Source: a virus
IMG/VR virus record: IMGVR_UViG_3300028392_000038
Location: 1-64,000 of that record
Direction: 5' to 3' (one strand)
Length of the DNA stretch: 64,000 nucleotides
Shown here: in pieces, positions 1-64,000 of the stretch
Position numbering within the stretch: position 1 is the first letter of the stretch
How the letters are laid out: each line of letters begins with the position of its first letter
Translations under genes and position numbers: made by a program
Notes under the pieces: generated by a model
What the model was told of the DNA's origin: nothing
Databases searched by the model: none
Seen by the model: only the letters and a program-made list of their open reading frames with translations

Positions 1-140
1 CAAGGAAGATACGGAAGTCAATTATATGATCCTTTAAATCATGAAAAAACTAATAAAAGACAACAAGAAGTTATCAATAAAATAAGTGATAAGTGATAGA
101 ATACTCACTACTATTGACTTTGAAGGGACTTACCAAATTT

Positions 141-148
141 AATATATA
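141..148 (+). promoter_or_regulatory. AATATATA putative phage late promoter (representative of >20 copies)
   Basis: The same 8-mer, in the sense orientation, precedes most structural and putative cargo genes (listed in findings). Resembles the T4 late promoter TATAAATA. Confidence 0.65.
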
Positions 149-169
149 ATATAAATTTTATAATTTTTA

Positions 170-1873
170 ATGGCAACATATAATTCATTTGGACAAAACA
201 ATAATAATAGTAATTTTAACACGAATTCGGCAGTTGAAAACAAAGGTCTATTCAGTAGAATACTAAGAGGACTATCATCATATGGTATGAACTATGATGA
301 TATGATTGTTAGAAATCAAGTAGGTGTTGGTATTAATGAAGATCCATATTCAGCTAGAGGAAACTCAATGTATGATTTCTTTTCACAAAGAGCTGTGGCT
401 TCGGTTTTAAATAGAAAATCTATTCCTTACTTAGATAAGGCTTATGCTGATAAAAGAAGAATTCTTAGAGAATATTCTATTAAAGATGAATTAAGAGATT
501 TTATAAGTTCACTAGCAGATGAATGTATCGTGTATTCAGATGACAATGATTTCTGCTCACCTAAAGCTCTTTCTAATGATTATCCACAAGAGGTTCAAGA
601 TAAATACCAAGAATATTTTGAAAAGATATATAACAAATTTGGATTCTCTGATAGTATCACCGCTTGGATGATGATAAAAGATTTCTTAATAGATGGATAT
701 GTAGCTGTTGAGATTATTTATGATGACAAAAAGAAAAATATTATTGGATTTAATAGATTAAGACCCGAAACATTAGTTCCAGCATTTGAACCTAATATTG
801 GTCATCTTTGGATTCAATTTCCAGAAGATCCTCAACTAAGAAGAATATTCTTAGATTCTCAAATAGTTTATATTTCATATTCTACACAAAATGATTATTC
901 AGAAACATCTTATGTTGAAGGTTTAATTAAACCATATAATCAATTAAAGATTCTTGAGCAAACAAGAATTATGTTTAATATAATTAACGCTACAATTTAT
1001 CAAAAGTTTACTATTCCTATTAAAGGTATGTCTCGTCAAAGAGCTGAAGAACAAATCGGCCAATTAATTCATGATTACTCTGAAGAAGTTGAATGGGATG
1101 ACTCATTAGGAACTTTAACAATGAATGGTTCTAAACATTTACCATATAATAAACAAATCTGGTTCCCAGAAGGAGATGCAGGTACACCAAATATGGAATT
1201 AATGTCTCCAACAGGACATGACTTAAATGATGAAACTATGTTATCTTGGTTCTATAAGTCATTAAAGAGAGCTTCTAGAATACCTATGAATAGATTTGAA
1301 GCTGAGAATGGTGGTGGTAATTTAGTAACAGATGCTGCTGAGATGACAAGAGATGAGATTAAATTTTATAATTTTATCAATAGAATAAGAGCTAACTTTA
1401 AAGAGTTAATAGTTAAACCAATTAAATTACAAATGTTAATTGAGTTTCCTGAGTTAAAGCAAGATGAGAGATTTATAAATGAAGTAGATATTAAATTCAA
1501 TTCAAATCAAGTATTTGAAGAATGGAAGAAGATAGGTAATCTAGCTAAGAAATCTGAAATAGTTGGAACATTATTAGGTGTAATGAATGGTGAAAAACCT
1601 TACTTCCACATTGAATGGATTATGGATAGAATATTCAAATTAACACCAGAAGAAAAAGCAGAGAATCAAAAATACTGGGCTAAAGACGCAGGAGCTGGAG
1701 CAGGAGCTACTGCGGAAGGTCAAGCAACACCAGAAGGTGGAGAAGCTCAAGCAGCACCAGAAGGTGGTGGAGAAGCTCAAGCAGCACCAGAAGCTCAAGC
1801 AGCACCGGAAGCACAAGCAGCACCAGAAGCACCAGCTGAGGGTGGAGAAGCAAATTCTGAATTTGAGTTTTAA
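170..1873 (+). CDS. gp20: T4 gp20-like portal vertex protein
   Basis: 567 aa with gp20-like segments (LIKPYNQLKILEQ, W-F-PEG, FYKSLKRASRIP, RDEIKF..FI.R.R..F). Lies upstream of the protease and capsid genes. Ala/Glu/Pro-rich C-terminal tail. Confidence 0.9.
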   Translation: MATYNSFGQNNNNSNFNTNSAVENKGLFSRILRGLSSYGMNYDDMIVRNQVGVGINEDPYSARGNSMYDFFSQRAVASVLNRKSIPYLDKAYADKRRILREYSIKDELRDFISSLADECIVYSDDNDFCSPKALSNDYPQEVQDKYQEYFEKIYNKFGFSDSITAWMMIKDFLIDGYVAVEIIYDDKKKNIIGFNRLRPETLVPAFEPNIGHLWIQFPEDPQLRRIFLDSQIVYISYSTQNDYSETSYVEGLIKPYNQLKILEQTRIMFNIINATIYQKFTIPIKGMSRQRAEEQIGQLIHDYSEEVEWDDSLGTLTMNGSKHLPYNKQIWFPEGDAGTPNMELMSPTGHDLNDETMLSWFYKSLKRASRIPMNRFEAENGGGNLVTDAAEMTRDEIKFYNFINRIRANFKELIVKPIKLQMLIEFPELKQDERFINEVDIKFNSNQVFEEWKKIGNLAKKSEIVGTLLGVMNGEKPYFHIEWIMDRIFKLTPEEKAENQKYWAKDAGAGAGATAEGQATPEGGEAQAAPEGGGEAQAAPEAQAAPEAQAAPEAPAEGGEANSEFEF

Positions 1874-1891
1874 TTTTTAATATATAGAAAT

Positions 1892-2533
1892 ATGTATATT
1901 ATTTATGTATTGAGATGCCCCATTTCAAATGAAGTTAGATATGTTGGACAAACAAGAGCTAGAATAGAAAAACGATTAAGCAATCATATATGGGAATCTA
2001 AAAAGATTAAGAAAAAGTATTCTCATAAAGATAATTGGATTCTAAAACTATCTAAATTAGAACTAAAACCAATTATTGAAAAGATAGAAGAGATATCACT
2101 TGATTATAGTCTATCATATGTTTTAGAAAAAGAAACATATTGGATTTTGAAATATAGAAATAATTCTAATTTAGTAAATGCAACTGATGGTGGTGAATAT
2201 AGTATAAATAATAGACAAGGTATTCATAAACCGATGCACGGTGAAAATAATCCAATGTGGAATAAAAAACATAGCGATAGTGCCAAAAAAATTATGAGTG
2301 AAAAAAAATTTGGACTATATGATGGTATTAATAATCCAAGATCAAAGTCAATTTATCAGTATGATAAAAATTTAAAACTTTTGAAAAAATGGAGTTACGC
2401 AAAGGAATGTGCAGATTTTTATAAAATATCAAGAGGTAATATTTCAACAGCATCAAAATTTAATTCAACTAAAATAAAAGATAATAAATATATAACCTGT
2501 TCGGGTTTTATATTTTCCTTCGTACCTATATAA
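1892..2533 (+). mobile_element. Free-standing GIY-YIG homing endonuclease with NUMOD3/NUMOD1-like DNA-binding motifs
   Basis: N-terminal YIIYVL...RYVGQT..R...H, conserved E and N, then GENNPMWNKKHS and KSIYQYD motifs. Inserted directly after the portal gene. Confidence 0.8.
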
Positions 2534-2597
2534 AATTTTATTTAAATTAAATGGTAATTATTAAGTAAGATTGAAATCTCTCAATTGAAAGGTTTTT

Positions 2598-3032
2598 TTA
2601 TGCGGCTTGATTTGGAAAACTTATATAGAAATATATCATTGAATCAGATGCTTTATAATAGTCTAATATGAAATCAATATCAGCATCTATTAATGATTGT
2701 ATAGTCTTACCATATTCTGTATTCAATGATTCTATTCTAACTTCTAAACTAAGAACATCTTGATCTTTTATAAGAAAGAGAATCTCCTTTATAAGGAATG
2801 ATATTTTTTTTATTTCAACAATATGACCTGATTGTTCTAATAACCCATAGATAGGATTCTGAGCGGAATTTATATCTTCAATAAGATATTCTATTTTTTT
2901 TCCTTCTAATATAGATGATAATTTAATTTCTCTTTTGAATTGTGTCCAGTTTGAAAATGGACTTAAAATAGGTTCAAAATCAGAAATTTTAGAATCTTCT
3001 GGTATATTGACCTTTATTCTTTTAGTTATCAT
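2598..3032 (-). CDS. Hypothetical protein with RExKLxxIL motif
   Basis: 144-aa ORF coupled to the upstream ORF; contains KREIKLSSIL. Confidence 0.6.
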   Translation of the reverse strand: MITKRIKVNIPEDSKISDFEPILSPFSNWTQFKREIKLSSILEGKKIEYLIEDINSAQNPIYGLLEQSGHIVEIKKISFLIKEILFLIKDQDVLSLEVRIESLNTEYGKTIQSLIDADIDFILDYYKASDSMIYFYISFPNQAA

Positions 3033-3417
3033 TTATTATTTTATCTTTCTTAGATATATTATCTACTCCATATTTTTCCATAAGAGTATTTTGCATTTTT
3101 GAAAGAACTTTTTTATTCTGAATCGGATAATCAACACCAAAGTTTTCTCTTAGTGTTTTTTTTCTTTTAACCTCTGAACATTTTCTACAATAGTATTCAC
3201 CCCACTTATTATCATACTTAACATAGTTTTTGAATATAACTTGTTTTTCAACACCACATCCATCACACTGACAATTTATCTTATAATGAGACCCCTTAGA
3301 CATTAATTCAATAGGAATTACTATTTCTTCACCTATAGTGACATCATATCCCAAATCATCATAGTATTGATAATTTGATTCATTTATTTTAATATTTATC
3401 TCTCTAGTTAGGATCAT
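3022..3417 (-). CDS. Zinc-ribbon protein (CxxC..CxxC plus KKT..E.FGV/KYGV repeats typical of endonuclease-associated DNA-binding modules)
   Basis: CQCDGC and YCRKC motifs. The start is likely the ATG at 3417 rather than 3468. Confidence 0.6.
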   Translation of the reverse strand: MILTREINIKINESNYQYYDDLGYDVTIGEEIVIPIELMSKGSHYKINCQCDGCGVEKQVIFKNYVKYDNKWGEYYCRKCSEVKRKKTLRENFGVDYPIQNKKVLSKMQNTLMEKYGVDNISKKDKIINDN

Positions 3418-3506
3418 AAAAAACCACTCAATTTCTTTATTTATTAAAAATGGTCCTCTTCCTACCATGTCACCTAAACATTTTATTTATCAGATGTCTT
3501 GAAAAA

Positions 3507-3547
3507 CTATAAAAAATCCACCTTTATTAAAATAGGATTTTTTATAG
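3507..3547. promoter_or_regulatory. 13-bp perfect inverted repeat / CTATAAAAAATCCAC box upstream of the protease-scaffold gene
   Basis: CTATAAAAAATCC-N15-GGATTTTTTATAG. The left 15-mer recurs at 5702-5716. Confidence 0.6.
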
Positions 3548-3585
3548 GCAATATATACTACACGACAAAAAATAAATTATTTTAA

Positions 3586-5700
3586 ATGAAACCAGTTTTA
3601 ATTGTAGAAAATTCAACTACATCTCTTATTAGAGAGAGTAGCACTGGTAAGAAGGATTATATAATGGGTGGAACATTCACAGAATTCGGAGTAAAAAACC
3701 GAAATGAAAGAGTATACACTGCTGATAAATTTCTTCCTGCTTTAGAAGAACTTAATGAAAGAATGAACACACTTGGTGCTGTTTATGGTGAGTTTGATCA
3801 TCCAGATGTATTTGATACATCACTTTCAAGAGCTTCTCACATAATCACCAAAGCTGATTATGTAAAAGAATCTAACCTGATTTCAGGTGAGATTAGATTA
3901 CTAAGTACTTACTGGGGTAAAGAGGCTAAATCATTAGTAGATGATGGATGTCCTGTATTCGTTTCTTCAAGAGCGGCAGGTATCACAGAAGCTGATGGTT
4001 CAGTTGCATTAAAAAAATTATTCACTTATGATATTGTTGCTGACCCAGGTTTTGCATCAGCTAAAATGAGTGTAAAAGTTCTTAATGAATCTTTAGGATA
4101 CACAAACCCAAAATCTAACTTCAGGATATATGAAATGTCCGATGAGTCAAAAATTAACGAATTATTTAACATGAACAAAAGTGATTATGTTACAAAGCAA
4201 CAATTAACTGACTACTCTAAGTACTTAGTTAATGAACTAGCTTCTACTAAGAAAGAAGTTAAAGGCGCAATTTCTAAAGGCAATATGAATCCTAAGAAAT
4301 TAGAGCAACTATTAGAATACTATGAAGAATTAAATACAACTAATTCTCAAGTAGTTAAATATTTAGATTATTTAGCTGAGAAGTTTCAAGTTATGGTTAA
4401 TGAAAATAAATCATTAAAAGAAACTGCTGATAAACTAATTAAACACAATGACTATCTAGCTGAAAGTCTTGAAAAATCAATCAACTATTCTGAATATTTA
4501 GGTGAGAACTTAGATAAGAATATTGCTTACTCTGAATACTTAGCTGAAAGTTTAGATAAGAACATTTCTTATTCTGAATACATCGCTGAAAATTTAGATA
4601 AGAATATCGCTTATTCTGAATACATCGCTGAAAGTTTAGATAAGAACATTGCTTATTCTGAATACATCGCTGAAAACTTAGACAAAAATATTTCTTACTC
4701 TGAATACTTAGCTGAGCATGTTGATAATTCAATTGCTTATTCTGAATATTTAGCTGAGCATGTTGAAGGTAACATCGCTTATTCTGAGTATATCGCTGAA
4801 CATTTAGATGACAATATTGCTTATTCTGAATACATCGCTGAAAACTTAGACAAATCAATTTCTTACCAAGGAATGATTGTAGAAAGATTAAACGGTTCTA
4901 AATTAAATGAAAACTTTGGAAGTGAAGAATCTTTTCCTTCATTAGACGCTGCTGGATTTGAAGTTGTAGAAAATGAAAAAGAAGAAGAAAAAGAAGAAGT
5001 GATGAATGGTATTGCACCAGCTCACGAAGAAGAAGCTTATGATAAAGAAGAATCACACACAGAAGAAGAAATAATGAATGGTATTGCACCAGCTCATGAA
5101 GAAGAAGCTTATAATAAAGAAGAAAATGAAGAAAAAGAAGAAGAAAAAGAAGAAGAAGTTTACATGAATAATATGAACACTGAATCTGAATTATCTGAAT
5201 CTATTAATAAATTAATTGAAGAAGCTAAAAAACGTAAGGTTTCTGAAACAACTGACTTGAATTTTTTAAAGTTCTTAAACAAGTCACAAGTTGACAGCTT
5301 TTATGCACTATCAGATGAAGAACAGGAAACTGTTAAATTTCACATAAACGAAAGAAGTTATTTCACACAGAAAGAAGTACTTACTCTGATCGCTGAAGCG
5401 TTATCTACAAAGAATGAATCTCTTGAAGAAAGAGTAATCAGATTGATGCCTGAAAACATTAAGCCAATCTGGGAACAGTTAAATGACTCTTCTAAAAAAT
5501 CTGCGCTTTCACAAGCTAGATTATATCCTGAAGATGTATTAAAAACTGAAAATCAAGTTGAACATTTCTGGTTAACTAGAAATTTCAAGAAAAATGAATC
5601 TGTAACTAAAAAGTTAGTAGCTCACGAAAGTTTAATTCAAGAAGATAAACTTTCTGACAAAGATGTTACTGCAATTATGGAAAGATTCAAAAACATCTAA
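3586..5700 (+). CDS. gp21: Prohead protease (T4 gp21-like) fused to a scaffold/core (gp22-like) region
   Basis: N-terminal KNRNERVY, GEFDHP, SH, VSSRAAG, TYDIVADPG gp21 motifs, followed by coiled-coil, 14-aa repeats and an acidic region. Confidence 0.88.
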   Translation: MKPVLIVENSTTSLIRESSTGKKDYIMGGTFTEFGVKNRNERVYTADKFLPALEELNERMNTLGAVYGEFDHPDVFDTSLSRASHIITKADYVKESNLISGEIRLLSTYWGKEAKSLVDDGCPVFVSSRAAGITEADGSVALKKLFTYDIVADPGFASAKMSVKVLNESLGYTNPKSNFRIYEMSDESKINELFNMNKSDYVTKQQLTDYSKYLVNELASTKKEVKGAISKGNMNPKKLEQLLEYYEELNTTNSQVVKYLDYLAEKFQVMVNENKSLKETADKLIKHNDYLAESLEKSINYSEYLGENLDKNIAYSEYLAESLDKNISYSEYIAENLDKNIAYSEYIAESLDKNIAYSEYIAENLDKNISYSEYLAEHVDNSIAYSEYLAEHVEGNIAYSEYIAEHLDDNIAYSEYIAENLDKSISYQGMIVERLNGSKLNENFGSEESFPSLDAAGFEVVENEKEEEKEEVMNGIAPAHEEEAYDKEESHTEEEIMNGIAPAHEEEAYNKEENEEKEEEKEEEVYMNNMNTESELSESINKLIEEAKKRKVSETTDLNFLKFLNKSQVDSFYALSDEEQETVKFHINERSYFTQKEVLTLIAEALSTKNESLEERVIRLMPENIKPIWEQLNDSSKKSALSQARLYPEDVLKTENQVEHFWLTRNFKKNESVTKKLVAHESLIQEDKLSDKDVTAIMERFKNI
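4450..4866 (+). repeat. 42-bp coding tandem repeat (IAYSEYIAENLDKN, 9 full YSEY units plus partial units)
   Basis: Visible in both DNA and protein. Confidence 0.9.
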
Positions 5701-5701
5701 T

Positions 5702-5716
5702 CTATAAAAAATCCAC
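5702..5716 (+). promoter_or_regulatory. Second CTATAAAAAATCCAC box upstream of the major capsid gene
   Basis: Identical to 3507-3521. Both start exactly 43 nt before an AATATATA motif. Confidence 0.6.
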
Positions 5717-5779
5717 TCTTGAAAAATAAGAGTTTTAAGAGGAGAATATATAGATCATAAAAAAAAATAATAAAATAAT

Positions 5780-7501
5780 ATGTCACACATTAGAATAGAC
5801 AAACAAAAAGCAGTTAAGAAGTGGTCTCCAGTATTAGAGAACATGGGTGTAACTGGCGAAAGAGCTGAATGGATGGCTGAATATGCTGAATTTCACTCAA
5901 TCAATGAAAATGCGTATGTAAACGCATCAAACGTAGGCGGTATGGGAGCAGTATTAAACCCAGTACTTGGCGCAAATAACCTACCTGGAACAACAAATGG
6001 TTCAGCATGGTCAAACGGTGGCGGTCTCGCAGGTTCAGGGGATGTAGGTCAAAACTTACTTCCAGTAGCTATGAAAATTGCAGCTCAAACAATCGGTTTA
6101 GATTTAGTAGCTGTAAAACCAACTCCAGGTCCAAAAATTGACTTACTTTATATTGATTTTCAATATGATGATACAGTTTCTAACGAAAGACCTCAAGTTT
6201 TCAAAGTTGACGCAACTAATATTACAACTATCAACGCAGCTTTAACAGCTGGTTTATCAGCATCTAGCATTAGACAAAATTCTGGTGGTTTACAAAACGG
6301 TAGATTATGGACTGCATTAAACTTCACAGTTCAATCAGCATCACCTTTCAGTGGAGCTGGTTACTTAGCAGGAGCACAAACTGATTCATCTTTCACATCT
6401 AAAGCAGGTGTAGTTGAATTTTTAGGTTTCTCTCGTATTGACGGACAACCTATGTTCAAAGCTTACAGACAAGCTAATACTGCTGGTCAATTAAATTACT
6501 TCGCATTTGATGCTACATTAAACACATTCGACGCTTCTCAGACTTTAGTAGCTGGTGTTGCTAGAATTGCTGGTATAACTGTATCTAGTTGTGCAATCAG
6601 TTTAGTTTCAGCTTTAGAAGATCATATCCCAGGTTTCTCTGCAAACTGGTCAATGAATACTGCTGGAAACGCAGGTTATGCACAAGGTGCTTACCCAATG
6701 GACAGAAGTGAAGATGATAACTCATATGCAGGTGTTATCGGACCAAAAATTTCTTCTAAAACTATTGCAGTTGGTACTATTGAAGTATCTTCAGCTCTAA
6801 GAAGAACTGAAATTGAAGATATCAAAGCTAACACAGGTATGGATATCGTTCAAAAAATGGAGTCAATCCTTGTTAACGAATTATCTCAAACAATCTCTAA
6901 ACAAATTGTTGCTAAGATTTTCGAAATGGGTGCTCTAAACGCAACTAACGCTCCAGCTTCTACAGCAGGTGGGTCAGCTACAACTATTTTTGACTTAGAT
7001 ACAGCTTATGCTACATCTACTTTAGGTGGTGAAACTACTCACGCAGTTCAAAGAAAATTAGTTACTAAGATTGCTCACGCGTCTAACTACATCGCAACTG
7101 AAGGACGTGTTGGTCCAGCTCAATACCTTATCACAAACGGAGGTCTTGCTGCAGCTTTATCTGATATCTCTGGTTACACAATTAACCCAGTTAAATCTAA
7201 GATGAACTCTCAAGGTCAACTTTACCCAGTAGGTTCTATTGGAGATATTTCAATCTATGTTGATCCATATATGAAGTATAATGACAACAGAATCGTTCTT
7301 GGTAGAAAGAACAATCCTGACCAACCAGGTATCATTTTCGTACCTTATTTAATGGCTCAGTCTATCTCTGTAATTTCTGAAGCGACTTTCGCACCAAGAA
7401 TGTTACTAAGATCAAGATATGCAGTTGCTGAAGTGGGTTGGTATCCTCAAAAACAATTTATGACTATTACAGTTACAGATGCTAAACAGTACCTTAACTA
7501 A
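5780..7501 (+). CDS. gp23: Major capsid protein (T4 gp23-like)
   Basis: KKWSPVLE N-terminus, DLVAVKP, IYVDPY, GIIFVPY, TFAPRMLLRSRYA gp23-like motifs. Codon usage typical of a highly expressed gene. Confidence 0.92.
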   Translation: MSHIRIDKQKAVKKWSPVLENMGVTGERAEWMAEYAEFHSINENAYVNASNVGGMGAVLNPVLGANNLPGTTNGSAWSNGGGLAGSGDVGQNLLPVAMKIAAQTIGLDLVAVKPTPGPKIDLLYIDFQYDDTVSNERPQVFKVDATNITTINAALTAGLSASSIRQNSGGLQNGRLWTALNFTVQSASPFSGAGYLAGAQTDSSFTSKAGVVEFLGFSRIDGQPMFKAYRQANTAGQLNYFAFDATLNTFDASQTLVAGVARIAGITVSSCAISLVSALEDHIPGFSANWSMNTAGNAGYAQGAYPMDRSEDDNSYAGVIGPKISSKTIAVGTIEVSSALRRTEIEDIKANTGMDIVQKMESILVNELSQTISKQIVAKIFEMGALNATNAPASTAGGSATTIFDLDTAYATSTLGGETTHAVQRKLVTKIAHASNYIATEGRVGPAQYLITNGGLAAALSDISGYTINPVKSKMNSQGQLYPVGSIGDISIYVDPYMKYNDNRIVLGRKNNPDQPGIIFVPYLMAQSISVISEATFAPRMLLRSRYAVAEVGWYPQKQFMTITVTDAKQYLN

Positions 7502-7530
7502 TAACTAATCATAAAATGATTATAATTTTG

Positions 7531-7556
7531 AAAAAAGACTCTTCGGAGTCTTTTTT
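7531..7556 (+). terminator. Intrinsic terminator with a cUUCGg tetraloop
   Basis: AAAAAAGACTC-TTCG-GAGTCTTTTTT after the capsid gene. Confidence 0.9.
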
Positions 7557-7582
7557 CTTTTTAAATAATTAATATATACAAT

Positions 7583-7999
7583 ATGAAACATATTAATAAT
7601 TTCAAATTATATTTAGAATCAAAAAAGGATAAATTTCCAAATATACAAAAGAAGGAAATAGATGGATTTACAGTCTATATTGGTAAAGATGCCAAGTCTA
7701 ATGATTATCTAACATTTAATATGGCTGATAATGATGATATATGGATGCATGTAAAAGGTATACCAGGTAGTCATGTTGTAGTTAAAACAAAAGAAATATC
7801 ATCAACTAAAGAAATGTTTATACCCTCTAAAGAAATTTTAAGAAAAGCAGCAGAATTAGCTAAAAAGAATAGCAAGTCTCCAAAAGATGAAAAATCAACA
7901 GTTGTTTATTGTCAAAGAAAGTTTGTTAAGAAAGAAAAAGGAATGAATGATGGTCAAGTCAAAGTAGATTATGTTAATTCCTACGAAATTATAATTTAA
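7583..7999 (+). CDS. Stand-alone NFACT-R (RqcH/FbpA C-terminal-like) RNA-binding domain protein
   Basis: IGKDAKSNDYLT, DIWMHVKGIPGSHVVV, AAELA..NS and V.Y.....VKK...G.V motifs. Confidence 0.85.
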   Translation: MKHINNFKLYLESKKDKFPNIQKKEIDGFTVYIGKDAKSNDYLTFNMADNDDIWMHVKGIPGSHVVVKTKEISSTKEMFIPSKEILRKAAELAKKNSKSPKDEKSTVVYCQRKFVKKEKGMNDGQVKVDYVNSYEIII

Positions 8000-8034
8000 T
8001 ATTTAATATATACTCTAATAAAATTATTATAGAA

Positions 8035-9384
8035 ATGGCAGATCAAACACCAGAAAGAATTAAAATGATATTTACTGAAGAATTTTATAACATTCTAAAA
8101 AAATTAGAAGCTGAAAATAATTATTTAGCCTTTGAATTACTTTGGATGATTGAACCAGATTCTAAATTTCACAATGGATTAAAAATATCAAAAGTAGATG
8201 TATCTAAACAAGATTGGTCATTTGATGTAACAGTAGATGGCAAAGTTATACCTATGAAAATAGGTAAATTTGTGAGATATTATTTTGCAGGAATAATAAG
8301 TGATAAAGAAGCTAGTGAATTTTCAAGATTATATAATAAAATAAGAAAAGGAGAACCTGTTCAACCAGGAAATCAAATTGAAATTAAAGAATTTTCTTAT
8401 AATCCAAAAGATGTTAGGTCTACATTCCTTTCTTTAGTTACTAAAACATATCCACACGGACATGAAGATGAAGTTCTTAAATTCTTACCTTCTTTACAAA
8501 AAGATGAAGTAGGAAACTATTATAAAATAATAGGTAAAACTCCTCAAACAATGTTTACATCTCACTTAGACACAGCCGATAGAGAACAAAAAGATACTAA
8601 ACTATACTCTATGATTGAGAATGATGAGGAGTATATTGTAACAGATGAAAGTACTATATTAGGAGCAGATGATAAGTCTGGTGTGGCAGTAATGTTATAT
8701 ATGATGTCACATAATATACCAGGTCTTTATTACTTCTTTATAGGAGAAGAAAGAGGTGGTATTGGTTCAAATAAGTTATCTAGAATATACGATACAGTAT
8801 CTTATTTAAAGGAAATTAAAAGATGTGTTTCATTTGATAGAAGAAATTATCATTCTGTTATTACTTCACAATTAGGAAGAAGATGTTGTTCTGATGAGTT
8901 TGGAACTGCTTTATGTAAAGAATATAACAAAAATGGACTAGATTTATCATTAGATCCTACAGGAATATACACAGATTCGGCATCATTTATAGATGATATT
9001 AGAGAATGTACTAATATATCAGTAGGTTATTTTCATGAACACACTGGTCAAGAATATCAAAATATGAATTATCTTATCTCACTATGCGAGGCTTCTATAA
9101 AAGTTAATTGGAATTCACTACCAACAATAAGAAAAGTTGGTATAAATCAAGAAATTATACAAAAACACAAAGGATTAATTGCTGATGTTAAATCAACAGT
9201 ATTTGAATTAGAAGTTAAAATGATTGGAGATAATGGTAAAGTCTTTATAAGAGTAGATTTAGATGATTCTGATATAGAATCAATATCTGATGGGTTATCA
9301 TCATTAAAATCACTTCTAATGAAATATAAAATGGATCCAGATATTATTTTTGATGGAACATATCTAAAAATTGAATTGAAATAA
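8035..9384 (+). CDS. M28/M20-family zinc peptidase with extra N-terminal domain
   Basis: SHLDT, GADDKSG, GEE, SFDR, YTDS and HEH metal-binding motifs. Confidence 0.8.
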   Translation: MADQTPERIKMIFTEEFYNILKKLEAENNYLAFELLWMIEPDSKFHNGLKISKVDVSKQDWSFDVTVDGKVIPMKIGKFVRYYFAGIISDKEASEFSRLYNKIRKGEPVQPGNQIEIKEFSYNPKDVRSTFLSLVTKTYPHGHEDEVLKFLPSLQKDEVGNYYKIIGKTPQTMFTSHLDTADREQKDTKLYSMIENDEEYIVTDESTILGADDKSGVAVMLYMMSHNIPGLYYFFIGEERGGIGSNKLSRIYDTVSYLKEIKRCVSFDRRNYHSVITSQLGRRCCSDEFGTALCKEYNKNGLDLSLDPTGIYTDSASFIDDIRECTNISVGYFHEHTGQEYQNMNYLISLCEASIKVNWNSLPTIRKVGINQEIIQKHKGLIADVKSTVFELEVKMIGDNGKVFIRVDLDDSDIESISDGLSSLKSLLMKYKMDPDIIFDGTYLKIELK

Positions 9385-9385
9385 T

Positions 9386-9838
9386 ATGAAACTAAAGAAT
9401 TATAAAGAACTATTCGAAAAATACGAGGATACTGATTATGATGATGAGTCATATTATAATGATGATGAATATCTTTTTGGTAGACCAAATCATTCAAAGA
9501 AAGGAACCGAAGAAGAAGAGGAAGAGGAAGAAATGATTGGTGATTCTGATATGGATAACCTTCTATATTTATTAAGAACTATGTTCAAGAATAAAGGTAT
9601 TAAAGATGTTTATGTTGAACATGATGAACTTGATATAACAATATCAGTTACTATGGGTTATAGAGAAAAGATAGAATCAATTATTAGTGTTTTTGATACA
9701 GCTAAAAGATTGAAAAGAGATATTCTACCTCAATATGATTCAGAATTTGAAATGTGGGAAACTAAAGATGGTAAACCACTTCTAGTATTTAACTTCTATT
9801 ATGGAGAAGGATTAGAAGATGATAATACTCCTTTTTAA
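9386..9838 (+). CDS. Acidic hypothetical protein with capsid-targeting-like N-terminus
   Basis: Starts MKLKNYKELFE; contains a poly-Glu tract. Confidence 0.7.
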   Translation: MKLKNYKELFEKYEDTDYDDESYYNDDEYLFGRPNHSKKGTEEEEEEEEMIGDSDMDNLLYLLRTMFKNKGIKDVYVEHDELDITISVTMGYREKIESIISVFDTAKRLKRDILPQYDSEFEMWETKDGKPLLVFNFYYGEGLEDDNTPF

Positions 9839-9893
9839 TTTTAAATTAAACTTTTTTGACTTTTAGAATATTATATATATTACAACAACACTT

Positions 9894-10271
9894 GGGGATG
9901 TTTTAGAATCGATTGGTAGTGTGGTGGTAGTTATGCAGGTATCGGGTGGTTAAGTGTCCGATTAATAAATTAAGTAACACGTCGTAAATGGCAAAACAAA
10001 TGAAGTAGGAACTCGTGAAGATTTAGTAGCGGCTCTACAAAACAACATGATCTTGGTAGAAGATCTAGCAACTGTCTAATAAATAGTTACTATCAAAAAA
10101 TTCTCCAACCTGATTCACACAGGATAAAAAAGGTGAGACCATTTTTTGTAACTTTTTAGAGTCTGTCCAAAAAAGTATCTATTTTGTTGATTTAGAAAAA
10201 TTAACTAAGCTTGTAAACGAATAATTATAAACAACTATTAAGACACCGGACGCAATATCTGGTCATCTCCA
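9894..10271 (+). ncRNA. ssrA: tmRNA (transfer-messenger RNA)
   Basis: 5' GGGGATG pairs with 3' CATCTCC(A), including the G3.U wobble that specifies Ala. AATCGA follows the D-loop. Helix 2 TTGGTAGT/ACTATTAA, CTAAGCTTGTA element, GAC before the T-arm. Tag ORF 9990-10079 ends in tandem TAA. About 378 nt, followed by a terminator. Confidence 0.88.
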
Positions 10272-10275
10272 CAAG

Positions 10276-10308
10276 AACAAAAGACCATTTCTGGTCTTTT
10301 GTTGTTTT
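10276..10308 (+). terminator. Intrinsic terminator after tmRNA
   Basis: AACAAAAGACCA-TTTC-TGGTCTTTTGTT followed by T-rich sequence. Confidence 0.8.
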
Positions 10309-10317
10309 AAACAAGGT

Positions 10318-10344
10318 AAACTTTATTCCTTTAATTAATATAAT
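10318..10344 (+). promoter_or_regulatory. AAAC-N17-TATAAT putative early/middle promoter (representative)
   Basis: Same architecture before the ATGs at 15607, 20793(-) and 54260, and weakly 59348. In each case 4 nt before the ATG. Confidence 0.5.
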
Positions 10345-10348
10345 AAGT

Positions 10349-10867
10349 ATGATAAATAAATTTGAAGGCAGATATAGATTCTTATCTAATTTTTACCCTT
10401 GTGAAATAGAACATCAAGGTATTAAATACCCATCAGTAGAAAACTTTTATGTAGCAATGAAAGTCAATGACCAACAATTAATAAATGGTAAATACTACAC
10501 ACCCGGAGATTTTAGAGAAATGATAGCTCTTATTAAAAACCCATCTGAGGTTAAAAAAATTGGAAGTAAAGTTAAACTAAGAAGTAATTGGAATGAAAAG
10601 AAATTAGAAGCAATGAACTGGGCAGTTAGACAAAAATTCAAAAACAATCAAGAACTAAAAGAAATGTTACTTAGTACATCAAACCAAGAATTAGTTGAAG
10701 AGAATTATTGGCACGATGTTTACTGGGGAATATGCACCTGTGGTAAATGTGGTAATAAAGGAGAGAATAATCTTGGTAAAATTCTAATGGAAGTTAGAGA
10801 TGAATTAACACCAAGAAATCAAAGACCTTCATTGGAAGATCAAATTAAGAAAAACTCTTTGAAATAA
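10349..10867 (+). CDS. NADAR (YbiA-like) family protein
   Basis: FLSNFY, YPSVE.FY.A.K, KF..N..L...LL.T....LVE, D.YWG and G.N.LGKILMEVR motifs. Confidence 0.9.
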   Translation: MINKFEGRYRFLSNFYPCEIEHQGIKYPSVENFYVAMKVNDQQLINGKYYTPGDFREMIALIKNPSEVKKIGSKVKLRSNWNEKKLEAMNWAVRQKFKNNQELKEMLLSTSNQELVEENYWHDVYWGICTCGKCGNKGENNLGKILMEVRDELTPRNQRPSLEDQIKKNSLK

Positions 10868-10917
10868 TATCCTCTTTTAAAAATGGCTGACATACATGTA
10901 AGAAATCTTTTACTTTA

Positions 10918-10950
10918 AGATCATTGTTTTTACAATGGTCTTTTATTTTT
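10918..10950 (+). terminator. Probable intrinsic terminator
   Basis: AGATCATTGT-TTTT-ACAATGGTCT followed by a T-tract. Confidence 0.6.
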
Positions 10951-11004
10951 ATGAAAATTATCAAATAACTTCGGAGGGAACTATATATTTTTTATATATA
11001 GTAT

Positions 11005-11826
11005 ATGAGAAAATTAAGAAAGTTAACATATGATCAAGAATTGGAAGTTTTTAACGAACGAGAATCAGATAATAGAAGAAATGATATTATATCAAAATGG
11101 GGAATATCAGAAAGACATTATAAAAATATAATTTTAAAATTTGGAGGTGAGTTAAAAAAAATACCAACTTGGTGTAATTTTAATATAGATTACTTTGAAT
11201 CTATAGATACCGAAGATAAAGCTTACTTTTTAGGATTTATTGTTGCAGATGGGTGTGTTAGTGATAGCACAAATAACATTAGAATAACACAGAAAGAAAC
11301 TGATATTTTATATGAATTTAAAAAATATACTAATTCAGAAGGTAATGTATTTACTTCAAAAAGTAGAAATATTTCAAGTTTTGGTTTATCATCCGCTAAA
11401 ACTAAGAGTGATTTGGAAAAATTAGGAATACATTCAAATAAAACAATGGTAGTTAAATATCCAAATATACCTGATAACTTACATAATCACTTCATGAGAG
11501 GAGTATTTGATGGAGATGGGTGTATATCTATACATCATGATAAAAGAGATAATAGTGACAGAGGACAAGTTAATATATGTTCTGGTAGTTATGATTTTAT
11601 AAAAGAATACTATGATAAATTGGTTGAATTTGCTAATTTAAGTGGTAAAAATAAAATAAGATGCCCTAAAGGAACATATTATGTTATTGATTGGGGTGGT
11701 TTAACTGATGTTGAGAACATTTACTATTTTTTATATAAAGACGCGAATGTGTTTTTAAAAAGAAAAAAGGAAACTTTTGATAAAGTAGTATCTATAACTA
11801 AAGATAAAAATAAATATAGAAAATAA
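11005..11826 (+). mobile_element. Free-standing double-motif LAGLIDADG homing endonuclease
   Basis: AYFLGFIVADG and HFMRGVFDGDG motifs with an N-terminal HTH-like segment. Its stop codon abuts the methylase ATG. Confidence 0.85.
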
Positions 11827-12774
11827 ATGTGTGCAGCAATTTCTTACTTTGGAGGCAAGTCCTCAAATGTTTTCATGGAATTAATAAATTCAAAAATACC
11901 AAAAGATGGTAGTATAAAAACATACTTAGAACCATTTAGTGGTAGTTTTGCAACATATATGGATGACCCAAAACTAAAGTTTGATGTTGTTATCTATAAT
12001 GATAAAAATCGTCACCAGACGAATTTATATAAGTGTTGTGCTACTCCAGTTGAGTTTGTTATTCACTTAGAAAATCTTAAAAAAACTTTATTACACACAA
12101 CAGAAACAGACCCTTTGAAAAAATGGGATTTCTATAAAAAAGTTTATAATGAGTATATCAAAAATGACTTTTTAGATAATATGGATTTTGAGATAGGCGA
12201 TTTTGAAAAAGCTGCTATTTATGCTTTCTTAATCACATCTAGTTTTTCAAGTGTATATCCAAGGGGAGGTGGTTTCTCAGGCTATAAAAAAGATAAAGAC
12301 CGTTTGAAATTAGAAGTTCTTATTGATAAGTTAAAGAAAAATAAATACACCGATAAGTTATCTAGTATTAAAGAGTTTCTTAATATTGATTTTGAAGAGC
12401 TTATTAATAAATATGACTCAGAAGATACTTACTTGTATTTGGACCCACCATATCACAGACCTGATGAAAATGGTGATGATGATGCTAAAAGATTATCTTG
12501 GTATGGTGCTGATAAAGAAGGTATGTTTGGACCAGCATCACATAGAAGATTATTAGACTTGATTAAAAAATCAAAATGTCGTTGGTCATTATCTTATTAT
12601 TATTTTCCTTTATTAGAAGAATTATTACCAAGAGATAAATATATTTGGACTGAGAAAGAAGTATTTAGAAGTTCAGCACAAGGTGGTAATAATTCAGGAG
12701 GTAAAGGTGAACAAGCTAAGGGAGTTGAGTTATTAATTATGAATTATGATCCAACAACTGGTAAAAAATTATAA
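11827..12774 (+). CDS. D12-class (Dam-like) DNA adenine methyltransferase
   Basis: YFGGK, YLEPFSGS, YND, YLDPPY and ELLIMNY motifs. Confidence 0.85.
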   Translation: MCAAISYFGGKSSNVFMELINSKIPKDGSIKTYLEPFSGSFATYMDDPKLKFDVVIYNDKNRHQTNLYKCCATPVEFVIHLENLKKTLLHTTETDPLKKWDFYKKVYNEYIKNDFLDNMDFEIGDFEKAAIYAFLITSSFSSVYPRGGGFSGYKKDKDRLKLEVLIDKLKKNKYTDKLSSIKEFLNIDFEELINKYDSEDTYLYLDPPYHRPDENGDDDAKRLSWYGADKEGMFGPASHRRLLDLIKKSKCRWSLSYYYFPLLEELLPRDKYIWTEKEVFRSSAQGGNNSGGKGEQAKGVELLIMNYDPTTGKKL

Positions 12775-12776
12775 TT

Positions 12777-12998
12777 ATGGCAAGAGCAATCAATAATACA
12801 TTTCAAATTACCAATCCAGGTGGAACAAATGCTATAAATGTTGATTCTGATGGTCATACTGTTATTAGTAAGTTAGTTCTTTTAGATGAGAAGACTGGTA
12901 ATAAATGGGAGATTAAAATATCAGATGGTGAGTTAATAGCCGAGCCTCTTGAATTAGAAGATAAAAGAGAATATAAACTAAATAAAATACTTAAATAA
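12777..12998 (+). CDS. Small hypothetical protein ending in KREYKLNKILK
   Basis: 73-aa ORF in the same operon, followed by a terminator. Confidence 0.65.
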   Translation: MARAINNTFQITNPGGTNAINVDSDGHTVISKLVLLDEKTGNKWEIKISDGELIAEPLELEDKREYKLNKILK

Positions 12999-13035
12999 TA
13001 AAAAACCTCAGATTTCTCTGAGGTTTTTTATTATT
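12994..13035. terminator. Bidirectional terminator between convergent genes
   Basis: AATAATAAAAAACCTCAGA-TTTC-TCTGAGGTTTTTTATTATT. Confidence 0.9.
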
Positions 13036-13417
13036 ATTTCTTTATTAGTTTCATTATATCATCATAACCTGCCTGAATACTGGTGTGATTTTGGTATAAG
13101 TCTACTACAATATCCCATATTTTATCATCTATAGATGATTCACCTTCTTTATATCTGTCAGAAAATACACCTTCATTAGTTTCTTCTAATTCATCAATAG
13201 AATCTAATTTATCTTGAACTTCTTTAGGACTTAAATCATCCATTTTACGAGTAACTTTGTTGAATTTATATCTACCGTTACCGATGTGTTGTTGTCCATC
13301 AGGAGTATTAGGAACGGTTGATCTTCTAACCTTTTTTAATTCTTCTTTTTCAGATTCTATATTATTTGAAAAATCACCAAAAGTGGCTACTTTTCTATTT
13401 ACATTATAACTATCCAT
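13034..13417 (-). CDS. Hypothetical protein
   Basis: 127-aa ORF preceded by AATATATA (13443-13436). Confidence 0.65.
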   Translation of the reverse strand: MDSYNVNRKVATFGDFSNNIESEKEELKKVRRSTVPNTPDGQQHIGNGRYKFNKVTRKMDDLSPKEVQDKLDSIDELEETNEGVFSDRYKEGESSIDDKIWDIVVDLYQNHTSIQAGYDDIMKLIKK

Positions 13418-13453
13418 TTTTATTATTAGTTTTTTTATATATTAAATATTTTT

Positions 13454-14098
13454 TTACTTTTTTAGAGTAATTGTAACGGTTGCACTTTTATGACCATATC
13501 CATCAGTAGTAATTTTTTTATCAACATTAAATTTTGAAAAATCTACACCTCTAAAAAGACCATTCCATTTTCTATCAGTATATTCAGAATTTCCAAAATT
13601 ACCACCACAAGTAACAACAATCTTTAATTCATCAGGATATAATCTTTTAACTAATCCATAGTTGAAATCACTTTTAGCATCATTTGTTTTAGCACTCATA
13701 TCATTATAAAGTTTTTGAATTGTGAATAAATCACCTTCTACTTTAGCTTTTTGTACAAAATTAATAACTATATAATTTTTCCAATTTGAATTAATAGAAA
13801 CTCTTGAACTTTCTAGTCTATTCTTAAGAGCTATTAGTTCATCTAAAAAGTCCCAAAATCTTTCATCTACAATTCTTTCAGAATTTTCACCAAGTTTAAA
13901 ATCATTTTTAAAATGAATACTCATTGATTTATATCCTGCAAATTCACCATCAGTTATGGTACTTGGTGTTGAGAAATCATATTCAACTCCTAAATCATTA
14001 ATAGGGATAAGTAAATCATCTAATTGTTCTTTAGTTAAATCAGTTATATCTTCAGTAGATTCATTTATATATGTAACAAACTTTTCTAAATATCTCAT
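13454..14098 (-). CDS. Hypothetical protein with capsid-targeting-like N-terminus
   Basis: Starts MRYLEKFVTYINES; translationally coupled (TAATG) to the upstream gene. Confidence 0.7.
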   Translation of the reverse strand: MRYLEKFVTYINESTEDITDLTKEQLDDLLIPINDLGVEYDFSTPSTITDGEFAGYKSMSIHFKNDFKLGENSERIVDERFWDFLDELIALKNRLESSRVSINSNWKNYIVINFVQKAKVEGDLFTIQKLYNDMSAKTNDAKSDFNYGLVKRLYPDELKIVVTCGGNFGNSEYTDRKWNGLFRGVDFSKFNVDKKITTDGYGHKSATVTITLKK

Positions 14099-14790
14099 TA
14101 TTTATTCTTTAGTTTTCTATCTAAGAGTTTAGCAACATTATCACCTATAAAATAATGTAGGTTTTTAAGTGTATCTGTTTCTACTGTTTGAATTTCATCC
14201 ATAAATTTAAATTGAAATTTATAAGAGTCTAATTCTTCTTCTTCATCTCTATCTATTTTATAAATAGATAAATCTATATTGTAATTATTATTAATATTGA
14301 TTTTGAAATCAAATGTGGTTTTGTCACATGGTTGAGTTTTAAATTTAGGTTGATACTCTACATCAAAAACAGAATAATCTGTTATCTTAGCTCTTCTCAT
14401 ATAGTAATTTAAAAACATTGCCGGAGATTCTATAAAATCTGACAAAATTTGCATATCTTCTCCAAAATCATTAGACTTTATAATATCCTCAATCTTTTTC
14501 TTTAAGTCTATAACATTATCAAATTCCATTTTATGATAAACACAGTTAATATCATATAAGTAAATAAAAGAATCTTCAATAATATTTCTCTTTTCCATAT
14601 CTACTTTAAATATAAATTTAGTATGTATGATAGATATATCTTCAACTGATAAACCTTGAATAGAAATTATTAATTTAAGAAACTCACCATGTTTTGGTGT
14701 TTCATAAATTGTTTCAACAGAGTTAACAACTCCTTTTTCTTCATCAAAGACATCTTTGAATACTTGTTCTATTTCTGAAATTTTAATCAT
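14098..14790 (-). CDS. Hypothetical protein
   Basis: 230-aa ORF in an operon. Confidence 0.7.
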   Translation of the reverse strand: MIKISEIEQVFKDVFDEEKGVVNSVETIYETPKHGEFLKLIISIQGLSVEDISIIHTKFIFKVDMEKRNIIEDSFIYLYDINCVYHKMEFDNVIDLKKKIEDIIKSNDFGEDMQILSDFIESPAMFLNYYMRRAKITDYSVFDVEYQPKFKTQPCDKTTFDFKININNNYNIDLSIYKIDRDEEEELDSYKFQFKFMDEIQTVETDTLKNLHYFIGDNVAKLLDRKLKNK

Positions 14791-14793
14791 AAT

Positions 14794-15540
14794 TTATTTA
14801 AATTGTTTATCATAAGACTTTCTTTTTAAGTCCATTATTTTTTCAATATACCCATTTCTCCTAAGTAATTTGAAAACTAAATTACCAATAGATAACTCAC
14901 CACCTTCACTTTCCAACCCACTCTTTCTATAGTTTTTAACTTTATCCCATACTTTTTGAACCTTTTCAACAAAAGCATCATATTTATCTTCATCAACTTC
15001 ATCTTCTAAATCATCAACTAACATCATAACAGACTTGCCCTTTTCAGATATCATATCTTCATCAGGAGTAAATTCTATTTTTTCAGGTTTAACATTCCAT
15101 TTATTATTTAATAAGGAAAATATACCTGTTGATTTATGTGGCTCAGATATGTCTTGTATATAAACTTCTACTTCATACCCTTTTATTTTAATATCATGAT
15201 TTTTATTCCAAATATTCTTAACACTATCAGCATATTTTTTAACCAATTCAACATCTTGGTTAATATCATTAAAATCTATTAATATATGTAAATCATAATC
15301 AGAATATTTTTCAGACCAGTTATAATTAGCCAAAGATCCTGTAAGAATAATGTCTTTAACATCGGCCTTTAATTCAGTAGACTCATAGAAATCTTGAGCG
15401 ATTTTTAAAAGGTCTTCTCTGACTTCTCCATTAATTTCAAAGTTATCCCAAAGTTTAGGGTTTAAACTTTCTTTGATTCTGAATGATTTAACAGCGTTCA
15501 AATCAGATTGGTTGAATTCTAAATACTTCACAAGTTTCAT
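14794..15540 (-). CDS. Pol-beta-superfamily nucleotidyltransferase
   Basis: IILTGSLANYNW..YSDYDLH (GS..DxD) plus EVYIQD. The start is likely ATG 15540, 5 nt after AATATATA. Confidence 0.75.
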   Translation of the reverse strand: MKLVKYLEFNQSDLNAVKSFRIKESLNPKLWDNFEINGEVREDLLKIAQDFYESTELKADVKDIILTGSLANYNWSEKYSDYDLHILIDFNDINQDVELVKKYADSVKNIWNKNHDIKIKGYEVEVYIQDISEPHKSTGIFSLLNNKWNVKPEKIEFTPDEDMISEKGKSVMMLVDDLEDEVDEDKYDAFVEKVQKVWDKVKNYRKSGLESEGGELSIGNLVFKLLRRNGYIEKIMDLKRKSYDKQFK

Positions 15541-15606
15541 AAATGTATATATTAATTCCAAATTCTCATTTAGTAAAACTTATTATATTATATAGATATA
15601 ATTGAT

Positions 15607-16272
15607 ATGGAAAATAAAATTGAAAGTAGAATTGATATCATTAACTTTTTATCAGAAAGATTTAACTATAAAAATTATTTAGAAATAGGTCTTAGAGAAC
15701 CATCACATTGCTTTAATCATATTAAATGTGAATCAAAAGATTCGGTAGATCCTGGGTTAGAGACAAATAATAATAGAGCTAAATATAAATACACATCCGA
15801 TAATTTTTTCTCAATGATTGATAATGGTTTATTAGATAAACCTCTTGATTATAAATGGGATATAGTATTTATAGATGGATTACACATTTCTGACCAAGTG
15901 GAAAGAGATATAAACAATGCTCTAAATCATCTTTCAGAAAACGGTAGTATAGTTTTACATGATTGTAATCCACCTACTGAGCATCATGCTAGAGTTTATT
16001 ATAATGATATTAGTACTACTGCAGGAGGTTTGTGGAATGGAACTGTTTGGAAGGCTATATATAAGATGAGATGCACAAGACCAGATTTAGATATTTGTGT
16101 AGTTGATAAGGATTGGGGTTGTGGTATCATCAGAAAAGGAAATCAAACAATTTGTCAATTTAATAATCCATATTTTGACTATGACAAATTTGACAAAAAT
16201 AGAGCAAAAGATTTGAATATAATATCAAATTTGGAATTACCCAATTGGGTAGAAAAACCATTTTATAAATAA
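15607..16272 (+). CDS. Class I SAM-dependent methyltransferase (Methyltransf_24-like, glycan-associated)
   Basis: YLEIG, VDP, DIVFIDGLH and IVLHDC motifs. Confidence 0.8.
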   Translation: MENKIESRIDIINFLSERFNYKNYLEIGLREPSHCFNHIKCESKDSVDPGLETNNNRAKYKYTSDNFFSMIDNGLLDKPLDYKWDIVFIDGLHISDQVERDINNALNHLSENGSIVLHDCNPPTEHHARVYYNDISTTAGGLWNGTVWKAIYKMRCTRPDLDICVVDKDWGCGIIRKGNQTICQFNNPYFDYDKFDKNRAKDLNIISNLELPNWVEKPFYK

Positions 16273-17915
16273 TGAAAAGAAAACTATTATTCATAACACC
16301 ACACTTATCTACGGGTGGTCAACCACAATACTTACTACAAAAAATTAAATCATTTATAAATGAATTTGATATTTATTGTGTTGAGTATACTTATTATGGA
16401 GATGCTTATGTTGTTCAAAGAAATCAAGTTAAAAATTTATTAGGTGATAAGTTTTTTGGTCTATCTTCAGATAAACAATATCTATTAGAAATTATTGATA
16501 AAGTAAATCCGGATATAATACACTTTGAAGAAATACCCGACACTTTTGTTGATGAGTCTATCTTGAAAAAGATATATGATGAAAGCAGAAACTATTATAT
16601 TTTAGCAACTACACATTCATCCAATACTAAACCAGAAAATATTAAATATACAGCTGATAAGTTTATATTAGTATCAGAATGGAGTAAAGGAGTATTTGAC
16701 AATGTATTCAAAGGAAGTATTCCTTGTGATATATGGGAATATCCTATTATAAAAATTGATTATGATAAAGATAAGGCTAAAGAAGAATTAGGATTTGATA
16801 AGGAGTATAAACATATTCTAAATGTTGGTTTATTTACTTCAGGTAAAAATCAAAAACATATAATAGAATTGGCTAAAATTTGTGTAAATGAAAGGATTAA
16901 ATTTCATTTTGTAGGAAATCAGGCTGTTAATTTCAAAGATTATTGGGAACCTCTAATGGTTAATTTACCAGAGAATTGTATAATACATGGTGAGAGAGAT
17001 GATGTTGAAAAATTCTATATGGCTAGTGATTTATTTTACTTTCCATCATTATGGGAACTAAATCCAATCTCTATAAAAGAAGCTCTTAGTTTTAATCTTC
17101 CAATTTTCACAAAAGACTTAGAAACATATCCGAAATATAAAGAAGCTAATTACATAACAGATAATATATCAGCTAATAAAAATATTATATTAGAACACTT
17201 TGGAATCACAATTGAAAATGATTCTATTTGTTTAGTTGTAGCACATGCTGATACAAATTATAGAAAGAAGTTATTAAATGAGTGTTTAGGTTCTATTAAT
17301 TTACCAGTTGTTCTATCTACAAACTATCCAGTAAGTGAAGAAAATCAGTTACTATGTGATTATTATATTTATAATAAAAATAACCCTTTATTATATAAAG
17401 AGGAATTTAGCAAATATAATGTAAGTTATAATTATTGGCACATAGACAACACTGGGAAAAAGACAACAACATCATTTAATTTTGAGCATGGGTATGCTGC
17501 TTACTCTTTAATAAGAGATGGTTTAGAGTTTATAGAAAAACTGGGTTATAAAAAAGTTCACATCATAAACTATGATTATCAAATGTCAAATAAAACACTT
17601 AATGATAATTCTAAATCTTTAGATAATTGTGATATTATTGTTTATCAATATGATGCTAATAATTATGATGGTGATAGTTATTGTTCTGGATTCTTATCAT
17701 CAAGAATGGAACATATACTACCATTTTTCACCAAATTCAAAAGCAGAGAATCTTATTATACATCAGGTGATCCATTTAATATTTTAGAAATAAAGTTAAA
17801 AAAATCTATAGATGCTCAAAATTTAAATATCTATAAAACAGCATTTGATTCTCTAAAAGAAGATAATAAATTAAATCAAGAAGGACTCCTCCAATTTTCA
17901 AAATCAAAAGAATAA
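16272..17915 (+). CDS. GT-B (GT4-like) glycosyltransferase with additional C-terminal domain
   Basis: STGGQPQY, VG.FTSGKNQ and DLFYFPSLWELNPISIKEA (E-x7-E) motifs. Confidence 0.82.
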   Translation: MKRKLLFITPHLSTGGQPQYLLQKIKSFINEFDIYCVEYTYYGDAYVVQRNQVKNLLGDKFFGLSSDKQYLLEIIDKVNPDIIHFEEIPDTFVDESILKKIYDESRNYYILATTHSSNTKPENIKYTADKFILVSEWSKGVFDNVFKGSIPCDIWEYPIIKIDYDKDKAKEELGFDKEYKHILNVGLFTSGKNQKHIIELAKICVNERIKFHFVGNQAVNFKDYWEPLMVNLPENCIIHGERDDVEKFYMASDLFYFPSLWELNPISIKEALSFNLPIFTKDLETYPKYKEANYITDNISANKNIILEHFGITIENDSICLVVAHADTNYRKKLLNECLGSINLPVVLSTNYPVSEENQLLCDYYIYNKNNPLLYKEEFSKYNVSYNYWHIDNTGKKTTTSFNFEHGYAAYSLIRDGLEFIEKLGYKKVHIINYDYQMSNKTLNDNSKSLDNCDIIVYQYDANNYDGDSYCSGFLSSRMEHILPFFTKFKSRESYYTSGDPFNILEIKLKKSIDAQNLNIYKTAFDSLKEDNKLNQEGLLQFSKSKE

Positions 17916-17916
17916 T

Positions 17917-19074
17917 ATGTATAATAATTTAGTTAAAAACACAAGTATAATAAGGAAAAGGAAACCTATAATAAATGTTAATTATATAAAAGGTCCTTTT
18001 GTAGAAATATTAAATTCACCGGGAGATGAATTTGAAGTTTCTTTTATAGATAAAAGGACAAGTAAATTACAACATAGAGGATCAATAACAGAAAATCATT
18101 GGATTAAAGCAAGTAAGTCATATTTCATAGATTGGTCTATATCTATAAATAAGAATAATGGTGAGGAAATCTATAATATAGATTTAGACCTAAAGGATAA
18201 AAGAGTTTTTATATGTTTTGATTCGTCTTCTTTAGGAGATAATTTAGCATGGATTCCATATGTAGATGAGTTTAGAAAGAAACATAATTGTCATGTCATC
18301 TGTTCTACATTTTGGAATAATCTATTTGAGAAAGAATACCCTGAAATAGAATTTATACCTAGAGGATTACCAGCGAACAATATATCAGCCCAATATAATA
18401 TTGGTTGGTATTATGAAGATGGCGAGATTAATACAAATAGTAACCCTACTAATTTCAGATTAAGACCTCTTCAACAAGCAGCTAGTGATATATTAGGATT
18501 AGAACATAAAGAAATTAAAACAAAAATAACTATAGATAATTCTATACAAAAAGAAAATATAGTAAGTATTGCTATTCATGGAACAGCTCAATCAAAATAT
18601 TGGAATAATGAAGAAGGTTGGCAACAAGTGGTTGATTATTTAAAATCCAAAGGATGGAGAGTTATTTTAATTTCTAGAGAAGAAGATGGATATATGGGAA
18701 ATAAACACCCTAATGGTATTGAAAAACATCCACAAGGAAGTATAGAGGAAGTAATAAAAGTACTTCAAAAAAGTAAATTATTTATTGGAATAGGATCTGG
18801 CTTGAGTTGGTTAAGTTGGGCAACAGGAACAACAACTTGTATTATTTCTGGATTTAGTTACCCTTATACAGAAACACTCCAAAACACAATTAGAATAGAA
18901 ACACCTAAAGGAAAATGCACTGGATGTTTTAATGATTTTAAGTTAGATGCTGGTGATTGGAACTGGTGTCCTGTAAATAAAGGAACTGATAAACAATTTG
19001 AGTGTAGTAAGTCAATAACTGGAGAAATGGTAATAGAAAAGATTAAGGATATAATAGAAAAAAACCCACTTTAG
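17917..19074 (+). CDS. Aah/TibC-like autotransporter O-heptosyltransferase homologue
   Basis: SSLGDNLAW.PY...F...H, FIGIGSGLSWLSWA, and the four-Cys motif CTGC...WCP...FEC characteristic of the iron-binding BAHT family. Confidence 0.8.
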   Translation: MYNNLVKNTSIIRKRKPIINVNYIKGPFVEILNSPGDEFEVSFIDKRTSKLQHRGSITENHWIKASKSYFIDWSISINKNNGEEIYNIDLDLKDKRVFICFDSSSLGDNLAWIPYVDEFRKKHNCHVICSTFWNNLFEKEYPEIEFIPRGLPANNISAQYNIGWYYEDGEINTNSNPTNFRLRPLQQAASDILGLEHKEIKTKITIDNSIQKENIVSIAIHGTAQSKYWNNEEGWQQVVDYLKSKGWRVILISREEDGYMGNKHPNGIEKHPQGSIEEVIKVLQKSKLFIGIGSGLSWLSWATGTTTCIISGFSYPYTETLQNTIRIETPKGKCTGCFNDFKLDAGDWNWCPVNKGTDKQFECSKSITGEMVIEKIKDIIEKNPL

Positions 19075-19086
19075 AGTGGGTTTTTT
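19059..19086. terminator. Bidirectional terminator between the two glyco operons
   Basis: AAAAAACCCACT-TTAG-AGTGGGTTTTTT. Confidence 0.85.
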
Positions 19087-19088
19087 AT

Positions 19089-19907
19089 TTAATAATATTT
19101 AAATTCATCATAGAACCATTTGTAATTATTTTTAATCCAATCACAAGCTGCTTGTCCTAAAATTTCTTTATAATCATTTTTAAGAGGTTCTATTTTACTT
19201 TTTATATTATGATCACCATAAATACCATAAACAGAATCATCTTCTACAGTTATTTGTTGAACATTATTAAAGTCATGTGCAAATGGATTAACACCTAAGT
19301 AGTCATAAACTCTATCTATTTCTTTTTGAGGATTTGATGTTAAGTCTTCAAATCTAATAAATAACATTTTTTGATTTATACCTTCTCTAAATACTTGGTA
19401 TAATCTTTCTATTGAAATACCAACAGGTTGACCCGTTGACCAAATATCAATTCTTTTTTCAGTTGTAGTTCCGGTCATTTGAGCATGATTTACAATACCG
19501 GAATCTAAGTGTTGATTCTTTCTAAAGTTTTTCTCCATTGAAGCGAAAATTCCTCTTAAATCTCTAACCATACAAATAATCTTTGGTTCTGGATAAAATG
19601 AATTTAAAAATTGATAATGTACTCCCCAACCTCTACTCTTATCAATAACATATGGTTTATCAGTTATAGAATTAAAGAATCCATTAATACCTGAATTGCA
19701 AAAATTAGCAAAACCTCTCTTCATAAGTTCAGAATCTTGAGCTTTGAATTCTGGTGAGTTTGTGTAATTATTTCTAGCAGCATAAACAAGTTCTAATACC
19801 CCACTAGTAGGAGTTACATAAAATTCAGGATTTTGACCCATTATATTTTGTAGAAGTGTTGATCCTGCTCTAGGCAATGAACTTTGAAAGAATATCTTTT
19901 TTGGCAT
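19089..19907 (-). CDS. PAPS-dependent sulfotransferase family protein
   Basis: LPRAGSTLL (5'-PSB loop), DKSRGW, VRDLRGIFAS (3'-PB) and RFEDL motifs. Confidence 0.82.
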   Translation of the reverse strand: MPKKIFFQSSLPRAGSTLLQNIMGQNPEFYVTPTSGVLELVYAARNNYTNSPEFKAQDSELMKRGFANFCNSGINGFFNSITDKPYVIDKSRGWGVHYQFLNSFYPEPKIICMVRDLRGIFASMEKNFRKNQHLDSGIVNHAQMTGTTTEKRIDIWSTGQPVGISIERLYQVFREGINQKMLFIRFEDLTSNPQKEIDRVYDYLGVNPFAHDFNNVQQITVEDDSVYGIYGDHNIKSKIEPLKNDYKEILGQAACDWIKNNYKWFYDEFKYY

Positions 19908-19908
19908 A

Positions 19909-20793
19909 TTATAAATTAATTTTTTGTATTATTAAATTAGGATCAAATATTTCTGATTCTAAAGAAGGGTATTCATGTAAAAGACCTTCAAAACTATAAT
20001 CAAATAAATAACTATCTGGTAGTTTTACAATATCTTTTGGAAGATCCGCTACAATATTTTTGTGTATATTATAACCAAATACCTTAGGTGATGTTCCCAC
20101 CCAAAGAACAACCGATGATAAACCAAGAGCAGCAGAGGCATGTTGTAAACAAGAATCTATTAAAACTCTTTTTTGAGATACCAATAATAAGGAAAATAAT
20201 TCCATATTAGGCATACTATCTGATACAACTTCTACTCCTTGCATAGCAACCGATCCTGCTCTACAAATTTGAATAATATGATAATCATTTCTATAATGGT
20301 TAACTAATATTTCAGATAAGTATACCGGAATATCTCTTGTCCATGAATTAATGTGGGGTTGATTAACCAAAGGACCACCATTGGTCTGAATAACCATTAT
20401 AGGTTTTTCTCTTGTCCACTTATTAATACCTAATTGTTTTTGTTTTGAATTAAATATCAAAGAAGGCATCTCTCCGTTATAATTTAGATTATAAAGTTTA
20501 CACCAATTTTCAATTAGAGGCATTTTTTTATGAATATGATCAGTTGTGAAGTAAGGCTCGTGTTTAAATATTAATGAATCTTTACCATCAATATAATCAT
20601 TATAGAAGTAAGGAGTCATTCCAATTTTATATACTCTATCAATAAATTTTAGATTTAAGAAAACTTCTGCGTAAGCACACACAACTATAAGTTTTCTATC
20701 AGGGTAGTTGTTTTTTATACACTCAGCAACAGCTGTTGAGGCTACATGTTTTCCCAATCCACCTTCAATGTGAAATATTGCAAATTTATCCAT
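19909..20793 (-). CDS. GT9-like glycosyltransferase
   Basis: N-terminal EGGLGK and IDSCLQHASAALG..SVVLW motifs. Confidence 0.7.
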   Translation of the reverse strand: MDKFAIFHIEGGLGKHVASTAVAECIKNNYPDRKLIVVCAYAEVFLNLKFIDRVYKIGMTPYFYNDYIDGKDSLIFKHEPYFTTDHIHKKMPLIENWCKLYNLNYNGEMPSLIFNSKQKQLGINKWTREKPIMVIQTNGGPLVNQPHINSWTRDIPVYLSEILVNHYRNDYHIIQICRAGSVAMQGVEVVSDSMPNMELFSLLLVSQKRVLIDSCLQHASAALGLSSVVLWVGTSPKVFGYNIHKNIVADLPKDIVKLPDSYLFDYSFEGLLHEYPSLESEIFDPNLIIQKINL

Positions 20794-20830
20794 AGTTATT
20801 ATACTATGAATTTAATAAAATGTTTAAGAA

Positions 20831-23017
20831 TTATAGTTCTATCCAAGTGTTGTCTGGGTTAAATCGTAAAATGTATACTCCATTGGTTTGATTACCACTG
20901 TTCCAAAAAGTATGACCAACTAATCTAACTATGTTACCTGCTGCTGAAGGAGCTATGTAAGTCATCTCACCAGCGGTAGCTTTCATGTACATCGGATCTC
21001 CAATTTTAAACTCACTTATATAAGTAGTTGTAACAAATCCATTAATTAATATTGATGTTGCTTCGCCCTCTCCATGATTCCCAGCTACACAAATACCTAA
21101 CATAGATTTTGATGATATTCCAGAAGAGCTTGCGTCAGCTAAACCCCATTTACCACCTATTGTTCTATAACATAACTGACCAAAACTCAATCCTTCACTT
21201 GATATTTCTGAATATAATACATCTCCAGAATAAGAGGTACTGGCCCAACTCTGTAAATCACCCAATACTGATGTTATACCATCTAATATTGTTCCTTGTA
21301 ATGGAGTTTGACTATATCCACCAACTATAGATGTTCCATTATCCAGTATATTACTATTACCAATTGTACTAGATGATGTAAATTTAACCACATAATTACT
21401 TGATCCTGATACAGAAACGGATGTTCCAGAGCTACCTGATGATCCACTTGATCCAGTAGACCCACTTGATCCGGATGATCCACTTGATCCGGATGATCCA
21501 CTTGATCCGGATGATCCACTTGATCCAGTAGAACCAGTTAGTCCGGATGATCCACTTGATCCGGTAGAACCACTTGACCCGGATGATCCACTTGATCCTG
21601 AAGATCCACTTGATCCATTAGATCCACTTGATCCATTAGATCCATTATATCCTGATGATCCACTTGATCCTGAAGATCCACTTGATCCATTAGATCCACT
21701 TGATCCATTAGATCCATTATATCCTGATGATCCACTTGATCCATTAGATCCATTAGATCCGGATGATCCACTTGATCCTGATGGTCCACTTGATCCTGAA
21801 GATCCACTTGATCCATTAGATCCATTAGATCCTGATGATCCACTTGTTCCAGAAGATCCTGAAGATCCTGAATATCCTGAAGATCCTGGTATAGAAGCTG
21901 TCCAAGTAGCAACACCATTAGTATCACTAATTAAAATATAATTATTACCTTGTGTACCATCTTGTAATCTAAATGCGCCTGATTGTGTAGCATAAACATG
22001 TAATTTAGTAGATGGGTTTGATGTCCCAATACCTACATTTCCACCCATAAATGATCCAGCGTAAACAATAGATGATTGTGTTGTTGTAACAGCAGATACA
22101 TCGGTATAAATTCCATATAATCCATAGGATGTATTTCGTGGACTAAAACTACCACCCATTACAGAAGAAATTCCATATCTATTACCTGCATTTCCAATTA
22201 AAGGTAAATTATCAACAAGTCTTATACCCCATCTATCCGCGTTTCCTGGATCGGCAGTAGTATCCGAATCCATTTTAAGTGTTAGCAAAGCACTTCCAGA
22301 TGAATAAGTAGCTCCCATAGAAAATAATCCTGATGATAAAGCTTGGAATTGTGATATTTTGCCATTATATCCTGATATAACTCTTAAAGTAGTAGCCCCT
22401 GGTGTTCCACCAGCTCTATTAGTATGTTCTATTGTAACAACAGATGCTGTTGTCCCAGCATTATCTAAATTTCTTTTAAAGTAAGCTGCATGTCCACCTG
22501 TTTGGCTATTACTAGAAGGACCATCAACCAATAAAATTGTTGAATATGTTGTGTCACCTTGGTATTTAATGTGAACTCTACCGTCTGGTGATATAGTTCC
22601 AATACCAACATTTGTGCTTGTTACATAAATAGAACTTGTAGATGAAAGTGTTGTCGTTGATGTATAATAAGGTACATAATTATTTTGCCCTGATAAAGAA
22701 ACGCTTGTTCCTGATGATCCGCTTGATCCACTTGATCCTGATGATCCACTTGATCCTGAAGATCCTGAAGATCCTGAAGATCCACTTGATCCTGATGATC
22801 CAGATGTACCAGATGTACCAGCCCCAGAAGCCCATTCAGTTCCTGTAAATCTATAAATCTGGTTAGTAGTATCATCAAATACTAAAGAACCTTTACTAAC
22901 ACCCGACGTACTATTTGTACTAGCGTTATCGACAACTGGTAGATTTAGTCCTTTATTACCGGTACCGGTTCCTGTTATAAGTTGAATTCCACCACTATTC
23001 TTAATTATATAAGCCAT
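20831..23017 (-). CDS. Putative fibre/decoration protein with (GSS)n tracts
   Basis: Two Gly-X-Y Ser-rich tracts, NVGIGT..P modules, and a C-terminal cement-like domain. Confidence 0.7.
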   Translation of the reverse strand: MAYIIKNSGGIQLITGTGTGNKGLNLPVVDNASTNSTSGVSKGSLVFDDTTNQIYRFTGTEWASGAGTSGTSGSSGSSGSSGSSGSSGSSGSSGSSGSSGSSGTSVSLSGQNNYVPYYTSTTTLSSTSSIYVTSTNVGIGTISPDGRVHIKYQGDTTYSTILLVDGPSSNSQTGGHAAYFKRNLDNAGTTASVVTIEHTNRAGGTPGATTLRVISGYNGKISQFQALSSGLFSMGATYSSGSALLTLKMDSDTTADPGNADRWGIRLVDNLPLIGNAGNRYGISSVMGGSFSPRNTSYGLYGIYTDVSAVTTTQSSIVYAGSFMGGNVGIGTSNPSTKLHVYATQSGAFRLQDGTQGNNYILISDTNGVATWTASIPGSSGYSGSSGSSGTSGSSGSNGSNGSSGSSGSSGPSGSSGSSGSNGSNGSSGSSGYNGSNGSSGSNGSSGSSGSSGSSGYNGSNGSSGSNGSSGSSGSSGSSGSSGSTGSSGSSGLTGSTGSSGSSGSSGSSGSSGSSGSSGSTGSSGSSGSSGTSVSVSGSSNYVVKFTSSSTIGNSNILDNGTSIVGGYSQTPLQGTILDGITSVLGDLQSWASTSYSGDVLYSEISSEGLSFGQLCYRTIGGKWGLADASSSGISSKSMLGICVAGNHGEGEATSILINGFVTTTYISEFKIGDPMYMKATAGEMTYIAPSAAGNIVRLVGHTFWNSGNQTNGVYILRFNPDNTWIEL

Positions 23018-23079
23018 TCAGGTTCTTTAATTTTTATTTATATTTCTATATATTAATTTTTCTATAATATTATATTCAA

Positions 23080-26000
23080 TTAAAATAGTGTTTGTGTATA
23101 TCTCACATAACAAACAAAATTTGCGGCGGTACTACCACTATTAATTGCCTCAACTACCAAATTGTTACCAGATACATTAATATTAACATCATGTATAGTT
23201 GAAACCGACTCAGCAACTACAATTTTAGTAACACCGGTAAATCCACCAACTATAGTAGCTGTTCCGGTAGGATTTGTAGCCGCCCCAAAAAGTTGTAGAT
23301 AAGTAGCATTATTTGAACCGCTTTCTAAAACAGCGATTTGCATTTCCAATGCTAACATACCACCAAGAGGAACATCAATCTGACCAGATGAAGATAAAGG
23401 ATTTGAATATAAAACTCCATTACCTACATGAACTGTATTTTTTAATATTATCTGGTTAGTCTGAGCATCTGCTTTAATAGATATATTACCTTTAGCGTGA
23501 GCAATTTGACCATATGTAAGAGCATCATTATCTGTTGATGGACCAAGTAATAAAGTACCAGCGGTTGGATCCTCATGTATATTATATGATGTATCACCAA
23601 TTGTGGTTGCTGATGTAAATTTAGTAAATACATTAGTTGTGCCAGAAAAAGTAGATCCACCACCAGATGATGTTGCTACTAATAATCCATTAGTTCCTAC
23701 TGTTACAAAACAAGAAACTGATGATGCCATTGATGTTATAATGATGTCATTAGCATGTGCTGTGTATTGTCTACTAGCGGTTATACCAGATCCAATAATA
23801 ACAGAACTAGTCATGCTATTAATATTATTATTAACACCACCAAGTATAGAAGCGAATGGAGAATTTGTAATTGTATTATTATTACCACCACCTATGGTTG
23901 AAAATTGTGAACTATAACCAGAGATTGTATTAGACATACCACCAGATATAGTTGAATTAAATGAATTGGTACCGGATATTGTATTAGTTAGACCACCACT
24001 TATAGTTGATTGAGATGAATTAAATGCAGAGATTGTATTACTATAACCACCACTTATGGTTGAATGACATGAATAATGTCCAGAGATTGTATTACATTGA
24101 CCACCACCTATAGATGAATTACGTGAATAATAACCGGAAATTGTATTGAGAGCACCACCACTTATAGTTGATTGATATGAATTATAATCAGCGATTGTAT
24201 TACAATAACCACCACTTATAGTTGAATAACATGAGCAATATCCAGAGATTGTATTAAAACCACCACCACCTATGGTTGAATGATATGAAAAAGCACCAGA
24301 GATTGTATTACATTGACCACCACTTATGGTTGATTGATCTGAATTAAATCCAGAGATTGTATTAATATAACCACCACTTATAGTTGATTGAGCTGAATTA
24401 AATCCAGAGATTGTATTAATATAACCACCACTAATGGTTGATTGATATGAACTAGCACCAGAGATTGTATTTTGATAACCACCACTAATGGTTGAATGAC
24501 ATGAAAAAGCACCAGAGATTGTATTTTGATAACCACCACTTATAGTAGAAAAAGGTGAATAACAACCGGATATTGTATTAAGACCACCACCACTAATGGT
24601 TGAATTAAATGAATACTGACCGGAGATTGTATTATTATTACCGCCACCTATAGTTGACCAATATGAATATTTTCCTGAGATTGTATTACAGTAACCACCA
24701 CCTATACTTGATTGAAATGATAAATATCCTGAGATTGTATTTCTGCAACCACCACTTATAGTTGAATTATATGATGAATATCCTGAGATTGTATTAATAG
24801 TTCCTCCACCGATAGTTGATAATTGTGAACACTGACCGGAAATTGTATTAATATAACCACCACTTATAGTTGATTGGCATGAATAAGTACCAGAGATTGC
24901 GTTAGATTTACCACCACCTATAGTTGAATTAAGTGATTGCTGTCCAGAGATTGTATTACTAGAACCACCACCTATAGTTGAATTAAATGACGAACGTCCT
25001 GAGATTGTATTCTCACTACCTCCACCTATAGTTGATTGACATGAATACTGACCGGAAATTGTATTAGTAATACCACCACCTATAGTTGATTGACATGAAT
25101 TAGTACCAGAGATTGTATTACAACAACCACCAGATATAGTGGAATCTCCACTAGTTGATATTAAATTTTTACGACCACCACTTATAGTTGAACGATTTGA
25201 ACCACTAAGAATTATATTAGAATTACCACCACCTATTGTTGAGGACAAAGCAGATGCTGTATTTCCACCACCACCACCTATTGTTGATCCAGTAGCGGAT
25301 GATGTATTAAGATAACCACCACTTATAACAGAATAAACACCGGAAGTGTCATTTTCACTACCACCGCCTATTGTTGATCCAGTAGCGGATGATGTATTAG
25401 AATTACCACCACCTATTGTTGAACTTACACCAGATACTATATTTTTATAACCACCACTTATAGTTGACCAATATGAACACTGACCGGAGATTGTATTACA
25501 TTGACCACCACTTATGGTTGATAAATATGAAAAGGTACCAGATATGGTATTACAACATCCACCACTTATAGTTGATTGATATGAGATATCACCGGAGATT
25601 GTATTATATTGACCACCACTTATAGTTGATAATTGTGAATCACCACCACAGATTGTATTATATCCACCACCTCCAATGGTTGATTGATATGAACTACCAC
25701 TAGATATTGTATTGCTTTCACCACCACTTATTGTTGAACGAGATGAACTATATCCAGAGATTGTATTTTGATAACCCCCACTAATGGTTGAATGACATGA
25801 ATAATGACCGGAAATTGTATTTTGTTGACCACCACCTATAGATGAATTACGTGAATAATGACCGGAAATTGTATTGCTTTCACCACCACTTATAGTTGAT
25901 AGATATGAACTATATCCTGAGATTGTATTACATTGACCGCCACCTATAGTTACTAATTGTGAATTAACACCGGAGATTGTATTAAATTGACCACCACCTA

Positions 26001-27231
26001 TAGTTACTAATTGTGAATACTTACCAGATATGGTATTACAACATCCACCACTTATAGTTGATTGATATGAGATATCACCGGAGATTGTATTAAGTTCACC
26101 ACCACTTATAGTTGAACGATATGAATTAGTACCGGAGATTGCATTACCATAACCACCACTTATAGTTGATTGATATGAACAATATCCTGAGATTGTATTA
26201 TTACCACCACCACTAATGGTTGAATGACATGAATAATGACCGGAAATTGTATTTTGATAACCACCACTTATAGTTGATTGACATGAACAATGACCGGAGA
26301 TTGTATTAGTATAACCACCACTAATGGTTGAATGAAATGAATAACAACCGGAAATTGTATTAGTATAACCACCACTAATGGTTGAATTTTGTGAATAATG
26401 ACCGGAGATTGTATTAAGTTCACCACCACTTATAGTTGAACGATATGAAGTATATCCAGAGATTGTATTAATATAACCACCACTTATAGTTGATTGACAT
26501 GAATAATGTCCAGAGATTGTATTAATATAACCACCACCTATAGATGAGTATTCCGAATGATATCCAGACACTGTATTAGATGAACCACCAGCGATTGTTG
26601 AGTAATAACCAGAAGATGTATTTTTATAACCACCAGAAATTGTTGAAAGATCACCACCTGCGGCATTTTGAAAACCACCGCTTATAGTAGAACAAGCTCC
26701 AGTAGAATTATTACCTAATCCACATCTAACACTTGATCCAGCACCAGCTCCCAATAAAATAACAGCTGAACCACCTCCACCACCAGCACTAGCAGACCAA
26801 CTACCAACACCACTAGCATCAGAAACTAAAACATAACCAGAACCTTCACTACCATCTTGTAGTCTGAAAGCATCAGATTGTGTTGAATAAATATGAAGTT
26901 TATTACTTGGAGCAGTTAGACCAATACCCACTTTATCGGTAGCAACAGATAAAGCATATTTATCCCATTTTCCTAACTGAACATAATCCCAAGAATAAAC
27001 TTGTAAAATAGGTAAACCAGATACATCATTAACTGAATGTAAAAGTCCAAACTTTTCATCAGTTACATTGAAAAGAACACCATAAGTACCAGTATAAACA
27101 ACTGTACCATCATCATCAACTTTCAATTTAATAGTTGATGCACTTAATCCACCAAAATCAATGTTTGGGTAATCATTTGATGCTGTAGATCCTAACTTAG
27201 GGGTTATTCTTATATCTCTTTGTGATGCCAT
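23080..27231 (-). CDS. Beta-solenoid repeat protein (adhesin/fibre-like)
   Basis: 1383 aa with about 50 repeats of STISGGxxNTISGxxSxx. Confidence 0.75.
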   Translation of the reverse strand: MASQRDIRITPKLGSTASNDYPNIDFGGLSASTIKLKVDDDGTVVYTGTYGVLFNVTDEKFGLLHSVNDVSGLPILQVYSWDYVQLGKWDKYALSVATDKVGIGLTAPSNKLHIYSTQSDAFRLQDGSEGSGYVLVSDASGVGSWSASAGGGGGSAVILLGAGAGSSVRCGLGNNSTGACSTISGGFQNAAGGDLSTISGGYKNTSSGYYSTIAGGSSNTVSGYHSEYSSIGGGYINTISGHYSCQSTISGGYINTISGYTSYRSTISGGELNTISGHYSQNSTISGGYTNTISGCYSFHSTISGGYTNTISGHCSCQSTISGGYQNTISGHYSCHSTISGGGNNTISGYCSYQSTISGGYGNAISGTNSYRSTISGGELNTISGDISYQSTISGGCCNTISGKYSQLVTIGGGQFNTISGVNSQLVTIGGGQCNTISGYSSYLSTISGGESNTISGHYSRNSSIGGGQQNTISGHYSCHSTISGGYQNTISGYSSSRSTISGGESNTISSGSSYQSTIGGGGYNTICGGDSQLSTISGGQYNTISGDISYQSTISGGCCNTISGTFSYLSTISGGQCNTISGQCSYWSTISGGYKNIVSGVSSTIGGGNSNTSSATGSTIGGGSENDTSGVYSVISGGYLNTSSATGSTIGGGGGNTASALSSTIGGGNSNIILSGSNRSTISGGRKNLISTSGDSTISGGCCNTISGTNSCQSTIGGGITNTISGQYSCQSTIGGGSENTISGRSSFNSTIGGGSSNTISGQQSLNSTIGGGKSNAISGTYSCQSTISGGYINTISGQCSQLSTIGGGTINTISGYSSYNSTISGGCRNTISGYLSFQSSIGGGYCNTISGKYSYWSTIGGGNNNTISGQYSFNSTISGGGLNTISGCYSPFSTISGGYQNTISGAFSCHSTISGGYQNTISGASSYQSTISGGYINTISGFNSAQSTISGGYINTISGFNSDQSTISGGQCNTISGAFSYHSTIGGGGFNTISGYCSCYSTISGGYCNTIADYNSYQSTISGGALNTISGYYSRNSSIGGGQCNTISGHYSCHSTISGGYSNTISAFNSSQSTISGGLTNTISGTNSFNSTISGGMSNTISGYSSQFSTIGGGNNNTITNSPFASILGGVNNNINSMTSSVIIGSGITASRQYTAHANDIIITSMASSVSCFVTVGTNGLLVATSSGGGSTFSGTTNVFTKFTSATTIGDTSYNIHEDPTAGTLLLGPSTDNDALTYGQIAHAKGNISIKADAQTNQIILKNTVHVGNGVLYSNPLSSSGQIDVPLGGMLALEMQIAVLESGSNNATYLQLFGAATNPTGTATIVGGFTGVTKIVVAESVSTIHDVNINVSGNNLVVEAINSGSTAANFVCYVRYTQTLF
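23830..26690 (-). repeat. 54-bp (18-aa) coding tandem repeat with some 48-bp units
   Basis: Recurrent gagattgtatt...accaccacttatagttga on the + strand. Confidence 0.9.
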
Positions 27232-27246
27232 AATCTATATATTATT

Positions 27247-27900
27247 TTATAAAAACCTCCATTTTAATTTATTGTAGTTATGTAGTATTTCTTGAGGTGT
27301 TAAAGCTCTATTATAATATTTAATATTTGAAATTTTACCATTGAATACATTAGTCGTCCCATCACGTGAAATCTCACTAACACCTTGAACATAGTTTGTG
27401 GTGACTGTTCCACTAACAACAGAAACGTTGTTATAGTATATGTTAGCGGTAGTTCCACTTCGTCTTATCACAACATTAGTCCATTCATTTGATTTTGGAA
27501 AGGTTGTAGTTTGCAAATCATCGGCGATGTTATAAGCTCTTAGCACAAAGTTTGTTGCATTTTTTCCAATCCAAAATCCACTTGTTGTGGTTGTTGTAAA
27601 TAATGGACTATAAGTACTGATCCAGTTTGTTGGATTGATCCAAAAATCAATTACAAACTCACCAGTACCAGGTGCTATTTGTGGTATATTACCTAAATTG
27701 ACATAATCATCTACACCATCAAATACAATAGAACCAATCTTAGAAGGATCAAATGTTGGACCATTTGTCAAAACACCATTATTAAAGTTTGATGATAAGT
27801 CATATAAGTCTGTACCAGATCCAGAATATGACTTATCATTACCAGCATCTACACAGAATACTAATCCATCTGTTATTATATCTAAACTACCTACTGACAT
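27247..27900 (-). CDS. LamG/concanavalin-A-like domain protein (1 domain)
   Basis: GLVFCVDAGN..SY.GSG, FDGVDDY and YNRALT..EI..NY motifs. Confidence 0.85.
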   Translation of the reverse strand: MSVGSLDIITDGLVFCVDAGNDKSYSGSGTDLYDLSSNFNNGVLTNGPTFDPSKIGSIVFDGVDDYVNLGNIPQIAPGTGEFVIDFWINPTNWISTYSPLFTTTTTSGFWIGKNATNFVLRAYNIADDLQTTTFPKSNEWTNVVIRRSGTTANIYYNNVSVVSGTVTTNYVQGVSEISRDGTTNVFNGKISNIKYYNRALTPQEILHNYNKLKWRFL

Positions 27901-29972
27901 TATAAACCATATCTACTTTTTTGAGCATTGTAATTCTGAAGAACTTCAGAATCAGAAAGGCTTTTCTTATATATTCTAACAACAGGTATTTTGCCTTGGA
28001 ATCTTCTACTAGAATAGTCATATCCATCTCCAATTCTCATATTATTGATATATCCAACAAATCCACCAGTGACTGATTGACTATTTACTAACTTTTGATT
28101 ATTTATATAGATAGAGCAGTTAGTACCATCATATGTAACAACTAAGTTATACCAAGTATTATCAGTAATTACACCCGGACAATCACCACCAAATCCAAAG
28201 GAGAAGTCACCACTAACATTAAGATTAATACTTAATCTAGCTCTACCTGCTCCAAAATTTACCCAAGTAGCGTAGTATCCAGGACTAGTATACTGCTCTA
28301 TTCTCAACATTGTATTACCGCCATTAAAATCTATTATATTTTTATAGTCAGTCACACTACCCGAATTAGCCCACATATCTAATGTAAATATTCCAAATCC
28401 GCTTCCTAAACTACCAACATTTGCATAATCATCAACACCATCAAAAACCATAACACCACTATCAGATGGATCATAATAAGCACCATTTGTTAATGTTGCA
28501 TTATGAGAGTTTGCGGTTAAATCATACCAAGTTGTTCCACTACCAGGATAAGATAAAACATCAGCAGCATCTAAACTTAAATATAATTGGTCAGTTACAA
28601 TTGGCGCAACTGGAGGTAGGTTATCATTTAAAAATCTCCATTTAGTTATATTATAATTATATAGTATTTCAGATGCGGGAAGAGCTCTTCTATAAATTTG
28701 AGAAATTGCTATTTTACCATCAATTGTTGATATAGGTGTAGTGTTGTCACCTGATGTATAAGCACCAACTCTAGCTGGATTATTAGACTGAAAATCCAAT
28801 CCATTCCAAGATGATATTGCAGAACTACCAGTTAATGCTTCTAAAACACCGTTATAATATATCTTTATATTAGAACTTCTATCATAAACATAAGTAGCCA
28901 TAAACCACTGATAAGTAGGTATTGTAGTTGATCCATATGGTAAAACATCTGATCCTCCATTACCTTGCATAAAAGCCCATAATTTTTGACTAGAGGAGTT
29001 AAATCCAATAGCATATCTATAATTTTGAGTACCTGATAAACCTTTACTAAAAAACCATTGGTCACTACTTGTTGCTGATATCTTAACCCAAGTATTAATT
29101 GTATAACTATATGTTCCCATATCTAGTACATCACCAAGTTCTACAAAATCATCAACACCATCAAATCCCATATTATTAGCATCAATAGAACTAAAAGAAG
29201 CACCATTTGTTAATGTACCATCATATGAATTTGCTGTTAAGTCATACCAAGTTGTTCCTGTTCCAGAATAAGATGTTAGGTCACCAGCATCTAAATTTAA
29301 TACTAAATCACTTGTTGTTATACTAGGAAAAGTATTGTTATTGAAATATCTAAATTTAATAGCATTATAATTATGCTCAACTTCATCGGAAGAAAGAACT
29401 CTATCATAAATTAAAAAACTTGAAACTTTACCATTAAATGGATAAAGAGAACTGGTCGTCTCATCACCTATAATAGAAAATATAGAATCATTTGTAGTTG
29501 ATATAGTCATTGTACCAACTGATACACCATCTACAAATATCTGATGACTATTTCCATTTCTAACACAAACAATATTATGCCAAACATCCTTTGATAAAGT
29601 ATAAGATAAACTACCAAATGCTCCACCATAATTTATATAAAATTGAGAACCATCATTATAAACCATATAATAGTTTGCTATATTACTACCAACTATAACA
29701 CCACTAAATGCTCTAGCGTTTATCCATATTGACCAACTACCAACTGTTCCTATATTTACATCATTCAACTTAACATAATCACTAAGACCATCAAAATCAA
29801 TAGCACCATCATTCCAAGGAGCATAGTAAGCACCATTGGTTAATACATTAGGAGTTACTGTCTTTAGATCATACCAGTTCAGTCCTATACCGGGATAAGA
29901 CTTATTGTTAGCAGCATCTAAGCAGAAAACTAAACCATTAGTTATTATAGGTGGAAAAGTATTATATGCCAT
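27900..29972 (-). CDS. LamG domain protein (3 tandem domains)
   Basis: Three LDA...SY.G.G..WYDL / FDG..DY / Y.R.L...E...NY units. Confidence 0.85.
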   Translation of the reverse strand: MAYNTFPPIITNGLVFCLDAANNKSYPGIGLNWYDLKTVTPNVLTNGAYYAPWNDGAIDFDGLSDYVKLNDVNIGTVGSWSIWINARAFSGVIVGSNIANYYMVYNDGSQFYINYGGAFGSLSYTLSKDVWHNIVCVRNGNSHQIFVDGVSVGTMTISTTNDSIFSIIGDETTSSLYPFNGKVSSFLIYDRVLSSDEVEHNYNAIKFRYFNNNTFPSITTSDLVLNLDAGDLTSYSGTGTTWYDLTANSYDGTLTNGASFSSIDANNMGFDGVDDFVELGDVLDMGTYSYTINTWVKISATSSDQWFFSKGLSGTQNYRYAIGFNSSSQKLWAFMQGNGGSDVLPYGSTTIPTYQWFMATYVYDRSSNIKIYYNGVLEALTGSSAISSWNGLDFQSNNPARVGAYTSGDNTTPISTIDGKIAISQIYRRALPASEILYNYNITKWRFLNDNLPPVAPIVTDQLYLSLDAADVLSYPGSGTTWYDLTANSHNATLTNGAYYDPSDSGVMVFDGVDDYANVGSLGSGFGIFTLDMWANSGSVTDYKNIIDFNGGNTMLRIEQYTSPGYYATWVNFGAGRARLSINLNVSGDFSFGFGGDCPGVITDNTWYNLVVTYDGTNCSIYINNQKLVNSQSVTGGFVGYINNMRIGDGYDYSSRRFQGKIPVVRIYKKSLSDSEVLQNYNAQKSRYGL

Positions 29973-30246
29973 TCATTAAAAAGCTTTGTGTTCCAACCCA
30001 TTCTACTGTTGATGCAATCTGTAGAATTTGTGGATGTGTAAAGTATTTATTATTATCATAAGACACCAATTTACCATTAGTATCTAAAGATTGAATTGTT
30101 GCTGGTTTATTACCATCATACTTTAGAATAAATTTTGTCAGCTCTGTGTTCTTTCTAACAGTATCTGCTGATGTTTGTGATACCTGAGAATAATCTACAT
30201 TATTCAATTCAGATATGTTTGCTATTACATAAGTGTTTGTGTTCAT
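29962..30246 (-). CDS. Small hypothetical protein in the LamG cluster
   Basis: 94-aa ORF overlapping the next start codon. Confidence 0.7.
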   Translation of the reverse strand: MNTNTYVIANISELNNVDYSQVSQTSADTVRKNTELTKFILKYDGNKPATIQSLDTNGKLVSYDNNKYFTHPQILQIASTVEWVGTQSFLMNGI

Positions 30247-30250
30247 ATTT

Positions 30251-31639
30251 TTAATATCTATTTTTTATTGCATTATAATTTTGAAGAACTTCAGCTCCGG
30301 TTAATCCTATTGAATAAACTCTCAATATTGATATTTTACCATTTGCAAATCCATTGGGAAGATTCCAACTAGCACAACCTAAAGTAATCTGAATATTACT
30401 ACTATTAGAAATACTCATTGATCCTGTTTGATATAAAACACTATCTAAATATATTCTAATAACTCCAGATATACTAGTTATCACAAAATGATACCATTGT
30501 CCGGTATTCATTGTTGGAACCGTCGCTGTTACATTTGTTGTTGTGCTATTACTATATATTGCCAATGATGTTGAATTTGGAATATATAAACACCAATCAA
30601 AATTAGATCCATTTGTATCTTTACCTATTAAAATTTGACCGGATGAGAATGAACTAGAATTAAACCAACCTTCTAATGTATAGTCAGTAATTGATAAATC
30701 AAATCCAGAATTATAAGACATTGTACCATAAGTGCTAACACCATCAAATACCAAACTACCACCATTTAATGAGCTATATACAGGACCATTTATTAATATA
30801 ACATCATTGTTATTAACTGTTAAATCATTCCAATTAGTCCCTGTTCCGGGATAAGATGTTGAGTTACCAGCATCTAAATTTAATATTAATCCAGTAGTTA
30901 TTATAGGGGGAATAGATGGAACAATAGGTGAAACTACATCAACAGTTTCTCTAAATCTTCTTACTGTTATATTGTAGTTTTCAGTTATCTCTAATTGAGA
31001 TAATGCTTTATTATAAACTAATAATTGTTCTATATTACCTTTATAGTAAAAAGTAGGTATTCCATTTCCTCTTCCTATTTCCAATGGATTACTTGTCACT
31101 TGAGCATTTATAGTTTGAGATACTGTAGTTGCATCAGAAACACCATTCAAATATATGTTTAATGATGTTCCATCCCAAACAAAAGTAAAGTGATACCAAG
31201 TATCAGTAGTTAAAGTAGTTGCACCTCCTATAGTGTTTATAGTAGCACCATCACTTATTGATCCTCTCAAATTAACACCTGTTGAATCCAAATCTACTTG
31301 GTAATCAAAATCAGATGCTGCGGAACCTATCCTTTTAGCTATAATAGTACCAAAAGAATTAGGAGAACTTGACATTTTTATCCAACCTGATATAGAACCA
31401 GTAGATGTCAACTCTAAACTTGTAGATGAAGACATAGTACCATATCCACTCATACCATCAAATATAATACTATTAGCTAGTGATATAGATGATTGTGTAG
31501 TTGAAAGTGAAGCATTGTTTGAGTTATTAGTTAGGTCATACCAGATATTAACTCCTGAAAATGACTTTTTATTAGGAACATCCAAATACAAGACCAATCC
31601 ATTAGTAACAATAGGTTTAAAAGGATAAGAGGTACTCAT
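30251..31639 (-). CDS. LamG domain protein (2 tandem domains)
   Basis: Two LamG units as above. Confidence 0.85.
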   Translation of the reverse strand: MSTSYPFKPIVTNGLVLYLDVPNKKSFSGVNIWYDLTNNSNNASLSTTQSSISLANSIIFDGMSGYGTMSSSTSLELTSTGSISGWIKMSSSPNSFGTIIAKRIGSAASDFDYQVDLDSTGVNLRGSISDGATINTIGGATTLTTDTWYHFTFVWDGTSLNIYLNGVSDATTVSQTINAQVTSNPLEIGRGNGIPTFYYKGNIEQLLVYNKALSQLEITENYNITVRRFRETVDVVSPIVPSIPPIITTGLILNLDAGNSTSYPGTGTNWNDLTVNNNDVILINGPVYSSLNGGSLVFDGVSTYGTMSYNSGFDLSITDYTLEGWFNSSSFSSGQILIGKDTNGSNFDWCLYIPNSTSLAIYSNSTTTNVTATVPTMNTGQWYHFVITSISGVIRIYLDSVLYQTGSMSISNSSNIQITLGCASWNLPNGFANGKISILRVYSIGLTGAEVLQNYNAIKNRY

Positions 31640-31640
31640 A

Positions 31641-34600
31641 TTATTTTTCTATTATAATTTTAGGTATATCTTTTCTTTCAGCATATACTACATAATAACA
31701 ATTAGGATAACCACCATTATCTGATTTAACATAAACTTTATTATCTTCTACCTTTTCAACAAATAATCTTTGATATGATCCAAAAGGAGTCAATTCAACA
31801 CTAATTGTAGAATTATCAACTAAATCAACCCAATAATAAGGAAGTTCTATAATATGTCCATTTAATTTACCTCTATAATAAACACCATATTCAGGTCCCT
31901 CTAATGATCCATAAGTTAATCTCTTAGTAGGATCAGAAGGGTGAACAATATCAAATGATTTTGATATAGCAAAGAACTTTCCTTGTACATTAACATCACC
32001 AAGAACATCAACTTTGAAAGGACTACCAGTAGAAGGAACAAGACCAATACCAACATTAACACCATCATCCCATATAGAACTAGTAGATGATAAAGTAGTA
32101 GATGATGTATAATATGGAGTGTAATTAGTAACACCTGTTAAAGAAACAGATGATCCACTTGATCCAGATGATCCATTAGATCCTGATGATCCATTAGATC
32201 CTGATGATCCACTTGATCCAGATGATCCACTTGATCCAGATGATCCACTCGATCCAGATGATCCACTTGATCCAGAAGTACCATTAGTTCCGTCAGTACC
32301 ATTAACACCAGATAAACCAGATGTTCCACTTGATCCAGAAGTACCAGAAGAGCCGGATGTACCAGATGATCCAGAAGTACCAGATGATCCAGATGTACCA
32401 TTTGATCCATCAATACCATTTACACCACTAATACCTGATGATCCAGAAGTACCAGATGATCCAGAAGTACCAGATGATCCAGAAGTACCAGATGATCCAC
32501 TTGTACCAGAAGAGCCGGATGTACCAGAAGAGCCGGATGTACCAGATGATCCAGAAGTACCAGATGATCCAGAAGTACCAGAAGAGCCGGATGTACCAGA
32601 AGAGCCGGATGTACCAGATGATCCAGAAGTACCAGATGATCCAGAAGTACCAGATGATCCAGAAGTACCAGATGATCCAGAAGTACCAGATGATCCAGAA
32701 GTACCAGATGATCCAGAAGTACCACTTGATCCACTTGTACCGGAACTACCAGATGTACCATTAGATCCATCAATACCATTCACTCCACTGATACCACTTG
32801 ATCCACTTGTACCTGATGATCCACTTGTGCCTGATGATCCAGATGTTCCACTTGATCCACTTGTGCCTGATGATCCAGATGTTCCACTTGATCCACTTGT
32901 GCCAGAAGAACCAGATGTTCCACTTGATCCAGAAGTACCAGATGATCCAGATGTACCAGATGAACCAGAAGTACCACTTGAGCCGCTCGTACCAGATGAT
33001 CCAGAAGTACCACTTGATCCACTTGTACCAGATGATCCAGAAGTACCACTTGATCCACTTGTACCAGATGAACCAGATGTTCCACTTGATCCAGATGTAC
33101 CAGAAGAACCAGAAGTACCTGATGATCCACTTGTACCGGAACTACCAGATGTACCTGATGATCCACTTGATCCAGAAGTACCATTTGTACCATCTGTTCC
33201 ATCTATACCAGATAATCCAGAAGTACCACTTGATCCACTTGATCCAGATGATCCAGATGATCCAGATGTACCAGATGAACCACTTGTACCTGATGATCCA
33301 GATGTTCCACTTGATCCAGATGTACCATTAGATCCATCAATACCATTCACTCCACTGATACCACTTGAGCCGCTCGTACCTGATGATCCACTTGTACCAG
33401 ATGTACCTGATGATCCACTTGTACCAGATGTACCTGATGATCCACTTGTACCTGATGATCCACTTGTACCTGATGATCCACTTGTACCAGAAGTACCAGA
33501 TGATCCAGAAGTACCAGATGATCCACTTGTACCAGATGATCCACTTGTACCAGATGATCCACTTGTACCAGATGATCCACTTGTACCAGAAGTACCAGAT
33601 GATCCACTTGTACCAGATGATCCAGAAGTACCATTTGATCCATCAATACCATTTACACCGCTAATACCAGAAGATCCAGATGTTCCACTTGATCCAGATG
33701 TACCAGATGATCCAGAAGTACCACTTGATCCAGATGAACCAGATGAACCAGATGTACCTGAACTACCACTTGTACCGGATGATCCAGATGATCCAGAAGA
33801 ACCAGATGTACCTGAACTACCACTTGTACCGGATGATCCAGATGTACCACTTGATCCAGATGTACCTGAACTACCACTTGTACCGGATGATCCAGAAGTA
33901 CCAGATGATCCACTTGATCCACTTGATCCACTTGTACCGGAACTACCAGATGTACCATTTGATCCATCAATACCATTTACACCGCTAATACCAGATGATC
34001 CACTTGAACCAGATGTTCCACTTGTACCAGATGATCCACTTGTACCAGATGATCCACTTGATCCAGAAGAACCAGATGATCCACTTGAACCAGATGTTCC
34101 ACTTGTACCAGATGATCCACTTGTACCAGATGATCCACTTGATCCAGAAGTACCTGATGATCCACTTGTACCAGAAGTACCAGATGATCCAGAACTACCT
34201 GAACTACCACTTGATCCAGAAGTACCTGAACTACCACTTGTACCGGAAGATCCACTTGTTCCATTTGATCCATCAATACCATTAACACCGCTAACTCCAG
34301 AGGATCCACTTGTACCAGATGTACCAGATGAACCACTTGTACCAGATGATCCAGAAGTACCAGATGATCCAGAAGTACCAGATGATCCAGAAGTACCAGA
34401 TGATCCAGATGTACCAGATGATCCAGAAGTACCAGATGTTCCAGATGATCCAGATGTTCCAGATGATCCAGATGTACCGGATGATCCACTTGTGCCATTA
34501 GACCCGTCAATACCATTCACTCCACTGACACCAGAAGATCCAGAAGTACCAGATGATCCACTTGAACCAGAAGTTCCGGATGATCCACTCGTGCCAGATG

Positions 34601-37600
34601 AACCAGAAGATCCACTTGTACCAGAAGATCCACTTGTACCAGATGATCCAGAAGTACCTGAACTACCACTTGTACCACTTGATCCAGATGTACCAGAAGA
34701 ACCAGATGTACCACTTGATCCAGATGTACCAGAAGAACCAGAAGAACCAGAAGAACCAGATGTACCACTTGATCCAGAAGAACCAGATGTACCACTTGAT
34801 CCAGAAGTACCAGATGTTCCACTTGATCCAGATGTACCAGAAGAACCAGATGTACCAGATGTACCACTTGATCCAGAAGTACCAGATGTACCACTTGATC
34901 CAGAAGTACCAGATGTTCCACTTGATCCAGATGTACCAGATGTACCACTTGATCCAGAAGTACCTGATGTTCCACTTGATCCAGATGTACCTGATGATCC
35001 AGATGTACCTGATGATCCAGATGTACCTGATGACCCAGAAGTACCAGAAGATCCACTTGTACCTGATGATCCAGATGATCCAGAAGTACCTGATGACCCA
35101 GAAGTACCAGATGATCCAGAAGAACCGCTTGATCCAGAAGAACCGCTTGTACCTGATGATCCACTTGATCCAGATGTACCATTTGATCCATCAATACCAT
35201 TTACACCGCTAATACCAGATGATCCAGATGAACCGCTTGTACCAGAAGAACCAGATGATCCACTTGTACCAGATGATCCACTTGATCCAGAAGTACCAGA
35301 AGATCCACTTGTACCTGATGATCCAGAAGAACCAGATGTACCGGATGTACCTGATGAACCACTTGATCCAGATGTTCCACTTGACCCAGATGTACCAGAA
35401 GAACCACTTGTACCAGATGTTCCACTTGATCCTGAAGATCCACTTGTACCAGAAGAACCGGATGTACCAGAAGTACCAGATGATCCAGAAGTACCAGATG
35501 ACCCACTTGTACCAGAAGTACCCGATGATCCAGAAGACCCACTTGTACCAGAAGTACCCGATGATCCTGCTGATCCACTAGATCCTGCTTGAGCTAAAAG
35601 ATTCCAATATGCCAAATTGATTGGATATGGTCCATATGATGGAGCAATACAAATATAAGATGAACCATTATATTGTACAACATCATTGATGCTAAAACTA
35701 TGGTTTATATCCCAATCTCCATACCAATGAATAGAAGTACCTGAACTACCACTTGTACCAGATGATCCAGAAGTACCAGATGATCCAGAAGTACCAGATG
35801 ATCCAGAAGTACCGGATGATCCAGATGATCCAGATGTACCTGATGATCCACTTGTACCGGATGAACCACTTGTACCAGATGATCCAGAAGTACCAGATGA
35901 TCCAGAAGTACCGGATGATCCAGATGATCCAGATGTACCGGATGAACCACTTGTACCGGATGATCCAGATGATCCAGAAGTACCAGATGTACCGGATGAT
36001 CCAGATGTACCGGATGATCCACTTGTGCCATTAGACCCGTCAATACCATTCACTCCACTGACACCAGAAGATCCAGAAGTACCAGAAGTACCAGATGATC
36101 CACTTGATCCAGAAGTACCAGATGATCCACTTGTACCAGAAGATCCGGAAGTACCTGATGATCCAGAAGTACCAGATGATCCACTTGATCCAGATGTACC
36201 AGATGTACCAGATGATCCAGATGTACCAGAAGATCCAGAAGTACCAGATGAACCAGAAGTACCGGATGTACCTGAAGTACCACTTGATCCAGATGTACCA
36301 GAAGAACCAGATGTCCCACTTGATCCAGATGTACCAGAAGAACCAGAAGAACCAGAAGTACCTGATGATCCACTTGTACCAGAAGATCCAGAAGTACCTG
36401 ATGATCCACTTGTACCGGAACTACCAGATGTACCACTTGATCCAGAAGTACCGGATGAACCACTTGTACCGGAAGAACCACTTGATCCAGATGTACCATT
36501 TGATCCATCAATACCATTCACACCACTAACTCCAGATGATCCAGATGTACCGGATGAACCAGAAGTACCACTTGATCCAGATGTACCAGAAGAACCAGAA
36601 GATCCAGAAGTACCAGATGATCCACTTGTACCAGATGATCCACTTGTACCAGATGATCCACTTGTACCAGATGATCCACTTGTACCAGATGATCCACTTG
36701 TACCAGATGATCCACTTGTACCAGATGATCCACTTGTACCTGATGATCCACTTGTACCTGATGATCCACTTGTACCTGATGATCCACTTGTACCACTTGA
36801 TCCAGAAGTACCTGATGATCCACTTGTACCAGATGATCCACTTGTACCAGATGATCCACTTGTACCAGATGATCCGGAAGTACCAGAAGTACCAGATGAT
36901 CCACTTGTACCTGATGATCCAGATGATCCAGAAGTACCAGATGATCCACTTGTACCAGAAGAACCAGATGATCCAGAAGATCCAGAAGTACCTGATGATC
37001 CGGAAGTACCAGATGATCCACTTGTACCAGATGATCCAGATGATCCAGATGTACCACTTGTACCTGAACTACCAGAAGTACCTGATGATCCACTTGATCC
37101 ACTTGTACCAGAAGATCCACTTGATCCAGAAGTACCGGAAGATCCAGAAGTACCTGAACTACCACTTGTACCTGAACTACCAGAAGTACCTGATGATCCA
37201 GATGAACCACTTGTACCTGATGTTCCAGAAGTACCTGATGATCCACTTGTACCGGAGGATCCACTTGTTCCATTTGATCCATCAATACCATTAACACCGC
37301 TAACTCCAGAGGATCCACTTGTACCACTTGATCCAGATGATCCAGAAGTACCGGATGATCCAGAAGTACCGGATGATCCAGATGAACCACTTGTACCTGA
37401 TGTTCCAGAAGTACCAGATGATCCGGATGTGCCTGAACTACCACTTGTACCACTTGATCCAGAAGTACCAGATGATCCAGAAGATCCAGAAGATCCACTT
37501 GTACCAGATGTACCAGAAGATCCAGAAGTACCTGAACTACCACTTGTACCAGAAGAACCAGATGATCCAGAAGATCCAGAAGTACCTGATGATCCAGATG

Positions 37601-38987
37601 ATCCACTTGTACCACTTGATCCAGAAGTACCACTTGATCCAGAAGTACCGGATGATCCAGAAGTACCGGATGATCCAGAAGTACCGGATGATCCAGAAGT
37701 ACCGGATGATCCAGAAGTACCGGATGATCCAGAAGTACCGGATGATCCAGAAGTACCAGTTGATCCAGAAGTACCAGTTGATCCAGAAGTACCACTTGAT
37801 CCAGAAGTACCACTTGATCCAGAAGTACCACTTGATCCAGAAGTACCACTTGATCCAGAAGTACCGGATGATCCACTTGTACCATTAGACCCGTCAATAC
37901 CATTCACTCCACTGACACCAGAAGAACCAGAAGTACCAGATGATCCAGATGAACCAGAAGTACCGGATGATCCACTTGTACCGGATGACCCAGAAGTACC
38001 TGATGATCCAGAAGTACCAGAAGAACCAGAAGATCCGCTTGTACCACTTGTACCACTTGTACCTGATGATCCAGAAGTACCGGATGATCCAGAAGTACCT
38101 GATGATCCACTTGATCCAGAAGTACCTGATGATCCACTTGATCCAGAAGTACCTGATGATCCACTTGATCCAGATGTACCTGATGATCCACTTGATCCAG
38201 ATGTACCTGATGATCCACTTGTACCTGATGTTCCAGAAGTACCAGATGATCCGGATGTGCCTGAACTACCACTTGTACCTGATGTTCCAGAAGTACCAGA
38301 TGATCCGGATGTGCCTGAACTACCACTTGTACCGGATGTACCTGAACTACCACTTGTACCGGATGTACCACTTGTACCGGATGATCCAGATGTTCCACTT
38401 GTACCGGATGATCCGCTTGTACCACTTGATCCAGAAGAACCAGATGTTCCAGATGATCCAGAAGTACCTGAACTACCACTTGTACCAGAAGAACCAGATG
38501 ATCCAGATGATCCAGAAGTACCTGAACTACCACTTGATCCAGATGTACCATTTGATCCATCAATACCATTCACACCACTAACTCCAGAAGAACCAGATGT
38601 TCCAGAAGTACCTGAAGTACCTGAAGTACCAGAAGTACCAGAAGTACCAGAAGTACCTGATGATCCATCAAGACCACCTATTAACCAATTAGAACCATTA
38701 CTAGTTAAATATAAACTATCATATTGAGAGAGTGTTTTTGTTAAAGATCCATCTATAGTTTGAGAAGAAGTAGTATTAACTGTAATAACACCACTACCAC
38801 TATTTTTTACAATATAAAACTTACCTGCTACACCAACTGATGTTGGTAAAGTAACATTAAATGTCCCAGAACAATCTATAAAATGATCATTAACTCCTAT
38901 TACATAGGCTGTTATTGTTGAATAATAAGGGAACGTAATTCCACCTAAAGATATAATACCGCGTCTAGTGACGAATTCATTAGCCAT
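31641..38987 (-). CDS. Giant proline-free Gly-X-Y (GSS/GTS) fibre protein with a central CBM5/12-like module and a fibre-type C-terminal domain
   Basis: 2448 aa, of which about 2100 are G-S/T-S triplets. W.G.W....F..NDVV.Y.GSSY module at about 35590-35735. C-terminal KSFDIVHP...L.YGSLEGPE.GVYYRG domain. Confidence 0.8.
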   Translation of the reverse strand: MANEFVTRRGIISLGGITFPYYSTITAYVIGVNDHFIDCSGTFNVTLPTSVGVAGKFYIVKNSGSGVITVNTTSSQTIDGSLTKTLSQYDSLYLTSNGSNWLIGGLDGSSGTSGTSGTSGTSGTSGTSGTSGSSGVSGVNGIDGSNGTSGSSGSSGTSGSSGSSGSSGTSGSSGTSGSSGTSGSSGSSGTSGSSGTSGTSGSSGTSGTSGTSGSSGTSGTSGSSGTSGSSGTSGTSGTSGSSGTSGSSGTSGTSGTSGSSGTSGSSGSSGTSGSSGSSGTSGSSGSSGTSGSSGSSGTSGSSGTSGSSGTSGTSGTSGSSGSSGTSGSSGTSGSSGTSGSSGTSGSSGSSGTSGSSGVSGVNGIDGSNGTSGSSGTSGSSGTSGSSGTSGSSGTSGSSGTSGSTGTSGSTGTSGSSGTSGSSGTSGSSGTSGSSGTSGSSGTSGSSGTSGSSGTSGSSGTSGSSGSSGTSGSSGSSGSSGTSGSSGTSGSSGTSGTSGSSGSSGSSGTSGSSGTSGSSGTSGSSGTSGTSGTSGSSGSSGTSGSSGTSGSSGSSGTSGSSGVSGVNGIDGSNGTSGSSGTSGSSGTSGTSGTSGSSGSSGTSGSSGTSGSSGTSGSSGTSGSSGSSGTSGSSGSSGTSGSSGTSGTSGSSGSSGTSGSSGTSGSSGTSGSSGSSGSSGTSGSSGTSGSSGSSGTSGSSGTSGTSGSSGTSGSSGTSGSSGTSGSSGTSGSSGTSGSSGTSGSSGTSGSSGTSGSSGTSGSSGTSGSSGTSGSSGTSGSSGTSGSSGTSGSSGTSGSSGSSGTSGSSGTSGSSGTSGSSGVSGVNGIDGSNGTSGSSGSSGTSGSSGTSGSSGTSGSSGTSGSSGTSGSSGTSGSSGTSGSSGSSGTSGSSGTSGSSGTSGSSGTSGTSGTSGSSGTSGSSGTSGSSGTSGTSGSSGSSGTSGSSGTSGSSGTSGSSGTSGSSGSSGTSGTSGSSGVSGVNGIDGSNGTSGSSGTSGSSGTSGTSGSSGSSGTSGSSGTSGSSGSSGTSGSSGTSGSSGTSGSSGTSGSSGTSGSSGSSGTSGSSGTSGSSGTSGSSGTSGSSGTSIHWYGDWDINHSFSINDVVQYNGSSYICIAPSYGPYPINLAYWNLLAQAGSSGSAGSSGTSGTSGSSGSSGTSGTSGSSGTSGSSGTSGTSGSSGTSGSSGSSGTSGTSGSSGTSGSSGTSGSSGSSGTSGTSGSSGSSGTSGSSGTSGSSGSSGTSGSSGSSGTSGSSGSSGISGVNGIDGSNGTSGSSGSSGTSGSSGSSGSSGSSGTSGSSGTSGSSGSSGTSGSSGTSGSSGTSGSSGTSGSSGTSGSSGTSGTSGSSGTSGTSGSSGTSGTSGSSGTSGTSGSSGTSGTSGSSGTSGSSGTSGTSGSSGTSGSSGSSGTSGSSGSSGSSGTSGSSGTSGSSGTSGSSGTSGSSGTSGSSGTSGSSGTSGSSGSSGTSGSSGTSGSSGSSGTSGSSGVSGVNGIDGSNGTSGSSGTSGSSGTSGSSGTSGTSGSSGTSGSSGTSGSSGTSGSSGTSGSSGTSGSSGTSGTSGSSGVSGVNGIDGSNGTSGSSGTSGSSGTSGSSGSSGSSGSSGTSGTSGSSGTSGSSGSSGTSGSSGTSGTSGSSGSSGSSGSSGSSGTSGSSGTSGTSGSSGSSGISGVNGIDGSNGTSGSSGTSGSSGSSGSSGTSGSSGTSGSSGTSGSSGTSGSSGTSGSSGTSGSSGSSGSSGTSGSSGTSGSSGSSGSSGTSGSSGTSGSSGTSGSSGISGVNGIDGSNGTSGSSGTSGSSGTSGTSGSSGTSGSSGTSGSSGTSGSSGTSGSSGTSGTSGSSGTSGSSGTSGSSGTSGTSGSSGTSGTSGSSGTSGSSGISGVNGIDGSNGTSGSSGTSGSSGTSGSSGTSGSSGSSGSSGSSGTSGLSGIDGTDGTNGTSGSSGSSGTSGSSGTSGSSGTSGSSGTSGSSGTSGSSGTSGSSGTSGSSGTSGSSGTSGSSGTSGSSGTSGSSGTSGSSGTSGSSGTSGSSGTSGSSGTSGSSGTSGSSGTSGSSGTSGSSGTSGSSGISGVNGIDGSNGTSGSSGTSGSSGTSGSSGTSGSSGTSGSSGTSGSSGTSGSSGTSGSSGTSGSSGTSGSSGTSGSSGTSGSSGTSGSSGTSGSSGTSGSSGTSGSSGTSGSSGTSGSSGISGVNGIDGSNGTSGSSGTSGSSGTSGSSGTSGSSGTSGLSGVNGTDGTNGTSGSSGSSGSSGSSGSSGSSGSSGSSGSNGSSGSNGSSGSSGSSVSLTGVTNYTPYYTSSTTLSSTSSIWDDGVNVGIGLVPSTGSPFKVDVLGDVNVQGKFFAISKSFDIVHPSDPTKRLTYGSLEGPEYGVYYRGKLNGHIIELPYYWVDLVDNSTISVELTPFGSYQRLFVEKVEDNKVYVKSDNGGYPNCYYVVYAERKDIPKIIIEK
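32150..38670 (-). repeat. 9/18-bp degenerate coding microrepeat (GSS/GTS) with about 15 interspersed GVSGVNGIDGSNG-type units
   Basis: Directly visible in the sequence. Confidence 0.95.
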
Positions 38988-39113
38988 CTATCAATTTTTT
39001 TCTTTTTTCACTCTCCAAAAGAAAAGTCGTTTAAGCAGAATAACTCCACTTGTTGTATATATAAAATTGTAAATGCTTATTTTAGGAATATAGTTGAAAA
39101 TTAAGTAGAAAAA

Positions 39114-41774
39114 TTAAATAATTCTTATACCCGTATCTACTGACCATGTACCAGAAGTTACAACAGATTGAAGTGTTACATTACCAGCAATTATAACAAC
39201 ATTAAACTCAATTCCTATTGTAGAACCATTCAAGTCAGGTGTAGATGTATCAGTAAAGGCAACATTAGTTCCGTTCCAAGTAGCCATTACAGTACCAGTT
39301 CTTCTTTGATTAGAAGAACCAGAAAGATGATAATCAAAATAAACACCATTACCAGCAGAAGATGTAAATGAAACTATTGAAGTTGTACCAGATGTAAGAC
39401 CTGATGTAGCACTAGTATTAAGAATAAGTTGACCGGAAACTGAGAATGTAAACCCATCATATGTCAATCCAGTATTTGCTAATGCTGAATTTGTAGATGA
39501 TCCAGTAGCTGTTAATATTCTATAATCGGATGGATTTATAATAGAATTGAATCCTGTTCCAGAAGTACCACTAGTTCCTGATGTACCTGATGATCCACTT
39601 GTTCCAGAAGATCCACTTGTACCATTAGAACCATCTGTGCCATTAACACCAGATAAACCGGAAGTACCAGAAGATCCGCTTGTACCTGAAGATCCACTTG
39701 TACCTGAAGATCCACTTGATCCAGATGTTCCACTTGTACCAGATGTACCACTTGTACCAGATGATCCGGAAGTACCAGAACTACCACTTGTACCAGATGA
39801 TCCGGAAGTACCAGAACTACCACTTGTACCAGAAGATCCAGATGTACCAGAAGATCCAGAAGTACCAGAAGTACCAGAAGATCCAGAAGTACCAGAACTA
39901 CCACTTGTACCAGAAGATCCAGATGTACCAGAAGATCCAGATGTACCAGAAGATCCAGATGTACCAGAAGATCCAGATGTACCAGAAGATCCAGATGTAC
40001 CAGAAGATCCAGATGTACCATTAGATCCATCAATACCATTAACACCACTAATTCCGGATGATCCAGAAGTACCAGATGATCCAGAAGTACCAGATGATCC
40101 AGAAGTACCACTTGATCCAGAAGTACCAGATGATCCAGAAGTACCAGATGATCCAGAAGTACCACTTGATCCACTTGTACCCGAACTACCACTTGTACCT
40201 GAGCTACCGGATGATCCGCTTGTACCACTTGACCCAGAAGTACCAGAACTACCACTTGTACCAGATGATCCAGAAGTACCGGATGTACCAGAAGATCCAC
40301 TTGATCCACTTGTACCAGATGATCCAGAAGTACCAGATGATCCAGAAGTACCAGATGATCCAGAAGATCCAGAAGATCCAGAAGATCCAGATGTGCCTGA
40401 ACTACCAGATGTACCAGAAGATCCAGATGATCCACTTGTACCTGAGCTACCACTTGTACCTGAGCTACCGGATGTACCTGAGCTACCGGATGTACCGGAT
40501 GATCCGCTTGTACCACTTGATCCAGAAGTACCAGAAGATCCACTTGTGCCACTTGATCCAGAAGTACCAGAAGATCCACTTGTACCTGAACTACCACTCG
40601 TGCCGGATGATCCACTTGTACCTGAACTACCAGATGTACCAGAAGACCCACTTGTACCACTTGTACCACTTGATCCAGAAGTACCGGATGATCCGGATAT
40701 AACCATTAGGTCCCAATTAGGATTTACATCAGGTGTAGAAGCACCAGCCAATATATTAGCAGTCGCTATATATACAGAATATGGAGAACCATATTTAACA
40801 ACATCATTTATACCATAAGGTAGTGAAGATGACCAAAGACCTAGCCAATTTATATCTAAACCATTAAACCCAGATGATCCACTTGTACCAGAACTACCAG
40901 AACTACCAGAAGATCCACTTGTACCAGAAGATCCACTTGTACCTGATGATCCAGATGTGCCACTTGTACCTGATGATCCAGATGTGCCACTTGTACCTGA
41001 TGATCCAGATGTACCAGATGATCCAGATGATCCAGATGATCCAGAAGATCCAGAAGATCCACTTGATCCAGAAGATCCATTAGAACCATCTGTACCATTA
41101 ACACCAGATAAACCGGAAGTACCGGATGACCCAGAAGATCCACTTGACCCACTTGATCCTGATGATCCAGAAGTACCTGATGATCCACTTGACCCACTTG
41201 ATCCTGATGATCCAGAAGTACCTGATGATCCACTTGTTCCAGATGATCCAGTTGATCCTGATGATCCACTTGATCCACTTGATCCTGATGATCCACTTGT
41301 ACCAGAAGATCCTGATGATCCACTTGATCCTGATGATCCACTTGATCCACTTGTTCCAGATGATCCACTTGATCCACTTGATCCTGATGATCCAGTTGAT
41401 CCTGATGATCCACTTGATCCACTTGTTCCAGATGATCCACTTGATCCAGATGATCCACTTGATCCACTTGATCCTGATGATCCAGATGTACCTGATGATC
41501 CAGGTATTGATGCTGTCCAAGTAGCAACACCATTAGTATCACTAATTAAAATATAATTAGAACCTTGAGTACCATCTTGTAATTGAAATGCCCCAGATTG
41601 TGTTGAATATATATGGACTTTTGTGTTAGGAGAAGCAGTACCAATACCTAGTCTGTTATTCGTGAAATCCCAATGTAATTGATTAGAATTCTCACTTACA
41701 GTGCTATTAGTTCCTAAGAATAAAATTGACCCTTGTGTGCCTCCTCTAACTTGTTTGATATTCAACTGACCCAT
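39114..41774 (-). CDS. Second Gly-X-Y (GSS/GTS) fibre protein with CBM5/12-like module
   Basis: 886 aa; WLGLW...Y.INDVVKY module at about 40700-40855. Confidence 0.8.
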   Translation of the reverse strand: MGQLNIKQVRGGTQGSILFLGTNSTVSENSNQLHWDFTNNRLGIGTASPNTKVHIYSTQSGAFQLQDGTQGSNYILISDTNGVATWTASIPGSSGTSGSSGSSGSSGSSGSSGSSGTSGSSGSSGSTGSSGSSGSSGSSGTSGSSGSSGSSGSSGSSGTSGSSGSSGSSGSSGSTGSSGTSGSSGTSGSSGSSGSSGSSGTSGSSGSSGSSGSSGSSGTSGLSGVNGTDGSNGSSGSSGSSGSSGSSGSSGSSGTSGSSGTSGTSGSSGTSGTSGSSGTSGSSGTSGSSGSSGSSGTSGSSGFNGLDINWLGLWSSSLPYGINDVVKYGSPYSVYIATANILAGASTPDVNPNWDLMVISGSSGTSGSSGTSGTSGSSGTSGSSGTSGSSGTSGSSGTSGSSGTSGSSGTSGSSGTSGSSGTSGSSGTSGSSGTSGSSGTSGSSGTSGSSGSSGTSGSSGTSGSSGSSGSSGSSGTSGSSGTSGSSGTSGSSGSSGTSGTSGSSGTSGSSGTSGSSGTSGSSGSSGTSGSSGTSGSSGTSGSSGTSGSSGTSGSSGTSGSSGTSGSSGTSGSSGISGVNGIDGSNGTSGSSGTSGSSGTSGSSGTSGSSGTSGSSGTSGSSGTSGSSGTSGSSGTSGTSGSSGTSGSSGTSGSSGTSGSSGTSGSSGTSGSSGTSGTSGTSGTSGSSGSSGTSGSSGTSGSSGTSGLSGVNGTDGSNGTSGSSGTSGSSGTSGTSGTSGTGFNSIINPSDYRILTATGSSTNSALANTGLTYDGFTFSVSGQLILNTSATSGLTSGTTSIVSFTSSAGNGVYFDYHLSGSSNQRRTGTVMATWNGTNVAFTDTSTPDLNGSTIGIEFNVVIIAGNVTLQSVVTSGTWSVDTGIRII
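39555..41505 (-). repeat. GSS/GTS coding microrepeat
   Basis: Directly visible in the sequence. Confidence 0.95.
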
Positions 41775-41845
41775 TAATTAGCGTAATTATATTTTATCTT
41801 GTATATATTAATTAACCATAATGCTTTTTAATAAAAGAAATAAAA

Positions 41846-41869
41846 AAAAGGGAAGTTTTCTTCCCTTTT
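41846..41869 (-). terminator. Intrinsic terminator
   Basis: AAAAGGGAAG-TTTT-CTTCCCTTTT; the A-run on the left gives a U-tract on the minus strand. Confidence 0.8.
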
Positions 41870-41891
41870 GAAATATAAAAATTATTTTTTA

Positions 41892-43022
41892 TTAGTATTC
41901 ATAGATAATATCAACCTTATCAATTGCGGCTAAACTGAATCCAGATGTAGCAGCGTTCCAATAAAGTTCATCCCCTGATGTTATAGAACTAAATGTTCTA
42001 ATAATAAGACTATCAGGACTAAAATAACAATCAACTGATGAGTATGTACCATCACCTATTCTTTGAAGTTGACCATTAATAAAAACTTGAACTCTAGAAT
42101 AATCAGTAGGTGTATAACTAATTGTTATTCCGGTTGGTGAATATTCATATAAACAAGATGTTGGTGTACCATATTGATAATAAGGTGTTCCACCACCACC
42201 GATAGCTTGTAATTGACCTAAGTTATTAATTGTGATTGTAGTTTCATCTACAGAAACACTTAAAGTAGCTCCAGCACTAAGAGTTAAACCGGGACCAGCT
42301 GTAAAACCTGTACCAGAACCAATTGTATAATTGGAAAGTAATTGTCCTACATATTGAAATGCTAATCCTTTAGGACCTAGTGATAATCCACCACCTGGAG
42401 ATGGACCAAGACCTTTCATAAAGTCTATTTTAGCAGTACCAACAAGTGATAAACCCTCAAATGTAGTTACATCAAATTGAAAGTTATACCCAGTTGTTGC
42501 TGCTAGATCCTTAGGTGTATAACCTGGATCAAATCTAATTAGACCAGAGAAGTAATCTACCTCATAATTAGCATTCGGATATGTTATCCATGAACCATCA
42601 CTTGGGTGATAAAGTCTAAACTCTAATCCTGTAGATGGAAAACCTTCAGCATTTGGAGCATCTGATGGGTTTATTAATGGTTTATTCCAATCAACAGAAG
42701 GCTCAAATCCATCAACCACAGGAGATGGAGTACCTGAGTCAAAAAACCAAGTTTGGTAATTTGAGTTAGGCAAAGGATATAAGTAAGCCAAAGAAGATGT
42801 TGATCCAACAGCTCTAATAGTAATATTATCAGCAAATGAAGAAGCTGAAGCAATAGTAGAACCACAATATGGTACTGGACTCATCCATACTTCATTGGAT
42901 TTAACATTATGAGCACTCTTATATCTTTCATTACCAGCTGTATTTGTTGATAATGTAAGAACCTTACCTAGTGCGTGGAAAAAACCACCTTTTAGCTGTA
43001 CTGTTGAATTTAAATTAGGCAT
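41892..43022 (-). CDS. Putative virion structural protein
   Basis: S/T/G-rich. YEVDYFSGLIRF and AGPGLT..G.TLSV motifs. C-terminal domain (VFINGQ..GDG..CYFS.D.....GD.LYWN) shared with 45891-46901. Confidence 0.65.
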   Translation of the reverse strand: MPNLNSTVQLKGGFFHALGKVLTLSTNTAGNERYKSAHNVKSNEVWMSPVPYCGSTIASASSFADNITIRAVGSTSSLAYLYPLPNSNYQTWFFDSGTPSPVVDGFEPSVDWNKPLINPSDAPNAEGFPSTGLEFRLYHPSDGSWITYPNANYEVDYFSGLIRFDPGYTPKDLAATTGYNFQFDVTTFEGLSLVGTAKIDFMKGLGPSPGGGLSLGPKGLAFQYVGQLLSNYTIGSGTGFTAGPGLTLSAGATLSVSVDETTITINNLGQLQAIGGGGTPYYQYGTPTSCLYEYSPTGITISYTPTDYSRVQVFINGQLQRIGDGTYSSVDCYFSPDSLIIRTFSSITSGDELYWNAATSGFSLAAIDKVDIIYEY

Positions 43023-43036
43023 ATCTTAATTTATTT

Positions 43037-43228
43037 TTATTTTATATCATTACTTTGTTCATCACTAGGCAAACTATTATAAATTTGTCTAACTGACACA
43101 TAAAAGAAATTGAATTGTTCCTTTGTCATAGGAATTACTTGATAATTACCATCCATTTTCATAGATAAAAAGTAAACATCTTCTCCAACTTCATTTTTAA
43201 ACATTTTATTAAATTTTACATCAACCAT
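43037..43228 (-). CDS. Small hypothetical protein
   Basis: 63-aa ORF filling the gap between co-oriented genes. Confidence 0.55.
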   Translation of the reverse strand: MVDVKFNKMFKNEVGEDVYFLSMKMDGNYQVIPMTKEQFNFFYVSVRQIYNSLPSDEQSNDIK

Positions 43229-43271
43229 ATTGTCTTTTTATTTTTTAATTACTTATTAGATCTAACTTTTC

Positions 43272-45803
43272 TTACGATGGTGTAACAAATGTTATTTCAC
43301 TCATATATAAATTTTTTGAAGCAGCAGTACCAATAGTTGATCCATCTGCTATACCAACAAATAACCAAACCTTTCTACAAGTAAAACTTAAAGATTGTCT
43401 ATTGTAAGCGATTGCATAACCACCACCAGAACCTAAATAGTAAGTATTAGCTGTTGCTCTACCTGGATATGTAGCTGCGTTACCAGATAAGAATAAAAAC
43501 TTATCAGGTAGTGAATTACTACCACTGGAGTCAAATCCAGCCAAGATAACCAAATCTTGAGTACCTGCTGAAGATGTTTGAGTATCTCTATCTAAATATG
43601 CTTCTAAGAAGTTTGAAGGATTAAATACAAAACGACCAGTAGAGATATCAGATGAATATCCACTATTAGCTCCATAAGAAGTAACATGCCATCTATATCC
43701 ATTAAATACTAAAGGAGTTGTTGTACCAGATCCAGATCCAATATTATCATAAATATTAAATGTTTTATTTGATCCTGATAAACTAGAATAGTTAACAGAG
43801 TTAGTTTGATTTATCAAAGGAAAAAAGTTTTGAAAATTAGTTTGTGGATAAATAACTCTACCAAAAATATATTGTAACTCATCAGAAGGTAAAGTAACAT
43901 TTGATACAAAAGCAGCACTACCATTAGTAGTCAAAACACTACCTGTTAACAATCTACCTGTTTCACTTTCCAAAGGATCATTAAAGTATGACTTTGAGGC
44001 TGAGTTAACAGTATCAAATAACATAGCCTTATATCCTGAGTTATATGATGCAACAGAAGCCCAATCATATAATGTAGATGTTACTCTAGTAACACCAGAA
44101 GATGATATAGTATTATTAGATGAAAAACCAGGTATCCAATATCCTGTAGCATTTACAGTAGATGTTCTTGAATATGTTAATCCTGATTTATCCCAATTAA
44201 GATTCCAACCGGTAATAGCTGTTCCAGCGGCTTTAGTTCCATCTGAATGACCATCTAAAGTTCCAGTTGTAGACATATTAGTTGTACTAAAATCTATTTG
44301 TTTACTACTTGGAAATGTTATATCATTTAGTAAATCAACACCTGATGCTGTTAATGCAAAAGTTGAACCACTATCATAAAAAGCAACACCAGAATAATAA
44401 ACTAAAGTAGGTGTCAATTCATCAAAAACAACCGAACCAGATAAATTAGCACTAGAAGGTGATAAATCATTATCAAAGAAATAACCTGTAAGAGTAGAGA
44501 ATCTATATTCACCTGGAACCAAAGGTGAACCAGCACCCGGACCATATCCACTATTATAATGTGTAACTTTCCAACCAGTATATTTACCACCATTCGGAAA
44601 AATAGTTGATAGGTTAATAGAACCAGAAGCAGCTGCTTTATATCTATCACTATCAGGAAGAAAACTACTAACATTTATTGATAAACCAGCTGGAGTACTA
44701 TTAAAAGTACCAGTACCAGTTAATGATATTGTCATACCTCTAATTTCTGTTCCAACATCGTCAAATAATTGAAATTGTAAAGTTGTAGATAAATCATAAC
44801 AAGCAAATTCAGCCTCACTAAAAGCGGATGAAATTGTACTTGTAGCATTTCCTACAACAGGTCTTGTTGTACTAGCCGTAAAATCAGTAGAAGGTACCCA
44901 AGTACCAGTTGAATAAGAACCTGTATTACCAGGAGTAGAATTATAAGTATTTGATGTAGGATCAGCAATATATCTAGATGTAGCAGCAGTATTTAAACTA
45001 GGAGCAAAATATGCAACATAATCAGGTTGTGGTATCCATACTGTTACCGTAACTGGAGTATCTTGTGTAACTAAAACAGCTGAAGATGTTGTACCAGGAT
45101 GAGCGGGTACAGTAATAACACCACCTCTAAATATAATGTTTTCAACATTACTATAAGTCATACCGGTATTATAATCAGCAACTGATAAGTTAAATGAACC
45201 ACCCAATGATGTGAATTGCACCCAAACAATATCAGTAGTACCAATAATAGCAGTGGTATCAGGAGATGAAACAACCCAACCTTGATCAGCGTATGAATTA
45301 CCTTCTTTGATAAAACAATATTCACCACCATCTACTTCAGCAGATGGATCACCATCAAAGTCAGTAGATCTAGTTAATAAATTAGTAGTTGTGTAATCAT
45401 ATATACCATTTACCCATCTATCAGTTGTTGAGTTAACAACAATTCTATCACCAGCACTAAATGATGCTGAGTTTATACCATCAATTGAAGAAAATGAAAA
45501 TGAAAGTGTAGCTCCTACACCAGAAACACCATTACTATATGTATATCCAAATTCAGTAGTAACATCACCAATATAAATAACTCTAGCAGCTTCTTTTGGA
45601 TTTAAACCAACAGCAACAGCATCAACATATTCCTTGTTAACAACATCATTACCAACTAAAATATCAGAAGTTTCTCTTCTTAAAAAAGTACCAGAAGCAA
45701 AACTCATGGTAGCAGAGGCTGTAAATGTTACTAAACCTGAACCATTTAATTTATCTAATGATGTCGATGTATCTCTAATTTGTTTACCGTCCAACAAACC
45801 CAT
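43272..45803 (-). CDS. Putative tail fibre/virion structural protein
   Basis: DVVNKEYVDA and NGIY....LTRSTDFD....F.KEG fibre-type motifs; AATATATA upstream. Confidence 0.7.
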   Translation of the reverse strand: MGLLDGKQIRDTSTSLDKLNGSGLVTFTASATMSFASGTFLRRETSDILVGNDVVNKEYVDAVAVGLNPKEAARVIYIGDVTTEFGYTYSNGVSGVGATLSFSFSSIDGINSASFSAGDRIVVNSTTDRWVNGIYDYTTTNLLTRSTDFDGDPSAEVDGGEYCFIKEGNSYADQGWVVSSPDTTAIIGTTDIVWVQFTSLGGSFNLSVADYNTGMTYSNVENIIFRGGVITVPAHPGTTSSAVLVTQDTPVTVTVWIPQPDYVAYFAPSLNTAATSRYIADPTSNTYNSTPGNTGSYSTGTWVPSTDFTASTTRPVVGNATSTISSAFSEAEFACYDLSTTLQFQLFDDVGTEIRGMTISLTGTGTFNSTPAGLSINVSSFLPDSDRYKAAASGSINLSTIFPNGGKYTGWKVTHYNSGYGPGAGSPLVPGEYRFSTLTGYFFDNDLSPSSANLSGSVVFDELTPTLVYYSGVAFYDSGSTFALTASGVDLLNDITFPSSKQIDFSTTNMSTTGTLDGHSDGTKAAGTAITGWNLNWDKSGLTYSRTSTVNATGYWIPGFSSNNTISSSGVTRVTSTLYDWASVASYNSGYKAMLFDTVNSASKSYFNDPLESETGRLLTGSVLTTNGSAAFVSNVTLPSDELQYIFGRVIYPQTNFQNFFPLINQTNSVNYSSLSGSNKTFNIYDNIGSGSGTTTPLVFNGYRWHVTSYGANSGYSSDISTGRFVFNPSNFLEAYLDRDTQTSSAGTQDLVILAGFDSSGSNSLPDKFLFLSGNAATYPGRATANTYYLGSGGGYAIAYNRQSLSFTCRKVWLFVGIADGSTIGTAASKNLYMSEITFVTPS

Positions 45804-45890
45804 AATTTATTATTTATTTTTTAATTTATAGTGTATATATTATTTATAAAATATCTGTTTTAACTTTTTTAATTATTTTTTAATTCTTTT

Positions 45891-46901
45891 TTATACTAAA
45901 TAATGAACTGAAATTCTCCAACTTGTGTATAAATCTATTCCAGCAACCAAACCATTCCAATAAAGACCATCACCTGCCTGAACAGCATTAATACCCACAA
46001 AATCTTTAGCACTAGCACCAGAATCATTACTAAAGTAACAAGAACTACTCATAGTAGAACCATCACCAACTTCAAATTCTTGACCATTAACATAAACTGA
46101 AATATAAGATTTATTAATAGGAACATTTGATAAGGTTAATCCAGAAAATTGACCATCCCCAGTTGTGTCATATGACATAATATAATTCTTATCAGCATTA
46201 CTCATTAAACCACCACCGGTAATCGGACTAACCCAATTAAATATACCATTACTATCAACCGATAATAAGTATCCGGCAGTTGGACCACTTAGTGAACTAA
46301 GAACACTAGCTGTTAAACTATTAGGTAAAACAAAAGAGGAAACAGATGGACCATAAACCGTATTTTGAACCGTATATCCAATTGTATCACTATCATTAAA
46401 ACTAGTAGTAGCACCAGCAACAAAGCTAACAAAAGCAAGGGATCCATAGTTAGAGAAAGATCCACCACTCATTACTAAACCACCATTTGCAATAACAACT
46501 TGTCCATAATTAACAAAATTACCAGCAATAGTTAAATCACCATATATCCAGTATTGATAATTTAACGGAACTAAAATATTATCACTCGGTTCAATATAAT
46601 ACTTAACACTAAGTCCTCCCCCACCGGAACCACTAAATACCTCCCAGTTATTATTATCCGTAATATCAGTGCCACCTGGATTCAATAAATTATATTGTAG
46701 TTGATATGTTTGATGATCATCAATCACATAACACATCATACCCCAATCTCTTCTCTCAACTATAATAGCATCTCTATCAGTACTAGATGTAGCGAAATGC
46801 AAACCACCTTTTATTTCAGTAGCATAAGCGGATGCTATCGGCATTGTGTCCGTTAGTGGTCTAATCGCTGCGCCTACAAGTGTACCTACATTTTGAGCCA
46901 T
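45891..46901 (-). CDS. Putative virion structural protein
   Basis: RDAI..ERR.WGM..YV module; C-terminal domain paralogous to 41892-43022. Confidence 0.65.
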   Translation of the reverse strand: MAQNVGTLVGAAIRPLTDTMPIASAYATEIKGGLHFATSSTDRDAIIVERRDWGMMCYVIDDHQTYQLQYNLLNPGGTDITDNNNWEVFSGSGGGGLSVKYYIEPSDNILVPLNYQYWIYGDLTIAGNFVNYGQVVIANGGLVMSGGSFSNYGSLAFVSFVAGATTSFNDSDTIGYTVQNTVYGPSVSSFVLPNSLTASVLSSLSGPTAGYLLSVDSNGIFNWVSPITGGGLMSNADKNYIMSYDTTGDGQFSGLTLSNVPINKSYISVYVNGQEFEVGDGSTMSSSCYFSNDSGASAKDFVGINAVQAGDGLYWNGLVAGIDLYTSWRISVHYLV

Positions 46902-46919
46902 TTTTTAATTTTTATTTTT

Positions 46920-47942
46920 TTAACTTATAGTGAATAATGATGCCATACCATAAGTAGTATTACTTACCCACACTTCATAATTCGATGTAATACCATACTG
47001 ATTAACAAGTGGTGAATTTGTTCTAACTCTTGTAAAAGCGGTATTTGGTAATCCATTTACTGAAAAAGATGGTGTGTAAGAACTGGCTACGCTACTAGGC
47101 CATGCAAATATTAAATACCAACCATTACCATCTATTCCATCATATGTTTTAGTTTTTGTTGCTGAAAGTTCACTTCCAAATGCTTGTCCATTAGCACTAG
47201 CTCCTGTTAATGATCTTATAACAGAATCTGTAGTAACAGTAGAAACCAATGATGCTAATCCCGGATTACTAGTAAGATTTGGATTTCCTATACTACTTAA
47301 ATCAATCCTACCCCAATATCTTTTATTTTGCCAATATAATGTAGCACTAGTAGAAGGAGATGAAACACCATCACTAACAGACATATAAAATGTATTTGTC
47401 TGTTGAACAGATGAGTTTATAGTAGCAACACTATAAGTACCTAAAACATTAGTTTTTGTTCCAGTTTGTGAGTTACCAGTAGGTATAATACCAGTACCAT
47501 CAACTGTTATAACAGTAATAGGAGTATTTCCATTCCTAGTAACTGACCAATTTAAACTTAATAAAGTACTATAACCAAACTCTCTTGGATTAGGAGATGA
47601 AACTGATAGAGAAACCGAAGGAGAAGCGTATGGATAGAATACTCTATCTAAAGCGTCTTGGACAGTTCCACTAAATGTAGAACCAGTAGGAACGCCACCG
47701 ATAGTAGCAGCTGTTGAAGGAAGTGTTCTGTTATAAGTAACATCATTACTACCTATACTAGCACTAAGTCCAGAAATTTTTTCCCATAAGGTAAATACGG
47801 AATCTCTAACATCTTTAGCTTGAATCTGATTAGCAGTATTATCCGGAATTTTAACCAATAGTTCCTGAATAGTACTATAACTATTAGCAGATGAACTACC
47901 ACCAGTTGGTGCGGGTGGTCCAGAATAGGTTCCTATTAACAT
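46920..47942 (-). CDS. Putative virion structural protein
   Basis: S/T-rich with beta-type composition; first gene of the minus-strand structural block; AATATATA upstream. Confidence 0.65.
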   Translation of the reverse strand: MLIGTYSGPPAPTGGSSSANSYSTIQELLVKIPDNTANQIQAKDVRDSVFTLWEKISGLSASIGSNDVTYNRTLPSTAATIGGVPTGSTFSGTVQDALDRVFYPYASPSVSLSVSSPNPREFGYSTLLSLNWSVTRNGNTPITVITVDGTGIIPTGNSQTGTKTNVLGTYSVATINSSVQQTNTFYMSVSDGVSSPSTSATLYWQNKRYWGRIDLSSIGNPNLTSNPGLASLVSTVTTDSVIRSLTGASANGQAFGSELSATKTKTYDGIDGNGWYLIFAWPSSVASSYTPSFSVNGLPNTAFTRVRTNSPLVNQYGITSNYEVWVSNTTYGMASLFTIS

Positions 47943-48014
47943 ATTTTAAAACGCATTTTCTTATATATTAAAAATATAAAATCTATAATCATTTTAGTTT
48001 CTAATTATTTATCA

Positions 48015-48024
48015 TATATTTGTA
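48015..48024 (+). promoter_or_regulatory. TATATTTGTA Bacteroidota-type -7 promoter box (also at 51918 and 61799)
   Basis: Matches the TAnnTTTG consensus; identical 10-mer before three + strand genes. Confidence 0.55.
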
Positions 48025-48026
48025 AT

Positions 48027-49190
48027 ATGAAAGAAAATCTAATTAATTTTATTGATCAAAAGTCTCCAGGTGCAATTCCACTACTTATTGTAATAAGAGG
48101 ATCTCACGCATATGGGACTAATATTGAAACTTCAGATACTGATTATTCAGGTATATTTGTTCAATCAGAAGATGATATTTTAGGAAATAAATATCTTGAA
48201 CAAATAAATGATGATAAAAATGATACTGTTATTTATGAGGTTCGTAGATTTTTAGAATTGGTTTCTAAAAATAATCCTACAGTTTTAGAATTACTTAACA
48301 CACCAGAAGATTGTATTCTATACAAAGATCCTGCTTTTGATATTATTCTTGAAAATAAAGATAAATTCATTACTAAAATTTGTGCTAATTCTTTTGGTGG
48401 ATATGCTAAGATGCAAATTCAAAAAGCTAAAGGTCAAAATAAAAAACAAAACTGGGAAAAAGATAAAGTAACTAGAAAGACCCCTCTTGATTTTTGTTAT
48501 TTGCATAAAGGAGAGAAATCATTTAATTTATCAGACTTCTTAGAAAGTAACAATATGGATCAAAAGTTTGGAGGATTATCTAAATCACCACACGGAAGAG
48601 ATGTGTATTCATTTTTCTATGATTTTATATCAGATAGTTACTTCAATGATAAAAAAAGTTTATTATTTAGATTTTTAAAACTAAAAACTATCTATCTAAA
48701 CAGAGAACCTATCGGTTTTAAAGGTATATCATTCGAAGACTCAAATGATATAAGACTGAGTTCAATACCATTCAATTGTCCAAAAAGTTTCTTTATTGGT
48801 CATGTATCTTACAATAAAGATGCTTATACTCAACATTGTAATGATTATAAATCTTACCAAACTTGGTTAAATGAGAGAAATGAGGCTCGATGGGTAGATG
48901 TTAAATCTCAAAAAATTGACGGTAAGAATATGATGCATTGTAAAAGATTAATGCAAATGTCTAGAGAGATTGCTGAAGGAAAAGGTATTATTATCCGTAG
49001 AGAAAATGCTAAAGAACTTATTTCTATTAGAAAAGGAGAGATTGATTTACAAACTTTAATTGATTCTGTTGAATTAGAAATTGTAGAAATTGATAAACTT
49101 TTTACTAATTCTAAACTACCAGATAGTGTAGATAACAATTTTATTCATGAATTGATTGTTAAAATAAGGAAACAATTATATAATAAATAG
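48027..49190 (+). CDS. Pol-beta-superfamily nucleotidyltransferase (YcgL/RlaP-like)
   Basis: RGSHAYGTN...SDTDYSGIF, YE..RF..L..KNNP..LELL, SFGGYA..Q and KNMMHCKRL motifs. Confidence 0.8.
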   Translation: MKENLINFIDQKSPGAIPLLIVIRGSHAYGTNIETSDTDYSGIFVQSEDDILGNKYLEQINDDKNDTVIYEVRRFLELVSKNNPTVLELLNTPEDCILYKDPAFDIILENKDKFITKICANSFGGYAKMQIQKAKGQNKKQNWEKDKVTRKTPLDFCYLHKGEKSFNLSDFLESNNMDQKFGGLSKSPHGRDVYSFFYDFISDSYFNDKKSLLFRFLKLKTIYLNREPIGFKGISFEDSNDIRLSSIPFNCPKSFFIGHVSYNKDAYTQHCNDYKSYQTWLNERNEARWVDVKSQKIDGKNMMHCKRLMQMSREIAEGKGIIIRRENAKELISIRKGEIDLQTLIDSVELEIVEIDKLFTNSKLPDSVDNNFIHELIVKIRKQLYNK

Positions 49191-49193
49191 ATT

Positions 49194-49808
49194 ATGGGAA
49201 AAATACAAATAGAAGGATTGATATTTATAAGTGGATTACTAATTGGTTGTCTTATAACTTATATACTTTCTAATTTAATTAGTAGGTCTAAAAATAAAAG
49301 TATATTAAAAGATAATATAAATCAATTTATTCAAATACTTAAAAATATAAAATCAGATAAAACTAAATTCAAAAGTAGAGTAAATAACACAATCTACATA
49401 GAAACTAATTTAAGTAATTATGGTGATGTTGGTCTTGTTTGTCTTTTAGATAAAAAAGACATCTCTATTTTTAAAGATGAAAAATGCATCTATACATCTA
49501 ATCTAATAAATAGGGATTTAATAAATGAAATAACAAAAGCCATTGAATTAAAACACAATAAAGATATAAATGATGTTGTTGAGATATTAGGATTTGTTTT
49601 TTCAAGAGAAGATTTTGAAAAGTCATTCAATGTTAATATTAAAGAAATAAAAAATGGTGTTAAAAAAGAGGAGTCTGATATTGAAAAAATTCTTAAAAAG
49701 AATAAGAAAAGATTTGATATTGATGAAATCTTAGATAAGATAAGTAAAGTAGGTATTAAAAATTTAACAGAAGAAGAAAAACAATTTTTAAACAACTATA
49801 ACAAATAA
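49194..49808 (+). CDS. Membrane-anchored protein with C-terminal DIDEILDKIS..G...LT.EEK.FL (DUF6576-like) motif
   Basis: N-terminal hydrophobic helix and the C-terminal motif. Confidence 0.65.
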   Translation: MGKIQIEGLIFISGLLIGCLITYILSNLISRSKNKSILKDNINQFIQILKNIKSDKTKFKSRVNNTIYIETNLSNYGDVGLVCLLDKKDISIFKDEKCIYTSNLINRDLINEITKAIELKHNKDINDVVEILGFVFSREDFEKSFNVNIKEIKNGVKKEESDIEKILKKNKKRFDIDEILDKISKVGIKNLTEEEKQFLNNYNK

Positions 49809-49813
49809 AACTT

Positions 49814-50041
49814 ATGATAAAAGAACTAACACTGAAAAGTTACGAGTATTTAATGATTGAAACATTTAAAAGGATAAAAGAAAATAAACATTATGATGTA
49901 AACTTCAAACCTTATAGAAAAGAATTACTTAAAAATTTACTCACATTCTTTGAGGAAAGAGAAGAATATGAAAAGTGTAAAATGATACATGAACTTATGA
50001 CATCAAGATATAATCACGAATTAAACTATAAAAAAATATAA
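49814..50041 (+). CDS. Small protein with UVR-like motif
   Basis: LLTFFEEREEYEKCKMI. Confidence 0.55.
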   Translation: MIKELTLKSYEYLMIETFKRIKENKHYDVNFKPYRKELLKNLLTFFEEREEYEKCKMIHELMTSRYNHELNYKKI

Positions 50042-50042
50042 T

Positions 50043-50360
50043 ATGATAGAAGGATCAACAATGAGAGTAGGAGGAAGACCTCTAAAACACTGGATTGGAA
50101 CAAAGTTACAATCTTGGGGAGCAAAAATTGCAAACAAAAATAAACATATAGTGGTAACAAATCCATCTTGTAAGTTATTTAATCCATTCACTTTAGTAGT
50201 AAATTTCACAGTGGATAATATTGATAAATATCAAGTTGTTCTACAAGGAGATTATAAAAAAATATACAAAGAGGTTGGTGATAATATACCGGAACTGACC
50301 GAAAGAGAATTATTTCTTATAATATCTGAAAACAAAAGAGAATGGTTCAAAAAAGAATAA
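50043..50360 (+). CDS. Hypothetical protein
   Basis: Tightly packed operon ORF. Confidence 0.6.
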   Translation: MIEGSTMRVGGRPLKHWIGTKLQSWGAKIANKNKHIVVTNPSCKLFNPFTLVVNFTVDNIDKYQVVLQGDYKKIYKEVGDNIPELTERELFLIISENKREWFKKE

Positions 50361-50361
50361 T

Positions 50362-51039
50362 ATGAATATAGTTCAAAATCCAGATGGTTCAATTTCAATT
50401 ATAGATGATGAAATTGGTCAAATAAAAGATATATCTGATTTAACATATGAAAGATCTGAAATTCCTCAATATTTAATTGATGAGTGTAATAAATTATCAC
50501 AAATTGAAGATAAAACATATTTTATATTTGACAAATCTATTTCTTCTTCTATTAAATTAAAATATAATCCAAATAAAGAAACTATTAGAGATATTAAAAT
50601 TGATGAGATTTTAGAAGATACTGGTAAATATCATATTGATGATGAATTAGGATTCAAAGACCTACCATCTAGATTTTCATACTATGATACTGAAACAAAA
50701 CTATCTGATAGATATGTTAGATATAAATTTGTATTAGACTTCATAAAAAAATTAGGATTTATACCATCTGAATTTAACTTAGGACCTGAATATGAACAAA
50801 GTTATTCACTTGAGATAAATTATACATTAAATAAACAAAATGTAGCATTAGGTGAGTATATACATAAATATATCTTAAGATTAAGACCTAATTTATTTAT
50901 ATCTATAATTTCTGATAATTCTTTTGTATATGATACATTTTTTAATAAAAATAAAATTATCAATGTTCTAAATGAAACTTGTCCGATTGAATTCAAGTCA
51001 GTAATAAGAGATATAAAAATAGAAGAGATTATGAAATAA
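50362..51039 (+). CDS. Hypothetical protein with two IRDIKIxEI motifs
   Basis: Internal IRDIKIDEILE and C-terminal IRDIKIEEIMK. Confidence 0.65.
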   Translation: MNIVQNPDGSISIIDDEIGQIKDISDLTYERSEIPQYLIDECNKLSQIEDKTYFIFDKSISSSIKLKYNPNKETIRDIKIDEILEDTGKYHIDDELGFKDLPSRFSYYDTETKLSDRYVRYKFVLDFIKKLGFIPSEFNLGPEYEQSYSLEINYTLNKQNVALGEYIHKYILRLRPNLFISIISDNSFVYDTFFNKNKIINVLNETCPIEFKSVIRDIKIEEIMK

Positions 51040-51066
51040 AAAGAGGAAGATTTACTTCCTCTTTTT
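51038..51066. terminator. Bidirectional terminator
   Basis: AAAAAGAGGAAG-ATTTA-CTTCCTCTTTTT between convergent genes. Confidence 0.85.
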
Positions 51067-51897
51067 TTATTTAAGTAAATTGTAATACTCGTTAAAATGT
51101 TTAATTCTATCCGGCAGTCCAATTGTTCCGCCATTTACTCTTTTTGTTACTGATGTTACGGTAGCATCATCAGCACCTTTATCACAGATAGACCAAAGTT
51201 TATTAGAATCAAAGAAGAAAGCGGCAGAAGCTAAAGGATATTTAGTAGCTACTAAATCTGGGTTACCAACTGTATCTTCTCCAATAAATTGAGCAAATTT
51301 TGTATAATTAGATTTTCCGGTTAATTGTATATAACCTCTGCCTCTAAATTTATAACCTTCTTTTGTAGACTCATCACCATTACCCATTCTATTACCATAA
51401 ACTCTTGATGCAATCATTTCTGGTTTTTTCTCATATTGAGCAGCAGTTGTTCCATCAAAATACTTACCAAAAGTTCCTAATAATCCTTTTGCACTGTAGT
51501 TTAAGTTTTCATTAACTGCTTTAAACCCACCACTTTCATGACCACATTGTGCCAGGAAGTGAGATAATCTTAAAGGATTAGTAATATTAAATTTAGCAGC
51601 AGTATCAGGTATTTGAGCGATAACAGAATCAGGAACATGTCCTTTTAATTTTTCTAATTTAAAATCACTTGGTGGAATAACAACATTTGCAACTGGTTGA
51701 CTTGTTGTAGTCTCTGATCCAAATAACTTAACCCAAGATGAATCACCAATTATACCATCAGCAGTTAAACCATTTTTTGATTGCCACTCTTTTACTAATT
51801 TTTCAGTACCAGGACCAAATGAACCATCAGCACTGGTTCCTAATTTCTCTTGGAGTTTTTTTACATCCTCTCCTTTAGATCCAACTTTTAATAACAT
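51067..51897 (-). CDS. Endolysin: peptidoglycan-binding domain plus GH19 catalytic domain
   Basis: LKVGSKGEDVKKLQ..DG.FG..T...VK.WQ...GL.ADG; HFLAQCGHES, ENLNYS, FRGRGYIQLTG and VNGG..GL.DR motifs. Confidence 0.9.
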   Translation of the reverse strand: MLLKVGSKGEDVKKLQEKLGTSADGSFGPGTEKLVKEWQSKNGLTADGIIGDSSWVKLFGSETTTSQPVANVVIPPSDFKLEKLKGHVPDSVIAQIPDTAAKFNITNPLRLSHFLAQCGHESGGFKAVNENLNYSAKGLLGTFGKYFDGTTAAQYEKKPEMIASRVYGNRMGNGDESTKEGYKFRGRGYIQLTGKSNYTKFAQFIGEDTVGNPDLVATKYPLASAAFFFDSNKLWSICDKGADDATVTSVTKRVNGGTIGLPDRIKHFNEYYNLLK

Positions 51898-51962
51898 AAT
51901 TTTATAATTTTTTTTTGTATATTTGTATATATTGAATATTAAAAAATTAAAATTTACAATTT

Positions 51963-52199
51963 ATGGATGAAAATATAGATAAGGTTAAACCGTATCAAAG
52001 GTTACAAGCGGTTTTATCAGATGGTAAATTTTCAAAAGATTTAAAACTAACTGATAGAGGATTATCTATAATAGATGATATATTAGATGGAGGTATAGAA
52101 AAAGAAACCTTTTGGATTAAAATTAAAAGCTTTTTTTTGAAAATAGACTCTAAGATATTTGTCAAACAAAAAATAGTTAATAATTTTCAAAAAAGATGA
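51963..52199 (+). CDS. Hypothetical protein
   Basis: 78-aa ORF with a TATATTTGTA box upstream. Confidence 0.55.
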   Translation: MDENIDKVKPYQRLQAVLSDGKFSKDLKLTDRGLSIIDDILDGGIEKETFWIKIKSFFLKIDSKIFVKQKIVNNFQKR

Positions 52200-52219
52200 G
52201 TAAATTCAAAAAAACAAAC

Positions 52220-52807
52220 TCAAATGTCATAAACACCATTAAATTGGTGAAAATCTTCAAATCCATTAAGAGAATCTCTGTGTCTTTGCCAATTTTCCCA
52301 CATATTTAGTATAGGAGGTTTGGGTGGTAAATACTCACTCATTTGTCTTATTCTTTGATAATACATCATATCTACATCTTTGAAAATATTATTCATTCTT
52401 TCCAAGGCAAATTTATTAGCGTCTTTTTCTAACTCAATATAAGATTTGAAAAATTCTTCTTTATCTTTTCTAAATATTTCAGCATGAACATCATGACCTT
52501 CTCTTCTATATTGCATAACATGACCCATTTCATGAAATATTAAAAATATAACCATTGGGAATGTTTGTTCTGTTAAGAACTGACTATTCACTACAACCGA
52601 TTCATCTTTAAAATAATATCCAAAGAAATTTCTATTTAATTGTCTAAATTCAATTTTTACATCAGGATATTTAGAAAGTTCCTCCAAGAAAGAAGGAATA
52701 AGTGTAGGGTATTTATTGGATATCCTATTTAAATAGACTTCTAACTCTTGTGGTATTTGATTATTATTCTCATTTTCAAAGATTTTATATCTTTTTAAGT
52801 ATTTCAT
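52220..52807 (-). CDS. HExxH zinc metalloprotease-like protein with capsid-targeting-like N-terminus
   Basis: FHEMGH..Q and downstream LEKDANKFA; starts MKYLKRYKIFENE. Confidence 0.7.
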   Translation of the reverse strand: MKYLKRYKIFENENNNQIPQELEVYLNRISNKYPTLIPSFLEELSKYPDVKIEFRQLNRNFFGYYFKDESVVVNSQFLTEQTFPMVIFLIFHEMGHVMQYRREGHDVHAEIFRKDKEEFFKSYIELEKDANKFALERMNNIFKDVDMMYYQRIRQMSEYLPPKPPILNMWENWQRHRDSLNGFEDFHQFNGVYDI

Positions 52808-52848
52808 ATTAGTATTAATATTTAGAATATATCATGATGTTACATGTT

Positions 52849-53556
52849 TTAAGAAATCCAGATAAAATGATCATTTGATTCTTTTTCAAATTTATAATCA
52901 CCTAAACAATCAGTTATTGTTTTAATTAGTTTTTCTTCAGTAAAAATATCAGACAATTTAGATTCAAATATATCTTTATCTATTAATCTGGACAATTCAA
53001 TAGAAATATCAGTAACTATTTCAAATTTACTTTTAGATATTTCATCATAAAGATGATCAAACATATTGTATTTAATTACATTTATTTCTTCTAAAGAATA
53101 AATTATAACATTACAATCTTGTTTTTCCCAATCAGAAATTTTGAATATGTGTTTATCAGAATCAACTGAATCAATATGACCTAAATTAGTATCAAAATAA
53201 TCAGCCAAAACTTTTTCCATTTTTTGAGTTGATTTTTCAATTCCCTTATATAAACATTCTTTCATAGAATGAATTTTGAATTCACTTGATTCAAATACTT
53301 TAAAAGATTCAAAAGTAATAACTCCATCTTTTTCCATAGCCTCTCTATCATCTAAAATATCTTTTAGAATTACATCAGCTCTTTTAATATCTTTCATCTT
53401 GTTCTTTTCTAAAAATCTACTAAATCTTTCAGAACCAGGTTGTAAATATCTTTTAAGATTTGATGGTCTTATTTTATGTTGTTCAGTATACTCATCAAGT
53501 AATCCATTTATTATTTGATAATACTTATTAACATCTTCTCTATTATTAATCGACAT
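52849..53556 (-). CDS. Hypothetical protein
   Basis: 235 aa; internal VITFESFKVFES. Confidence 0.7.
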   Translation of the reverse strand: MSINNREDVNKYYQIINGLLDEYTEQHKIRPSNLKRYLQPGSERFSRFLEKNKMKDIKRADVILKDILDDREAMEKDGVITFESFKVFESSEFKIHSMKECLYKGIEKSTQKMEKVLADYFDTNLGHIDSVDSDKHIFKISDWEKQDCNVIIYSLEEINVIKYNMFDHLYDEISKSKFEIVTDISIELSRLIDKDIFESKLSDIFTEEKLIKTITDCLGDYKFEKESNDHFIWIS

Positions 53557-53842
53557 CTTGATTGTTATCTTTTTTCAAATCAAATAAGCTAACAGCTTCT
53601 TGATCCTCTTTTCTATCTTCTATATTAATACCTCTAACTTCAGCAATTTCATACCATTCATCTTCAGGTAATTCTTCAATTTCAGTTGAACCACATTTAC
53701 AAGATTTAGATTCTTTGTTAAATTCTTTCCAAATATTATCACACTCATCACATGAATAGTAACTAGTTAAAAAGTTTTTAGTAGTAACTGGAACCGTCTG
53801 TGAAAAGTCAAATGTTTCAAATTTTTTCAAATGTTTCATCAT
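53546..53842 (-). CDS. Zinc-ribbon protein with capsid-targeting-like N-terminus
   Basis: Starts MKHLKKFETF; YSCDEC...CKCGS. Confidence 0.7.
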   Translation of the reverse strand: MMKHLKKFETFDFSQTVPVTTKNFLTSYYSCDECDNIWKEFNKESKSCKCGSTEIEELPEDEWYEIAEVRGINIEDRKEDQEAVSLFDLKKDNNQDVD

Positions 53843-53978
53843 TGTGAATATTATGTTTCATCTATATATTAAATAATTTTTACTCTTTTTATTAAAAAAC
53901 ATTGGAAATTTTAAAACAAAGACATATATTTTTTATATATAATACTCAAATACAAAAAAAACAAAAAATAAAATACCT

Positions 53979-54167
53979 ATGAAAAAAATCGCAATCGTAT
54001 TATTCGCAGTAATCTCTTTAACATCTTGTGGTGGTGGAGAAGCTAAATGTGAAGGTAGTAACTGTGACTCAACAGCAGTTGTAGCACCAGTAGCTGACTC
54101 TTTAGCTCCAGTAGCAGATACATTAGCAGTGGATACTACAGCAGTAGTTACTCCAACTGTTAAGTAA
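53979..54167 (+). CDS. Small lipoprotein
   Basis: MKK, hydrophobic core and LTS-C lipobox; DST/DSL/DTL/DTT motifs; own promoter and terminator. Confidence 0.8.
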   Translation: MKKIAIVLFAVISLTSCGGGEAKCEGSNCDSTAVVAPVADSLAPVADTLAVDTTAVVTPTVK

Positions 54168-54192
54168 TTATTAACTACTTCCGAATGAAACT

Positions 54193-54220
54193 AAAAGAGA
54201 GAATTAAATTCTCTCTTTTT
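54193..54220 (+). terminator. Intrinsic terminator
   Basis: AAAAGAGAGAATT-A-AATTCTCTCTTTT followed by a T-tract. Confidence 0.8.
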
Positions 54221-54259
54221 TATTTTTAAACTTATTCAAGTAAATTATAAATAATTAAT

Positions 54260-54985
54260 ATGAGAATTGAATGCCAAGATAATTTAATATTTATGAAATC
54301 AATAGAAGATAATTCTATTGATGTTATTTATTGTGATATTCTATACGGAACCGGTAGAAAATTTTCAGACTACCAAGATTTAAAACCAATCAAATCAGAT
54401 ATTGAAGAACACTATATACCTCGTATAAAAGAAATGCACCGTGTTCTAAAAGAAACAGGAACTATTTATCTTCAAATGGATACTAAAATAAATCATTGGA
54501 TCCGTTGTATTATGGATGATATCTTTGGATATGAAATGATGAGAAATGAAATTATTTGGTTTTATAATACCGCACCAAGAAAGAAAATGGACTTTGGAAA
54601 AAGACATGATATAATTCTAAGATATACAAAATCAGATAATTATAAATTTAATCCACCAAGAGAACCTTATTCACTATCAGCTCCAAGAGGATATGAAAAA
54701 GAAAAATACTACCATCCAGAAGGTAAAGTTATTGGTGATGTTTGGCAAATGAATATATTAGGTCAAAATGATAAGAAAGAAAGAGTAGGGTATGATACTC
54801 AAAAACCTAAACAACTTATAGAAAGAATTATAACTTCATCTTCTGATGAAGGAGATACAATTGCTGATTTCTACTTAGGAAGTGGAACAACAGCTTTAGT
54901 TGCTAAAGAATTAAATAGAGATTTTATTGGATGTGATATAAATCCAAAGGCAATTGAACTCACTAATCAAAGATTAAATAAATAG
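54260..54985 (+). CDS. Beta-class N6A/N4C DNA methyltransferase
   Basis: IDVIYCDILY (motif IV position), RNEIIW.Y, YDTQKP..LIERII and DFYLGSGTT motifs. Confidence 0.85.
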   Translation: MRIECQDNLIFMKSIEDNSIDVIYCDILYGTGRKFSDYQDLKPIKSDIEEHYIPRIKEMHRVLKETGTIYLQMDTKINHWIRCIMDDIFGYEMMRNEIIWFYNTAPRKKMDFGKRHDIILRYTKSDNYKFNPPREPYSLSAPRGYEKEKYYHPEGKVIGDVWQMNILGQNDKKERVGYDTQKPKQLIERIITSSSDEGDTIADFYLGSGTTALVAKELNRDFIGCDINPKAIELTNQRLNK

Positions 54986-55030
54986 ATTCTTCAATTTTAT
55001 ATATAGATTATATACTTTAATATATAATTT

Positions 55031-55933
55031 ATGAACTTAAAGCAAACAAGAGATTACTATAATAATAAACCCGTTGAATATGTGGTGAGAGAACATTATG
55101 AGTTAATTGAAGATAATGAGTATATTCCAAGATTTTCACTTAAAAATGTTAAAGACATCGCTGATATTCCTATCAATGAGCCTATTAAATATACTGAAGA
55201 AGTTATAAAGAAGTGTATTAAGTATGGTATGGTTATATTAATAAACTATAAAGGTGAAAAAGATTCTCATTTTGCAGGACATGAAAGGGTTGTTTACCCT
55301 ATGGTTCTTGGTAAATCAACACAAGGTAAAGTTCTTTTAAGAGGGTGGCACTTAAATGGTTGGTCTGTTTCAAATAAAAGACATATTAATAAAATCTGGC
55401 GTTTATTCAGAGCTGATAGAATTCTATCTGTTACTTTCACTGGTTCTTTTTACCGTTTACCTCCAGCTGGTTATAATATGAATGACAAAGGAATGAGAGG
55501 TGGTATTATAGTAAAAGCTGACTTTGCTCAAATTAGAAAGAATCAACAAGATTTAGTTAATAAGAATAAAATTCAAAATAGAGAAGAGGTTACTCTTGGA
55601 GATGAACAAAGAAAATTCATAACTATTAGAGTAAAAGAAACTGATACTAAATTAGATTTAATAAAACCATTTGAAAATGCTTATATCAATAATTCTAAAG
55701 ATATGGCAAATGTTAGATTATCATTTCTTAAAAGTGTTTATGGAAATAAATATGTCGCTATATTAGGAGCACTTGGTCAACCAGGTAATACTGTTAAAAT
55801 ATTAACAGATAAAGGTTCTCAATTAGGAGTTTATAAAGTATTAGATTCTATTACAGGTGAGGTACTAAAAAGCATTAAAAATGTAAAAGGAAACACTATT
55901 TATGATCTTTATCTGTTTGATAAAAAAGTTTAA
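55031..55933 (+). CDS. WYL-like domain protein
   Basis: I.Y......R...P..LG......LRGW.......WRLFRADRI pattern. Confidence 0.6.
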   Translation: MNLKQTRDYYNNKPVEYVVREHYELIEDNEYIPRFSLKNVKDIADIPINEPIKYTEEVIKKCIKYGMVILINYKGEKDSHFAGHERVVYPMVLGKSTQGKVLLRGWHLNGWSVSNKRHINKIWRLFRADRILSVTFTGSFYRLPPAGYNMNDKGMRGGIIVKADFAQIRKNQQDLVNKNKIQNREEVTLGDEQRKFITIRVKETDTKLDLIKPFENAYINNSKDMANVRLSFLKSVYGNKYVAILGALGQPGNTVKILTDKGSQLGVYKVLDSITGEVLKSIKNVKGNTIYDLYLFDKKV

Positions 55934-55955
55934 AAATAGAATTAATATATAGTTT

Positions 55956-57110
55956 ATGATACAGAATTTTAATAATTTCATTAATGAGGAATTAAGAATA
56001 GATAAGTTAGATGATAAATCGCTTAATCAATTAAAGTTAAATTTAATGGATAGGTTATCAGAATATAGAACTTACATTCTTAATAACATAATTTATAATA
56101 TGGCTACTAATAAAGTAGAGTATAAAGAATTTGAAAACATAGATATTGCAACTATATTAAGAGAACTTAATAATGAATTCACAAATGAAGTTGTTCAAGA
56201 TATGAACATAGAAACTTTTTTAAGAAAGTTAAATCAAATATTAGACCTTCAAAAAAGAAACACTAAAAGAAGAATAAGAGAAGAGTTTGATGAATATTAT
56301 AATTCAATTGAACAAAGAGTTTCTAAAATATCTAGAGGTGAAGATGAAGAACATTTTGATGCGGTTGAAGGTGAAGACTCTTTAATAACTAGAAAACAAT
56401 ATGAAACTGAGAAGTTTGGACTACAAGTTGAATTGTTAAAATTACAAGAATGGGTAGTTAAAAATAAGAAAAAAGTGGCTATTGTATTTGAAGGAAGAGA
56501 TGCTGCTGGTAAAGGATCTACTATTAAAAGATTTACAGAATACCTAAATCCAAGAGGATTTAAGATTGTAGCACTTGGATTACCAACTGATGAAGAAAAG
56601 AAAAATTGGTTTGCGAGATATGAAAAATATATGCCTCAACCAGGTGAAATAGTTTTCTTTGACCGTTCTTGGCACAATCGATCAATTGTTGAGCCAGCGA
56701 TGGGTTATTGTTCAGAAGAACAATATATTGACTTCATGAATAATGTAAATAAATGGGAGGATCACTTAGTGAAAGATGAAGATATTATCTTAATTAAGTT
56801 TTGGTTCTCTATCACTAAAGAAAAACAAGAGTTAAGATTTGATTTAAGAAAATCAAACCCATTAAAATATTGGAAGTTTTCTCCAAATGATGCTAAAGTA
56901 ATTGATAAATGGGATATTATTGGTAAATATAAAAACCAAATGTTTAGTAAAAATTCAACACCTTTGTGTCCGTGGGTAATTATAAATAGTAACGATAAAA
57001 AGATAGGTAGATTAAATGCCATCAGATATGTACTGAGTGTTATTCCATATGATGGAAGAGATGAAAAATCTTGTGAATATTACCCAGAAGTTGTAAATAT
57101 TTTAAAATAA
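55956..57110 (+). CDS. ppk2: Polyphosphate kinase 2 with ~140-aa N-terminal extension
   Basis: LQVELLKLQ.W, FEGRDAAGKG, LNPRG, FDRSW, K.WFSI, WKFSPND and PW motifs. Confidence 0.92.
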   Translation: MIQNFNNFINEELRIDKLDDKSLNQLKLNLMDRLSEYRTYILNNIIYNMATNKVEYKEFENIDIATILRELNNEFTNEVVQDMNIETFLRKLNQILDLQKRNTKRRIREEFDEYYNSIEQRVSKISRGEDEEHFDAVEGEDSLITRKQYETEKFGLQVELLKLQEWVVKNKKKVAIVFEGRDAAGKGSTIKRFTEYLNPRGFKIVALGLPTDEEKKNWFARYEKYMPQPGEIVFFDRSWHNRSIVEPAMGYCSEEQYIDFMNNVNKWEDHLVKDEDIILIKFWFSITKEKQELRFDLRKSNPLKYWKFSPNDAKVIDKWDIIGKYKNQMFSKNSTPLCPWVIINSNDKKIGRLNAIRYVLSVIPYDGRDEKSCEYYPEVVNILK

Positions 57111-58018
57111 TGGATAAAAGAATATTATCATTTGATAAGTTCAAATTACATTGTAACGACATATTTAATAATAAATATGATTATACTAAATCAGAGTATC
57201 TAGGGATGAAACACCCTATAGAAATAATATGTCCTATACATGGAGAGTTCACACAAAAGGCACATAGTCACTATTTGGGACATCACTGTTTTAAATGCTC
57301 AGGTAATAAAAAGTTAAAAAATGAGGAAATAATAGAACAATTTGTTAAAAAACATGGAGGTAGATATGACTACTCAAAAGTAAATTATGTAAATAATAAA
57401 ACGAGAGTTGAAATAGTATGTAAAATACACGGATCTTTCTACCAATCACCATATGAACATAAAAATGGACAAGGTTGTCCAAATTGTATTAAAAATAGGA
57501 AATTAGATAATAACATGTTTATAGAATTGGCTAATGATGTACACGATTTTAAATATAAATATAGTGATGATTATTTTAATAGTAAAACAAAGGTAAATAT
57601 TATCTGTTCAAAACATGGTGAATTTAAGATGACGCCAAATCATCACATAAGGGGACAAGGTTGTCCAAATTGCAAAAGTTCATTAGGTGAACTACTGGTT
57701 AGAAAATATTTAACTGATAATAAGATTAATTATGAAAGACAGAAGCTCTTTAAAGATTTGGTTAATAGTAATAAAAGACATTTATTTTTTGACTTCTATT
57801 TAACAGATCATAATATCTGTATAGAATATGATGGTATACAACACTTTCAACCAGTTGTCGCATTTGGTGGTCAAAATTCATTTAATAAAATTTTAAAAAA
57901 TAATGAAATAAAAAATAAATATTGTCTAATTAATAATATAAAGCTAATAAGGATACCATATTTTAAAATAAAGGAGATTAAAAATATTCTAGATATAGAA
58001 ATTAATATAAAAAATTAA
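57110..58018 (+). mobile_element. Putative homing endonuclease: three zinc-binding repeats (DUF723-like) plus a PD-(D/E)XK nuclease
   Basis: Three I.C..HG.F......H..G..C..C repeats; FDFYL...IEYDG.QH. Confidence 0.75.
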
Positions 58019-58067
58019 TATATAATAAAATAAAGGTTATTAACCTAGAAAAAATAAATATAATAAA

Positions 58068-58652
58068 ATGAGTATTAAATCATTCGATTCATTTAATGAA
58101 AAAAAATGGATACAAGACGCGATTAAAAATCCAGGAGCATTGAAAAAGTCAATGGGTAAAGGTGAAGATGAGAAACTTACTAAAGCTGAAATAGAATCTG
58201 AGTTAAAAGAACTTAAAGCTAAAGATAAAGATCCTAAAAAACCAGGAGCTCAATTAGGTAAAAAAGATGCTACTAAAAAAAGAAGATTAGAGTTAGCTAA
58301 AACCTTAAGATCATTCAAAGAACACCAAGAAACAGATAATTATATGTTCTTTGGTAATTTAGAAACTATGAAAAGATTAGTTGATGAGTTATTAGAAATG
58401 GATCATTCACAAATTGACTCTATCTTAAATGAACATGATTGGGCATCTGACCATATTTCAGTAGCTACTGAAAACCTAGAACAAGTATTTGATTTCTTAG
58501 CAGGACATAATTTACCAGATGGTGAAATGGAACATGAAATGGAAGAACATGAAGAAGAACACCACGAAGAAGAACACCACGAAGAAGAGGAAGAACACGA
58601 AGAGGAAGAAGAAAATGGTGGTTTAATGAAATTCGGAGAATTCGGATCTTAA
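58068..58652 (+). CDS. Hypothetical protein with capsid-targeting-like N-terminus and His/Glu-rich tail
   Basis: Starts MSIKSFDSFNE; EEHHEEEHHEEEEE tract. Confidence 0.75.
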   Translation: MSIKSFDSFNEKKWIQDAIKNPGALKKSMGKGEDEKLTKAEIESELKELKAKDKDPKKPGAQLGKKDATKKRRLELAKTLRSFKEHQETDNYMFFGNLETMKRLVDELLEMDHSQIDSILNEHDWASDHISVATENLEQVFDFLAGHNLPDGEMEHEMEEHEEEHHEEEHHEEEEEHEEEEENGGLMKFGEFGS

Positions 58653-58671
58653 AAAAAAATAAATAAAACAA

Positions 58672-59259
58672 ATGTCATACACAAGAGAACAAATACAATC
58701 TGCTATTTTAGCAAAAGGATATCTTTGGTTTGAAGATGATTCAAAGGGTCCAAACATTGTTGGGGTCAGAAACTCAGCAACTGGTCAAGTGGTAACAAAC
58801 GCATTTGATGATACTTTAACAATATCTTATAAAGAAAATGGTGAATGGAAATTTAATTCTTGGCCAGCAACTACTGACCCTGGTAAAAAAGGTGTTTTAG
58901 AATACCACAATGCTGCTGGTGTTGCTAGATTAGTTGAAGGTCAATATATCGGATCACATGGAATTGGATTACACCAAGGAAAATATGAAGCTCTTAGACA
59001 AGCAAAAAATGTTAAAGTTTATAGAGATGCTAATAAGGACTTAACTTATAATGAGGATAAAACACAAGAAGGTGTTTTTGGTATTAATATTCATAAGGCT
59101 GGAGCTGATTCTACCTATGTAGAAAACTGGTCAGAAGGATGTCAAGTATTCAAAAAATCTGCCGACTTTGATGCGTTTATGATTATATGTAATAAGTTCA
59201 AATCTAAAAATGGTAACTCATTTACTTATACTTTAATTGAATCATCTGATATAAAATAA
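58672..59259 (+). CDS. YkuD/L,D-transpeptidase-like cysteine enzyme (possible cell-wall hydrolase)
   Basis: GINIH-x11-SEGC motif resembles the HxxSxGC catalytic signature. Confidence 0.55.
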   Translation: MSYTREQIQSAILAKGYLWFEDDSKGPNIVGVRNSATGQVVTNAFDDTLTISYKENGEWKFNSWPATTDPGKKGVLEYHNAAGVARLVEGQYIGSHGIGLHQGKYEALRQAKNVKVYRDANKDLTYNEDKTQEGVFGINIHKAGADSTYVENWSEGCQVFKKSADFDAFMIICNKFKSKNGNSFTYTLIESSDIK

Positions 59260-59271
59260 TTAAAACATAAT

Positions 59272-59301
59272 AAAAAAGACCTCTCATTTGGGAGGTTTTT
59301 T
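59272..59301 (+). terminator. Intrinsic terminator
   Basis: AAAGACCTCTCA-TT-TGGGAGGTTTTT followed by a T-tract. Confidence 0.75.
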
Positions 59302-59347
59302 GTTTTTAAATAACTAAACAAAAGTTGATATTTAAGATACAAAATAA

Positions 59348-59758
59348 ATGGAAGAGCTGGATAGATTTTTACATTTCTTATTAGAGAATATAGATGATAG
59401 AAGAGTGCATATTTCTAAGAAAGTAAAATATGGGTTCCAACATTTCTATCTAACATTTAATATAGACCAGGTAGATAAAGATGGACAAAAGTTGTATCAC
59501 AATAACATACTATCTATTACAATAGATAACAGAAATAATTGTATTGATATAGATTCAGAGATAAATGGTAAGTCTATTGTTATAGAAGATGAAGAGTTTG
59601 TTAGAAGGTGGTCTACTATCTTAGATGAATTTTTAAGTAGAGAGATTACTCAAAAGATATCTGGTATTATAGATATAACTCTAAGCTCTTGTGAGAATAA
59701 GAATTTACACAGAGATTATAAAATGAAAAAAATATTTAAAGACGATGAATCTATATAA
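59348..59758 (+). CDS. Hypothetical protein
   Basis: 136 aa; C-terminal HRDYKMKKIFK is a variant of the RxxKLxxIL motif. Confidence 0.65.
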   Translation: MEELDRFLHFLLENIDDRRVHISKKVKYGFQHFYLTFNIDQVDKDGQKLYHNNILSITIDNRNNCIDIDSEINGKSIVIEDEEFVRRWSTILDEFLSREITQKISGIIDITLSSCENKNLHRDYKMKKIFKDDESI

Positions 59759-60239
59759 TCAAGAAGAAGTAGATAGAATTAATAAAGTTAAAGATACCAA
59801 TGATAAATTAGAAGATTTCTTTAATGGAAAAAGAGGAGAGTGGAATAAAATTGTTGAACCACTTTTTAAAGTTCTCACTACCGATTTATCTAATCCTTCA
59901 AATTCTAAACACATATTAGAAGCTCAGTCTTTAGCTCTAACACATAGACAACAGATTAATGAACAGATTAATTTCTTCTTAAATAAAAGAAGTAAGGAGA
60001 CTACTAAGATTAAGAAATTAAGACAAGATAAGTTTGTATTTTATGCTACTGGATTTGGAATCAAAACAAACTTGGGTGAAAAAGGAATTCTTATTGACGG
60101 TCACTTAGCAGAAAATGATAGATCATTGGAACTAATAGAATCTTATATTGAATTCCTAAGAGATACTGTGAGAAATTTAGAAAGTTTATCTTATTCAATT
60201 AAGAATATGATTGAGTTATTGAATTACTTAGGTAAGTAA
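59745..60239 (+). CDS. UvsY-like recombination mediator (tentative)
   Basis: Helical 164-aa protein; C-terminal IEFLRDTVRNLESLSYSIKNMIE resembles the end of T4-like UvsY. Confidence 0.5.
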   Translation: MNLYNQEEVDRINKVKDTNDKLEDFFNGKRGEWNKIVEPLFKVLTTDLSNPSNSKHILEAQSLALTHRQQINEQINFFLNKRSKETTKIKKLRQDKFVFYATGFGIKTNLGEKGILIDGHLAENDRSLELIESYIEFLRDTVRNLESLSYSIKNMIELLNYLGK

Positions 60240-61366
60240 TGCTTAACTTCTATTCCAAGCTTTTTAAGTTCTTCATGTCCTTGGCAACAATCATCACAAA
60301 GTTCATCTTTACCATATGAACCAGGATAAACTAAATTCATGTATAATTTACCGTTGCAACGATCACAAGGATCACATTCACCTGTTACAGAATGTAACAT
60401 ATAATCACCCTCACTTGGTAGGTTAGAAAGTAGTTTTTTCTTTTCATCTAAGAAACACATAGTATCAATAAATGGATAATGTTTAAAGTCACCATCTAAT
60501 TTAACAGTTACCTCACCAAAGACATCTTTGCCCTTATATACAAATAAAACATTGTTTTCAATATATGAGTTCATTTTCTTTTTATATAGGAACCCATTAT
60601 CTTCAGCGAATTTCTTAAATCTTAATTCATCAGAATCACGATTAACATAAACTCTGTCCATGAAATACTTAGCCTCACAAGGAGAACTTTTTAATTTCCA
60701 AACAATAGCTCTTCCGTGTATCATATCATCTTTATCTACATAAATAAGCAATTGAACCTTTGATTCATTTTCTGTATAAATATCAAATGTTTTCTTACTC
60801 TCATCCGACATACAAGATCCACCTAAACTACCAGATCTACTAAAGTATTTTTTCTCATTATAATATTTTGCAATATCAGATCCTTTAACTAATTTGAATG
60901 ACATAGAAGTATCTATTTTAGATGCTTTGAAAGCATTAACAAAGTTTTCTATATCTTTATCTTTAACATCATCAAGATCACCACTATCATCATTGATTAA
61001 ATCAACAAGATATTTAATTATCTTTCCAATTTTAACCTCGTTTCTACCTTTCATTGTATATGGTAGGGAAGCATCATCATCCGGATCCCAATCTTCAGGA
61101 ACCTTAGTATTCATTATAAATGATAACTTATCATTTGAATCAGTTAGATCAAAATAGTTTTGTTTAACATCAGAATCATCAAAATAATTCTGATCATCAA
61201 TAATATCAATAATAGCTTGTGATATTTCACCTACTTTACCTTTTTCTTTTGAAAGGTTTTGTAACTTAAACATGAAATCGGATGACCCATAAATTTCAGC
61301 TTCTAAAAGTAATAATAAATTACTCTTGAAACTCTCTAACAAAAAACTATTGTATTTCTTAATCAT
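60224..61366 (-). CDS. Phage protein with GSCM / GRAxxW / MDRxY motifs and capsid-targeting-like N-terminus
   Basis: Motifs visible; N-terminal domain resembles that of the 8035 peptidase; C-terminal Cys pairs. Confidence 0.7.
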   Translation of the reverse strand: MIKKYNSFLLESFKSNLLLLLEAEIYGSSDFMFKLQNLSKEKGKVGEISQAIIDIIDDQNYFDDSDVKQNYFDLTDSNDKLSFIMNTKVPEDWDPDDDASLPYTMKGRNEVKIGKIIKYLVDLINDDSGDLDDVKDKDIENFVNAFKASKIDTSMSFKLVKGSDIAKYYNEKKYFSRSGSLGGSCMSDESKKTFDIYTENESKVQLLIYVDKDDMIHGRAIVWKLKSSPCEAKYFMDRVYVNRDSDELRFKKFAEDNGFLYKKKMNSYIENNVLFVYKGKDVFGEVTVKLDGDFKHYPFIDTMCFLDEKKKLLSNLPSEGDYMLHSVTGECDPCDRCNGKLYMNLVYPGSYGKDELCDDCCQGHEELKKLGIEVKHYLPK

Positions 61367-61415
61367 ATAACTAAATAATTTTGATTACATATATATAAAA
61401 AATTAAATATCATAA

Positions 61416-61790
61416 ATGAAATTACCAAAATTTATTCTTAAAAAAGATTGGAATATAGAACCTGAATTTGCCGGTATAAAAAATAAAATACTAATATTTA
61501 GTAAAGGTAAAGTATTTGAGGCGGATGATAATGGTGATTACATTATTGAATCACTTTATGGTAGAATGGTATCAGATGTTGAAGGTATGAAATCAGCTAA
61601 TGATAATGGTGATATTCTTTTTGATATAATAGAAGAAAAGAAAGATATTGAAATTAAAGTTGAAGAAGTATCTGATAATGATGAAGAAATAATTAAAAAC
61701 TGGAGGATCCAATTAGATGTTAAGACTTCAAGAAAGAAGTTAAAGGAAATTGAAAAAATCATCAATGAAAAAGTAAAAGAAATATTATAA
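61416..61790 (+). CDS. Hypothetical protein
   Basis: 124-aa ORF. Confidence 0.65.
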   Translation: MKLPKFILKKDWNIEPEFAGIKNKILIFSKGKVFEADDNGDYIIESLYGRMVSDVEGMKSANDNGDILFDIIEEKKDIEIKVEEVSDNDEEIIKNWRIQLDVKTSRKKLKEIEKIINEKVKEIL

Positions 61791-61809
61791 TTTATCCGTA
61801 TATTTGTAT

Positions 61810-62160
61810 ATGAATCTATCTCTTATATTTATAAGTATATTACCAGTAGTAATAATCATCTATCTATTTTTTAAAATGTATTTAAATAGTAGAAAGAGAG
61901 AACAGCAATTAGATATAATAGACCATTGGTCAGAGTTTAATCAAACATTAATAGATTGGGGAGAAGAAATATCAGATATTCATATGAAACATGAGTATAC
62001 ACACTTTTGTGCGTCCGAAATTTCTAGAGGATTTAAAAATGAGGATAACCATGAATGGGATAAGAGAATTAGAAAAGAAGTGATTGATAAGTTTATAAAT
62101 CACATACCTTCACTTAAACAAGAAGTAAGAGAAGAAAAAATAAACAAAATATTAAAATAA
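61810..62160 (+). CDS. Membrane-anchored protein ending in VREEKINKILK
   Basis: N-terminal transmembrane helix; ATG 61810 lies just after the TATATTTG box. Confidence 0.65.
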   Translation: MNLSLIFISILPVVIIIYLFFKMYLNSRKREQQLDIIDHWSEFNQTLIDWGEEISDIHMKHEYTHFCASEISRGFKNEDNHEWDKRIRKEVIDKFINHIPSLKQEVREEKINKILK

Positions 62161-62170
62161 CTAAAAATAT

Positions 62171-63250
62171 ATGAAAGTAAACACCTCTCCAGTAACTTAT
62201 TCATCCATCGTTGAGATTGGAGAATTAGCAGCAAAATTAGAAAAAGAAACCGGTGACAAATATCTTAAACTTCATCGTGGAGTTATGGATGTCACAACAA
62301 TAGACTTGAACTCGTTTTCTCAAAAAATTGATTTCAATCAAAAGAAAATCCAACAATATGGTGGCAATGATGGTGATGCCAACCTTATTGAAACTATAAA
62401 AGATAAATTTCATCTTAAAGACCATTATGTAATGACTGTTCCTGGTGGAATGGCTACATTAGACGTAGTTATCAACTCACTATCAGATAAAACATTCTGG
62501 GTTCCTAAATATCATTGGGGTTCTTGGAATAAGATTCTTACTATTCACGGTAAAGACATCAAAACATTTAATGACTTTGATATTAGAAATGCTGCAGTTG
62601 GTGAAGGTGTTGTAATGTTATGTTACCCTTCAAATCCAACAGGTTATGCTCCTAAATTTGAAGACTTAAAAGCATTTGCTGATGTTTGTAAAGAAAGAAA
62701 TCAAACTCTTATTCTAGACTTACCATACTATTACTTATTCAATGAAATGTCTGATAAAATCTATGAACTTTATTCAGATAATGTTATTGTTATTTCTTCA
62801 TTTTCTAAATCAGTTGGTTTATCGGGATTAAGAGTTGGTTATATCGCTACTAAGAATAAAGAATTATATGATACTATGAAGATTCGTTCTTTATATAAGT
62901 ATAACTCTATCTCAACAATTCCTCAAGAAATTATCAATCAGTTACTTACTTCTAATCAAGGTCAAACGGCATTTGATAATTACAGAATGAAAACAAAAGA
63001 ACATGTTACAAAGAACATTCAATATTTATCAGAGAATGGTTTGTTATTTGATGAATATACGGATATTCCAACCGGTCCATTTGCTATTATCAATAAAACT
63101 TTTGATGAATTACTTTCAGTTAAAATTTCAAGTGTTCCCCTAAATAAATTCACATTCAAAAATACTGAAGAACATTTAAAAAACTTATCAAGAATTTCTG
63201 TATCAGTAGACCATGATTTGTTTGTGGAGTATTTTGATAGACTGAAATGA
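62171..63250 (+). CDS. PLP-dependent class I/II aminotransferase
   Basis: YPSNPTG, ILDLPY and SFSKSVGLSGLRVGY (PLP lysine) motifs. Confidence 0.88.
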   Translation: MKVNTSPVTYSSIVEIGELAAKLEKETGDKYLKLHRGVMDVTTIDLNSFSQKIDFNQKKIQQYGGNDGDANLIETIKDKFHLKDHYVMTVPGGMATLDVVINSLSDKTFWVPKYHWGSWNKILTIHGKDIKTFNDFDIRNAAVGEGVVMLCYPSNPTGYAPKFEDLKAFADVCKERNQTLILDLPYYYLFNEMSDKIYELYSDNVIVISSFSKSVGLSGLRVGYIATKNKELYDTMKIRSLYKYNSISTIPQEIINQLLTSNQGQTAFDNYRMKTKEHVTKNIQYLSENGLLFDEYTDIPTGPFAIINKTFDELLSVKISSVPLNKFTFKNTEEHLKNLSRISVSVDHDLFVEYFDRLK

Positions 63251-63259
63251 ATTAAAACT

Positions 63260-63290
63260 AAAAACCCTCTGATTAATCAGAGGGTTTTTT
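63260..63290. terminator. Bidirectional terminator
   Basis: AAAAACCCTCTGATT/AATCAGAGGGTTTTT. Confidence 0.85.
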
Positions 63291-64000
63291 TATTTTTTAA
63301 AATTATCTGAATAGGTAAAATTAGCATTTAAGTTTGGCTGAGTAGGTTTATCATTCACAGGAACCTCAATATTTTTAAATTTTTCTTCAACTTCTTTTGG
63401 GTTACAGTATTTAGGATTCATTACTACAACCATATCATAATTCAAAGGTTCTGAGCTTAATATCTTTGGGTCTCCTGTTTTTATCCAAATATAATCACTT
63501 TCTTTGAATAAATGTTGATATACACTTTTTTTAACTTCTGGACTAGACCCGCTCTCACTTACTATATATCCAACATTTGGATCATCTAATAAAGCTCTAT
63601 AAACTTTATAACCAAAATGCTCAATGTCTAATGTCGGTAGATTTTCACCTTTTGAACCTTCAAATCCTGTTTCTTGATTTGGTTCGTATTTTTGACCACC
63701 TGGTTTTTTCCCATGATACCAATGTATTTGATTTTTAGGAGTCAATATAATATAGTTCATATTCTTCCAAACTTCCCAAGCAGTTGTATCAGCAGTCCAT
63801 TCATACTTAGTGTATTGATTATCGCGGTTAGTCTCTAATCCTTTGTACCAGAATGATTGCATAGAACCAGGTTCACCCATTTTATGATCTTTCATTTTTT
63901 TCATAACACTGATACCTTCCTCGTCATTAAAAAATATATCAAAAGATTTTGCACCAGGTTCACTTACACCACGTTTATCTTTTGATAACAAAACAGATAC
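63290..64000 (-). CDS. Hypothetical protein, probably 5'-truncated by the window edge
   Basis: Open frame runs to the window end. Confidence 0.55.
   Translation of the reverse strand, partial: VSVLLSKDKRGVSEPGAKSFDIFFNDEEGISVMKKMKDHKMGEPGSMQSFWYKGLETNRDNQYTKYEWTADTTAWEVWKNMNYIILTPKNQIHWYHGKKPGGQKYEPNQETGFEGSKGENLPTLDIEHFGYKVYRALLDDPNVGYIVSESGSSPEVKKSVYQHLFKESDYIWIKTGDPKILSSEPLNYDMVVVMNPKYCNPKEVEEKFKNIEVPVNDKPTQPNLNANFTYSDNFKK

Follow-up and report, generated by a model that had tools for sequence, protein, structure and literature searches.

A recurrent N-terminal tag on unrelated late-type proteins of a huge Bacteroidota phage and its likeness to the T4 capsid-targeting sequence

In bacteriophage T4, capsid-targeting sequences (CTS) of about ten residues stand at the N-termini of proteins with unrelated bodies: M-K-T-Y-Q-E-F-I-A-E in IPI, IPII and IPIII, and short propeptides in Alt and gp24. 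Residues 4 and 7 (Tyr and Phe) serve targeting, residues 8 and 10 (Ile and Glu) serve processing, and the protease gp21, which cuts after L/I-x-E, removes the tag after its Glu. In phiKZ-like giant phages, a gp21-related protease likewise cuts many head-internal proteins after Glu (the substrates of phiKZ gp175 and SPN3US gp245); the propeptides of these proteins are believed to direct them into the prohead, and the number of different proteins packaged and ejected runs into the tens. Encapsulins use a short conserved terminal peptide to send diverse enzymes into an HK97-fold shell, and these cargo-loading peptides, C-terminal in most cases, attach directly to the shell protein and are kept on the cargo. 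The tag described here is also a short terminal peptide on diverse enzymes but has no known sequence likeness to the encapsulin peptides.

We analyzed positions 1 to 64,000 (the window) of the 116-kb contig IMGVR_UViG_3300028392_000038, a fragment of a huge Bacteroidota phage, together with LR756502.1, a complete 642-kb relative (sister genome). The initial annotation of the window had proposed that a CTS-like tag, present at nine N-termini, marks enzymes that are packaged and injected. A literature search found no paper on such a system.

A short tag at the start of unrelated genes

All nine N-termini read as the annotation had given them at the respective ORF starts. To score the tag, we used a profile trained on 138 LR756502.1 tags, all from proteins without a homologue in the contig, with a cut-off of 10 bits or more for contig ORF starts and with internal Met positions as controls. 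This independent profile marked 20 of 132 contig ORF starts and none of 438 controls, and the profile scan of LR756502.1 marked 158 of 966 ORFs as against 2 of 2947 controls; the two top-scoring controls there look like mis-called gene starts. The scan that the annotation had proposed thus found the tag genome-wide and at ORF starts only, and this specificity holds in both genomes. About one gene in six bears the tag in the contig and about 16% in LR756502.1, a set that far exceeds any known virion cargo and in this respect counts against packaging. Tagged proteins within the window are the following.

7583..7999, + strand: stand-alone NFACT-R domain (RNA-binding) at residues 24-129, preceded by the tag at residues 1-13 (14.2 bits)
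9386..9838, + strand: very acidic 150-residue protein, weakly tagged (7.9 bits), presumably co-transcribed with the head module
13454..14098, - strand: tagged 214-residue protein (15.8 bits)
14794..15540, - strand: protein of 248 residues, weakly tagged, in which G-S...D-x-D resembles a nucleotidyltransferase motif (phrog_36119; 6.0 bits)
52220..52807, - strand: tagged HExxH metalloprotease-like protein (26.1 bits)
53546..53842, - strand: tagged 97-residue Cys-rich protein (21.1 bits)
55956..57110, + strand: polyphosphate kinase of the PPK2 type, with the tag at residues 1-12, then a phage-specific N-domain as far as about residue 130 and the PPK2 domain at 145-368
58068..58652, + strand: tagged protein of 194 residues whose tail is acidic and rich in His and Glu (10.5 bits)
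60224..61366, - strand: tagged 380-residue protein (12.6 bits)
63290..64000, - strand: body of a tenth tagged gene (63290-64060), whose tagged start lies at contig position 64060, just past the window (19.8 bits)

Seven of the nine tags first listed are strong; the two weak ones are those of the proteins starting at 9386 and 15540. The former has an orthologue in LR756502.1 that is also tagged, and the latter is encoded within ORF 14794-15561, whose true start is the ATG at 15540, 13 nt past a promoter-like motif. In the Cys-rich protein the tag begins at the second Met, and its LR756502.1 orthologue is tagged as well. The enzyme labels of the annotation stood for NFACT-R, PPK2 and the HExxH protein, whereas the nucleotidyltransferase and the Zn ribbon come down to short motifs with no Pfam match. 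No known domain was matched by the product of 13454..14098.

The bodies behind the tag are unrelated to each other. The 26 tagged genes of the contig include a single pair of paralogues, 60224..61366 and 75191-77080, and the 158 tagged proteins of LR756502.1 fall into 150 clusters. Domains found on tagged bodies are PPK2, NFACT-R, lysozyme, Rnl1, NUDIX, Acb1-like 2H phosphoesterase, DHH and SET, which fit take-over or counter-defence roles; more than 90% of the bodies carry no known domain. A PQ-loop membrane protein and HNH endonucleases are odd members of the set and, as cargo, count against packaging. So does the acidity of the tagged bodies (median pI 5.1), which differs from the basic T4 internal proteins.

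The annotation had also held that the tag was grafted onto enzymes whose cellular homologues lack it. Alignments of bacterial PPK2 structures to the phage protein are confined to its residues 130-371, and the part of RqcH that corresponds to the phage NFACT-R domain is the C-terminal domain; the cellular homologues are therefore without the tag. Moreover, the NFACT-R orthologue in LR756502.1 has a different, untagged N-terminal region, which argues that the tag is a graft.

Aligned with MAFFT, 24 contig tags fell unaided into one register, M-(K/R-H/Y)-[ILV]-K-x-[YFW]-x-x-[FY]-...; all 24 occupy its hydrophobic and first aromatic columns. The four best-conserved columns are aromatic, aromatic, I/L and E. 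In the commoner form, M-K-x-L-K, both aromatic positions are kept and a Glu follows one to three residues past the second. Such a Glu, no more than three residues from the second aromatic, is present in 70% of tags versus 20% of other starts, and [LI]-x-E within residues 5-18 in 49% versus 16% (p=3e-17). Where a tag ends in [ILV]-x-E, the next residue is most often S, A or N. Among 117 PPK2 homologues the only fixed tag residues are I2, F5, F8, I9, E11 and E12, and the positions between them drift. AlphaFold places PPK2 residues 2-12 in a separate, lower-confidence helix preceding the folded domains. The tag is best read as an amphipathic N-terminal helix of 10-13 residues (hydrophobic, K, K, aromatic, x, x, aromatic).

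A Sec, Tat or lipoprotein signal peptide was considered and rejected: the tags have no uninterrupted hydrophobic core (seven or more residues after a basic N-region), and they alternate K/E/N with single hydrophobic residues, followed by acidic residues.

Late-type promoter-like motifs and the constraint on the tag

The motif [AT]ATATATA occurs at 73 non-coding sites of the contig and stands upstream of all structural genes, the position from which we take the units that it heads to be late. One example precedes the NFACT-R gene.

7571..7578, + strand: late-type promoter-like motif AATATATA, as read from the sequence, located 12 nt ahead of the start codon (ATG) of the NFACT-R gene

The link that the annotation had drawn between tag and promoter was borne out: 25 of 26 tagged contig genes lie in [AT]ATATATA units, compared to 63 of 106 untagged genes (Fisher p=1.5e-4), and in LR756502.1 the figures are 147 of 158 and 294 of 808 (p=3e-43). 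None of the 26 truly belongs to a unit of the TAnnTTTG host type; the tag, whose occurrence in early genes was to have spoken against the proposal, is absent from genes in such host-promoter (early) units. This association with the promoter motif is the one line of evidence for co-expression of the tagged genes with the head genes. A homologue of gp55 was looked for and not found.

Among the 92 tagged LR756502.1 genes that have their own motif, 73 show a motif-to-ATG spacing of 11-17 nt, so that their mRNAs would be almost leaderless. Such spacing, and a slight lean of the K, L and S codons of the tags to A-rich forms, would suit a conserved start that acts at the nucleic-acid level and in which the peptide plays no part, either a near-leaderless start context of late mRNAs or a recombining cassette of promoter plus first codons. 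We regard this as very improbable. Tags and gene bodies do not differ in their choice among synonymous codons for F, Y, E, N and I, the tag columns vary inside physicochemical classes (I/L/V; Y/F/W), the promoter spacing is also seen in 51 untagged genes, 66 tagged genes lack a promoter motif of their own, and PPK2 orthologues fix only the amphipathic and Glu positions. The tag is under selection at the amino-acid level.

An RNA-level start element, such as a downstream box or a leaderless enhancer, was likewise rejected on codon use and on a spacing common to untagged genes.

Scarcely credible is a RiPP-like shared leader, recognized by one modifying enzyme: radical-SAM genes number one in the 642-kb relative and none in the contig, and the 158 tagged genes are scattered over the whole LR756502.1 genome with no constant neighbour.

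The T4-type head module and the tag core

The window carries a T4-type head module in which a gp21-like protease is fused to the scaffold, and the same core as in the tag recurs in its scaffold and capsid proteins.

170..1873, + strand: T4-type portal protein, gp20-like (Pfam Portal_T4, E=2.4e-55)
3586..5700, + strand: fusion protein with a gp21-like prohead protease at about residues 1-170 and a long C-terminal part that resembles a scaffold
4486..4850, + strand: 42-nt tandem repeat in the scaffold part, about ten 14-residue units Y-S-E-Y-[IL]-A-E-[SNH]-L-D-K-N-I-[AS]
5780..7501, + strand: gp23-like major capsid protein with a T4-like propeptide (Pfam Gp23, E=4.4e-29)
5882..5908, + strand: tag-like element closing the capsid-protein propeptide (residues 35-43, ending I-N-E)

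By BLASTP the protease shares 30% identity with T4 gp21 over 107 residues (E=6e-6), and its G-E-F-D-H-P and V-S-S-R align to gp21 His85 and Ser140, so that both catalytic residues are retained. It is the only contig match to Pfam Peptidase_S77, at 21.5 bits and below the 27-bit cut-off; each genome has a single such match, at 18.6-21.5 bits against the same cut-off. A tblastn search with this protein matched genes annotated 'prohead core scaffold and protease'. The protease gene sits 2 kb from the first tagged gene.

The scaffold part repeats the core of the tag. [LI]-x-E sites reach a density of 5 per 100 residues in the fusion protein versus 1 in the proteome, and the pattern Ar-x-x-Ar-[ILV]-x-E occurs ten times in it, whereas the remaining 36,000 non-N-terminal residues contain 7 copies; in this count tandem copies are non-independent events. 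TRF gave the array a period of 42 and 8.7 copies. The array is kept in LR756502, LR756504 and LR756501, with 10-13 copies of the core across the four genomes. Among the 2947 controls, no genuine internal match to the tag profile scores higher than the segment before the repeats; the full profile does not rank the scaffold protein high, and the link to the scaffold thus rests on the seven-residue core pattern. T4 gp22 is comparable in that the scaffold is rich in [LI]-A-E sites, but gp22 is not fused to a protease and has no regular array of 14-residue repeats.

The propeptide of the capsid protein begins like that of T4 gp23, its residues 8-24 aligning to residues 6-22 of gp23, from which a 65-residue propeptide is removed. 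In gp23 the stretch F-G-S-F-L-T-E ends at residue 65, the cut site; the propeptide described here also ends in the tag core, and this element resembles the stretch preceding the gp23 cut. The tag of an 81-residue LR756502.1 protein aligns onto it, Glu on Glu. The maturation cut of the capsid protein probably falls after E43.

A possible role in head loading

The aromatic, aromatic, I/L and E columns of the tag match the four mapped residues of the T4 CTS at the same spacing, with aromatics three apart and then I/L-x-E. Both kinds of tag are N-terminal and on unrelated bodies, in phages with head genes of the gp20, gp21 and gp23 type, and are expressed with the head genes (here judged by promoter motif). 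A first search of the T4 genome found no tag candidates; a contig-derived profile placed ipI, ipIII and ipII 4th, 6th and 9th of 295 T4 ORF starts, with weak E values of 0.2-0.4. The likeness is one of motif. In contrast to the three to five tagged proteins of T4, there are 20-26 in 116 kb here and at least 158 in the 642-kb relative; the tag usually adds an N-terminal turn (M-K-H/Y-L-K), many of the tagged bodies are enzymes, and protease and scaffold form one polypeptide. The phiKZ-like propeptides differ more in form, being 80-130 residues long with S/A-x-E sites and no common short tag, and about 8-19 processed proteins stand against more than 100 tagged ones.

Our best reading is that the tag and the T4 CTS are homologues or close functional analogues, the tag being much expanded in this clade of huge phages. 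By analogy with T4, we consider it fairly probable that it serves capsid targeting and processing and brings many enzymes into the prohead. The packaging and injection proposed by the initial annotation are in this sense supported, with packaging, removal after Glu and injection argued from T4. Only about half of the LR756502.1 tags have the canonical [LI]-x-E, which, like the weak score of the likeness to the T4 CTS, counts against this reading.

Alternatively, the tag could be a docking or sorting signal that takes late proteins to a destination other than the head interior, for instance a chaperone common to them, a different part of the virion, a patch of membrane or an intracellular compartment that the phage builds. 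An N-terminal-only amphipathic helix on unrelated late proteins would be accounted for, about 160 clients would be coped with more easily, and the acidic bodies and the PQ-loop protein fit head cargo poorly. We nevertheless consider such a destination unlikely, because it leaves unexplained why the tag matches the T4 CTS at its four functional positions, why [LI]-x-E endings are enriched and why the core recurs in the repeats of the scaffold and at the putative cleavage site of the capsid protein, and because the tag lacks a hydrophobic core of the secretion-signal type. It is less likely still that the tagged proteins enter the prohead mostly as expendable core or scaffold accessories, to be degraded or expelled at maturation. 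T4 gp67, gp68 and gp22 do go into the core and are then degraded, most tagged bodies match no known domain, and the acidic protein at 9386 is located in the head module. However, many tagged enzymes (PPK2, lysozyme, RNA ligase, NUDIX) keep catalytic domains, which would be pointless for filler.

Under the CTS-like reading, we infer the following course from T4. Late in infection, tagged proteins would be made alongside the head proteins; the tag helix would dock on the scaffold core, whose 14-residue repeats carry the tag core, as does the capsid propeptide, and docking would enclose the tagged proteins in the prohead. The scaffold-fused protease may then cut after the Glu of [ILV]-x-E and free the cargo, which would remain in the head with the DNA and probably be delivered into the next host cell. 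Extended to the largest known phages, this would mean that about one sixth of the genes (at least 158 in 642 kb) encode proteins loaded into the head by a tag that mimics a single scaffold repeat, released by the protease and injected with the DNA, a statement that we offer tentatively and judge somewhat improbable as a whole. If true, the protein 'first-strike kit' would exceed that of T4 in diversity by one to two orders of magnitude, and the scaffold repeat array would be a multivalent docking rack.

The head module also contains an untagged gene, given here as context.

8035..9384, + strand: untagged M20/M42-like aminopeptidase

Its product matches phrog_4191 'peptidase' (E=6e-65) and tripeptidase/peptidase T in the PDB (E=1.6e-6), and also resembles phage genes annotated as aminopeptidase.

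The head region and its relatives

The contig, a linear virus DNA of 115,972 bp (30% G+C) whose first 64 kb make up the window, has its nearest public relatives in LR756502.1 (642 kb), LR745206.1, LR756504.1 and LR756501.1, which have been assigned to the Mahaphage clade and predicted to infect Bacteroidetes (Al-Shayeb et al. 2020, PMC7162821). Across the head region, LR756502.1 is about 79% identical to the contig in DNA and about 82% in protein. Judged by its matches, the window carries a predicted T4-type head module consisting of a portal, a protease-scaffold fusion and a gp23-like capsid protein:

170-1873, portal (Portal_T4, E=2e-55)
3586-5700, plus strand, protease-scaffold fusion, 704 residues
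5780-7501, plus strand, gp23-like capsid protein (E=4e-29)

Likely mobile genes are inserted in this region at two places, a putative GIY-YIG-like ORF between the portal and protease genes (1892-2533, read from the ORF start alone) and a LAGLIDADG endonuclease adjoining a D12 adenine methyltransferase (11005-12774, Pfam). After the module lies a 510-nt ORF-free gap (9839-10348), and ARAGORN detected neither tRNA nor tmRNA genes across the whole window, this gap included.

An N-terminal tag specific to ORF starts

The initial annotation had listed nine N-termini (7583-61366) sharing a short element, and all nine read as it described them. MAFFT aligned 24 of the contig's tags to a common register, M-(K/R-H/Y)-[ILV]-K-x-[YFW]-x-x-[FY]-..., and the tag comes either as a short M-I-K-K-Ar-x-x-Ar-[ILV]-x-E or, more often, as M-K-H/Y-L-K-x-Ar-x-x-Ar-E/x with one extra turn. 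A first matrix recognized 16 of 132 contig ORF starts, compared to 0.06 expected from internal windows; since it had been trained on its own members, the test was redone in two ways, with early genes and internal-Met segments as controls. A profile from the contig tags, run on the complete LR756502.1 genome, scored at least 10 bits at 158 of 966 ORF starts versus 2 of 2947 internal-Met segments, and both control matches look like mis-called gene starts. Conversely, a profile from 138 LR756502 tags, taken only from proteins without a homologue in the contig, picked 20 of 132 contig ORF starts and none of 438 internal-Met controls. The genome-wide scan proposed in the initial annotation thus finds the tag to be specific to ORF starts in both genomes. 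Under the LR756502-derived profile seven of the nine listed N-termini scored strongly, and those at 9386 and 15540 were weak. The ORF at 59348-59758, positive with the self-trained matrix, was not picked by the independent profile and was dropped. Profile search of further relatives gave tag matches at 27 ORF starts in LR756504, 23 in LR756500 and 7 in LR756501; the same search of GAP32, Lak-B2 and T4 returned no tag candidates.

A second shared short element, approximately R-x-D-D-I-L-D-K (Pfam DUF6576, E=8e-8), follows the tag in a protein encoded past the window (L003:7566-8042, contig 70566-71042) and forms the C-terminus of the protein at 49194-49808.

Genes are split by two promoter-like motifs, [AT]ATATATA, which precedes every structural gene (for example at 7571-7578, with about 70 more non-coding contig sites), and the Bacteroidota-type TAnnTTTG, which precedes other blocks. 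As first proposed, tagged genes lie almost entirely in [AT]ATATATA units (25 of 26 in the contig, versus 63 of 106 untagged genes, p=1.5e-4), and the sole exception overlaps the stop of a gene inside such a unit. The corresponding counts in LR756502 were 147 of 158 tagged and 294 of 808 other genes (p=3e-43). The motif usually starts 12-14 nt upstream of the ATG, a spacing that would leave many late mRNAs with little or no leader. Searches with T4 gp55 detected no homologue in either the contig or LR756502, and for this reason the label 'late' remains inferred.

The Bacteroidota-type -7 element TAnnTTTG stands before untagged gene blocks at about 48010-48020 and 61795-61803 in the window, and also at contig positions 66240, 74955, 104850, 105870, 107900 and 111070, which fits a Bacteroidota host and early transcription by the host polymerase.

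A conserved start might also be a feature of the RNA or of a gene cassette. We consider this very unlikely, because synonymous codon use for F, Y, E, N and I is the same in tags as in the bodies behind them, tag columns vary within I/L/V and within Y/F/W, and 51 untagged genes have the same promoter-to-ATG spacing.

Likeness to the T4 capsid-targeting sequence

The capsid-targeting sequence (CTS) of T4 is M-K-T-Y-Q-E-F-I-A-E; suppressor work assigned targeting to residues 4 and 7 and processing to residues 8 and 10, and gp21 cleaves after L/I-x-E (PMC9026906). Set against it, the four best-conserved tag columns are an aromatic residue, an aromatic three residues on, I/L, and E two residues later. 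The motif [LI]-x-E falls within residues 5-18 in 49% of tags versus 16% of other starts, the residue after it being most often S, E, A or N, and a Glu lies at most three residues after the second aromatic in 70% versus 20%. As a positive control, the contig-derived profile (HMMER) was run on 295 T4 ORF starts, among which ipI ranked 4th, ipIII 6th and ipII 9th, with weak scores (E 0.2-0.4).

Second of the 295 T4 starts by the same tag profile was gp61.1 (54 residues; T4 locus L002:18966-19130, minus strand), which begins M-K-T-F-K-E-F-I-K-E, a near-perfect CTS.

The tag is carried by otherwise unrelated proteins. With the first 20 residues removed, only one pair of related bodies was found among 26 tagged contig proteins, and 158 tagged LR756502 bodies fell into 150 clusters. 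Orthologues keep the tag pattern and differ in the residues between its key positions. Across 117 PPK2 homologues with 67-100% identity to the tagged protein, I2, F5, F8, I9, E11 and E12 are nearly fixed and positions 3, 4, 6 and 7 take many residues; AlphaFold models residues 2-12 of PPK2 as a separate helix, with confidence below that of the domains behind it. Alignments of bacterial PPK2 structures cover only residues 130-371 of the tagged protein, the NFACT-R domain, which matches the C-terminal domain of RqcH, spans residues 24-129, and in LR756502 the orthologous NFACT-R protein begins with a different, untagged stretch of 105 residues. These domain limits and the untagged orthologue indicate that the tag is a graft, as had been suggested.

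The tag could also be a leader for a modifying enzyme, in the manner of RiPPs. This seems to us the most improbable of the readings, as there is one radical-SAM gene in 642 kb and no constant radical-SAM neighbour.

Besides the NFACT-R protein and PPK2, tagged contig proteins include an HExxH protease, a DUF5824 protein, a second metallopeptidase-like protein and the following:

111122-111955 of the contig (L005:10122-10955), tagged lysozyme, phage lysozyme domain at residues 142-269

If packed in the head, this lysozyme would be an ejected wall-degrading enzyme and not an endolysin. A Pfam scan of 148 tagged LR756502 proteins gave no match for more than 90% of them; the matches comprised lysozyme, T4-type RNA ligase 1, NUDIX, methyltransferases, SET, Acb1-like 2H phosphoesterase, DHH, HNH, Toprim and one PQ-loop membrane protein. 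Tagged proteins are small and acidic (median 164 residues, median pI 5.1).

Tag-like elements in the scaffold and capsid proteins

The N-terminal 170 residues of the protease-scaffold fusion align with T4 gp21 (30% identity, E=6e-6), matching His85 and Ser140, the catalytic pair of gp21. This protein is the only S77 match in the contig and in LR756502, with a score below the Pfam cut-off; a PDB sequence search with it gave nothing useful. Its C-terminal part holds a repeat array, and pieces of the capsid-protein N-terminus have two paralogues in LR756502:

4486-4850, 42-nt tandem repeat in the scaffold part, about ten 14-residue units with the core Y-S-E-Y-[IL]-A-E
80294-80539 of LR756502.1, tagged 81-residue protein, paralogue of capsid-protein residues 32-89, aligned from its first residue (the two paralogues lie in loci L013 and L024)
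315773-316270 of LR756502.1, untagged 165-residue protein, paralogue of capsid-protein propeptide residues 8-117

The repeat core is the core of the tag and differs at two positions from Y-Q-E-F-I-A-E of the T4 CTS. The pattern Ar-x-x-Ar-[ILV]-x-E, chosen after the tag consensus had been derived, has 25 occurrences in the contig proteome (8 at ORF starts, 10 in the protease-scaffold, 7 elsewhere), the tandem copies counting as one event and not ten; in LR756502 it occurs 26 times at ORF starts, 11 in the protease-scaffold and 46 elsewhere. The array is conserved in LR756504 and LR756501 and degenerate in LR756500, and among internal segments of LR756502 the one directly before it gives the highest genuine score with the tag profile. 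When the full profile was run against whole proteins, the protease-scaffold did not rank high, and the scaffold link thus depends on the 7-residue core and this one segment. The propeptide of the capsid protein begins like that of T4 gp23, and residues 35-43 of the protein form a tag-like element ending I-N-E, whose Glu aligns with the tag Glu of the 81-residue paralogue.

The simplest account, which we regard as probable on these comparisons, is that the tag directs capsid targeting and processing as in T4, with the number of clients grown from 3-5 in T4 to 20-26 in the contig and about 160 in a full genome. The scaffold array would then be its likely docking partner, and the scaffold-fused protease the enzyme that may release the tagged proteins. 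Against capsid targeting stand the unprecedented size of the set, the acidic bodies and some odd cargo, as well as predicted canonical cleavage sites in only half of the tags and an apparent likeness to T4 at motif level only. Docking of late proteins on some other late-stage target is possible, if unlikely, and we think it doubtful that the tagged proteins are expendable core components and not delivered cargo.

Earlier work has described the T4 CTS and, in phiKZ-like phages, long propeptides on ejection proteins. We found no paper reporting a shared short tag in huge phages or joining 'capsid targeting' with huge phages, and the Mahaphage paper (PMC7162821) makes no mention of such a tag. 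If capsid targeting is correct, a sizeable share of what the largest phage genomes encode would be cargo supplied ready-made with the DNA, and the tag would allow the proteins inside virions of uncultivated megaphages to be predicted from sequence alone. Considerably more than 100 mostly unknown small proteins per genome would become candidate take-over and anti-defence factors, among which Acb1-like, RNA-ligase, NUDIX and PPK2 members can be recognized already. The CTS principle would reach far past T-even phages; physically, the tag would behave like one more unit of the scaffold array, a model open to testing, and a packaging tag would be available for engineering Bacteroidota phages.

Directly after the capsid-protein gene lies an M20/M42-like metallo-aminopeptidase gene (8035-9384), which shares a unit with the gene at 9386 for the acidic tagged protein, an arrangement also kept in LR756502; as pure speculation, this enzyme might trim or recycle freed tag and scaffold peptides.

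Follow-up and report, generated by a model that had tools for sequence, protein, structure and literature searches.

Does the segment between positions 9894 and 10271 of the DNA stretch analysed here (64,000 nt in length and referred to as the window) encode a functional tmRNA, in which frame would its tag be read, and what would a tag lacking a C-terminal Ala-Ala mean for the proteins that receive it? These questions stem from an original prediction, made from the letters of the window, that a phage tmRNA here encodes a long tag and serves to free ribosomes while redirecting or sparing the tagged product. The IMG/VR virus record holding the window is 116 kb long, with a CheckV completeness estimate of 49%, and the window stems from a freshwater megaphage of the Mahaphage type, of which it represents a fragment. 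The T4-type capsid protein of the record is ~70% identical to those of LR745206 (634 kb) and LR756502 (642 kb), two uncultured megaphages each containing a homologue of the window tmRNA (77-80% identity); the tmRNA of the relative G001 is 95% identical to that of the window. A conserved 16-mer led to 37 viral contigs, with the tmRNA being found on 25 of these. The alignment set comprised 15 distinct tmRNA homologues, while analyses of the frame and the tag relied on 17 sequences, namely, the 15 aligned, the window included, together with the more distant LR756504 and LR756501. DNA of the tmRNA locus is present in many freshwater and lake metagenomes.

Using permissive filters, the RF00023 covariance model was found in a 751-nt search to match positions 9894-10274 from end to end (model positions 1-374), with a score of 30.6 bits and an E value of 1.8e-10, and with high posterior probabilities at the 5' and 3' ends of the alignment alike. 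The Rfam gathering score is 47 bits, and in the window no Rfam family scored as high as its own gathering cut-off. ARAGORN called neither a tRNA nor a tmRNA in the window, no tmRNA in the whole 116-kb record and no tmRNA at the loci of LR745206, LR756502, LR756501 and LR756504. As such, of the two programs proposed for confirming the prediction, the Infernal-based search delivered a full-length alignment, with a score below the Rfam threshold, whereas ARAGORN made no call.

The fold of the RNA was considered by scoring a hand-drawn structure that includes pseudoknots on the 15 homologues (Table 1). Here, 94.2% of the pair cells were paired. By contrast, 39-48% of the cells were paired when, as a control, the 3' partners were slid by 1-3 columns. 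Compensatory changes, affecting both sides of a pair, were seen at 28 base pairs, and RNAalifold, working with the same 15 homologues, recovered the acceptor stem, the T arm, the long P2 helix and the first stem of PK1. The G3:U70 at acceptor pair 3 is invariant (15 of 15) and acceptor pair 5 covaries (AU, GC, GU). Together with the 7-bp acceptor stem and the discriminator base, A10271, the G3:U70 pair gives the RNA the features of alanine identity. In PK1, found directly upstream of the resume codon, P3 is invariant, while three of the four P4 pairs are compensatory, with 95% of the cells being paired. PK2 presents two compensatory pairs, both in its second stem (helices 10-11). The hairpin that lies within the tag frame shows compensatory changes at all four of its inner pairs, with the fold itself being weak (-5.5 kcal/mol, z 0.03).

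Table 1. Features of the tmRNA locus and of its surroundings, in window coordinates.
Feature	Position	Strand	Basis or details
Stand-alone NFACT-R domain protein	7583..7999	+	PF05670, E 4.3e-15
Peptidase with partial-length similarity to peptidase T	8035..9384	+	PHROG 4191 'peptidase', E 6e-65
Acidic 150-residue predicted ORF adjoining the tmRNA 5' side	9386..9838	+	Conserved gene order
tmRNA (ssrA) gene, one-piece	9894..10274	+	RF00023 full-length match, 15 homologues, covariation
Acceptor stem, 5' strand GGGGAUG	9894..9900 (pairs with 10264-10270)	+	7 pairs, all cells paired
D-loop analogue UUUUAGAAUCGA	9901..9912	+	Alignment of homologues
Long helix P2, 5' strand	9913..9940 (pairs with 10209-10241)	+	Helices 2-4, 98-100% paired, 4 compensatory pairs
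Pseudoknot PK1	9941..9978	+	P3, 9941-9945/9958-9962; P4, 9949-9952/9975-9978
U-5 and A-4, frame-setting nucleotides	9985..9986	+	UAAA(U/C) before the resume codon
Tag reading frame, 29 codons from resume codon GGC	9990..10076	+	RF00023 placement, conservation
Hairpin within the tag frame	10006..10037	+	Helices 7-8; 12-nt loop encodes conserved EDLV
Weak helix-5-like hairpin around the stops	10066..10092	+	-4.3 kcal/mol; tandem TAA in 7-nt loop; aligned by RF00023 as P5
Tandem TAA stops	10077..10082	+	Read from sequence
Pseudoknot PK2	10109..10137	+	10109-10112/10120-10123 and 10114-10118/10133-10137
T arm	10245..10263	+	6-bp stem, 7-nt loop; 5 of 6 stem pairs compensatory (helix 15)
Terminator-like hairpin followed by UUGUUUU	10273..10309	+	Fold -16.4 kcal/mol, z -4.8

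Examination of the tRNA-like portion of the RNA revealed several departures from canonical tmRNA. The T loop reads CGCAAUA in the window, GGCAGUA in most relatives and GGCAGUG or GGCGGUA in others, with UUC appearing in none. The canonical T loop UUCRANY is thus absent, and U54-U55, universal in canonical tmRNAs and tRNAs, is missing. The T stem, moreover, is able to form six pairs rather than the usual five. Given such a T loop and T stem, acceptance of the RNA by AlaRS, EF-Tu and the ribosome is not assured, and it is probably the aberrant T loop that renders ARAGORN blind to this RNA. The D-loop analogue, usually GGAUUCGA, differs in the window, where it reads UUUUAGAAUCGA, as judged also against the RF00023 consensus line. 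At the 3' end, CCA is not encoded by the genome; the acceptor stem is followed by ACAA rather than ACCA (ACUA in the relative L025), such that CCA would have to be added post-transcriptionally. The mature RNA thus probably corresponds to 9894-10271 with an added CCA. Two RNA contigs of relatives end at ...CUCCA and ...CUCCAC, respectively, corresponding to the acceptor 3' end.

More distant relatives were also considered. The 7-kb surroundings of the capsid gene contained no tmRNA in any of LR756504, LR756501 and LR756500, and the tmRNAs of LR756504 and LR756501 were found elsewhere in these genomes. That of LR756504 (L153:1453-1809, minus strand) scored 65.2 bits, above the Rfam threshold, rendering this the only one of the three lineages tested to reach that level. 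In LR756501 (735 kb), a tmRNA-like gene specifies a 33-codon tag ending in LVLA and has its T arm split by a group I intron (RF00028, 96 bits). When RF00023 was used to search the whole genomes of five relatives, only tRNA-like pieces were returned and the real loci were missed; such searches are therefore uninformative as to second copies of the gene.

The position at which translation would resume was addressed next to the question of fold. The original prediction described the sequence accurately, with GTAAAT (9984-9989) being followed by a 29-codon frame that begins with GKTN, includes LVAA, ends with LATV and is closed by TAA TAA, and RF00023 likewise puts the resume codon on GGC 9990. 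UAAA(U/C) is found immediately 5' of the resume codon in all 17 sequences. In E. coli, U85 and A86 are the frame-setting nucleotides (PMC2481249), and conservation of U-5 and A-4 therefore points to resumption at GGC 9990. In each of the 17 sequences, frame 0 is open for 24-33 codons, while each of the other frames contains 1-7 stops. When a single sequence was shuffled, the frame stayed open that long in 6-16% of trials, with a chance level of about 8% applying to a frame such as that of the window; the open frames of the three deep lineages are, however, largely independent of each other, because their tags hardly align. Indels inside the frame come in multiples of three, i.e., 3 nt in L033 and 6 nt in the L005 group, and variable columns fall on third codon positions in 22 cases, as opposed to 15 and 16 on first and second positions. 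Finally, pN/pS is 0.69 in frame 0, as compared to 0.89 and 0.93 in the shifted frames, suggesting that selection at the level of the tag peptide is present but weak.

At one point of the tag, a second type of constraint should be considered. The most conserved stretch of the peptide, EDLV, is encoded by the loop of the covarying hairpin at 10006-10037, and the peptide changes from TR..AA to SN/SK..FA correspond to the two sides of that hairpin. Because of where EDLV is encoded, its conservation is explicable by constraint on the RNA, and constraints on RNA and on peptide are here inseparable.

The +1 frame that opens with GCA 9991, the reading that had been set against the prediction from the outset, was examined and rejected. 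It comprises five codons and a stop, with neither the first codon, the peptide nor the length being conserved; in L033, the equivalent frame stops after two codons. The GGC frame was hence accepted, and it is very likely that the RNA at 9894-10271 is a functional tmRNA read in the frame of GGC 9990.

Counting the Ala carried by the RNA, the window tag consists of 30 residues, with a net charge of -3 (-1 to -4 across the 17 sequences). The last residue of the tag is V in 11 of the 17 and A in the remaining six, and is never polar or charged. Ala-Ala is found at the end of the LR756504 tag alone. The window tag ends in ATV and does not present the ClpX-type C-terminal (L/M/V)-Ala-Ala, while the tails seen in the family include ATV, MTV, MAV, AVA, ETA, VEA and ELV. 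The central claim of the original prediction, namely, a phage tmRNA with a long tag lacking a terminal Ala-Ala, was hence borne out by RF00023, by covariation and by the frame in 17 sequences. Other parts of that prediction fared less well once tags were compared among relatives, where the long open frame is kept and LVAA, LVE and GKTN are not. The internal LVAA, offered as a possible degron, is replaced by LVFA, IVSA or LVAT; LVE, likened to a prohead-protease site, reads SVE in L014, despite a tmRNA 93% identical to that of the window, and VGD, VGE or TPE in others; and the Bacillus-like GKTN start, although present in the window, is confined to some members of the family, with others starting with GNV or DNV. 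Likewise, the baseline of 10-15 residues for a typical tag was too narrow, as known ssrA tags range from 8 to 35 residues (PMC8012679). No further copy of the tag was detected in the 116-kb record by tblastn with five tag peptides, nor did a regular-expression scan of the C-termini of the 158 ORFs of at least 80 residues in that record reveal any mimic of the tag tail.

Bacteroidetes is the predicted host of the >634-kb relatives (PMC7162821). Five sampled Bacteroidota genomes all contain a tmRNA scoring 108-145 bits with RF00023. In four of the five, the tag could be read by ARAGORN, being 9-10 codons long and ending in YALAA or YAMAA; in three of these four, the tag starts with G/D-N-T, and in the fourth with ADN. 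Given the length and ends of these four tags, the phage tag is not a copy of that of the host. The GNV and DNV starts seen in the phage family resemble the G/D-N-T pattern of those three Bacteroidota tags. In its layout, the phage tag looks like a Bacteroidota-like start, followed by a spacer of ~20 residues and a short hydrophobic end.

Genes encoding partners of tmRNA were sought in the record and in its relatives. SmpB is encoded in all seven larger relatives (G001, G002, G003, LR745206, LR756502, LR756504 and LR756501; E ~1e-50), with the GKK-x-DKR motif and the C-terminal tail being intact; SmpB was not found in the 116-kb record itself, estimated as 49% complete. The closest bacterial SmpBs are only 39-51% identical and spread over many phyla, pointing to no single donor, and the trans-translation system is thus old in the phage lineage rather than recently captured. 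The same seven genomes encode a ClpC-like protein of ~710 residues, containing two AAA+ modules, a UVR motif, a D2-small domain, a VGF ClpP-docking loop and a very short N-terminus, as well as a member of the PolyA_pol/CCA-adding family. ClpP is encoded in the window record (C1:79044-79577) and in six of eight other records, with catalytic-site motifs being present in the copy that was read, yet was not found in G001 or LR756501. No Lon_C domain was detected in the five phage records searched for Lon, and a fragment-like match to AlaRS was seen in LR745206 alone. In LR756500, serving as outgroup, neither SmpB, the ClpC-like protein nor the CCA enzyme was found, and no tmRNA was found. The co-occurrence of the Clp and SmpB genes thus has a single outgroup as its contrast and is confounded by relatedness.

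The order of genes surrounding the tmRNA is fixed in every relative with enough flanking sequence, namely, capsid, NFACT-R, peptidase, acidic ORF, tmRNA, NADAR and Dam methylase. For the 449-residue peptidase, matches to a PDB tripeptidase (E 1.6e-6) and to peptidase T (E 3.3e-5) each cover ~85 of the 449 residues, and no Pfam family was returned at E 0.01. A simple terminator scan flagged no terminator, the hairpin at 10273-10309 included, while a promoter scan offered weak matches alone, so that a promoter is not established. At the RNA level, short contigs from four freshwater metatranscriptomes, each from a different study, are confined to 9923-10249, with depths of 10-240, as compared to 0-2 in the flanks. 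These contigs derive from close relatives of the window phage, the second tail type included. They hint at an abundant and discrete small RNA, although as assembled contigs they are no proof of transcription or of RNA ends, and the contig-free state of the flanks and of the first 30 nt of the tmRNA is only a hint.

How might these components work together? The explanation considered likely is that the phage tmRNA and a phage SmpB conduct trans-translation with a tag that is still hydrophobic-ended and acts as a relaxed, non-LAA degron. Building on the observed fold, the conserved frame, the partner genes and the presence of the RNA, charging, tagging and the fate of the tagged protein can be pictured as follows. 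The tmRNA would be made from its own unit, ending at the terminator-like hairpin, then be trimmed after the discriminator A and receive CCA. Alanine would be added by virtue of the invariant G3:U70, and the charged tmRNA, together with SmpB encoded outside the 116-kb fragment, would enter stalled ribosomes. Translation would resume at GGC 9990, adding Ala and 29 further residues before the double TAA is reached. The likely benefit would be additional capacity for ribosome rescue in infection. The tag would be read by something other than the strict LAA pocket of ClpX, with candidate readers being the phage ClpC-like unfoldase and ClpP, or else proteases of the host able to act on non-polar C-termini.

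A bolder version of this explanation, advanced here tentatively, is a private tag-and-destroy pathway in which the tag added by phage tmRNA and SmpB is read by the phage ClpC-like unfoldase and fed to phage ClpP, independently of host ClpX and LAA. Were this so, the phage would remove and recycle truncated proteins during infection with neither competition for nor dependence on host proteases.

The prediction that tagged products are spared or redirected calls instead for rescue without destruction, with ribosomes being freed and the long non-Ala-Ala tag not serving as a degron. In several bacteria, the essential function of tmRNA is ribosome release and not tagging. In line with this possibility, a terminal LAA is absent from the window and from 15 of the 16 other relatives, the sequence of the tail drifts as if little constrained, and pN/pS is only 0.69. 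Yet V or A occupies the last position throughout, in keeping with the general rule by which the C-terminus of a degradation tag is normally hydrophobic (PMC4131195), and an ASV-ended form of the ssrA tag is employed to direct degradation (PMC3317779). Moreover, AVAA is the tag C-terminus in the sister phage LR756504, the phages devote genes to ClpP and a ClpC-like unfoldase, and, were the product of the frame irrelevant, it would be hard to see why a frame of constant length has been retained from lineage to lineage. The AVAA end of the sister and the phage Clp genes favour a role for the tag in degradation, and sparing appears to be unlikely.

Less probable still is that the RNA is read in the GCA 9991 frame, yielding a five-residue tag, or is an untranslated decoy titrating host SmpB or AlaRS. 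A phage RNA comprising only a TLD is known from mycobacteriophage DS6A (PMC4131195), and the T loop of the megaphage tmRNA is aberrant. Still, the +1 frame is not conserved, U-5 and A-4 point to GGC, none of the 17 sequences closes the long frame and SmpB, its tail intact, is supplied by the phages themselves, such that either version is improbable. Although the sub-threshold Rfam score, the odd tag and invisibility to ARAGORN might be expected of a captured host ssrA that is degenerating, a decaying relic is very improbable in the face of 28 compensatory pairs, a fixed gene order, RNA contig depths of up to 240, bacterial SmpBs so distant as to imply a system old in phages, and tmRNA identities of 72-95%, as compared to about 40-97% for the neighbouring proteins (most 55-70%). 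Finally, a masked degron, with a helical extension hiding LVAA or cleavage by a gp21-type prohead protease at LVE exposing it, is scarcely credible, for while both LVAA and LVE are found in the window tag, both are replaced in relatives, LVE even at 93% identity (L014), and prohead proteases act inside proheads.

An entire clade of freshwater megaphages that includes relatives of the largest known phage genomes carries a tmRNA not called by ARAGORN. Since ARAGORN misses the clade and only one of three lineages exceeds the Rfam threshold, censuses of phage translation genes may undercount tmRNA. At the same time, an RNA that has kept all tmRNA helices and lost the universal T-loop sequence offers a natural means of asking which features AlaRS, EF-Tu, SmpB and the ribosome truly require. 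Roughly threefold longer than the four tags sampled in the predicted host phylum, the tag is a candidate virus-encoded proteolysis tag orthogonal to the host and, if true, would offer synthetic biology a new degron/protease pair, comparable to Mesoplasma Lon. Long tags and a reader other than ClpX, as in the case of Mesoplasma Lon, are already known and are not new as such. In the literature searched, no description was found of this tmRNA family, of the aberrant T loop, of 24-33-codon tags or of a link to Clp. Reports of tmRNA and SmpB genes in huge phages have been limited to list entries obtained with ARAGORN (PMC7162821), and the tmRNAs of phage G and of mycobacteriophages have been catalogued (PMC4131195, PMC12484599).

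Comparison with known systems places the RNA close to bacterial one-piece tmRNA. The two share a G3:U70 acceptor, a long P2, PK1 ahead of the resume codon, U-5 and A-4, a length of ~380 nt, a frame without a start codon, stops in a helix-5-like hairpin, downstream pseudoknots and, in the relatives, a canonical SmpB. They differ in the T arm, which is UUCRANY with 5 bp in bacteria and NGCRRUR with 6 bp in the family considered here, in the altered D-loop analogue and in that CCA is not encoded. Relative to Bacteroidota, the window shows a tag of 29 rather than 9-10 codons, a V rather than an AA end and a score of 30.6 rather than 108-145 bits. The sister LR756504 resembles the family in its DNV start, as in some members, its 24-codon tag, U-5 and A-4, its invisibility to ARAGORN and its SmpB and ClpC-like genes, yet unlike the window encodes CCA, scores above the threshold and has a tag ending in AVAA.

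In engineered ssrA variants with ASV or AAV ends, a small residue is likewise followed by a terminal Val, and a single conservative substitution separates the ATV of the window from ASV. Such variants are, however, E. coli tags of 11 residues, assayed in E. coli and in mycobacteria. From the half-lives in Andersen et al. 1998, the ASV and AAV variants are said to be weaker yet working degradation tags.

The Mesoplasma florum ssrA/Lon system offers another parallel. This organism is not known to have ClpXP. The tail of its tag is aromatic plus Ala, unlike that of the megaphage tag. The window tag reaches the length of the Mollicute type (at least about 25 residues), and the natural 27-residue tag of M. 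florum, to which the ClpX LAA rule similarly does not apply, is a Lon degron, with the full length improving recognition (PMC10695633); reading by Lon is attributed to Gur and Sauer (2008) in PMC3439342. Unlike the phage system, that of M. florum is cellular, and no Lon was found in the five megaphage records searched.

Lastly, tmRNA is found in other large phages, such as Bacillus phage G and cluster C mycobacteriophages (PMC4131195, PMC12484599). The tag of phage G, like that of the window, does not end in LAA, ending instead in VA, yet comprises 13 residues. Standard tools sufficed to detect the phage G and mycobacteriophage tmRNAs, the tags of which are short, whereas the megaphage family is missed by ARAGORN and specifies tags of 24-33 codons. 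And whereas one paper on the earlier phage tmRNAs makes no mention of SmpB, the megaphage tmRNA is accompanied by genes for SmpB, a ClpC-like protein, ClpP and an enzyme of the CCA-adding type.

In the window, the capsid and tmRNA genes are separated by a gene for a stand-alone NFACT-R protein, a gene for a peptidase that locally resembles peptidase T, and an acidic ORF; this capsid-to-tmRNA gene order is kept in every relative with sufficient flank. The rescue factors RqcH/NEMF bind RNA through their NFACT-R domain, so this cluster may have a functional connection with the rescue of ribosomes. Downstream of the tmRNA gene, an ORF encoding a LAGLIDADG homing endonuclease separates the NADAR and Dam genes. 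Among some 20 relatives, the contig L013 is the only one to share this ORF with the window; the ORF is, therefore, a mobile insertion.

The record containing the window also encodes, outside the window, a bona fide ClpP, which presents both the Ser and the His active-site motifs. In the relatives, up to three ClpP paralogues are encoded, as is a ClpC-like unfoldase lacking the usual double Clp_N domain.

Features of the window, its record (G000, contig C1), a larger relative (G003) and the LR756501 (L150) and LR756504 (L153) loci
Feature	Location	Strand	Match
NFACT-R protein, peptidase, acidic ORF	window 7583-9838
LAGLIDADG ORF	window 11005-11826
ClpP	G000:C1:79044-79577		PF00574, E 2e-68
tRNA-like match	G003:C1:221075-221205		RF00023, 31 bits
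LR756504 tmRNA	L153:1453-1809	(-)	65 bits
tRNA locus adjoining LR756504 tmRNA	L153:1991-2066	(-)
LR756501 tmRNA-like gene	L150:1203-1825
Group I intron in LR756501 gene	L150:1561-1792		RF00028, 96 bits

The tmRNA of the sister megaphage LR756504 was not called by ARAGORN, despite scoring above the Rfam threshold. It is adjoined by tRNA-Met and by a second tRNA, to which ARAGORN assigned a four-base anticodon (tcta). Amid the tRNA genes of the larger relative G003, a 131-nt tRNA-like match was seen that may correspond to a tRNA carrying an insertion or intron.

In LR756501, a 735-kb phage with the largest phage genome, the T arm of the tmRNA-like gene is split by a group I intron. After the intron match, the 3' exon reads ...CGAAUCCCUG, followed by the acceptor strand, with the position of the splice junction being approximate. 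A tmRNA with a T-loop intron is known from Clostridium botulinum.

What the first reader, a model, noticed from the sequence alone, without database searches (positions are those of the whole stretch)
15607..41774. Phage-encoded virion glycosylation/sulfation system next to giant Ser/Thr-rich fibres
Seen: five modifying enzymes (SAM methyltransferase, GT4-like, Aah/TibC-like protein O-glycosyltransferase, sulfotransferase, GT9-like) in two convergent operons. They directly abut four proteins carrying well over a thousand Ser/Thr residues in GSS/GTS or TISGG repeats. Known: Aah/TibC transfer heptose to Ser of bacterial adhesins; Ser-Gly repeats bearing sulfated glycans are the architecture of animal proteoglycans such as serglycin. 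Inference: the phage builds a sulfated, methylated glycan on its own fibres, a mucin/proteoglycan-like coat. This could stabilise the proline-free fibres, shield the virion, or act as polysaccharide bait for glycan-foraging Bacteroidota.
Basis: partly seen in the sequence, partly recalled or inferred. Interest (0 to 1): 0.88.

Follow-up and report, generated by a model that had tools for sequence, protein, structure and literature searches.

The report
Phage tail-fibre glycosylation and sulfation genes
A very large uncultured freshwater phage encodes giant, proline-free collagen-like and beta-roll tail fibres next to two small enzyme sets, one led by a true relative of the bacterial adhesin-glycosylating enzyme TibC and one by a sulfotransferase; comparison with hundreds of other phages suggests these enzymes decorate the phage's own fibres, but no experiment has shown this.

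Summary
Window 15.6-41.8 kb carries five enzymes in two convergent units that meet at a bidirectional terminator hairpin. They abut four fibre proteins with about 2,510 Ser/Thr.

- **Fibres:** three are collagen-type Gly-X-Y proteins. The largest has 2,127 residues in two unbroken runs with no Pro, Lys, Arg or Glu. The fourth is a UspA1/YadA-head-like beta-roll.
- **Enzymes:** the 385-aa protein passes the NCBIfam Aah/TibC equivalog cut-off and keeps all four iron-finger cysteines. The unnamed 294-aa protein has a GT9 fold.
- **Two cassettes:** across IMG/VR the enzymes form two independent cassettes, both next to fibre genes.
  - Methyltransferase+GT4+TibC-like, often fused into one protein, tracks collagen-like genes: 20/41 records against 2/50 controls.
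  - GT9-fold+sulfotransferase(+APS kinase) tracks beta-roll fibres: 37/80 loci against 1/80.

Best reading (about 0.6): cytoplasmic decoration of the phage's own fibres, probably as two separate tracks rather than one sulfated, methylated glycan. No modification has been shown. Modification of the host envelope remains the main rival.

This scan reached the same TibC-collagen reading on at least seven other phage genomes. The sulfotransferase-beta-roll link is the addition here.

The parts
15607..16272 (+). SAM-dependent methyltransferase (Methyltransf_24), probable sugar O-methyltransferase
   Evidence: Pfam E 5e-8. The same domain type is fused to GT4 and to the TibC-like domain in other phages, for example L097 (1301 aa) and L043 (724 aa). 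As a separate gene it was found only in the near relative. PHROG gives weak 'DNA methyltransferase' hits.
16272..17915 (+). GT4-type glycosyltransferase, 547 aa, with an unassigned C-terminal half
   Evidence: Glycos_transf_1 at E 9e-16, residues 165-293. A homologue lies in 74 of 80 loci that hold the TibC-like gene. It is fused to the TibC-like gene in several phages.
17917..19074 (+). Aah/TibC-family (BAHT) protein O-heptosyltransferase homologue
   Evidence: TIGR04414 at 279.9 bits, cut-off 200. TibC 4RB4 at E 1e-58, with CxxC, WCP and FEC aligned to TibC Cys339/342/358/370 (PMC4358343). The cysteine motif is kept in 80 of 81 phage homologues.
19059..19086 (.). Bidirectional terminator-like hairpin between the two convergent units
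   Evidence: 12-bp stem flanked by an A run and a T run. It overlaps the last codons and stop (19072-19074) of the + unit and ends 3 bases before the stop codon (19089-19091) of the - unit.
19089..19907 (-). PAPS-type sulfotransferase
   Evidence: Sulfotransfer_3 at E 5e-19. Weak NoeE match. PRxGS and RDxR motifs are invariant in 31 orthologues. The model (pLDDT 91) is closest to TPST1/2, then CurM ST and heparan 3-OST. At least 198 viral homologues, many at 62-80% identity.
19909..20793 (-). GT9-fold glycosyltransferase of an undescribed family (u294)
   Evidence: No Pfam hit. AlphaFold pLDDT 88.7. Foldseek 3TOV E 2e-11, then WaaF, TibC and WaaC. It lies immediately upstream of the sulfotransferase, on the same strand, in 47 of 76 loci.
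20831..23017 (-). Mosaic fibre protein P0003 with two short G-S-S collagen-like runs and globular domains
   Evidence: Pfam Collagen E 3e-28. Tail-fibre PHROGs. Runs at residues 67-105 and 378-533.
23080..27231 (-). Beta-roll fibre P0004 with 52 copies of an 18-residue STISGG..NTISG unit
   Evidence: UspA1 head 3PR7 at E 2e-12. Period 18 in 43 of 51 spacings. Related fibres sit beside the sulfotransferase in 37 of 80 loci, against 1 of 80 TibC-selected loci.
27247..27900 (-). ConA-like lectin/glucanase (Laminin_G_3) protein
   Evidence: Pfam E 3e-14. PHROG 8510 'virion structural protein'.
27900..29972 (-). Protein with three Laminin_G_3 domains
   Evidence: Pfam E 1e-47, 3 stretches. The same LamG-triple plus collagen layout occurs in L064 and G001.
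30251..31639 (-). Protein with two Laminin_G_3 domains
   Evidence: Pfam E 1.5e-42.
31641..38987 (-). Giant collagen-like fibre P0001 (2448 aa)
   Evidence: Pfam Collagen E 6e-284. Gly-X-Y runs at residues 105-1085 and 1135-2280. X is 50% Ser and 44% Thr; Y is 93% Ser. No Pro, Lys, Arg or Glu in 2,127 residues. Tail-fibre PHROGs E 3e-288.
39114..41774 (-). Collagen-like fibre P0002 (886 aa)
   Evidence: Pfam Collagen E 1e-83. Runs at residues 92-307 and 361-741.
41892..47942 (-). Four further Ser/Thr-rich ORFs (376, 843, 336 and 340 aa) on the same strand; probable fibre or baseplate-associated proteins, function not established
   Evidence: Same strand with short gaps. Ser+Thr fraction 0.19-0.29. 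Only PHROGs of unknown function.

Best explanation
The window is the head-proximal part of a huge phage of the 'Mahaphage' type. It holds a 32-kb variable fibre module.

My reading is that the five enzymes act in the infected cell's cytoplasm on the phage's own fibre proteins before assembly, in two tracks.

- **Track A (methyltransferase, GT4, TibC-like BAHT).** The BAHT puts a first sugar, most likely a heptose from ADP-heptose, on Ser/Thr of the proline-free G-[S/T]-S collagen-like fibres. GT4 extends it and the methyltransferase O-methylates it. Dense O-glycosylation would then supply the stiffness or triple-helix stability that these sequences cannot get from proline or Lys-Glu/Asp salt bridges.
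- **Track B (GT9-fold enzyme, sulfotransferase).** These two genes end the 29-kb fibre operon. The GT9-fold enzyme adds a sugar to the beta-roll fibre (or the mosaic fibre next to it), and the sulfotransferase sulfates it using PAPS.

Shown: the enzyme families, the gene order, and the cross-phage linkage.

Inferred: the acceptors, the sugars, the order of steps and the structural role.
For: 1. **Protein-type enzyme.** The 385-aa enzyme is an equivalog-level member of the protein O-heptosyltransferase family and not an LPS heptosyltransferase. TIGR04414 scores 280 bits, against 28 bits or less for RfaC/RfaQ models. The iron-finger cysteines, which in TibC take part in substrate recognition (PMC4358343), are kept.
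2. **Domain fusions.** Other phages fuse the parts. Examples are GT4+GT9+Methyltransf_24 in L097, GT4+Methyltransf_24 in L043, and GT4+...+TibC in the cultured Microcystis phage Mel-JY01.
3. **Donor supply.** T4-like phages place a PfkB kinase and cytidylyltransferase-like genes (HldE-like functions) right after the cassette. APS kinase genes follow the sulfotransferase in 35 of 80 loci. The 385-kb near relative has a canonical APS kinase.
4. **Position.** A large fibre gene lies within 6 kb in 40 of 40 TibC loci and 45 of 49 sulfotransferase loci that have full flanks.
5. **Co-occurrence of BAHT and collagen.**
   - Collagen repeats occur in 20 of 41 BAHT-carrying viral records, against 2 of 50 sulfotransferase-selected controls (Fisher p 6e-7).
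   - Those two control records are the only controls with a full BAHT.
   - Among records of 50 kb or more, 13 of 15 BAHT records have collagen.
   - 9 of 12 BAHT clusters at 70% identity include a collagen-positive record.
   - In reverse, 10 of 44 records with G-[ST]-[ST] collagen hold a BAHT over the cut-off, against 2 of 50 controls (p 0.011).
6. **Same convergent layout in other lineages.** It is seen in G064 (1497-aa fusion enzyme 80 bp from a 2803-aa collagen gene) and in L064.
7. **Beta-roll link.** Beta-roll fibres lie beside the sulfotransferase in 37 of 80 loci against 1 of 80 (p 1.5e-12), spread over 10 of 18 sulfotransferase clusters.
8. **Co-transcription.** The GT9-fold and sulfotransferase genes are the last two genes of the fibre operon.
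9. **Need for a stabiliser.** The collagen runs lack every known stabiliser. Published work shows that Thr glycosylation can turn a non-helical Gly-Pro-Thr peptide into a triple helix (PMC11923368).
Against: - No chemical evidence of any modification exists for this or any related phage.
- The co-occurrence is partial in both directions. About half of the BAHT records show no collagen, though most are small fragments. About three quarters of the G-[ST]-[ST] collagen records show no BAHT.
- In 37 T4-like loci the BAHT cassette sits next to a non-collagen 2338-aa fibre.
- Records are phylogenetically related, so the Fisher tests overstate independence.
- Tail-fibre regions are known hypervariable islands that collect unrelated genes (PMC7029224).
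- Known BAHT acceptors are beta-helical autotransporter passengers, not triple helices.
- No ADP-heptose pathway gene was found on this contig or in the near relative.
- The two closest complete relatives lack the whole module at the syntenic site.
Confidence: 0.6

Rival explanations
1. The enzymes remodel host envelope glycans (LPS core or O-chain, or capsule) during infection. This could block superinfection by competing phages. They lie in the fibre region only because it is a hypervariable island.
For: - This is the published reading for glycosyltransferases and rfaE in the tail-fibre hypervariable region of pelagimyophages (PMC7029224).
- GT4, GT8, GT9 and HtrL-type families and NoeE-like sulfotransferases are typical of LPS and oligosaccharide pathways.
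- The module is absent from the closest relatives, as expected for an accessory island.
Against: - The lead enzyme meets the equivalog cut-off of the protein-modifying BAHT family and keeps its iron finger, while LPS heptosyltransferase models score 28 bits or less.
- No flippase, polymerase, ligase or membrane-anchored transferase was seen among the recurrent neighbours.
- BAHT presence tracks collagen-like genes across the whole record, not just fibre regions in general. The controls were also fibre-adjacent loci.
Confidence: 0.2
2. The sulfotransferase acts directly on the protein. It would sulfate Tyr, or Ser/Thr, of the Tyr-rich beta-roll fibre rather than a sugar. This variant of the best explanation can coexist with Track A.
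For: - The closest solved sequences and folds are tyrosylprotein sulfotransferases (phmmer E 0.01; Foldseek E 5e-9).
- The variable positions of the 18-residue beta-roll unit are dominated by Tyr, 79 in the protein.
- The sulfotransferase tracks beta-roll fibres, not glycan-rich collagen.
Against: - TM-scores are about 0.5 for TPST, CurM and heparan 3-OST alike, so the fold does not discriminate.
- The TPST catalytic Glu position aligns to an invariant Pro-Thr-Ser-Gly in the phage family.
- A GT9-fold enzyme is the sulfotransferase's most constant partner (47 of 76 loci). A weak NoeE match also points to a carbohydrate acceptor.
Confidence: 0.15
3. The G-S/T-S arrays are unmodified flexible spacers or ordinary collagen-like fibres. 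The enzymes would then serve another target, such as the capsid, sheath, other virion proteins or a small molecule.
For: - G-[ST]-[ST] collagen-like genes are abundant in viral contigs, and most sampled records show no BAHT.
- In mycobacteriophages the known glycosylated virion proteins are capsid and tail-tube subunits (Freeman 2023, cited in PMC12619734).
- Tail sheath genes neighbour both cassettes in several loci.
Against: - Fragmentary records undercount BAHT.
- BAHT and collagen co-occur far above control.
- The enzyme genes directly abut fibre genes in several independent lineages.
Confidence: 0.05

Closest known systems
TibC-TibA and Aah-AIDA-I of E. coli (bacterial autotransporter heptosyltransferases, BAHT; TIGR04414; PDB 4RAP/4RB4)
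   Same: The 385-aa enzyme is a sequence-level member: 280 bits against a 200-bit cut-off, and E 1e-58 to TibC. It has the four iron-finger cysteines. It is a soluble cytoplasmic enzyme encoded next to a very large, repetitive, Ser-rich surface protein.
   Different: The neighbours are phage fibres, either collagen-like Gly-X-Y proteins or a trimeric-adhesin-like beta-roll. They are not monomeric beta-helical autotransporter passengers, and no translocator domain is present. The enzyme is joined to GT4 and methyltransferase partners that Aah and TibC lack. The sugar donor and acceptor are untested.
Glycosylated collagen-like spore-surface proteins (B. anthracis BclA; C. difficile BclA3 with its adjacent glycosyltransferase SgtA)
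   Same: A collagen-like, Thr/Ser-rich filament is O-glycosylated in the cytoplasm by enzymes encoded nearby. BclA carries a methylated terminal sugar (PMC6222408; BclA glycosylation is cited in PMC11923368).
   Different: Those enzyme families are different (rhamnosyl and GlcNAc transferases). Those filaments are GPT-type with proline. They are bacterial spore structures, not virions.
Mycobacteriophage virion glycosylation (Freeman et al. 2023, Cell Host Microbe; PMC10527164, cited)
   Same: Phage-encoded glycosyltransferases decorate the phage's own structural proteins.
   Different: The targets there are the C-termini of capsid and tail-tube subunits. The enzymes are unrelated. No heptosyltransferase, sulfotransferase or collagen-like acceptor is involved. 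That system is shown experimentally and this one is not.
'LPS-related' genes in the tail-fibre hypervariable region of pelagimyophages and cyanomyophages (Zaragoza-Solas et al. 2020, PMC7029224)
   Same: The genomic phenomenon is the same: glycosyltransferases and rfaE-type genes interleaved with tail-fibre, collagen, ConA-like and YadA-like genes in large aquatic myoviruses.
   Different: That paper read them as modifiers of the host O-chain. Here the lead enzyme is identified as a protein-modifying BAHT, and its presence is shown to track collagen-like genes.
Moraxella UspA1 / Yersinia YadA head domains (trimeric autotransporter adhesins)
   Same: P0004's repeats align to the UspA1 head beta-roll (3PR7, E 2e-12).
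   Different: The period is 18 residues rather than about 14. There is no stalk or membrane anchor. It sits in a phage fibre context. The variable positions are rich in Tyr, Cys and His.

Membership tests
BAHT (Aah/TibC O-heptosyltransferase, TIGR04414) | Score above the curated equivalog cut-off | tested here: met
   279.9 bits against a cut-off of 200, covering model positions 25-374 of 374.
BAHT (Aah/TibC O-heptosyltransferase, TIGR04414) | Four iron-coordinating cysteines (TibC Cys339, 342, 358, 370) | tested here: met
   CTGC, WCP and FEC align to TibC's CYGC, WCP and FEC. Residue numbers are from PMC4358343. The motif is present in 80 of 81 phage homologues.
BAHT (Aah/TibC O-heptosyltransferase, TIGR04414) | N-terminal beta-barrel domain (TibC residues 1-97; Pfam TibC_1st) | tested here: inconclusive
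   The TIGR04414 alignment starts at residue 35 and phmmer to TibC starts at residue 59. PF21129 was not reported for the window protein. It is weak in the Mel-JY01 homologue (E 5e-4).
BAHT (Aah/TibC O-heptosyltransferase, TIGR04414) | Dodecameric ring assembly | not testable with these tools
   Not attempted.
BAHT (Aah/TibC O-heptosyltransferase, TIGR04414) | Transfers heptose from ADP-heptose to Ser of an adjacent-encoded autotransporter passenger | not testable with these tools
   No autotransporter is present and the neighbours are phage fibres. HldE-like kinase and nucleotidyltransferase genes follow the cassette in T4-like phages. None was found on this contig or in the near relative.
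Collagen triple-helix repeat proteins / phage collagen-like tail fibres (PF01391; PHROG 6320, 5073, 1806) | Gly at every third residue over long uninterrupted runs; family score over cut-off | tested here: met
   Runs of 981 and 1146 residues in P0001. Pfam 916.8 bits against 27.2. PHROG tail-fibre families E 3e-288.
Collagen triple-helix repeat proteins / phage collagen-like tail fibres (PF01391; PHROG 6320, 5073, 1806) | Known helix stabilisers (Pro/Hyp, or Lys-Gly-Glu/Asp salt bridges) | tested here: not met
   0 Pro, 0 Lys, 0 Arg, 0 Glu and 17 Asp in 2,127 Gly-X-Y residues of P0001. P0002 is similar. The stabiliser rules are from PMC11923368. Triple-helix formation is therefore unproven.
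PAPS-dependent sulfotransferases (PF13469 Sulfotransfer_3) | Family score over cut-off; 5'-phosphosulfate loop and 3'-phosphate motif; sulfotransferase fold | tested here: met
   69.9 bits against 27. PRxGS (R13, G15, S16) and R115-D116-x-R118 are invariant in 31 sequences. The model, pLDDT 91.1, matches TPST, CurM and 3-OST folds. The acceptor was not determined.
GT9 (heptosyltransferase-like GT-B) for the 294-aa protein | GT9 sequence signature / GT-B fold | tested here: inconclusive
   The fold criterion is met: 3TOV E 2e-11, TMq 0.69; WaaF, TibC and WaaC follow. The sequence model is not met: the window protein has no Pfam hit, and an orthologue reaches only E 4e-4, below the cut-off.
Trimeric autotransporter adhesins (YadA/UspA1 type) for P0004 | Head beta-roll repeats plus coiled-coil stalk and C-terminal membrane anchor | tested here: not met
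   Only the head-like repeats match (3PR7, E 2e-12). There is no Pfam anchor or stalk hit. It works like a TAA head but is not a TAA.

The most novel reading that the evidence does not exclude
Large aquatic phages run two separate fibre-decoration tracks.

- In the first, a BAHT-led, methylated O-glycan replaces proline and salt bridges as the stabiliser of collagen-like fibres. If helical, the 2,127 Gly-X-Y residues of P0001 would span about 0.6 micrometres.
- In the second, a GT9-fold enzyme plus a PAPS-dependent sulfotransferase, with phage-encoded APS kinases, make beta-roll tail fibres the first sulfated component known in any bacterial virus. The sulfate could sit on a sugar or directly on tyrosine.

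If so, the 'LPS genes' in the tail-fibre islands of marine and freshwater myoviruses would largely be virion-glycosylation genes.
Probability: 0.35. Interest if true: 0.85.

Novelty: new variant of a known kind. Interest (0 to 1): 0.72.

Why it matters
Virion glycosylation by phage enzymes has been demonstrated only for capsid and tail-tube proteins of mycobacteriophages. To my knowledge and in the searches run here, neither sulfation of a phage particle nor a phage use of the adhesin-glycosylating TibC family has been described.

The two cassettes are common. At least 300 and 198 viral contigs carry them. They lie in the host-recognition region, so they may shape adsorption, host range, particle stability and particle stickiness in lakes and oceans.

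The result would also change how the many 'LPS-type auxiliary metabolic genes' of aquatic myoviruses are read.

For protein chemistry, these fibres would be a natural test of whether O-glycosylation alone can hold together a triple helix made only of Gly, Ser and Thr.

A cultured phage, Microcystis phage Mel-JY01, carries the BAHT fusion a few kilobases downstream of a G-T/S-S collagen-like gene. That makes the idea directly testable.

Tried and rejected
Weakened. P0004 resembles trimeric-adhesin heads, not AIDA/TibA helices. Beta-roll fibres lie beside full BAHT genes in only 1 of 80 loci. They do go with a shorter BAHT-related 305-aa enzyme that lacks the iron finger.
- **One five-enzyme pathway.** Not supported. 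The cassettes occur independently.
- **Methyltransferase as a DNA methyltransferase.** PHROG hits are weak (E 1e-8). Fusions to GT4 and GT9, and RMNT_CmcI-type matches elsewhere, favour sugar O-methylation.
- **The search for related loci with P0002.** It avoided the repeats and returned one irrelevant locus.
- **Pathway genes on this contig.** Searches for APS kinase, PfkB, ATP sulfurylase and cytidylyltransferase found nothing. The contig is about half a genome by CheckV, so absence is not shown.
- **Literature.** Searches for phage TibC, phage sulfotransferase with tail fibre, and Mel-JY01 found no relevant paper.
- **Not run.** No complex prediction, because enzyme-substrate pairs are a poor use of that tool.

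Full report
**What the window is**

The window is the first 64 kb of a 116-kb viral contig. It encodes a T4-type portal, a prohead protease and a major head protein. The portal is 87% and 82% identical to two uncultured phage genomes of 635 and 642 kb, LR745206 and LR756502. It is about 50% identical to further genomes of 636-735 kb. A 385-kb IMG/VR contig (G001, CheckV 95% complete) is a much closer relative of the region under study, with 89-94% identity in the enzymes.

Gene order matches the two complete relatives from the portal to about 15.5 kb. After that it diverges. Neither relative has the 15.6-47.9 kb module at that place. The module is therefore a variable island.

**The observation**

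On the + strand:
- a Methyltransf_24 methyltransferase;
- a GT4 glycosyltransferase;
- a 385-aa protein that scores 279.9 bits on NCBIfam TIGR04414, 'autotransporter strand-loop-strand O-heptosyltransferase', cut-off 200. It matches TibC (PDB 4RB4/4RAP) at E 1e-58.

The four cysteines that bind iron in TibC (Cys339, 342, 358 and 370; PMC4358343) are aligned to cysteines in the phage protein. LPS heptosyltransferase models score 28 bits or less.

On the - strand:
- a Sulfotransfer_3 enzyme, E 5e-19;
- a 294-aa protein with no Pfam hit. Its AlphaFold model (pLDDT 88.7) matches GT9 enzymes best (3TOV E 2e-11; WaaF, TibC, WaaC).

The two units converge on a hairpin at 19059-19086 that has A and T tracts on either side.

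**The fibres**

The - strand unit is a 29-kb run of closely spaced genes from 47942 down to 19089. It contains all the fibre genes and ends with the GT9-fold gene and the sulfotransferase.

P0001 (2448 aa), P0002 (886 aa) and P0003 (728 aa) are collagen-type Gly-X-Y proteins:
- Pfam Collagen gives E 6e-284, 1e-83 and 3e-28.
- They match PHROG tail-fibre families.
- P0001 has two unbroken Gly-X-Y runs of 981 and 1146 residues, separated by a 49-residue knot.
- In P0001, X is Ser or Thr (94%) and Y is Ser (93%).
- Its 2,127 repeat residues contain no Pro, Lys, Arg or Glu.

P0004 (1383 aa) has 52 copies of an 18-residue unit. It aligns to the head beta-roll of the trimeric adhesin UspA1 (3PR7, E 2e-12).

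Three proteins with one, three and two ConA-like Laminin_G_3 domains lie between the fibres.

The four repeat proteins hold about 2,510 Ser/Thr. The DNA repeats are only 60-71% matched, so gross mis-assembly is unlikely. Exact lengths remain uncertain. The near relative's contig starts inside its collagen gene and has the same order: collagen, three LamG proteins, then the beta-roll fibre, with the GT9-fold and sulfotransferase genes further along.

**Comparative genomics: two cassettes**

The TibC-like protein has at least 300 relatives in IMG/VR and the sulfotransferase at least 198. I took 80 loci for each, with 10-kb flanks, and clustered all ORFs.

*Cassette A.* GT4 accompanies the TibC-like gene in 74 of 80 loci. 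The parts are often fused into one polypeptide:
- GT4 + GT9 + Methyltransf_24/rhamnosyl-O-methyltransferase in L097 (1301 aa);
- GT4 + Methyltransf_24 in L043 (724 aa);
- GT4 + ... + TibC in the cultured Microcystis phage Mel-JY01 (1226 aa);
- further fusions with FkbM methyltransferase and GT2 domains.

So the window's + strand trio is a recurring functional unit. In T4-like phages it is preceded by a 2338-aa tail fibre with a Gp53-like C-terminus. It is followed by a PfkB kinase and cytidylyltransferase-like genes, the two HldE functions, and it lies next to terminase and portal genes.

*Cassette B.* The GT9-fold gene lies immediately upstream of the sulfotransferase in 47 of 76 loci. An APS kinase lies immediately downstream in 24 of 79 loci, and somewhere in 35 of 80 loci. 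The usual order is: beta-roll fibre(s), GT8, a 305-aa BAHT-related enzyme without the iron finger, the GT9-fold enzyme, the sulfotransferase, then two APS-kinase-like genes. This often sits beside the tail sheath gene.

The near relative G001 has a canonical APS kinase (220 bits) elsewhere in its genome.

**Linkage to fibres**

In loci with at least 6 kb on both sides, a large fibre gene lies within 6 kb in 40 of 40 TibC loci and 45 of 49 sulfotransferase loci. Median distances are about 0.8 and 1.3 kb.

The partners differ between the cassettes. Beta-roll fibres occur in 37 of 80 sulfotransferase loci but in only 1 of 80 TibC loci (p 1.5e-12). They are spread over 10 of 18 sulfotransferase clusters at 80% identity.

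Collagen-like genes go with the BAHT:

| Comparison | BAHT or collagen set | Control set | Test |
|---|---|---|---|
| Records with collagen repeats (E <= 1e-9) | 20 of 41 BAHT-carrying records | 2 of 50 sulfotransferase-selected records | Fisher p 6e-7 |
| Records >= 50 kb with collagen | 13 of 15 | 2 of 24 | not tested |
| Records with a BAHT over the cut-off | 10 of 44 records with G-[ST]-[ST] collagen | 2 of 50 | Fisher p 0.011 |

- The two positive controls are exactly the two controls that also hold a full-score BAHT.
- 9 of 12 BAHT clusters at 70% identity include a collagen-positive record. The other three consist only of fragments of 44 kb or less.
- For the reverse test I drew 120 viral stretches with G-[ST]-[ST] repeats using a degenerate DNA pattern.
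- Only 1 of the 44 collagen records holds the sulfotransferase.
- The collagen genes next to BAHT cassettes are mostly proline-free and 60-99% Ser/Thr at X and Y.

The window's convergent layout recurs in other lineages. In G064 a 1497-aa fusion enzyme ends 80 bp from a 2803-aa G-T-N/S collagen gene. In the 288-kb contig behind L064, GT4 and TibC face a collagen gene and three LamG genes.

Among finished genomes, the TibC-like gene is present in LR756501 and Mel-JY01, and both have G-T/S-S collagen. LR756502 lacks the enzyme, and its collagen-like genes are of a different, Ala/Ile/Gln-rich type. LR756504 has the enzyme but shows no collagen hit.

**Interpretation**

The most economical reading is that both cassettes decorate fibre proteins in the cytoplasm. 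The reasons are:
- The lead enzyme belongs to a family known only to glycosylate proteins encoded next door.
- Its partners are fused to it.
- Donor-supply genes travel with both cassettes.
- The genes sit within or against fibre operons in many lineages.

The G-S/T-S runs lack every known triple-helix stabiliser. Published work shows that glycosylating Thr converts a random-coil Gly-Pro-Thr peptide into a triple helix, and BclA and a vent-worm collagen use glycosylated Thr (PMC11923368). A structural role for the glycan is therefore plausible, but it is inferred.

The sulfate acceptor is open. The sulfotransferase model (pLDDT 91.1) is nearest to tyrosylprotein sulfotransferases, and the beta-roll's variable positions are Tyr-rich. 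Against that, the fold scores do not discriminate, and the constant GT9-fold partner points to a sugar.

**Rivals and limits**

The published reading of such genes in pelagimyophage fibre islands is host O-chain modification (PMC7029224). It cannot be excluded.

The limits of the evidence are:
- Co-occurrence is partial in both directions.
- Records are fragmentary and related to one another.
- Known BAHT acceptors are beta-helices, not triple helices.
- No heptose pathway gene was found on this contig or in its near relative.
- No chemical evidence exists.

**Prior knowledge**

Searches found no paper on phage TibC-like enzymes or on phage sulfotransferases linked to fibres. Virion glycosylation is established for mycobacteriophage capsid and tail-tube proteins (Freeman 2023, cited).

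Within this scan, the same BAHT-collagen reading was reached independently on at least seven other phage genomes. My tests here agree with it. The addition here is the separate sulfotransferase/GT9-fold cassette and its link to beta-roll fibres. The co-occurrence data speak against that for the full BAHT.

**Verdict**

This is a new variant of a known kind, phage virion glycosylation. It is widespread and testable, and it is so far supported only by sequence and comparative evidence.

Noticed in passing
window 23080-27231 (P0004): In the 18-residue beta-roll unit the scaffold positions are nearly invariant. Five of the six variable positions (6, 7, 13, 14, 16) are dominated by Tyr, Cys and His, and position 17 is mostly Gln/Asn; the protein holds 79 Tyr and 35 Cys. 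This suggests a stacked aromatic or metal-binding or disulfide ladder on the surface.
   Followed up: partly
window 35586-35732 and 40695-40853: Non-collagen knots of about 50 residues interrupt the Gly-X-Y runs of P0001 and P0002. They share a W..W....Y...DVV.Y.G..Y pattern with a weak CBM_5_12 match (E 0.006). They may be re-nucleation or sugar-binding nodes.
   Followed up: no
window: N-terminus of P0002 (about 41500-41650), middle of P0003 (about 21890-22040), N-terminus of P0004 (about 26780-26930): A module of about 55 residues, of the type VGIGT..P..KLH[IV]Y.TQS.AF.LQDG..G..Y.L.SD..GV..W, recurs just before the repeat arrays of three different fibres. The fibres look like mosaics built from shuffled modules.
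   Followed up: no
L003 (Microcystis phage Mel-JY01, PP395634) 1-3052: GenBank annotates Pro-rich ORFs on the minus strand at 1-651 and 739-2298. The plus strand there is a 1016-codon open frame of G-T/S-S collagen type that runs into the annotated CDS 2519-3052. This looks like a strand mis-annotation of a collagen-like fibre gene, cut by the record's start.
   Followed up: partly
G001:C1:179434-180202 (L299, L301): In the 385-kb near relative a canonical APS kinase (220 bits) lies beside a small CTP_transf_like nucleotidyltransferase ORF. No Pfam ATP-sulfurylase was found. The neighbour could be a minimal sulfate adenylyltransferase, but this was not tested.
   Followed up: no
L099 12721-15623 and relatives (clusters c28, c32): Sulfotransferase loci also carry a PF11397 'GlcNAc' transferase and an HtrL_YibB protein. 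From my own knowledge, not checked here, PF11397 is the family of the cytoplasmic Skp1 hydroxyproline GlcNAc-transferase, a protein-modifying enzyme.
   Followed up: no
G126, G114, G097 (records behind L057, L040, L020): BAHT-carrying phage records contain collagen-like open frames of 4590, 3735 and 2865 codons. These are longer than the window's 2448-aa fibre.
   Followed up: no
window 11005-11826 and 57110-58018: Two HNH/homing-endonuclease genes (PHROG 4645 and 559). The first lies between conserved head-module genes.
   Followed up: no
window 15562-47942 against L006 and L007: The whole enzyme-and-fibre module is missing at the syntenic position in LR745206 and LR756502. Those genomes carry other large genes or go straight on to replication genes. 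This marks a fibre-island insertion point directly after the head module.
   Followed up: partly
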